20,000 nucleotides of DNA from an uncultured virus (IMG/VR IMGVR_UViG_3300024243_000011) (taxonomy: Duplodnaviria; Heunggongvirae; Uroviricota; Caudoviricetes): the IMG/VR virus record IMGVR_UViG_3300024243_000011, positions 56,332-76,331 of that record. The stretch is one strand, 5' to 3'. Below, piece after piece: positions 1 to 20,000 of the stretch (the first letter of the stretch is position 1; every line of letters starts with the position of its first letter). A model generated the notes under the pieces. It was not told where the DNA came from. It worked only from the letters and a program-made list of their open reading frames with translations, and ran no database searches. A program made the position numbers and the translations under genes.

Positions 1-1
1 T

Positions 2-607
2 TATAGTTATTTGTCTGAAAGTTTACATAATTTTGTTGTAGATTATTTTGATGTAATTGGCTGTAGTTTTGACATAGAGAGTGTTTCGAATGATGAAAAC
101 TATTGTACTTGTGATGTTAACATATTAGACTTTGCTGATTTTTCATGTGAAAAAATAAGTCTTTGTAAGCATAATTTAAGTATGTTGAAAAATTATATAG
201 CAGAGTTGAAAACTATTGAATATAGCTTTATTGGTGATTCATATCCTGGTTGGAAAGAATTTGTTAATAGTGGTATGCTTCATTATGATATGATTAATGT
301 TGATGATATTGTTGGTGGCACTAGTGTTCGTAATGATTGGGTGCCAAAAAATGCATTTTCATTTGTTAATTTTATTAAGAAATTTTCTTTAGGAATTCCT
401 ATTATAGATGGCAATCCGATTTCTATTTTAGTAATTTCAGATCGTAACGGTGGTAATTGTTTTATTAATGGTGATGGTATGGCAAGAGTAGCAGCAGCAA
501 AAGTGCTTGATGTAAAATATCTGCCATGTAAGGTTGAATATTGTGATTATTCTGATACTGATGATTATAGTTATTTGAAGAATAATTATGGTTATAATTT
601 TTGTTAA
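2..607 (+). CDS. Hypothetical protein with C-terminal ParB/Srx-like domain (probably 5'-truncated by the window edge)
   Basis: The frame is open from base 2 and the track start at 11 is only a TTG. C-terminal PISIL...FINGDGMARVAAAKVLDVKYLPCKV resembles the ParB-N 'DGHHRxxAA..lg...ipa.v' motif, with DGMAR in place of DGHHR. Confidence 0.5.
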   Translation, partial: YSYLSESLHNFVVDYFDVIGCSFDIESVSNDENYCTCDVNILDFADFSCEKISLCKHNLSMLKNYIAELKTIEYSFIGDSYPGWKEFVNSGMLHYDMINVDDIVGGTSVRNDWVPKNAFSFVNFIKKFSLGIPIIDGNPISILVISDRNGGNCFINGDGMARVAAAKVLDVKYLPCKVEYCDYSDTDDYSYLKNNYGYNFC

Positions 608-628
608 GAATTTTTTTTGGGGGTTTTT

Positions 629-1039
629 ATGTCTGATAATAAGGATTTTAATATTGTTGATTTGTCTAAGCCTGGAGAGAGAAATAAAGCCTATGGCTTT
701 AATGATGACAACACTAACATAAAGTCAAAGGATGACTTGCCATTAAGAATGGTAACTGAACAAACTAAAGATGCTATTATTGCTAGAATGGAGGCTACAT
801 ATAGAAAAATTCTTAATGTTAATAAAGAGTTAAAGAGACAGGGTAGCTCAGAGGTCTTAAGGGTGGCTGATGTGTTAGAAAACATTCCAGTGTCTAATAT
901 TTTCAGGTTGGTATTTGCTGAGGCGTGGAATAATGATGAAATGATGTTTAAGCTTAAGGGAAAGGTGGGTGAGCTAGATTCTAGATTAATTGAAGGTTTG
1001 AGTAGGGTTAACTTAAAGGTAGTTAAGGTGGAAAAATAG
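629..1039 (+). CDS. Hypothetical protein (~136 aa)
   Basis: ATG at 629 preceded by GGGGG-TTTTT. Fills the gap between neighbours; no motif recognised. Confidence 0.75.
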   Translation: MSDNKDFNIVDLSKPGERNKAYGFNDDNTNIKSKDDLPLRMVTEQTKDAIIARMEATYRKILNVNKELKRQGSSEVLRVADVLENIPVSNIFRLVFAEAWNNDEMMFKLKGKVGELDSRLIEGLSRVNLKVVKVEK

Positions 1040-1051
1040 TTTTTAATTAAA

Positions 1052-1567
1052 ATGTCTAAAAAGAATAATAAAAGTAAATATTTTTATGAGAAGCATATTG
1101 TAGAATGTGTTTGTACACATCAATTACAAAAAAACAAGAAAGTCTTTATCCCATATGTTATTGAGGTTTTTTCCTTAATATTGGTTGATGATTTATCTGT
1201 TGTCCCGAAGGTAGTTGTTTGTGAAAATTGCGGTAGATTTCATAATGTGTATGAGGTCGGCAAAAGTGATATGGTTGATGGCGGTGAATATATAGATTTA
1301 AGTGATGTTAAAAAGTCTATAGGTTACGATGACTTGTTAGAGGTTATGGATGATTTAGTTTGTTCTTTTGCTACATATGAAGAGGTAGAGTTTTGTATTA
1401 AAGAAAAGCTGTATGATAGAAAGATTTGTCTGAGTAAGAACATCTCAGATGATAACGAAGATGTGTATGGCAAGACTTTAGTTTTAAGTAAGTGTACAAA
1501 GAAGAAATGTGACTTTTTAGTGAAAAACTATTCTTTTAAGAGGAGAAGTGGTTTACAAATTGTATGA
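1052..1567 (+). CDS. Hypothetical protein, putative Zn-binding (ECVC...CENCGRFH)
   Basis: 171-aa ATG ORF with CxC and CxxC-x3-H motifs. Confidence 0.75.
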   Translation: MSKKNNKSKYFYEKHIVECVCTHQLQKNKKVFIPYVIEVFSLILVDDLSVVPKVVVCENCGRFHNVYEVGKSDMVDGGEYIDLSDVKKSIGYDDLLEVMDDLVCSFATYEEVEFCIKEKLYDRKICLSKNISDDNEDVYGKTLVLSKCTKKKCDFLVKNYSFKRRSGLQIV

Positions 1568-1580
1568 GTTGTGTTATAAT
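1552..1580 (+). promoter_or_regulatory. Sigma-70-type promoter with extended -10
   Basis: TTTACA (1552-1557), exactly 17 bp spacer, TGn at 1572-1574, perfect TATAAT (1575-1580). Lies 33 bp upstream of the ATG at 1614. Confidence 0.75.
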
Positions 1581-1613
1581 AATATTGTAATATTAAGTTA
1601 AAGTGAGTTTTTT

Positions 1614-1898
1614 ATGTCTAAAATAATTAAAAGTATAGATGATGTTGGTTCATCAGGTTTGTTATCTTCTGTTCCGCTAGTTTTTAATAGCAAAAAAGAG
1701 ATAGAGGCAGAGCGTCAAACTGAGCGTATGGAAGCTAAGAAGTTAGTTAGGCGGCTTGTTGATGACAATAATTTAAATCAAAGACAAATATTATATGTGA
1801 TCAGAAATCTAGCATTAGAGATCGAGAAATCTTCTTATTCTAGAAGAATGTATGATTTAGCTAAGGAGTGTATTGAAGAGATTACAATCTCTATTTAA
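1614..1898 (+). CDS. Hypothetical helical protein (94 aa)
   Basis: ATG ORF with GAG-TTTTTT upstream; first gene after the predicted promoter. Confidence 0.75.
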   Translation: MSKIIKSIDDVGSSGLLSSVPLVFNSKKEIEAERQTERMEAKKLVRRLVDDNNLNQRQILYVIRNLALEIEKSSYSRRMYDLAKECIEEITISI

Positions 1899-1922
1899 TT
1901 TTTAACTATGGAGGTAGATTTT

Positions 1923-2102
1923 ATGGATTTTACAAACAGGTTTGAAGAGATTAAGGCTTTGGTTGAGGAACTGACTGTTGATGCAGCTAAAACTTATGGT
2001 AAGAAAAATAAGAGTGCTGGAAAGCGTGTTCGTAAAGGGCTGCTTCAACTCAAGAAGTTGGCAACTGAGTGTAGAAAGGAAACTCTAGAAATTTGTAAAT
2101 AA
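1923..2102 (+). CDS. Histone H1-like / Hc1-family small basic nucleoid protein
   Basis: GGAGGT at 1910-1915 favours ATG 1923 (59 aa). DAAKTYGKKNKSAGKRVRKGLLQLKKLATECRK matches the 'D..K...GNKaAG.RaRK....lkk.....RK' pattern of bacterial/viral Hc1-like proteins. Confidence 0.8.
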   Translation: MDFTNRFEEIKALVEELTVDAAKTYGKKNKSAGKRVRKGLLQLKKLATECRKETLEICK

Positions 2103-2133
2103 ATTTTTATAGGTATAGGGGAGGGGTTTTAAT

Positions 2134-2430
2134 ATGAATAAGGTTCTTGAAGATAAGTTGTTGTTGGGCTTTAAGAAAAAGTTTGGTGAATGTTATAGCT
2201 TATGTAATAGTTGTGATGTTGAGTGTCCTAATAATGATTGTAGATACTGGGTTGATTGTGATAAATATAAAAATTGTTCTATCATTGTAGCTAATGATGG
2301 ACCTAAAACACAGGCTGAGGTTGGTGATATAATAGGGTGTACTGGTATGAGGGTTTGTCAATTGGAAAAATCTTCACTAAAAAAGATGGTTAAACGTGGT
2401 TGTAAAAGCAGGAAGGACTGGGTTAATTAA
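2134..2430 (+). CDS. Cys-rich protein with stand-alone sigma-70 region 4 helix-turn-helix
   Basis: GGAGGGG RBS. PKTQAEVGDIIGCTGMRVCQLEKSSLKKM matches the sigma region 4.2 pattern 'TL.EVG...gvtrERVRQIE.kAL.KL'. N-terminal half is Cys-rich. Confidence 0.75.
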   Translation: MNKVLEDKLLLGFKKKFGECYSLCNSCDVECPNNDCRYWVDCDKYKNCSIIVANDGPKTQAEVGDIIGCTGMRVCQLEKSSLKKMVKRGCKSRKDWVN

Positions 2431-2431
2431 T

Positions 2432-2734
2432 ATGCCTATGTATGAATATGTTTGTAAAAGTTGTGGTGACTCTTTTGAAGAAATAGTGCCAATGTCTGAA
2501 CGGGATGCCATGCCAGTATGCCCCAAGTGTAACTCTAGCGAAGGAGTCAAGAGGGCTGTTTCAGCAACTAATTTTAGGTTAGCAGGTACTGGCTGGGCTA
2601 GTGATGGCTATTCTTCTACTAGTATGAATCGTAAAACAAAGCCAGGGCAGGCATTGTCACATGCTGTTGATGATGCTAAGGATTCCTTGAGTGAAACTAA
2701 AGAAGAACTTAACAAAAAGAGGTTGGGTAAATAA
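2432..2734 (+). CDS. FmdB-family zinc-ribbon protein
   Basis: MPMYEYVCKSCGDSFE...CPKCNS...SATNFRLAGTGWASDGY is the typical FmdB CxxC..CxxC plus F..G.GW motif. True start is ATG 2432, one base after the previous stop. Confidence 0.85.
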   Translation: MPMYEYVCKSCGDSFEEIVPMSERDAMPVCPKCNSSEGVKRAVSATNFRLAGTGWASDGYSSTSMNRKTKPGQALSHAVDDAKDSLSETKEELNKKRLGK

Positions 2735-4668
2735 TGAGTAATTTTAATTATATTAATATTGGTAGTGTTGATAGTGTTAATGTGCCTGCTGAAACAGACG
2801 TAATATTTGTATCAGATTATTTTGATAATGAACATTCTGGTGGTGCGGAGTTAAGTGACAAGGCGTTGATAGAGAGTTGTACTGGCAATGTTTTTTGTGT
2901 TAAGTCTAGGGATTTAAGTTTGAATTTGCTTAAAAATAACTCATCTAAGTATTGGTTGTTTTCTAATATTGGTGAGATTAATTTAGATTTTTTACCTACT
3001 ATAGCTACAAACCTTAAGTATTCTGTTATTGAATATGATTTTAAGTACTGCAAATATCGTTCGCCAAGAAAACATCAGATGTCTGAAGGGGTTCCATGTG
3101 ATTGTGAAAAAACAGAATGGGGTAAGCTTATTGAGTTTTATTTTGGTAGTGCCGATACAGTGTTTTTTATGTCTGAGAAACAGCGTGATATTTATTTTGG
3201 CAAGCTTCCAGGCTTAGCTAATACTTGTAAATGGAGTGTTTTATCTTCTATTTTTGATGAAAACTTTTTTAAGAAAATTAACCTCCTTAGAAATTCTGAT
3301 GAGATTAAAAATAAAAATGATAAATATTTGATTCTTAACTCACCAAGTTGGATTAAGGGTGTTGACGAGTGTGTTAAATATTGTGAGGAAAACAAACTAG
3401 AATATGAATTGGCTTTTGGCCTTTCTTATAGTGACTTTTTAGATAAGATGGTTGAATCTAAGGGCGTTGTACTTATGCCTATGGATTGGGATACTTGCCC
3501 TAGAGTAGCAATTGAAGCCAAGCTGCTTGATTGTGATGTTAGGATGAACAACAATGTTTTGCATCGTGATGAAGAGTGGTTTGATACTGATGATATAAAT
3601 ACAATTACTGGTTATTTGTATGCATCTAGAAATAATTTTTGGAAGCTTGTGTATAACAATATGAATTATAAGCCAACTATTTCTGGATATACAACCACCT
3701 ATAATTGTGTTAGTGGTGATTTTCCATACATGTCATGCATTAAATCTATGTTGGATTTTTGTGATGAAGTTGTCGTTGTTGATGGTGGCAGTGATGATGG
3801 TACATATAAACAATTGTTAGAGTGGTCTGAAAAAGAGCCTAAGTTGTGTTTATATAAAAATAAAATTAAGTGGGGAACTAAAGAATCCTCCTTGGCCGAT
3901 GGCCAACAAAAAGCGTTGGCTAGATCCTTGTGTACAAAAGACTTTTGTTGGCAAATGGATTCTGACGAGTGTGTTCATGAAAATGATATTGCTAAGATAC
4001 ATGATATTGTCAGGCATTTCCCGAAGGGTGTTGATATTTTAAGCCTTCCGGTTGTAGAATACTGGGGTTCTTTAGATAGTGTTAGGATGGACATACAGCC
4101 TTGGAAATGGAGGTTGTCTAGAAATAAACCTAATATCACTCATGGAGTTCCAAAGCATTTGTTAGAATATGATGATGATGGTAATGTTAAGATTAAATTT
4201 GGTCTTTCTGATGGGTGTGATTATATTGATGTTAATAATTTGACTTCAATGCCCCATGCGTCCTTTTATGATGCTTCTGCTGAACAGATTAGAACTAATA
4301 ATATTGTTGAGTTTGCTAAGTTTTATAATTGGGTAGCGAAAAGTTATCCAACTGTATATCATTTTTCTTGGGCTTCATTGGAAAGAAAGCTTCGAAGTTT
4401 TAAAGGTTTTTGGTCAGTACAGTGGGCTGCAACGTTTGGTTGTGATTTGAAAGATACTGCTGAAAATAATGTGTTCTTTGATAAGCCTTGGACTAATGTT
4501 AATGACGATGATATCAAAGAAACTGCTGAAAAACTTAAGTGCATTGGCCCTAGACTGGCTCATGAAAAAATTGATTATAATTTAAATACTAGTCATATGT
4601 TGACTGACCTTAGTGTTGATCCACCTAAGTATATGCATTCCTGGTTAATTAAAAACAAGCTGATGTAA
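2734..4668 (+). CDS. Bifunctional glycosyltransferase (N-terminal GT-B/GT4-like + C-terminal GT2)
   Basis: N-half has GGAELS and DTCPRVAIEAKLLDC (GT4-like donor motif). C-half from about aa 313 has ISGYTTTYN, EVVVVDGGSDDGT and WQMDSDE (DxD). TAATG overlap with the previous gene. Confidence 0.8.
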   Translation: MSNFNYINIGSVDSVNVPAETDVIFVSDYFDNEHSGGAELSDKALIESCTGNVFCVKSRDLSLNLLKNNSSKYWLFSNIGEINLDFLPTIATNLKYSVIEYDFKYCKYRSPRKHQMSEGVPCDCEKTEWGKLIEFYFGSADTVFFMSEKQRDIYFGKLPGLANTCKWSVLSSIFDENFFKKINLLRNSDEIKNKNDKYLILNSPSWIKGVDECVKYCEENKLEYELAFGLSYSDFLDKMVESKGVVLMPMDWDTCPRVAIEAKLLDCDVRMNNNVLHRDEEWFDTDDINTITGYLYASRNNFWKLVYNNMNYKPTISGYTTTYNCVSGDFPYMSCIKSMLDFCDEVVVVDGGSDDGTYKQLLEWSEKEPKLCLYKNKIKWGTKESSLADGQQKALARSLCTKDFCWQMDSDECVHENDIAKIHDIVRHFPKGVDILSLPVVEYWGSLDSVRMDIQPWKWRLSRNKPNITHGVPKHLLEYDDDGNVKIKFGLSDGCDYIDVNNLTSMPHASFYDASAEQIRTNNIVEFAKFYNWVAKSYPTVYHFSWASLERKLRSFKGFWSVQWAATFGCDLKDTAENNVFFDKPWTNVNDDDIKETAEKLKCIGPRLAHEKIDYNLNTSHMLTDLSVDPPKYMHSWLIKNKLM

Positions 4669-4670
4669 AA

Positions 4671-5414
4671 ATGGATAACTTTAATTTTGTCATAATAACA
4701 CCTTGTTATAATGCATCTTCAAATTTATATAATATATACAATAGTTTATTAGAACAGACTTATGATAAGTGGATCTGGATCATTTCAGATGATTTGTCAA
4801 CTGATGATACATGCGAGGTGGCTAAAAATATTGTTAATGATGATAAATCTTTGGGTAGGGTTGTATTTTTATCTAATGGTAGTGATAAGAAATATGCCCT
4901 TAAAAATATAGTTGATGTTATCAACGGTTCTTGTTTTAGCAATATTGGTTCTGAAGTAATTATTGGTATTATAGATGGCGATGACCAACTGTGTAATAAA
5001 AATGCCTTACAGTTGATTCTTGATGAGTATAGTAATGGTAATGATGTCGTTTGGACAGCGCATATGTGGGATGTTAATAACAATATGAATGTTTCAGGTG
5101 ATATGCCAAATAATATTAACCCATATTTATATCAATGGTGTTCTTCTCATTTTAGAACGTTTAGGAAAAGTATTTTTGATAAGATTTCCCATGATAATTT
5201 TAAGGACATTAATGGTAATTGGTTTAAACGTGGTTATGATCAAGCGTTAATGTTGCCAATATTAAAGCTATCTAAAAAGAGAAAGTATGTTAATGAAGTT
5301 TGTTATCTTTATAATATAAACTCTGTGTCAATTGATCGTAATATGGACACCACATCAGATCAATTAAATGTTGTTAGGTTTGTTAGGGCTAGGGGTTTTA
5401 AAGAAAGTTGTTAG
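4671..5414 (+). CDS. Glycosyltransferase family 2
   Basis: IITPCYNAS, SLLEQTYDKW, SDDLSTDDT, IDGDD motifs. Confidence 0.9.
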   Translation: MDNFNFVIITPCYNASSNLYNIYNSLLEQTYDKWIWIISDDLSTDDTCEVAKNIVNDDKSLGRVVFLSNGSDKKYALKNIVDVINGSCFSNIGSEVIIGIIDGDDQLCNKNALQLILDEYSNGNDVVWTAHMWDVNNNMNVSGDMPNNINPYLYQWCSSHFRTFRKSIFDKISHDNFKDINGNWFKRGYDQALMLPILKLSKKRKYVNEVCYLYNINSVSIDRNMDTTSDQLNVVRFVRARGFKESC

Positions 5415-5469
5415 ATGTTTTGTATTGGTTGTGTTTTTTAAAGTAAGTTTATTTTGGAGGGTAATAATA

Positions 5470-7116
5470 ATGAAAATTGTATCTTTTTGGTCTGGTCATG
5501 ATTGTTCGTTTTGTGTTTTGGAAAATGGAATGCCTAAGCTTCATGTTGAATATGAAAGATATATTAGAGAAAAGGAGCCTAAAGGTGATTCCATAAAGTT
5601 ATTTTTTGATATTTGTGGCGAAGATGAACTAGAGGATGTTACTGATGTTGCTGTTTGTCATCCAATAAAAGATGTTTTCGATTACGCAGAATCTTGGAAA
5701 AAATTATATAAAATTTGTGAAAAAAAGGGAATTAAAGTACATGTGCTTGGCCATCATTTTTCACATGCAGCACATGCGTTTTATTCTAGTAAATATGATG
5801 ACTCATTGATATTGGTTGCCGATGGTGGTGGTGTCGAATTTGAAGATAAAAATGAAAGAATCGAAACTGCAACGTGTACATATGTTGGAAATGGCAAGAG
5901 CATTAAAGCTGTAGATGTGTTTTCTATGCAAAGTATAAATATTGGTGGTTTATGGACAAGGGCCACAAGGTATATTTTTAAGCTACAGTCTGGTTGGCCA
6001 CATGGCCATCAGGCAGGCACTGTAATGGCCATGTCATCGTTTGGTGACTCAAGTAAATATTACAATGATTTTTACAGGATGTTGACTAAAGATATTGCAA
6101 TGGCGTCAATAAAGCCAATGAGTCAGCCTGTTGGTGCGTATACTGGAAATGATCCAATCCATCCTTATTTGGATAAATGGGCTAAGATAGGTGAAAAAAG
6201 TGAGCAAGAACGTTTTGATTTGGCTGCTGGATTACAATCTGCCACTGAAACAGTGTTAAAAGATATGATAGCTAAATTATCTAATGATAACCCAAATATT
6301 AGAAATCTTTGTTTGTGTGGTGGTGTTGCTTTAAATTCTGTAGCAATGGGTAAGATTGTTGATTGGGAAGACAATAATATAGAGGCTGTTTATATACCTC
6401 CTTGTCCTCATGATGGTGGGTTGTCGATTGGTGCTGCACAATATGTTTGGCATAGTTATTGTGGGAATGATAGGATTGAGTGGAGTGACAATGTTTCTCC
6501 ATATCTTGGTGAACTTTATGATGAGGAAGGTGTGAGAGGTTCTATTGAGCAATATAGGGACAGATTAAAAGTTTTGGATTGTGATGATAGATTAGTTATT
6601 GATTTTTTAGATAATCAAAAAATTGTTTCTGTGTTTAGGGGTGGATCTGAATCTGGCCGTAGAGCATTGGGAAATAGAAGTATTCTTGCAGATCCTAGAA
6701 GTGATAAAATGAAAAGTATGATTAATGAAAAAGTTAAGCATCGACAATGGTTTAGACCATTTGCACCATCAATATTGAGAGAACATGTATCTGATTGGTT
6801 TGTTAAGGATGTTGATAGCCCGTACATGTCTTTTGTTGTAAAAATTAGAAAGAATAAGCTAAGCATGATCCCAGCAGTTGCACATTATGATGAAACTGCT
6901 AGGTTACAAACTGTAACAAAGAATGATAATGTTTGGTATTACAATTTTTTATCGAAATGGAATGAGAAAACTAATGTTCCAATATTGTTAAACACAAGCT
7001 TTAATGATCGTGAACCAATTTGTGAAACTCCAGTTCATGCAATTAATTGTTTTCTTAGGACTGATATTGATTATCTTTATTTTGCAGATTTTGGAATTGT
7101 TCTTTCAAAAAAATAA
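5470..7116 (+). CDS. NodU/CmcH/TobZ-family carbamoyltransferase
   Basis: GGAGG RBS before ATG 5470. Motifs GHD, HHFSHAAHAFYSS, DGGG, GGVALN, D.GLSIGAA, E.G.RALGNRSILADPR, KHRQWFRPFAPS, TARLQTV, LNTSFN. Confidence 0.95.
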   Translation: MKIVSFWSGHDCSFCVLENGMPKLHVEYERYIREKEPKGDSIKLFFDICGEDELEDVTDVAVCHPIKDVFDYAESWKKLYKICEKKGIKVHVLGHHFSHAAHAFYSSKYDDSLILVADGGGVEFEDKNERIETATCTYVGNGKSIKAVDVFSMQSINIGGLWTRATRYIFKLQSGWPHGHQAGTVMAMSSFGDSSKYYNDFYRMLTKDIAMASIKPMSQPVGAYTGNDPIHPYLDKWAKIGEKSEQERFDLAAGLQSATETVLKDMIAKLSNDNPNIRNLCLCGGVALNSVAMGKIVDWEDNNIEAVYIPPCPHDGGLSIGAAQYVWHSYCGNDRIEWSDNVSPYLGELYDEEGVRGSIEQYRDRLKVLDCDDRLVIDFLDNQKIVSVFRGGSESGRRALGNRSILADPRSDKMKSMINEKVKHRQWFRPFAPSILREHVSDWFVKDVDSPYMSFVVKIRKNKLSMIPAVAHYDETARLQTVTKNDNVWYYNFLSKWNEKTNVPILLNTSFNDREPICETPVHAINCFLRTDIDYLYFADFGIVLSKK

Positions 7117-7206
7117 AAATAGTAAAATATTTTATTACTTTTATGGTAGAAATCATAGTTTTATTTTAGAATAATCAAATGATTAGAGCGAGGGGTTGTT
7201 TTTATT

Positions 7207-8232
7207 TTGAATAATGCTAATTATAACTTTGTTGTTTCTGAATGTACTTTTCTTAGATATTTTATGCCTATAATAAATGAGTTAGTTAACAATGATATTG
7301 GTCATAATATAAATATATTTCTTGGTGATAGTAAAAAGTATAATAGCCCACTTTTAAAAGATAATTTAGATTTTATAAAAAAAAGTGTGTCTGATTTAAG
7401 TGTTTTTTATCGTGGCTCTATTAACATAGAGAATATTGAAAGGTTGGGTTTGCCTGAGTTTGCTGGCAATACATATTTTATTGAAGGTGTTGGTATAGAA
7501 TATTCATCTAGGCTTAATAATAATATTGTACTTACTTATATGACTGATTTTGTAAGTCTATTTGACAAGTATGTTGATTTGGCAGATTTTGTTGTTTTTC
7601 CTAATAAGAGTTTTGCTAACCATTACAACAAAGATTCGTGTAAAAATGTTTATATTGGTTCTCCTAAATATTGTGTTGATTTTAACAAACAAACAATACT
7701 GGATAAGTATGGGTTGAATAGTGATAGAAATAATGCATTGATATTGTTACCAAAATTAAGGTATTTTGATGGTAAGATTAACAATGTGTATGGTAAGCTG
7801 CGAGATGCTGGATATAATGTTATAACAAAAACTAGAGGCAAAGACTCAATTAGTGGTGATAAAAGTTTATTTTCTGATTATTATTTTGAGGACTATTCAT
7901 GGTTTCCACATACTAGCATGGAATTAATGTATGTATCTGACTTTGTTGTTAATTTTGACTCTACATCAATTAAAGAAAGCATTATGTTGAGTAAGCCAAT
8001 GGTTAACTTTAAGGTTAAGAAAGGCAGGATGCTACCATTTTTATATGATAATAATATTTTTTGTTTTGATTATGATTATAACATAGATAACATTAATAAT
8101 GGTATTGATAAGTTTTTAGATTATTATAATAACAACATTTCATTTATTGATAGTGAGTTTTATTTGATGAGGGAAAATTATTTATTTAATGTTGAAAACA
8201 GTAATGTTTGCGAAAGGCTAATTCAATTATGA
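7207..8232 (+). CDS. GT-B-fold protein (CDP-glycerol glycerophosphotransferase-like / possible ulosonate transferase)
   Basis: TTG start with GAGGGG upstream. YIGSPKY and LMYVSDFVVNFDSTSIKESIMLSKPMV resemble the C-terminal 'SD.v.t..Ss...Ea..l.kP' signature of GT-B/TagF-like folds. Its stop overlaps the neuA-like start. Confidence 0.5.
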   Translation: MNNANYNFVVSECTFLRYFMPIINELVNNDIGHNINIFLGDSKKYNSPLLKDNLDFIKKSVSDLSVFYRGSINIENIERLGLPEFAGNTYFIEGVGIEYSSRLNNNIVLTYMTDFVSLFDKYVDLADFVVFPNKSFANHYNKDSCKNVYIGSPKYCVDFNKQTILDKYGLNSDRNNALILLPKLRYFDGKINNVYGKLRDAGYNVITKTRGKDSISGDKSLFSDYYFEDYSWFPHTSMELMYVSDFVVNFDSTSIKESIMLSKPMVNFKVKKGRMLPFLYDNNIFCFDYDYNIDNINNGIDKFLDYYNNNISFIDSEFYLMRENYLFNVENSNVCERLIQL

Positions 8233-8846
8233 TTAATAAAGATTTAAATATATTGTATGTAATTCCTGCTAGGGGTGGATCTAAAAGGTTAAAAAATAAA
8301 AACATATATGTTGTAAATGGCAAGCCTTCTATAATCCATACTATAGATGCTGTTTTGGACTCTAAATATGTGTATTGTGGGAGTATGAAAAATAATATTG
8401 TAATTACCACTGAAAGCGATAAAATAAAAATTTGTGTTATAAACAATTGTTGTAATTATGATGACTTTAAAAAAATTAATGTTATTGATAGGCCTGATGA
8501 GTTGGCTAAAGATGATGTTTGGAGGCAGGAAGTATTAAAACATGCAGTTGATAAGTTTGAGAGAGATAATAATGTTAGGTGCGATATAGTGGTATCGCTC
8601 CAGGCCAATTCTCCAGAAATAGAAGGTGTTCATATTGACTTAGCTATTGATAAGCTTATTGAAAATAATTTGTATGAATGTGTTTCTGTTGACAGTGATT
8701 TTATTACCGACGGAGCTATTCGTGTTATGAAAAGAGATTGTGTTTGGCAGGAAGCATTAAGTTGTTATTTAGGGTTTATAGTTACTGATTATATTGATGT
8801 TCATTATGTTGAAGATATTATTTCTATAGAATCTAAATATAATTAA
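8229..8846 (+). CDS. neuA: Acylneuraminate cytidylyltransferase (NeuA-like CMP-nonulosonate synthetase)
   Basis: VIPARGGSKRLKNKN, RPDELAKD, LQANSP, IDVH..ED motifs. ATGA overlap at 8229-8232. Confidence 0.85.
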   Translation: MINKDLNILYVIPARGGSKRLKNKNIYVVNGKPSIIHTIDAVLDSKYVYCGSMKNNIVITTESDKIKICVINNCCNYDDFKKINVIDRPDELAKDDVWRQEVLKHAVDKFERDNNVRCDIVVSLQANSPEIEGVHIDLAIDKLIENNLYECVSVDSDFITDGAIRVMKRDCVWQEALSCYLGFIVTDYIDVHYVEDIISIESKYN

Positions 8847-8890
8847 TTTTTTTCTTTATTTTTAAAGGTTAATGTAATATAATGTAATTA

Positions 8891-9574
8891 ATGGAAAACT
8901 TTATAAAAAAAATAAGTGTTGTTGTAACTTGCTATAATTATGGTATATGGTTGGAAAGGTGTGTTAGAAGTCTTCTTAATCAGAAGAATTTTTATGATTA
9001 TGAGATTATAATAGTTGATGATTGTAGTAGTGATATTACCCCGTCTGTGTGTGGCAAATTAGTTTCTTTATATAACAAACAAAATAATGTTAAATTTATT
9101 AGACTTGATTCTAATTGTGGCCTTCCGATTGCAGCTAATATTGGCATACAAAATTGTATTGGTCAATATGTTGTTAGGGTTGATGCAGATGATTATGTTG
9201 CATCTGATTTTTTATATTTATTAGATAGGTTTTTACAATTAAATAAAGATAAATACCAAGCTGTTGCATGTGATTATTTTAAGGTTGATTCAAATGAAAA
9301 TAGGATTAGCAGGTTTAGTTGGGAAACTGAACAAATAGCTTGTGGTATACTTTATAATAAAACTTTCCTATATGATGTTGGTTTATATAATAATGATTTT
9401 AAATTTAGAGAAGGTCATGAATTAAATAAGAGGTTTAGTGAAAAGTATAATATTGGTGTTTTGGAAATGCCAATTTATAGATATAGAATACATAATAATA
9501 ATAGGACTATTGACATGTCTGAAGAAGTAAAAAAATATGATCTTAAACTGATGGATGGTGATAAAAATGAGTGA
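8891..9574 (+). CDS. Glycosyltransferase family 2
   Basis: ISVVVTCYNY, EIIIVDDCSSD, N.GLP.A.N.G, RVDADD, Y.YRIH motifs. Confidence 0.92.
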   Translation: MENFIKKISVVVTCYNYGIWLERCVRSLLNQKNFYDYEIIIVDDCSSDITPSVCGKLVSLYNKQNNVKFIRLDSNCGLPIAANIGIQNCIGQYVVRVDADDYVASDFLYLLDRFLQLNKDKYQAVACDYFKVDSNENRISRFSWETEQIACGILYNKTFLYDVGLYNNDFKFREGHELNKRFSEKYNIGVLEMPIYRYRIHNNNRTIDMSEEVKKYDLKLMDGDKNE

Positions 9575-10496
9575 GTTTATTGCGTGGTCAGGTAGGAATG
9601 AGCTTGACTTTAAGGTTAATTTGATTGCTGAAATTGGTATTAATCATAATGGCGATATGTCTTTGGCAAAAGATATGATTTTATCTGCTAAAGATTGTGG
9701 TGCTGATTTTGTAAAGTTCCAGTCTTGGCAAGAAAAAAAATTAAAGCATGGTCCATGGGATGACGGAGAAACATTTTGTTCATTTGATAATAAAAGGGAT
9801 TTTTATAAGAGTGTCGAATTGTCTGATGATCAGCATGTAGAATTAGTTAATTTTTGTAATAACAATGGTGTTAAGTTTTTAACTACATGCTTTGATGTTG
9901 GTAGAATTGACTTTTTAAATAGTTTGGGTATGGAATATATTAAAATAGCTAGTTCAGATGCATTTAATTTTGATTTGTTGGAGGCTGTGTCTAAGAAATT
10001 TAAGAAGATTATTATTTCAGTAGGAATGTTAAATAAAGATGAAATTATTAAATTAAATGATTTTTTATTTTACAATATTGGCAGCTTCAATAAGGATATA
10101 GTTATTTTACATTGTGTCTCTAATTATCCTGCTAAAAGATGTGACTTTAATGTAAATAAATTTATGTATATCAAGAACAATATTGTAAAAAATAATACTA
10201 ACAACTATTCAGGTTTTGGTCTTAGTGATCACACTGACTCTATAGATACTAGTGTGTTTGCTGTCTCTAATGGTGCCAACTGGATTGAGAAGCACTTTAC
10301 TTTAGATAAGAGTTCTGTTGGACCAGATAATGTATTTAGCTTAGAGCCAGTTCAACTTAAACAGCTAAGAACATATTGTGATTATTATACTGAGATTATG
10401 TCTAAATATGTAGGTAATGTTATTGATGGTGATTATTTTGAGGTTAATGATGCTGAGGTTGAGTTGAGCAAGGTAGTAAGGGGGAGGTTTGAATAA
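9567..10496 (+). CDS. neuB: NeuB-family nonulosonic acid synthase, lacking the C-terminal SAF/antifreeze-like domain
   Basis: IAEIGINHNGD, GADFVKFQ, KIASSD, LHCVSNYP, GLSDHT, IEKHFTLD, GPDN.FSL. The protein ends shortly after the TIM barrel. Confidence 0.92.
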   Translation: MSEFIAWSGRNELDFKVNLIAEIGINHNGDMSLAKDMILSAKDCGADFVKFQSWQEKKLKHGPWDDGETFCSFDNKRDFYKSVELSDDQHVELVNFCNNNGVKFLTTCFDVGRIDFLNSLGMEYIKIASSDAFNFDLLEAVSKKFKKIIISVGMLNKDEIIKLNDFLFYNIGSFNKDIVILHCVSNYPAKRCDFNVNKFMYIKNNIVKNNTNNYSGFGLSDHTDSIDTSVFAVSNGANWIEKHFTLDKSSVGPDNVFSLEPVQLKQLRTYCDYYTEIMSKYVGNVIDGDYFEVNDAEVELSKVVRGRFE

Positions 10497-11694
10497 TAAA
10501 AAAGTTTATAATCATGAGCCATGTATGTGTGATGGTATTAACGATTATTTATATAATGGTGTTTTGAATAATATAGCAGATCAGAGTTATAATAAAGAGT
10601 TTACAGACAAGCTTGTTAAGTATGTGTCTAAGTGTAATGATAAAATAAAGCTAAGTTTGTGCTCTAATGGAACCTCTGCCCTTCATGCTATTTTAAGGAG
10701 ACTTAATATTAAAGATGGACAAAAGGTTATTTGTCCAAATGTGTCTTTTGCATCTACTTGGAATGTTATTAGGTATGTGGGGGCCATACCTGTATTTGTA
10801 GACATAGATTCAGAAACATGGTGTATTGATGTTGATAAAATAGAAGACAAGATTGATAAAGATGTTGTTGCCATAATTGCTGTTGATTTATATGGAAACA
10901 TGTGTGATTATGATAGTTTAAGAAAGGTATGTGATAAACATAATTTAGTTTTAATTTCTGATGCTGCTGAATCATTTGGTTCTCTTTATAATAATAAGCT
11001 TGCGGGTTCTTTGGCTGATTATTCTATTTTTAGTTTTAATATTAATAAGCTGTTAACCTCTTCTGGTGGCGGTGCTATATTGTTTGATTATGATCGTGAT
11101 TGTGCGATCAAGCGTAGGACGTTTGTAGATAATGGTAAAATTATGGAAACAGAAGATTATTTTAATAAGTTAGTTGATCAAATGAAGGTTGGTTTTGATG
11201 GTCAATATAATTATTATGATGTTGGCTATAATTATAGAATGAATCCGATAAATGCAGCTATAGGCTTGTATAACTTTAATAATATTGATTACATTTTACA
11301 TTCTAAAAAAACACTAAGTAATTTGTATAAAATTAAGGTCACAGCAATTGAGGCAATGTTGTCTGCTGCTAAAATTGATGGTGATGTTAAGGTTAAATTT
11401 CAAAAAAATACTGATGGTTGTATGTCTAATAATTGGCTAAATGTGATTATGGTTTCAGATGAAACAACTAAGTATAACATGTTGTCAGCATTTAATGATA
11501 ACGATATTGAGGCAAGGCCGGTTTTTACACCAGCCAGTATGTTATCACATATGAGAGAATTTGTTAATGATGATGATGATTTTAAGAATAGCACTAAGTT
11601 TTATGAAAATTCTTTGTCTTTGCCATCTAGCGTTTCATTGGGGGCAGAGGAAGTTAAATTAATTTGTGATATTATATTTGATGTTTTGAGTTAG
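10489..11694 (+). CDS. DegT/DnrJ-family PLP sugar aminotransferase, LegC/PglE-like
   Basis: SNGTSALH, GAIPVFVDID, DAAESFGS, SFNINKLLTSSGGG (PLP Lys), GYNYRMNPINAAIG, LSLPSS. TTG start downstream of a purine-rich run; exact start uncertain. Confidence 0.9.
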   Translation: MNNKKVYNHEPCMCDGINDYLYNGVLNNIADQSYNKEFTDKLVKYVSKCNDKIKLSLCSNGTSALHAILRRLNIKDGQKVICPNVSFASTWNVIRYVGAIPVFVDIDSETWCIDVDKIEDKIDKDVVAIIAVDLYGNMCDYDSLRKVCDKHNLVLISDAAESFGSLYNNKLAGSLADYSIFSFNINKLLTSSGGGAILFDYDRDCAIKRRTFVDNGKIMETEDYFNKLVDQMKVGFDGQYNYYDVGYNYRMNPINAAIGLYNFNNIDYILHSKKTLSNLYKIKVTAIEAMLSAAKIDGDVKVKFQKNTDGCMSNNWLNVIMVSDETTKYNMLSAFNDNDIEARPVFTPASMLSHMREFVNDDDDFKNSTKFYENSLSLPSSVSLGAEEVKLICDIIFDVLS

Positions 11695-11711
11695 TCTTTG
11701 GAGGTTTTTTA

Positions 11712-13004
11712 ATGAGTAATTTTGGTATATTTAACGGGGTTAATCAGTCAGAGAATATTTGGCGCAGAGCTAAAAATGTTATAATGGATGGCACACAATT
11801 ATATTCTAAAGGGCCTATGATTGGTGTTGATGGTGTATACCCTAAGTATATTAAATCTGGAAAGGGAGCTTATGTTATTGATGAAGATGAAAATAGATTT
11901 ATTGATTATACTTCTGGAGTTGGCTCTGTTATACTTGGCTATAAAAATTCAAACGTTGATATGGCAATAATTAATCAGTTACAAAATGGAATTAATTTTG
12001 GTTTAGTTAACAAATTAGAAGTTGAAGTGGCTGAGTTGTTGTGTGACATTATACCATGTGCAGAAAAGGTTAGGTTTTTTAAAACTGGTGCGGCCTCAAC
12101 CTCTGCTGCTATAAGGTTGGCTAGGGCATATACTGGAAAAGATTTAATTATTAAGGGTGAATATCATGGTTGGCACGATTGGTGCATGGCTGCGTCCGAA
12201 AGAAATGCAGGAATTCCAGGTGACTTGAAGAACAGTGTTGTTTATTGTGAGTATAATGATATAGATAGTTTTGAAAAGGTTGTTAAAGATAATGATGTGG
12301 CAGCAATAATTTTAGAGCCAACTCAACTAGAGGCACCAAGAGATGGGTTTTTAAGTAAGCTTAGGATGTTATGTGATGACAATGGTGTGTTATTGATTTT
12401 TGATGAAATAGTTACTGGCTTTAGGTTTTCTATTGGTGGTGCTCAAGAATATTTTGATGTTATTCCAGATCTTGCGTGTTTTGGAAAGGGTATTGCTAAT
12501 GGTATGCCATTGTCTGCTGTCGTTGGTCGTAGTAATATTTTTGACAAGGTGTCTGATAGTATATTTATGTCAACTACATTTGGCGGTGAAACTTTATCTT
12601 TGGCCGCTTGCAAGGCAAACATACAATATATGTTAGATAATAATGTTTGTAGTTATTTGTGGGATATTGGCGCTAAAATAAAGGATGGGTTTAATATATA
12701 TTGTCAAGATAATGATATTCCATTAGAGTGTGTTGGTTATCCATGTAGATTATTATTTATAAGTAAACTTGACGATAAGGAGTTGGATGTTAATATTAGG
12801 TCTTTATTTTTGCAAGAGTGTGTTAAGGGGGGAGTCTTAATGGCATGGCAAGTTTTGCCTATGTTTGCACATTGTAATAATGATATTTTATATTCTATTA
12901 ATGTTTTTAAAGATGCTGCAAGTATTTGTGCTGAAGCTTATATAAACAATAACATTGGTGGCTTGTTGCAAGGAAAGCCTGTTAATTGGGTTGAGGTTTT
13001 ATGA
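11712..13004 (+). CDS. Class III aminotransferase (glutamate-1-semialdehyde aminomutase-like, sugar-cluster type)
   Basis: GGAGG RBS. Motifs IDYTSGVGSVILG, AIRLARAYTG, YHGWHDW, FDEIVTGFR, GKGIANGMPLSAVVG, STTFGGE. Confidence 0.92.
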   Translation: MSNFGIFNGVNQSENIWRRAKNVIMDGTQLYSKGPMIGVDGVYPKYIKSGKGAYVIDEDENRFIDYTSGVGSVILGYKNSNVDMAIINQLQNGINFGLVNKLEVEVAELLCDIIPCAEKVRFFKTGAASTSAAIRLARAYTGKDLIIKGEYHGWHDWCMAASERNAGIPGDLKNSVVYCEYNDIDSFEKVVKDNDVAAIILEPTQLEAPRDGFLSKLRMLCDDNGVLLIFDEIVTGFRFSIGGAQEYFDVIPDLACFGKGIANGMPLSAVVGRSNIFDKVSDSIFMSTTFGGETLSLAACKANIQYMLDNNVCSYLWDIGAKIKDGFNIYCQDNDIPLECVGYPCRLLFISKLDDKELDVNIRSLFLQECVKGGVLMAWQVLPMFAHCNNDILYSINVFKDAASICAEAYINNNIGGLLQGKPVNWVEVL

Positions 13005-14053
13005 TGGGTGACATTGATAAAAAATTGGCTGATTTTTTTAAAGACAAGGTTGTGTTAGTTACTGGCGGTGCAGGTACTATTGGCTCTGGCATTTGTAAGA
13101 AAATATTGGAATGTTTTGATGTTGAGCAACTTAGGGTGTTTGACAACAGTGAATATTTGCTATATAAATTTATTAATAGTGTCGAGTCTGATGAAAGAGT
13201 CAGGGTTTTGATTGGCGATGTTCGTGACGGTGATAGGCTAGATAGGGCAGTTAGTGGTTGTGACATTGTTATTCATGCTGCTGCTTTGAAGCATGTATTT
13301 TTTTGTGAGTTTAATCCAGATGAGGCTTATAAAACTAATGTTGGCGGCACCGAAAATGTTATTGATTCTTGTAGGAAGTTTGGTGTAGAAAGGGCTTTGT
13401 TGATATCAACTGACAAAGCGGTAAACCCTGTTAATGTTATGGGTACAACAAAATTATTGGCAGAAAAGTTGTTTCTAAATGCTATGGAAGTGGGTCGTAA
13501 AAATAAAAAAACTAAGTTTTCTGTGGTTAGGTTTGGTAATGTTTTTGGCTCTAATGGTTCATTTGTCGAGACTTTTTATAACAATATGTCTAATGATGAA
13601 GAAATATTAGTTACAAATTTAAGTGCTTCTAGGTATATGATGTCAATTGATGACGCTATCAATCTAGTCCTTAGATCGTTTGTGTTGGGTGAGCATGATT
13701 TATATGTTTTGAAAATGGACAAGTGTATTTTAAGGCATGTGTTACATGCATTGTGTTTACATTTTAATATAAATTTTGATGATCTTGTTATAAAAAAAAT
13801 TGGTTTGTTGCCTGGGGAAAAGCTGTGTGAAGAGTTGTTGACTGGACATGAAAAGGCTATGGCTGCTATATATGACGATTTTGTTATTGTTGATTATGAT
13901 AGGATACATTCTCATTTTATATCTGGAAACAATAATGGTTGTAACAATAGTTTAAGTGTTGATAAGGATAATTGTTTTGATGATTTTGGTGATATGTCTA
14001 TTGATGACATTGGTGTGCTGTTAGATAGATGGATTGAAGATAAAAGTAACTAA
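13001..14053 (+). CDS. Soluble UDP-GlcNAc 4,6-dehydratase (Polysacc_synt_2; CapD/PglF-type)
   Basis: VTGGAGTIGS, HAAALKHV..CE.NP.EA.KTNV.GT.NV, ISTDKAVNPVNVMGTTK (MxxxK catalytic variant), VRFGNVFGSNGS, PGEKL.EEL. Confidence 0.9.
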   Translation: MMGDIDKKLADFFKDKVVLVTGGAGTIGSGICKKILECFDVEQLRVFDNSEYLLYKFINSVESDERVRVLIGDVRDGDRLDRAVSGCDIVIHAAALKHVFFCEFNPDEAYKTNVGGTENVIDSCRKFGVERALLISTDKAVNPVNVMGTTKLLAEKLFLNAMEVGRKNKKTKFSVVRFGNVFGSNGSFVETFYNNMSNDEEILVTNLSASRYMMSIDDAINLVLRSFVLGEHDLYVLKMDKCILRHVLHALCLHFNINFDDLVIKKIGLLPGEKLCEELLTGHEKAMAAIYDDFVIVDYDRIHSHFISGNNNGCNNSLSVDKDNCFDDFGDMSIDDIGVLLDRWIEDKSN

Positions 14054-14072
14054 TGATTGGGGATTAAAAAAC

Positions 14073-15149
14073 ATGTTTAATGATTATAAGTTTGTTGTTG
14101 CTGGGTGTTGTGGTTCTATGGGTGCTAGAAGAATAGGTGTTATGATTAATAATTTCAATATTGATCCGTCTAATATTTATGGATATGATGTTAGTAATAA
14201 CAGTAAAGATAGAAGTTTTGATGGTGTTAATTATTTTGTTGGTACTGGGAACTTAGATGATGTTGAGAATTTGTTGAGGAATGAAGATAAGGTTGTTTGT
14301 TTTATATGTACTCCACCTAATAAACATATGGGATATTATAGATTGTTTAGCGAATATAATTGTCATATTTTTTGCGAAGCATCAGTATGCCCGTCAGACA
14401 GGTTTGCGTTATTAGACATATATGAAACAAGTAAAAATAATAATACAGTTGTATATCCATCTTCTACTTTGAAGTTTAAGGATTCTATTAGATATATAAA
14501 GGGTATTATTGATGATAATGTTATTGGCAAGCCACTTAGTTATATTTATAGAGTTTCACAGAATCTAAAACAATGGCACCCAGAACAAGATATTAATAGT
14601 TATTATGTGTCAAATGTTGACACTAGTGGTAGTAGAGAAATGATTCCATTTGAATTGTCATGGTTAGTCGATATCTTTGGGCCAATAGATTTTGACTCTA
14701 TGTGTTCGTTAGTTAAGTCAAGATCGGTTATAGGTAAAAACACTGGTATAAATGATTGTTATTCAGTTATTTTTGAACATATGCTTGATGTGTGTAATAA
14801 CAACTATGTTGGTGCTAATTTTTCTGTTGATGTTTATAGCCAAAAGCCGTATCGTAGGCTTTATTTATCTTGTGAGGGTGGTAATATAGAATGGGATTGG
14901 ATTGACAATAATGTTTCTGTATATATTAACAGTAATGATAATGAATTTTTACCTGAAAAAATTGTATACAAAGAGGAGAGCGTCAGTGTTTTAAATGGGT
15001 ATTCTGATTTTTCTACTCAAAAAATGTATGTTGATGAGGTTGGTCATTTTTTTGATTGTGTGTTGGGCAAAGATGTTCTTTGTAATACTTTATCTGATGA
15101 CAATTATGTGTTAACATGTTTAGATGTTATAGAGAGGAGAACAAAGTGA
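14073..15149 (+). CDS. Gfo/Idh/MocA-family oxidoreductase
   Basis: G.GSMG.RR nucleotide-binding start, FICTPPNKH, HIFCEA, L.QWHP, MY.DE..HF motifs. ATG 14073 follows GGGGA. Confidence 0.8.
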   Translation: MFNDYKFVVAGCCGSMGARRIGVMINNFNIDPSNIYGYDVSNNSKDRSFDGVNYFVGTGNLDDVENLLRNEDKVVCFICTPPNKHMGYYRLFSEYNCHIFCEASVCPSDRFALLDIYETSKNNNTVVYPSSTLKFKDSIRYIKGIIDDNVIGKPLSYIYRVSQNLKQWHPEQDINSYYVSNVDTSGSREMIPFELSWLVDIFGPIDFDSMCSLVKSRSVIGKNTGINDCYSVIFEHMLDVCNNNYVGANFSVDVYSQKPYRRLYLSCEGGNIEWDWIDNNVSVYINSNDNEFLPEKIVYKEESVSVLNGYSDFSTQKMYVDEVGHFFDCVLGKDVLCNTLSDDNYVLTCLDVIERRTK

Positions 15150-15150
15150 A

Positions 15151-16062
15151 ATGAAGAGAAGTAATGTTGTTGATGGTAAAAAGTGGATTGACAGATTTAA
15201 TATTAACAAAGATGGTTATATAAAGTATTTTTTTAAAAAGTTGTTTGGCTTATATAATAATAAAAATATAGCTATATTTGTATCTGCTAGGGATAAGTCA
15301 ACTAGGCTAAAAAATAAAGAGTTTAAGAGGTTGACGTGTCATTGTGGGGACACAGTTATTGATTATATTTTAAATAGGTTGTTGTGTTGTTTTTGTTCCA
15401 GCACTCCAATTTCTAGCATTCCAATTGTTTTATGTACATCATATTATAAGGATGATTATAAGTTTTTTGATATTGATACTGTTAATGATAAAGCAAGGTT
15501 TAAAAATAAAAATAATTGTGGTATAGCTGTTTATGCAGGCCATCCTGATGATAAGCTAGATAGGTATTATTCTTGTATGGAATATTTTGGGTTAGACGGT
15601 GCTATCATAATTGATGGTGATAATTTATTTACATCGTTTGGTGCAATTAAATATACATATGATAAGTTACAAGAAGGCTTTGAATATGTTTACTCTAACT
15701 ACAACGAGGTTCCCGATGGCTTATATTGTTATGGCATATCTAAGAAATCTCTTGAGGCAGTAATGGTTAATAAGAATAGCTCAGATACAGAAGTTTGGGG
15801 CCATTTATTTAAGGGTAAGTTTTATGAGAATGAATATATTTTTCCATATAAGTTTGATGATAGGTTAAGGTTAACTTTAGATTACGAAGAGGATTTTGAC
15901 TTTTTTAACATTATTTTAGATGCTTGTGTTAGTGTATATAATATTGATGTTCCACAAATACTAAATATACTAACAGATAATGAAGATTTATATAGTATTA
16001 ATTGTGGCAAGATAGATGAGTATAAAGAAAGGTTAAATGAAATTAAAGAAAGAACAAACTGA
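15151..16062 (+). CDS. SpsF/KdsB-like cytidylyltransferase
   Basis: IFVSARDKSTRLKNK, G.PDDKLDRY, IDGDN, RLTLDYEEDFDF are typical SpsF-like motifs. Confidence 0.82.
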   Translation: MKRSNVVDGKKWIDRFNINKDGYIKYFFKKLFGLYNNKNIAIFVSARDKSTRLKNKEFKRLTCHCGDTVIDYILNRLLCCFCSSTPISSIPIVLCTSYYKDDYKFFDIDTVNDKARFKNKNNCGIAVYAGHPDDKLDRYYSCMEYFGLDGAIIIDGDNLFTSFGAIKYTYDKLQEGFEYVYSNYNEVPDGLYCYGISKKSLEAVMVNKNSSDTEVWGHLFKGKFYENEYIFPYKFDDRLRLTLDYEEDFDFFNIILDACVSVYNIDVPQILNILTDNEDLYSINCGKIDEYKERLNEIKERTN

Positions 16063-17020
16063 TAAAAACATTGTATTGTTTTATAGCAGTCGTGCTGAAT
16101 ATTCTATATTAGAGCCTATTGTTAAACTGTATGGAAATTTTATAAATGTTGTAAATATAAATAATTGGTTTGATGGTGGTTTTAATTTAGAAGAGAATTA
16201 TTCGAAACTTGGCGATGTGTATAATGCAGCTTATTCTTTTATAGTTAATAATAATGTTGATGTCGTTGTTTTATTGGGCGACAGAAAGGAAATGTTTATG
16301 ACAGCATCAGCAGCGTTTATGGCTGGAGTCGAGTTGGTTCATTTGGCAGCAGGGGACTTGTCTGAAAAGATTACTACCTATGATGATTTTGTTAGACATA
16401 TTATAACATTAATGAGCAGCAAACAAGTTTGTTTCTCAGATAGTTCGCTTAGTGTTGTCAATGATATGTTTTCAGTGGTGAATAAAGAGTGTTGTGCTAA
16501 AGCTTTTAATAATCCATCATTTTCATTAATAGATTTAGATGTTATAAAAAATAAAGTTTTTGACTGTAAAGATATTTATGATAATATTGTAGATAATAAT
16601 GAGAAATATATTTTATTTTTAGTACATCCAGAAAATGATGTTAACAATACTAAGAAAATAGCTGGTAGCATAGAAGAGCATTGTAATTTTTATGTTAATA
16701 AAGGTTATAGTTTGGTTTTTATATTTGGTAATAAAGATCTTAATTATGAACTTATTTATAATAAAATATGTAACATTAAGCTTGAGTTTACAAATATGGT
16801 TTTTGTTTATAATAATTTAGAGAAGGATAGTTTTTTGAACTTAGTTGTTAATTGTGGCAAGTTTATTTCTAATAGTTCTTGTTTGTATTATGAAATACCA
16901 AAGTTGATTGATATGGATAATGTTATATTTTTAGGGGATAGAAATTATAAAAGAAATTGTGGTAATGTTAAATTTAATGATAAAAAAAATGTAAATGATA
17001 TATTTAATTTTATTTGGTAG
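16037..17020 (+). CDS. neuC: NeuC-like hydrolysing UDP-GlcNAc (derivative) 2-epimerase, divergent
   Basis: SSRAEYSIL, VLLGDRKE, HLAAGD.S...DDFVRHIIT, HPE, SNSS...E.P, GDRN..R correspond to the NeuC motifs TRAEYG, LGDRFE, HGGE, DE..RHAITK, GNSSS, G.RQ.GR. Confidence 0.8.
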   Translation: MKLKKEQTDKNIVLFYSSRAEYSILEPIVKLYGNFINVVNINNWFDGGFNLEENYSKLGDVYNAAYSFIVNNNVDVVVLLGDRKEMFMTASAAFMAGVELVHLAAGDLSEKITTYDDFVRHIITLMSSKQVCFSDSSLSVVNDMFSVVNKECCAKAFNNPSFSLIDLDVIKNKVFDCKDIYDNIVDNNEKYILFLVHPENDVNNTKKIAGSIEEHCNFYVNKGYSLVFIFGNKDLNYELIYNKICNIKLEFTNMVFVYNNLEKDSFLNLVVNCGKFISNSSCLYYEIPKLIDMDNVIFLGDRNYKRNCGNVKFNDKKNVNDIFNFIW

Positions 17021-17031
17021 GAGAACTTAAT

Positions 17032-18285
17032 ATGGCATCTTCGTTAAGGAATGTTAATAGGAAGAAAGGTAAGGGTAGTGTTGTTGTAAAAAAAGAGCGG
17101 GCTAGTACCGTTACTGTTGTTAAACCTAATGAAGTTGACATTATCAATAAAAATAAGCTAAAAAAGAATTTAAATAAAAGTAAAAGTGTTAGGCCCGAAG
17201 TTGCAGAAGCCAACATTAATAATTTTTTTGAATATAAATATAATAGTGATAGTGACTTTATTTTAAAATATAGTTATGACAAGTTTAAGTTTAAATTTAA
17301 TTCTGGTAATAGTATGAATAAACCATGGCATATTACTAATATGCCAGGAGGTGTTAGTGACTTTGTTGGTAGGTTTAAGAGTGATAGTTCTTCATTTTTA
17401 GCAAAAGATAGCGGTGCGTGCGACAAATATTTAATAAACTTTAAAGATTCTTACACTAAGTTTTCTTCTAATTATTTAAAGTATGATGTTAGTAATAACT
17501 TTAGTAATGATGTATGTGTGATAGTTGGTGGTGGAAAGACAACCGAATATTTTGATTTTTCTGTTTTAGAATCTCTCAGGAAGATTTATGGCAATGTCCA
17601 CTTATGGTCTTGTAATGGTGGGTCTACTTTTTGTGAGTCCGATTGTGTGTGGTGTTCGTCAGACAAGCGAATACTAGATTTTCAATATAGATCTTTTATA
17701 GATAACAAACCTCAAATTGCCACTATTTTACATTATAGCCATGGGTCAGATGAAGCTATTTTTGATGATAAAATGTTTTTTCATATTAAATATTCTTATG
17801 ATTTACCTAAAAATTATGATGTTTTTAAAAATGATGTTGATAATTTTTCTTTGGCTAGATCTGGTGATGACTTAGGTATGTTTGCTATAAAATCTGCTTT
17901 ATCTTTGGGGTTTTCTAAAGTTTTTTTAGTTGGGTTTGATGGCAGAATTGATTGTGGTTCTTCTAAAGTTAAAGATATTTTAGATAATAATTGGGCTGGC
18001 GATCCGTCATTGATTAGTGCGGAGTATAATAAGATAATAAATTCTAATGATAGTGTTTTTAAAAAGCATATAAAGAAAAGAAACAATCAAAATATTATGT
18101 TATTTAATATGGTAAAAAAATATTGTTGTGAGAATGATATAGAGCTTAAGTGGTTAACTCCGTCAATATATGTTGAGAGGGATAAGGGTCGTTATTTTAT
18201 GAGTTATAAAGATTTGTCTAGAAGGTATATTGATTATGTTAATAGTGTTAAATTTAGTATTGGTGGAGGGCGTGGTGTCAAATAA
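17032..18285 (+). CDS. Maf/DUF115/CstII-like putative nonulosonate transferase with Lys-rich N-terminus (copy 1)
   Basis: AGGAG RBS before ATG 17032. CVIVGGGKT..FDFS.L...WSCN and GMFAIKSALSLGFSKVFLVGFDG resemble the 'iiGnGPSl...d...l...cN' and 'a..lA..LGy.eIyL.G.D' motifs of DUF115/Maf and GT42 proteins. Confidence 0.6.
   Translation: MASSLRNVNRKKGKGSVVVKKERASTVTVVKPNEVDIINKNKLKKNLNKSKSVRPEVAEANINNFFEYKYNSDSDFILKYSYDKFKFKFNSGNSMNKPWHITNMPGGVSDFVGRFKSDSSSFLAKDSGACDKYLINFKDSYTKFSSNYLKYDVSNNFSNDVCVIVGGGKTTEYFDFSVLESLRKIYGNVHLWSCNGGSTFCESDCVWCSSDKRILDFQYRSFIDNKPQIATILHYSHGSDEAIFDDKMFFHIKYSYDLPKNYDVFKNDVDNFSLARSGDDLGMFAIKSALSLGFSKVFLVGFDGRIDCGSSKVKDILDNNWAGDPSLISAEYNKIINSNDSVFKKHIKKRNNQNIMLFNMVKKYCCENDIELKWLTPSIYVERDKGRYFMSYKDLSRRYIDYVNSVKFSIGGGRGVK
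17230..17613 (+). repeat. Direct repeat copy A (pairs with 19614-20000)
   Basis: Manual alignment: about 25 substitutions plus one 3-bp indel over 384 bp. 17495-17613 is identical to 19882-20000. Confidence 0.95.
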
Positions 18286-19324
18286 TAAGGTTAAAATAAT
18301 AGCAGAAGTTGCCTGGGCGCATGATGGTGATCTCGATAAGGCAAAAATGTTAGTTAAAAATGCATCGTTGGCGGCTGTTGATATAATTAATTTTCATATT
18401 ACAGACATTCCTTCGTATATAACTAAAGACTATGGTAACAAAGATGGTTTATCTGTTTCTAAAAGAGGTGTAAGTGATATATATAAATTTTTACTAGATA
18501 ACAACATATGTGTTGAAGATATAAATAAATTATTATATTTGTCTAAAAAGTTTAATTTATTAACATCTGTTATGATTAATGACAGTGAATCTTTTTCAAG
18601 ACTAGATTGTTCGTTAGTTGATTATATGTGCATAGCTCCAGCTATTGTAGATGAAAAGTCATTAATTGATAATATACATTTTGCTTTTAATAAGTTTGAT
18701 AATATAAGAAAAGTTTTTGTTAGGTGTGGCGCATCTAATTTTAATGAAATAAAATGTATTGTAAATAAGTTTGGTGGTAGTAATGTTGTTTTATTGCATG
18801 GTGTTCAAAATTTCCCATCTGATGTCAATAGCTTAAATTTGAATTGTTTAGACACTTTAAGCAATAGTTTTGTTGATTGTGATGTTGGCTTGGCTGATCA
18901 CTTAGATGCTGACAGTAGTTTAAGTTTAATTTTGCCATTAATGGCTATCTCTAAGGGATGTAATTATATAGAAAAACATATTACATATTCTAGATTTGAA
19001 AGGGGAGAAGATTTTGAGTCTGCTTTAGAATTAAATGAGCTTTATAAGTTTGTTAATTATGTGAGACAAGCCGAAAATGCTTTGGGCAGTGGAGACATTA
19101 ACAGTTTTTCAGTGAGTGAGTCAAAATATAATTCTGTTGTTAGAAAAAGGTTGGTTGCTAAAAATAAAGTATGTTCTGGTTGTGTTATATCTGCTGATGA
19201 TGTTTGTTTTAAGAGGGCAAATGCAGGCTTTTTTATTGGTGATATTGATAAGGTTGTTGGAAAAATTGCAGTTAAAGATGTTTATATTGATATGTCATTT
19301 GATGAAGAAAGTGTTGGCGAATAA
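18275..19324 (+). CDS. Second, divergent NeuB/SpsE-family protein with C-terminal SAF domain
   Basis: GGAGG at 18265-18269 favours GTG 18272/18275. Motifs IIAEVAWAHDGD, LLHGVQNFP, GLADH, IEKHIT, DFESAL, and SAF-like RKRLVAKNKVCSGCVISADDVCFKR. Confidence 0.85.
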   Translation: MSNNKVKIIAEVAWAHDGDLDKAKMLVKNASLAAVDIINFHITDIPSYITKDYGNKDGLSVSKRGVSDIYKFLLDNNICVEDINKLLYLSKKFNLLTSVMINDSESFSRLDCSLVDYMCIAPAIVDEKSLIDNIHFAFNKFDNIRKVFVRCGASNFNEIKCIVNKFGGSNVVLLHGVQNFPSDVNSLNLNCLDTLSNSFVDCDVGLADHLDADSSLSLILPLMAISKGCNYIEKHITYSRFERGEDFESALELNELYKFVNYVRQAENALGSGDINSFSVSESKYNSVVRKRLVAKNKVCSGCVISADDVCFKRANAGFFIGDIDKVVGKIAVKDVYIDMSFDEESVGE

Positions 19325-19376
19325 TAAAAATATTTTTAATGTATTGTGAGTTTAATTTATAATGGGAGGTTTTTTT

Positions 19377-20000
19377 ATGGTATCTTCATTAAAGAACATT
19401 AGTAGGAAGAAGGAGAGGAAAGAAAAAAAAGAACAGGTTAGCGTTACGGTTGTGGCCAAGCCTAATGAAGTTAGTATTATCAATAAAAGCAAGTTAAGAA
19501 AGAATTTAAGTGTTAATAAAAGTGGAGATATCAATAAAAATAAATTAAAGAAGAATTTAAATATTAATAAAGATAAAGATGTTAAGTTAGAAGCTAACAT
19601 TAATGATCTTGTTGAATATAAATATAATAGTGACAGTGACTTTATTTTAAAATATAGTTATGATAAATTTAAGTTTAAATTTAATTCTGGCAACAACATG
19701 AATAAACCATGGCACATTACTAATATGTCTGGAGGAGGTGCTAGTGACTTTGTTGGTAGGTTTAAGAGTGATAGTTCTGCATTTTTAGCAAAAAATAATA
19801 GTATGTGTGACAAAGATTTGATAAACTTTAAAGATTCTTATATTAAATTTTCTTCTAATTATTTAAAGTATGATGTTAGTGATAACTTTAGTAATGATGT
19901 ATGTGTGATAGTTGGTGGTGGAAAGACAACCGAATATTTTGATTTTTCTGTTTTAGAATCTCTCAGGAAGATTTATGGCAATGTCCACTTATGGTCTTGT
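19377..20000 (+). CDS. Paralog (copy 2) of the 17032-18285 gene; 3'-truncated by the window end
   Basis: Not in the ORF track because it has no stop in the window. GGAGGT RBS at 19365-19370; 208 open codons reading MVSSLKNISRKK...YKYNSDSDFILKYSYDKFKFKFNSG...DVCVIVGGGKTTEYFDFSVLESLRKIYGNVHLWSC. Confidence 0.9.
   Translation, partial: MVSSLKNISRKKERKEKKEQVSVTVVAKPNEVSIINKSKLRKNLSVNKSGDINKNKLKKNLNINKDKDVKLEANINDLVEYKYNSDSDFILKYSYDKFKFKFNSGNNMNKPWHITNMSGGGASDFVGRFKSDSSAFLAKNNSMCDKDLINFKDSYIKFSSNYLKYDVSDNFSNDVCVIVGGGKTTEYFDFSVLESLRKIYGNVHLWSC
19479..19580 (+). repeat. Imperfect in-frame tandem repeat, 2 x 51 bp (17 aa)
   Basis: INKSKLRKNLSVNKSGD / INKNKLKKNLNINKDKD; both units start ATCAATAAAA (19479 and 19530). 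Confidence 0.85.
19614..20000 (+). repeat. Direct repeat copy B (pairs with 17230-17613; runs off the window)
   Basis: Same alignment as copy A; the last 119 bp are identical. Confidence 0.95.

Follow-up and report, generated by a model that had tools for sequence, protein, structure and literature searches.

Bacteria glycosylate flagellin in the cytoplasm using the Maf-type transferase fold, and Maf and GT42 enzymes use protein or sugar acceptors. Cst-II and Cst-I sialylate lipo-oligosaccharide (LOS of C. jejuni), not protein. Phages that convert the host surface are classically temperate. Phage genes modifying the nonulosonic acids of Acinetobacter capsules have been published (described in parts of PMC12053666 and PMC6586298), and the nonulosonate transferases of Tannerella are TagB-like GT-B enzymes, according to sections of PMC5420450. 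Reports of DNA hypermodification by phage glycosyltransferases, which attach diverse glycans, are summarised in part of PMC12619734. Here, we describe a nonulosonic acid gene cluster in a 20,000-nucleotide stretch of uncultured viral DNA (the window) and compare it with these systems.

Source of the cluster

A record of 76,331 bp, classed as a virus record, has the window as its 3′ end. The same DNA is also present on contigs of 119,163 and 145,623 bp, three independent assemblies share identical junctions, and an identical protein was found on a 216,854-bp contig, which fits the size of a jumbo phage. Searches against Pfam and PHROGs identified phage-type content in the remaining 56 kb, namely, a DnaE-type polymerase (phrog_405, E = 2.4e-243), a ClpP-like head maturation protease (phrog_94, E = 1.4e-32), ThyX, dUTPase, dCMP deaminase, a tRNA nucleotidyltransferase, and a PurZ-type adenylosuccinate synthetase, along with dozens of small orphan ORFs. 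Coding density is 96%, and 114 of 130 ORFs lie on one strand. Across the 85.8 kb read, no rRNA, other Rfam family, tRNA, or ribosomal protein was detected, nor was any integrase or lysogeny gene (Pfam, PHROGs). No capsid or tail gene adjoining the cluster was confirmed; a 361-aa ORF after the head protease gene had no match in Pfam, PHROGs, INPHARED, or IMG/VR. The gene content and the contig sizes support the assignment of the element to a marine phage, uncultured and roughly 217 kb in size, in agreement with an earlier note, made from the sequence of the window, that had proposed a large phage.

Organization of the cluster

Positions 2734 to 20000 form a single co-oriented, tightly packed gene block with intergenic spacing of −56 to +90 nt, as follows, including the upstream context.

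1908..2102, +, Hc1 histone-H1-like protein, context (PF07432, E = 9.4e-19)
2134..2430, +, small sigma-70 region-4-like protein, context, possible regulator (PF04545, E = 9.7e-06)
2396..2734, +, FmdB-type zinc-ribbon protein (TIGR02605, E = 1.5e-17; phrog_1076)
2734..4668, +, two-domain glycosyltransferase, 644 aa (PF00535, E = 5.6e-08, residues 335 to 440)
4671..5414, +, GT2 glycosyltransferase (PF00535, E = 1e-14)
5368..7116, +, O-carbamoyltransferase, NodU/Nol type (PF16861, Carbam_trans_C, E = 7.7e-61; phrog_1601, E = 2.4e-107)
7207..8232, +, TagF/TagB-like GT-B protein, likely start 7264 (model pLDDT 90.9; Foldseek)
8208..8846, +, CMP-nonulosonate synthetase (cytidylyltransferase) (PF02348, CTP_transf_3, E = 8.5e-14)
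8891..9574, +, GT2 glycosyltransferase (PF00535, E = 6.7e-28)
9555..10496, +, NeuB-family nonulosonate synthase no. 1 (PF03102, E = 3.3e-59)
10489..11694, +, DegT-family sugar 4-aminotransferase, LegC-like (PF01041, E = 1.4e-75)
11712..13004, +, class-III (glutamate-1-semialdehyde aminomutase-like) aminotransferase, probably tailoring (PF00202, E = 9.2e-51)
13001..14053, +, UDP-GlcNAc 4,6-dehydratase, PseB/CapE/PglF family (PF02719, Polysacc_synt_2, E = 3.5e-81)
14034..15149, +, putative GFO/IDH/MocA-type oxidoreductase (weak; PF01408, E = 1.6e-04, under the gathering score)
15151..16062, +, second, divergent cytidylyltransferase-like protein (weak; PF02348, E = 0.009)
16037..17020, +, NeuC-like hydrolysing UDP-sugar 2-epimerase (PF02350, Epimerase_2, E = 1.6e-20)
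17014..18285, +, Maf/MptE/GT42-fold protein, 423 aa (PF01973, E = 1.2e-03)
18230..19324, +, NeuB-family nonulosonate synthase no. 2 (PF03102, E = 1.8e-25)
19362..20000, +, second Maf/GT42-like gene, 5′ part, cut by the contig end (100% identity to P0002)

The Hc1, sigma-4, and FmdB genes immediately precede the cluster, as the earlier note had recognized, and position 2734 is shared by the stop of the FmdB gene and the start of the gene for the first transferase. The co-oriented block of about 17 kb described in that note was recovered, but it does not end at position 20000: a metagenome contig with 100% identity extends beyond this point and adds at least 9.5 kb, for a cluster of at least 26.7 kb and at least 25 ORFs. 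The ORFs gained downstream include a B12-radical-SAM enzyme, a hexapeptide acetyltransferase, and a methyltransferase. The 5′ part of the gene in which the contig breaks is ∼90% identical in DNA sequence to positions 17131 to 18263, which identifies the contig end as an assembly break.

Predicted sugar products

The dehydratase, aminotransferase, hydrolysing epimerase, two synthases, and tailoring enzymes previously read from the window were all recovered with Pfam and NCBIfam, although every equivalog-level NCBIfam score in the cluster lies under its cut-off. Against the PDB, the dehydratase scored 197 bits with 6bwc, 187 with PseB (2gn4), and 168 with PglF (5bju). It scores slightly higher for the PseB type, whereas the 4-aminotransferase is LegC-like (LegC family, 230 bits, versus PseC, 194 bits, in NCBIfam; PDB matches 7b0m, 173 bits, perosamine synthetase, 141, PglE, 109, and PseC, 89). 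Under their respective cut-offs, the epimerase matches NeuC_NnaA (E = 2.7e-32), the cytidylyltransferase at 8208 to 8846 matches PseF (TIGR03584, E = 6.7e-14), and synthase no. 1 scores 213.8 bits with NeuB_NnaB versus 166.6 bits with PseI. By homology, the product belongs to the legionaminic/pseudaminic family, being a CMP-activated 5,7-diamino-tetradeoxy-nonulosonic acid that may have the stereochemistry of either sugar.

Synthase no. 2 (NeuB_NnaB, 144.5 bits, versus PseI, 99 bits) matches no. 1 only at E = 1e-10. Two CMP-activating enzymes had been proposed; the one at 8208 to 8846 is firm, whereas the one at 15151 to 16062 is a weak match that also resembles a cyanophage ORF (E = 1.3e-13), itself a clear CTP_transf_3 protein. 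The second synthase and the divergent cytidylyltransferase suggest that a second nine-carbon (or related) sugar is made.

In the pathway that these homologies indicate, a UDP-HexNAc passes through the 4,6-dehydratase, the LegC-like 4-aminotransferase, the hexapeptide acetyltransferase, and the NeuC-like hydrolysing 2-epimerase, after which a NeuB-type synthase and a cytidylyltransferase yield the CMP-activated nonulosonic acid. Tailoring would involve the carbamoyltransferase, the class-III aminotransferase (PRK06209, E = 2.7e-104, under its cut-off), the B12-radical-SAM enzyme, the methyltransferase, and an SGNH-like protein.

Candidate transferases

Six transferase candidates start within the window, at 2734, 4671, 7207, 8891, 17014, and 19362, matching the earlier count of at least six. 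In the first, an N-terminal, phage-typical GT-B-like domain of 320 aa (Atlas clusters 96 to 100% viral, TM 0.83 to 0.93) precedes the GT2 domain, and homologues of this protein are present in 5 of 82 viral NeuB loci. The nearest Atlas clusters of the non-Maf transferases are likewise 96 to 100% viral, which gives these enzymes a phage-specific character.

The protein at 7207 to 8232 is a candidate CMP/CDP-donor transferase; the motifs GSPKY, KTRGK, and WFPH are invariant across its 127 homologues. TagF is its top Foldseek match (E = 5e-08) and fits with Z 18.7 over 288 aa. UDP-GlcNAc 2-epimerases score level with it (Z 17 to 18.6), and the protein might instead be a nucleotide-sugar hydrolase or epimerase.

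The Maf/GT42-like family is rare, with 8 hits in 1.84 billion representatives. Its two members in the window are 70% identical; the truncated one (208 aa, 100% identical to the 724-aa P0002) is complete as L004:7924-10113(-), with a full length of 724 to 729 aa. Five of the eight family members weakly match Pfam MptE-like, and the protein at 17014 to 18285 scores 19 bits, well under the gathering score of 34.6. When the family profile was compared with the PDB, the top matches were nine sialyltransferase sequences (E = 1e-3 to 1.3e-2), comprising Cst-II variants (Cst-II, E = 1.1e-03), Cst-I, and one Pasteurella multocida enzyme, with Maf 5mu5 at only E = 1.3. The alignment places the invariant GGG of the family over GNGPS of Cst-II and LvGFDG over LsGID. 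A fold search with the protein at 17014 to 18285 yielded Maf 5mu5 (Z 10.7 over 182 aa), MptE (10.4), Cst-I/II (8.4 to 9.1), and GT29 (about 7.3). The overall quality of the model is low (mean pLDDT 53.6; about 47 to 89 in core residues 140 to 390), and its Z-scores are level with those of the MptE kinase and SteA, which are not glycosyltransferases. The N-terminus (residues 1 to 138) is basic and lacks confident model structure; lysine-rich N-termini occur in the Maf-like proteins. This protein is a candidate CMP-nonulosonate transferase.

Acceptor of the glycan

Exporter, Wzy, phosphoglycosyltransferase, and flagellin families had no Pfam match among 23 window, 108 upstream, and 10 downstream proteins, so that the reported lack of wzx/wzy/wzm/wzt/kps genes and of an initiating phosphoglycosyltransferase extends to the flanks read. 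Likewise, a crude Kyte-Doolittle scan, used in place of a dedicated TM predictor, detected no multi-pass membrane protein among 25 cluster ORFs, in line with the earlier note, which saw no obvious transmembrane protein. The sole strongly hydrophobic stretch is the N-terminus of the carbamoyltransferase ORF; it precedes the family match (the phrog_1601 alignment begins at residue 36 of the protein), and the called start is therefore probably too early. The DNA read encodes no enzyme for initiation on a lipid carrier, and neither a flippase nor a polymerase nor an ABC exporter; combined with the fold used to glycosylate flagellin, this absence points to an acceptor inside the infected cell. Because soluble genes would make, activate, and attach the sugars without export machinery, something inside that cell is probably decorated, most likely the phage's own particle proteins. 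The two paralogous Maf/Cst-II-fold enzymes, perhaps with the TagF-like GT-B protein, would transfer the activated sugars, and three GT2-type enzymes would assemble the rest of the glycan. The acceptor would be encountered within the infected cell; at best guess, virion proteins would be O-glycosylated before or during assembly, producing an acidic glycan coat. Virion proteins as the target are a tentative assignment, slightly nearer to doubt than to belief, and the reading of the entire cluster as a phage-encoded, wholly soluble glycan factory that coats its own virion proteins is about evenly poised.

Remodelling of the host surface is an unlikely but serious alternative, in which CMP-nonulosonates and glycosyltransferases from the phage modify, at the cytoplasmic face, either lipid-linked intermediates of the host (LOS/LPS core, capsule, teichoic-acid-like polymers) or its flagellin, pilin, or S-layer protein, and the machinery of the host exports the products; this would alter receptors and block superinfection or grazing. 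This alternative is favoured by the profile matches of the Maf-like family to Cst-II and Cst-I, given that these enzymes act on lipo-oligosaccharide. TagF/TagB, which the protein at 7207 to 8232 resembles, act on lipid-linked polymers, and the GT2 protein at 8891 to 9574 matches the PHROG "GtrB-like O-antigen conversion." The Tannerella and Acinetobacter reports point in the same direction, and a phage exporter would be unnecessary if the host supplied one. Conversely, the crude scan of the 25 ORFs picked up neither a membrane anchor nor an amphipathic membrane protein, and Pfam and PHROGs revealed no integrase or lysogeny gene of a temperate phage in the 85.8 kb read. In addition, nearly all relatives of the accessory transferases are viral, which argues for an acceptor particular to the phage and not for the diverse glycans of hosts.

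Decoration of modified phage bases with a nonulosonic acid-containing glycan, blocking host nucleases, is highly improbable. DNA-hypermodifying phage glycosyltransferases, the lysine-rich N-termini of the Maf-like proteins, and the abundance of nucleotide metabolism genes on the contig are compatible with it. However, no dCMP/dUMP hydroxymethylase (ThyA-type) was found in 76 kb, ThyX, dCMP deaminase, and dUTPase imply ordinary thymidine, and the PurZ-type gene suggests that another DNA modification is already used; furthermore, nonulosonic acids are not known on DNA, and the acceptors of Maf and GT42 enzymes are proteins or sugars. Finally, all pathway enzymes have cellular homologues, and Hc1, sigma-4, and FmdB are found in bacteria too, but a bacterial surface-glycan island on a misclassified cellular or chimeric contig is barely credible given the virus record, the concordant assemblies, the phage-type genes with their dense, strand-biased coding, the presence of a related sub-cluster in other viral contigs, and the absence of rRNA, tRNA, and ribosomal protein genes from the 85.8 kb read. 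None of the features that the earlier note had named as marks of an ordinary bacterial island (rRNA or ribosomal protein operons, neighbouring exporter or flagellin genes) was detected in this DNA.

Comparison with known systems

No published description of such a phage cassette was found in the literature searched. NeuB genes are present in at least 429 IMG/VR contigs. A sub-cluster consisting of the 644-aa glycosyltransferase, GT2, NeuB, cytidylyltransferases, GT2, and FmdB is conserved in other viral contigs, where its neighbours are exonuclease, late-sigma-like, and endolysin-like genes. For the preferred target, the phage's own particle, the glycans on mycobacteriophage capsids and tail tubes, described in part of PMC12619734, provide a precedent for virion glycosylation.

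Gene content and extent of the cluster

From position 2734 to the window end, all genes lie on the plus strand in a nearly gap-free series, with spacings of -56 to +90 nt. Family assignment with Pfam and NCBIfam, together with the ORF listing, bore out gene by gene the inventory of nonulosonic acid synthesis, activation, tailoring and transfer genes that the earlier note had drawn up for 2734-20000.

Features of the window (coordinates, strand, assignment; Pfam/NCBIfam where no single source is named)
1908-2102, Hc1, directly upstream of the cluster
2134-2430, sigma-70 region-4 protein, directly upstream of the cluster
2396-2734, FmdB zinc ribbon, its stop overlapping the start of the first transferase gene
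2734-4668, +, 644-aa glycosyltransferase (GT), GT2 domain at residues 335-440
4671-5414, +, GT2
5368-7116, +, NodU/Nol-type carbamoyltransferase
7207-8232, +, ORF without a family match in this assignment
8208-8846, +, CTP_transf_3 cytidylyltransferase, best NCBIfam match PseF, below cut-off
8891-9574, +, GT2
9555-10496, +, NeuB no. 1
10489-11694, +, DegT aminotransferase, LegC family 230 bits versus PseC 194
11712-13004, +, class-III aminotransferase, glutamate-1-semialdehyde-aminomutase-like
13001-14053, +, Polysacc_synt_2 4,6-dehydratase
14034-15149, +, weak GFO/IDH/MocA match
15151-16062, +, faint CTP_transf_3 match (Pfam, E = 0.009)
16037-17020, +, NeuC-like Epimerase_2
17014-18285, +, faint MptE-like match (Pfam, E = 0.0012)
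18230-19324, +, NeuB no. 2
19362-20000, +, ORF open at its 3' end, no family match

Across the window, G+C content ranges from 26 to 36%, and GC skew stays positive throughout, at unusually high values (+0.26 to +0.48). Promoter-like sites occur at chance level (132 observed versus 123 expected); terminator-like sites number 14 against 5 expected, without correspondence to operon borders. The Hc1 gene is a chlamydial-type histone-H1-like gene (PF07432, E = 9.4e-19) inside a phage genome; it adjoins the sigma-70 region-4 and FmdB genes, the latter translationally coupled to the first glycosyltransferase gene.

The window end does not close the cluster. Exact matching of a 44-base pattern taken from the final window ORF identified two metagenome contigs (119,163 and 145,623 bp) that overlap the window from opposite sides and are both 100% identical to the source contig over 10.5 kb; the 145-kb contig ends no more than 20 bases from the window end, and the 119-kb contig reads through. 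Over 208 residues, the product of the last window ORF is 100% identical to the N-terminal part of the 724-aa protein P0002; it is 70% identical to the product of ORF 17014-18285, and the family to which these two proteins belong is referred to here as Maf-like. At the DNA level, the paralogues share ∼90% identity over 1.1 kb (window 17131-18263 versus 8824-9955 of the downstream locus, L004). The assembly breaks at this repeat in two of three assemblies, and the source contig ends at the window end because the two copies are so similar.

Features of the downstream locus L004 (strand, assignment)
minus, complete 729-aa Maf-like paralogue
minus, 363-aa and 378-aa ORFs, no family match
minus, B12-binding radical-SAM enzyme
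minus, 249-aa ORF
minus, 119-aa ORF, truncated duplicate of the 249-aa ORF's C-terminal half (63% identity)
minus, 121-aa hexapeptide acetyltransferase, NeuD/PglB/VioB family (E = 2.7e-17)
minus, 377-aa ORF, no family match
minus, 270-aa ORF, faint rhamnosyltransferase match
minus, methyltransferase

Window and L004 together give a cluster of at least 26.7 kb and at least 25 ORFs, at which point L004 ends. The 119-aa and 249-aa ORFs are adjacent (L004:3152-4334, minus strand), and the terminal DDGYH motif of the latter presumably recalls SGNH hydrolases. Joining the 119-aa and 121-aa ORFs into one frameshifted NeuD was considered and rejected: the former is a truncated duplicate, and the latter a separate acetyltransferase. 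A phmmer search of PDB sequences with the ORFs starting at 7207, 15151 and 17014 and with the downstream 363-, 378-, 377- and 249-aa ORFs returned nothing useful.

Phage setting and absence of export genes from the 85.8 kb read

The source contig, a single sequence of 76,331 bp of which the window is the last 20 kb, is classed as a virus record. Of its 130 ORFs, 114 share one strand; coding density is 96%, and many of the ORFs are small orphans. Scans of the remaining ORFs (108 with Pfam, 101 with PHROGs) identified, upstream of the window, a DnaE-type polymerase (phrog_405, E = 2.4e-243), ThyX, dUTPase, NUDIX and dCMP deaminase; a MoxR-type ATPase with a VWA/DUF2201 partner; a tRNA nucleotidyltransferase; an IMPDH/GMP-reductase family protein and a short PurZ-type adenylosuccinate synthetase; and an SLT transglycosylase and a ClpP-like head maturation protease (phrog_94, E = 1.4e-32). 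The protease is the only virion-type gene found in these 76 kb, where neither Pfam nor PHROGs returned a capsid, terminase or tail match. The 361-aa ORF that follows it was considered as a major capsid protein, for which no supporting evidence was found; adjacency of the cluster to a head module is therefore not claimed.

The phage belongs to an uncultured lineage. Its DnaE polymerase is less than 30% identical to that of any GenBank phage (tblastn), and GenBank phages gave no tblastn match for the 361-aa ORF, the ORF at 7207-8232 (below, TagF-like) or the 644-aa GT; in IMG/VR, single-protein scans turned up no close relatives for NeuB no. 1, the Maf-like ORF or the 361-aa ORF. A protein identical to the product of ORF 7264-8232 is encoded on a 216,854-bp contig, which fits a genome of more than 200 kb, that is, a jumbo phage.

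Two features of the upstream region are recorded separately. A CCA-adding tRNA nucleotidyltransferase is present (contig 38766-39983, or 766-1983 of the upstream locus L003; phrog_2244, E = 1.8e-97) despite the lack of any tRNA gene in 86 kb; Rfam families were likewise not detected in 99 kb. The PurZ-type region (contig 40393-42576, L003:2393-4576) includes a 361-aa adenylosuccinate-synthetase homologue that matches phrog_1211 (PurZ-type, E = 5.5e-66) and adjoins the IMPDH/GMP-reductase family gene, and from this gene content the phage DNA may contain 2-aminoadenine (Z).

No initiating phosphoglycosyltransferase, Wzx/Wzy, or ABC or Kps exporter was found among the Pfam matches of 141 proteins over 85.8 kb, nor was any flagellin family matched among these proteins. 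A crude hydropathy scan revealed no multi-pass membrane protein among the 25 cluster ORFs, and no ribosomal protein was matched by Pfam or PHROGs among the upstream ORFs. Thus, the ribosomal and rRNA genes, exporters and flagellin that the earlier note had named as marks of an ordinary bacterial surface-glycan island are all missing from the 85.8 kb.

Predicted sugar pathway

The dehydratase belongs to the PseB/CapE/PglF family (PDB 6bwc, 197 bits; PseB 2gn4, 187; PglF, 168) and is closest to the PseB/CapD type, with a slight preference over PglF. The aminotransferase is LegC/perosamine-synthetase-like (7b0m, 173 bits; perosamine synthetase, 141; PglE, 109; PseC, 89). Both NeuB ORFs score above the Pfam gathering threshold (200.7 and 90.3 bits versus 22.1) and below the cut-offs of the NeuB_NnaB and PseI equivalogs of NCBIfam; they are distant from one another (E = 1e-10). 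The cytidylyltransferase at 8208-8846 exceeds the CTP_transf_3 cut-off (52.3 versus 22.6 bits), and the ORF at 15151-16062, sub-threshold at 16.2 bits, matches a bona fide cyanophage CTP_transf_3 ORF (E = 1.3e-13).

Dehydratase, aminotransferase, N-acetyltransferase and hydrolyzing 2-epimerase are thus all present, none at an equivalog cut-off. The dehydratase, LegC-like aminotransferase, downstream acetyltransferase and NeuC-like epimerase would yield a 2,4-diacetamido-hexose, which NeuB would condense with phosphoenolpyruvate to a nonulosonic acid, the product then being activated by the cytidylyltransferase. We take this enzyme set to be the one known for legionaminic acid. The combination of a 4,6-dehydratase with an aminotransferase makes the predicted sugar one of the 5,7-diamino type, and because all NCBIfam equivalog scores fall below their cut-offs, we go no further than placing it among the 5,7-diamino nonulosonic acids of the Leg/Pse family. 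A pseudaminic-type route could also be accommodated, given the slight inverting-type preference of the dehydratase and a possibly PseG-like GT-B protein; NCBIfam returned no PseG family match for ORF 7207-8232. NeuB no. 2 and the second cytidylyltransferase-like ORF together suggest a second activated sugar, and the enzymes of carbamoyl, amino, radical-SAM methyl and methyl transfer point to heavy tailoring.

Candidate transferases

The Maf-like family is very rare, with 8 matches in 1.84 billion representatives in a full HMMER pass (3 in a word-indexed search). Residues invariant in the 8-sequence alignment are GGG 172-174, D210, G284, G288, A291, L305, G307 and D309. Five of the eight members weakly match the Pfam MptE-like (DUF115/Maf) family (best E = 1.2e-04); ORF 17014-18285 itself reaches 19.0 bits against PF01973, below the gathering score of 34.6. 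When the family profile was compared with PDB sequences, nine sialyltransferase sequences (Cst-II variants, Cst-I and one Pasteurella multocida enzyme) were recovered at E = 1.1e-03 to 1.3e-02 in an alignment that spans only Cst-II residues 2-160, with the catalytic histidine region outside it; Maf 5mu5 came next (E = 1.3).

Overall confidence of the AlphaFold model of ORF 17014-18285 is poor (pLDDT 53.6); it improves in the core (residues 140-390), and no structure is modeled confidently beyond that core, including the lysine-rich stretch 1-138. Foldseek matched it to MptE kinase (E = 3.7e-05), ST3Gal and Cst-II. With VIA-align, Maf 5mu5 ranked top of 1000 chains for this low-confidence model (Z 10.7, 182 aa, rmsd 4.0), tied with MptE kinase (10.4) and SteA (10.2) and followed by Cst-I/II (8.4-9.1) and GT29 (about 7.3). 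On the basis of these matches, the protein is read as a member of the MptE/Maf/sialyltransferase fold superfamily and, from its gene context, most simply as a candidate CMP-nonulosonate transferase. It is not filed as Maf because it falls below the Pfam threshold and no Maf-type flanking domains were seen. By eye, the C-terminal half of the 724-729-aa paralogue resembles a second, degenerate copy of the domain.

For the TagF-like ORF (7207-8232), which probably begins at 7264, 127 homologues of ∼320 aa were found; the motifs GSPKY, KTRGK, WFPH and DST..KE are invariant among them. Its model is confident (pLDDT 90.9), and the best match is the teichoic-acid polymerase TagF (Foldseek E = 5e-08; VIA Z 18.7 over 288 aa), with which UDP-GlcNAc 2-epimerases, including NeuC, tie as fold matches (Z 17-18.6). 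Among its Atlas matches are MurG/GT28-like proteins (TM 0.69-0.73), and a BFVD fold search gave only generic viral GT-B proteins. Judged from the fold, this protein may be a TagB-like transferase or a nucleotide-sugar hydrolase/epimerase. For both the TagF-like ORF and the N-terminal domain of the 644-aa GT, the nearest Atlas clusters are 96-100% viral.

Distribution and related viral clusters

NeuB no. 1 was matched by only 3 of 50,697 GenBank phage records, two of which carry comparable soluble clusters. The first, LR756508.1, is an unannotated record of a 484-kb uncultured phage in which six eukaryote-type GT29 sialyltransferase-family ORFs lie within 20 kb (locus 307721-338485), along with NeuB, a cytidylyltransferase, GT10, GT25, two sulfotransferases and a GDP-mannose dehydratase. 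The second, Kyanoviridae virus AG-345-L05 (MH319754.1:72485-103183), encodes NeuB, DegT, a cytidylyltransferase, GT11, GT2 and GT25; this NeuB cluster is located ∼2 kb from psbA and heme oxygenase. The NeuB profile recovered at least 429 IMG/VR contigs, and as a general kind phage NeuB clusters are, by sequence, frequent in viral metagenome data.

Homologues of cluster proteins in the 82 viral NeuB loci examined
Cytidylyltransferase (8208-8846), 53
Dehydratase, 24
GT2 (8891-9574), 20
DegT aminotransferase, 16
644-aa glycosyltransferase, 5
Maf-like family, TagF-like ORF and GFO-like ORF (14034-15149), 0 each

In the five closest of these loci (L026, L027, L031, L032 and L034), gene order is kept: 644-aa GT, GT2, ..., cytidylyltransferase, NeuB, cytidylyltransferase, GT2, then FmdB in L031, L032 and L034. 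The flanks of the two that were scanned, L026 and L031, contain exonuclease, late-sigma-like and endolysin-like genes. Like the cluster described here, LR756508.1, AG-345-L05, L026 and L031 combine NeuB and a cytidylyltransferase with many soluble glycosyltransferases and methyltransferases. However, GT29-type sialyltransferase homologues are found in LR756508.1 (six) and L026 (one), whereas the present cluster has the Maf-like proteins instead, and the dehydratase and aminotransferase branch is missing from L026. A very close homologue of the carbamoyltransferase (723.7 bits) is encoded at L029:2712-4352, on an unrelated-looking 104-kb IMG/VR contig with homologues of only 4 of the 25 cluster proteins; this similarity suggests recent exchange of the tailoring gene among marine viruses.

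DNA of the window was detected in 24 seawater or marine metagenome runs, three of which may be source data and whose campaigns may overlap, and at least half of the sampled words were present in 15; no RNA dataset was among the runs carrying it. The literature searched contained no description of a phage-encoded nonulosonic acid pathway with its own transferase, and a preprint on huge-phage envelope genes (10.64898/2026.10.24.761521) has zero occurrences of sialic, nonulosonic, pseudaminic and legionaminic.

Acceptor of the sugars and alternative explanations

A sugar cluster of this size without an export route in the 85.8 kb read implies an intracellular acceptor. The acceptor would be met in the cytoplasm, and the sugars would be attached to the phage's own virion proteins. 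This target is favored because the transferase fold is one used in cytoplasmic flagellin glycosylation, because the accessory glycosyltransferases belong to phage-specific families, and because virion glycosylation in mycobacteriophages offers a precedent; we nonetheless hold it tentatively, at somewhat short of even confidence. Phage-encoded soluble glycosyltransferases of mycobacteriophages are reported to decorate capsid and tail-tube subunits in the cytoplasm (PMC12619734).

The main rival is a remodeling of the host surface, glycans or proteins, by way of export routes that the host itself supplies. The Cst-II and TagF likenesses of the phage transferases lend it weight, and we rate it unlikely, if well within consideration. 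For hypermodification of the DNA, no hydroxymethylase was found in the 76 kb read, and we regard this use of the sugars as very improbable. Least credible is a misclassified bacterial island, against which speak the record type, the gene content and the agreement of three assemblies. Within the DNA read, the earlier note's interpretation of a phage-borne system is supported.

For the reading as a whole, a soluble phage glycan factory that decorates the phage's own virion proteins, we put the chances at about even. A more specific version is possible but doubtful: the virion of a widespread marine jumbo phage would be covered in a complex acidic glycan, installed on capsid or tail proteins by a phage-restricted Maf/sialyltransferase branch and carrying one or two custom-tailored (carbamoylated, methylated) sugars of the legionaminic/pseudaminic type. 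If true, this would be a viral "sialic-acid-like" coat made wholly from viral genes, and the transferase branch would be a previously unrecognized one.

Significance

Nonulosonic acids are surface sugars of bacteria, archaea and animals, and, to our knowledge, the glycans demonstrated to date on phage particles are simpler ones, in mycobacteriophages. New here are the scale of the cluster (a pair each of synthases and synthetases, six or more transferases and extensive tailoring), its probable jumbo-phage setting and the rare Maf/GT42-like family. More than 12% of a roughly 217-kb genome would be devoted to making and transferring nonulosonic-type sugars. Such sugars would probably contribute to the stability and stickiness of the virion and help it to evade grazers, antibodies or receptor decoys; alternatively, they would serve a far-reaching rewrite of the host surface. 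Given the many seawater metagenomes and the at least 429 IMG/VR NeuB contigs, the phenomenon may be ecologically common. For glyco-engineering, the Maf/GT42-like family, the 127-member TagF-like family and the tailoring enzymes would be new tools.

Comparison with known glycosylation systems

The pathway can be compared with that of legionaminic acid via a UDP-2,4-diamino sugar, represented by the Legionella and Campylobacter Leg enzymes, all six enzyme types of which also occur in the phage cluster. In the phage, however, the acetyltransferase is only 121 aa long and the dehydratase leans marginally toward the PseB type, and the cluster goes beyond this pathway in its second synthase and synthetase and in carbamoyl, B12-radical-SAM and methyl tailoring. 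Sialylation of lipooligosaccharide in C. jejuni (NeuBCA with the GT42 enzymes Cst-I/Cst-II) similarly employs a CMP-activated nine-carbon sugar with a dedicated synthase and synthetase; the Cst enzymes add Neu5Ac to a lipid-anchored oligosaccharide, whereas the predicted phage sugar is of the 5,7-diamino type. O-antigen and capsule loci, in contrast, include a phosphoglycosyltransferase and an export system, neither of which was found in the 85.8 kb.

The TagF-like ORF shares the GT-B fold with the TagB-like transferases that are implicated in nonulosonate transfer in Tannerella forsythia (PMC5420450). BFO_1060 is named in that paper, and ORF 7207-8232 faintly matches the NCBIfam BFO_1060 family glycosyltransferase (E = 0.007; 15.5 bits versus a cut-off of 200). 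The HP and D/E-D/E-G motifs given in the paper were not found by eye in the phage family, which has WFPH instead.

The likeness to glycosylated mycobacteriophages lies in soluble, phage-encoded glycosyltransferases (PMC12619734). Those phages generally carry a handful of glycosyltransferase and methyltransferase genes and draw on nucleotide sugars of the host. The cluster differs in comprising a whole nonulosonic acid pathway with another transferase fold, and here virion glycosylation is a prediction. The Maf flagellin islands of Campylobacter and Aeromonas, and the Magnetospirillum Maf 5MU5, resemble the phage cluster in being soluble, cytoplasmic and devoid of an exporter, and both combine dehydratase, aminotransferase, NeuB and CMP-synthetase with MptE/DUF115-fold transferases. 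Unlike these islands, the cluster has no flagellin gene within 85.8 kb, carries many extra glycosyltransferases and resides in a phage; in the low-confidence model of its Maf-like protein, a basic N terminus (residues 1-138) takes the place of the Maf flanking domains, which were not seen.
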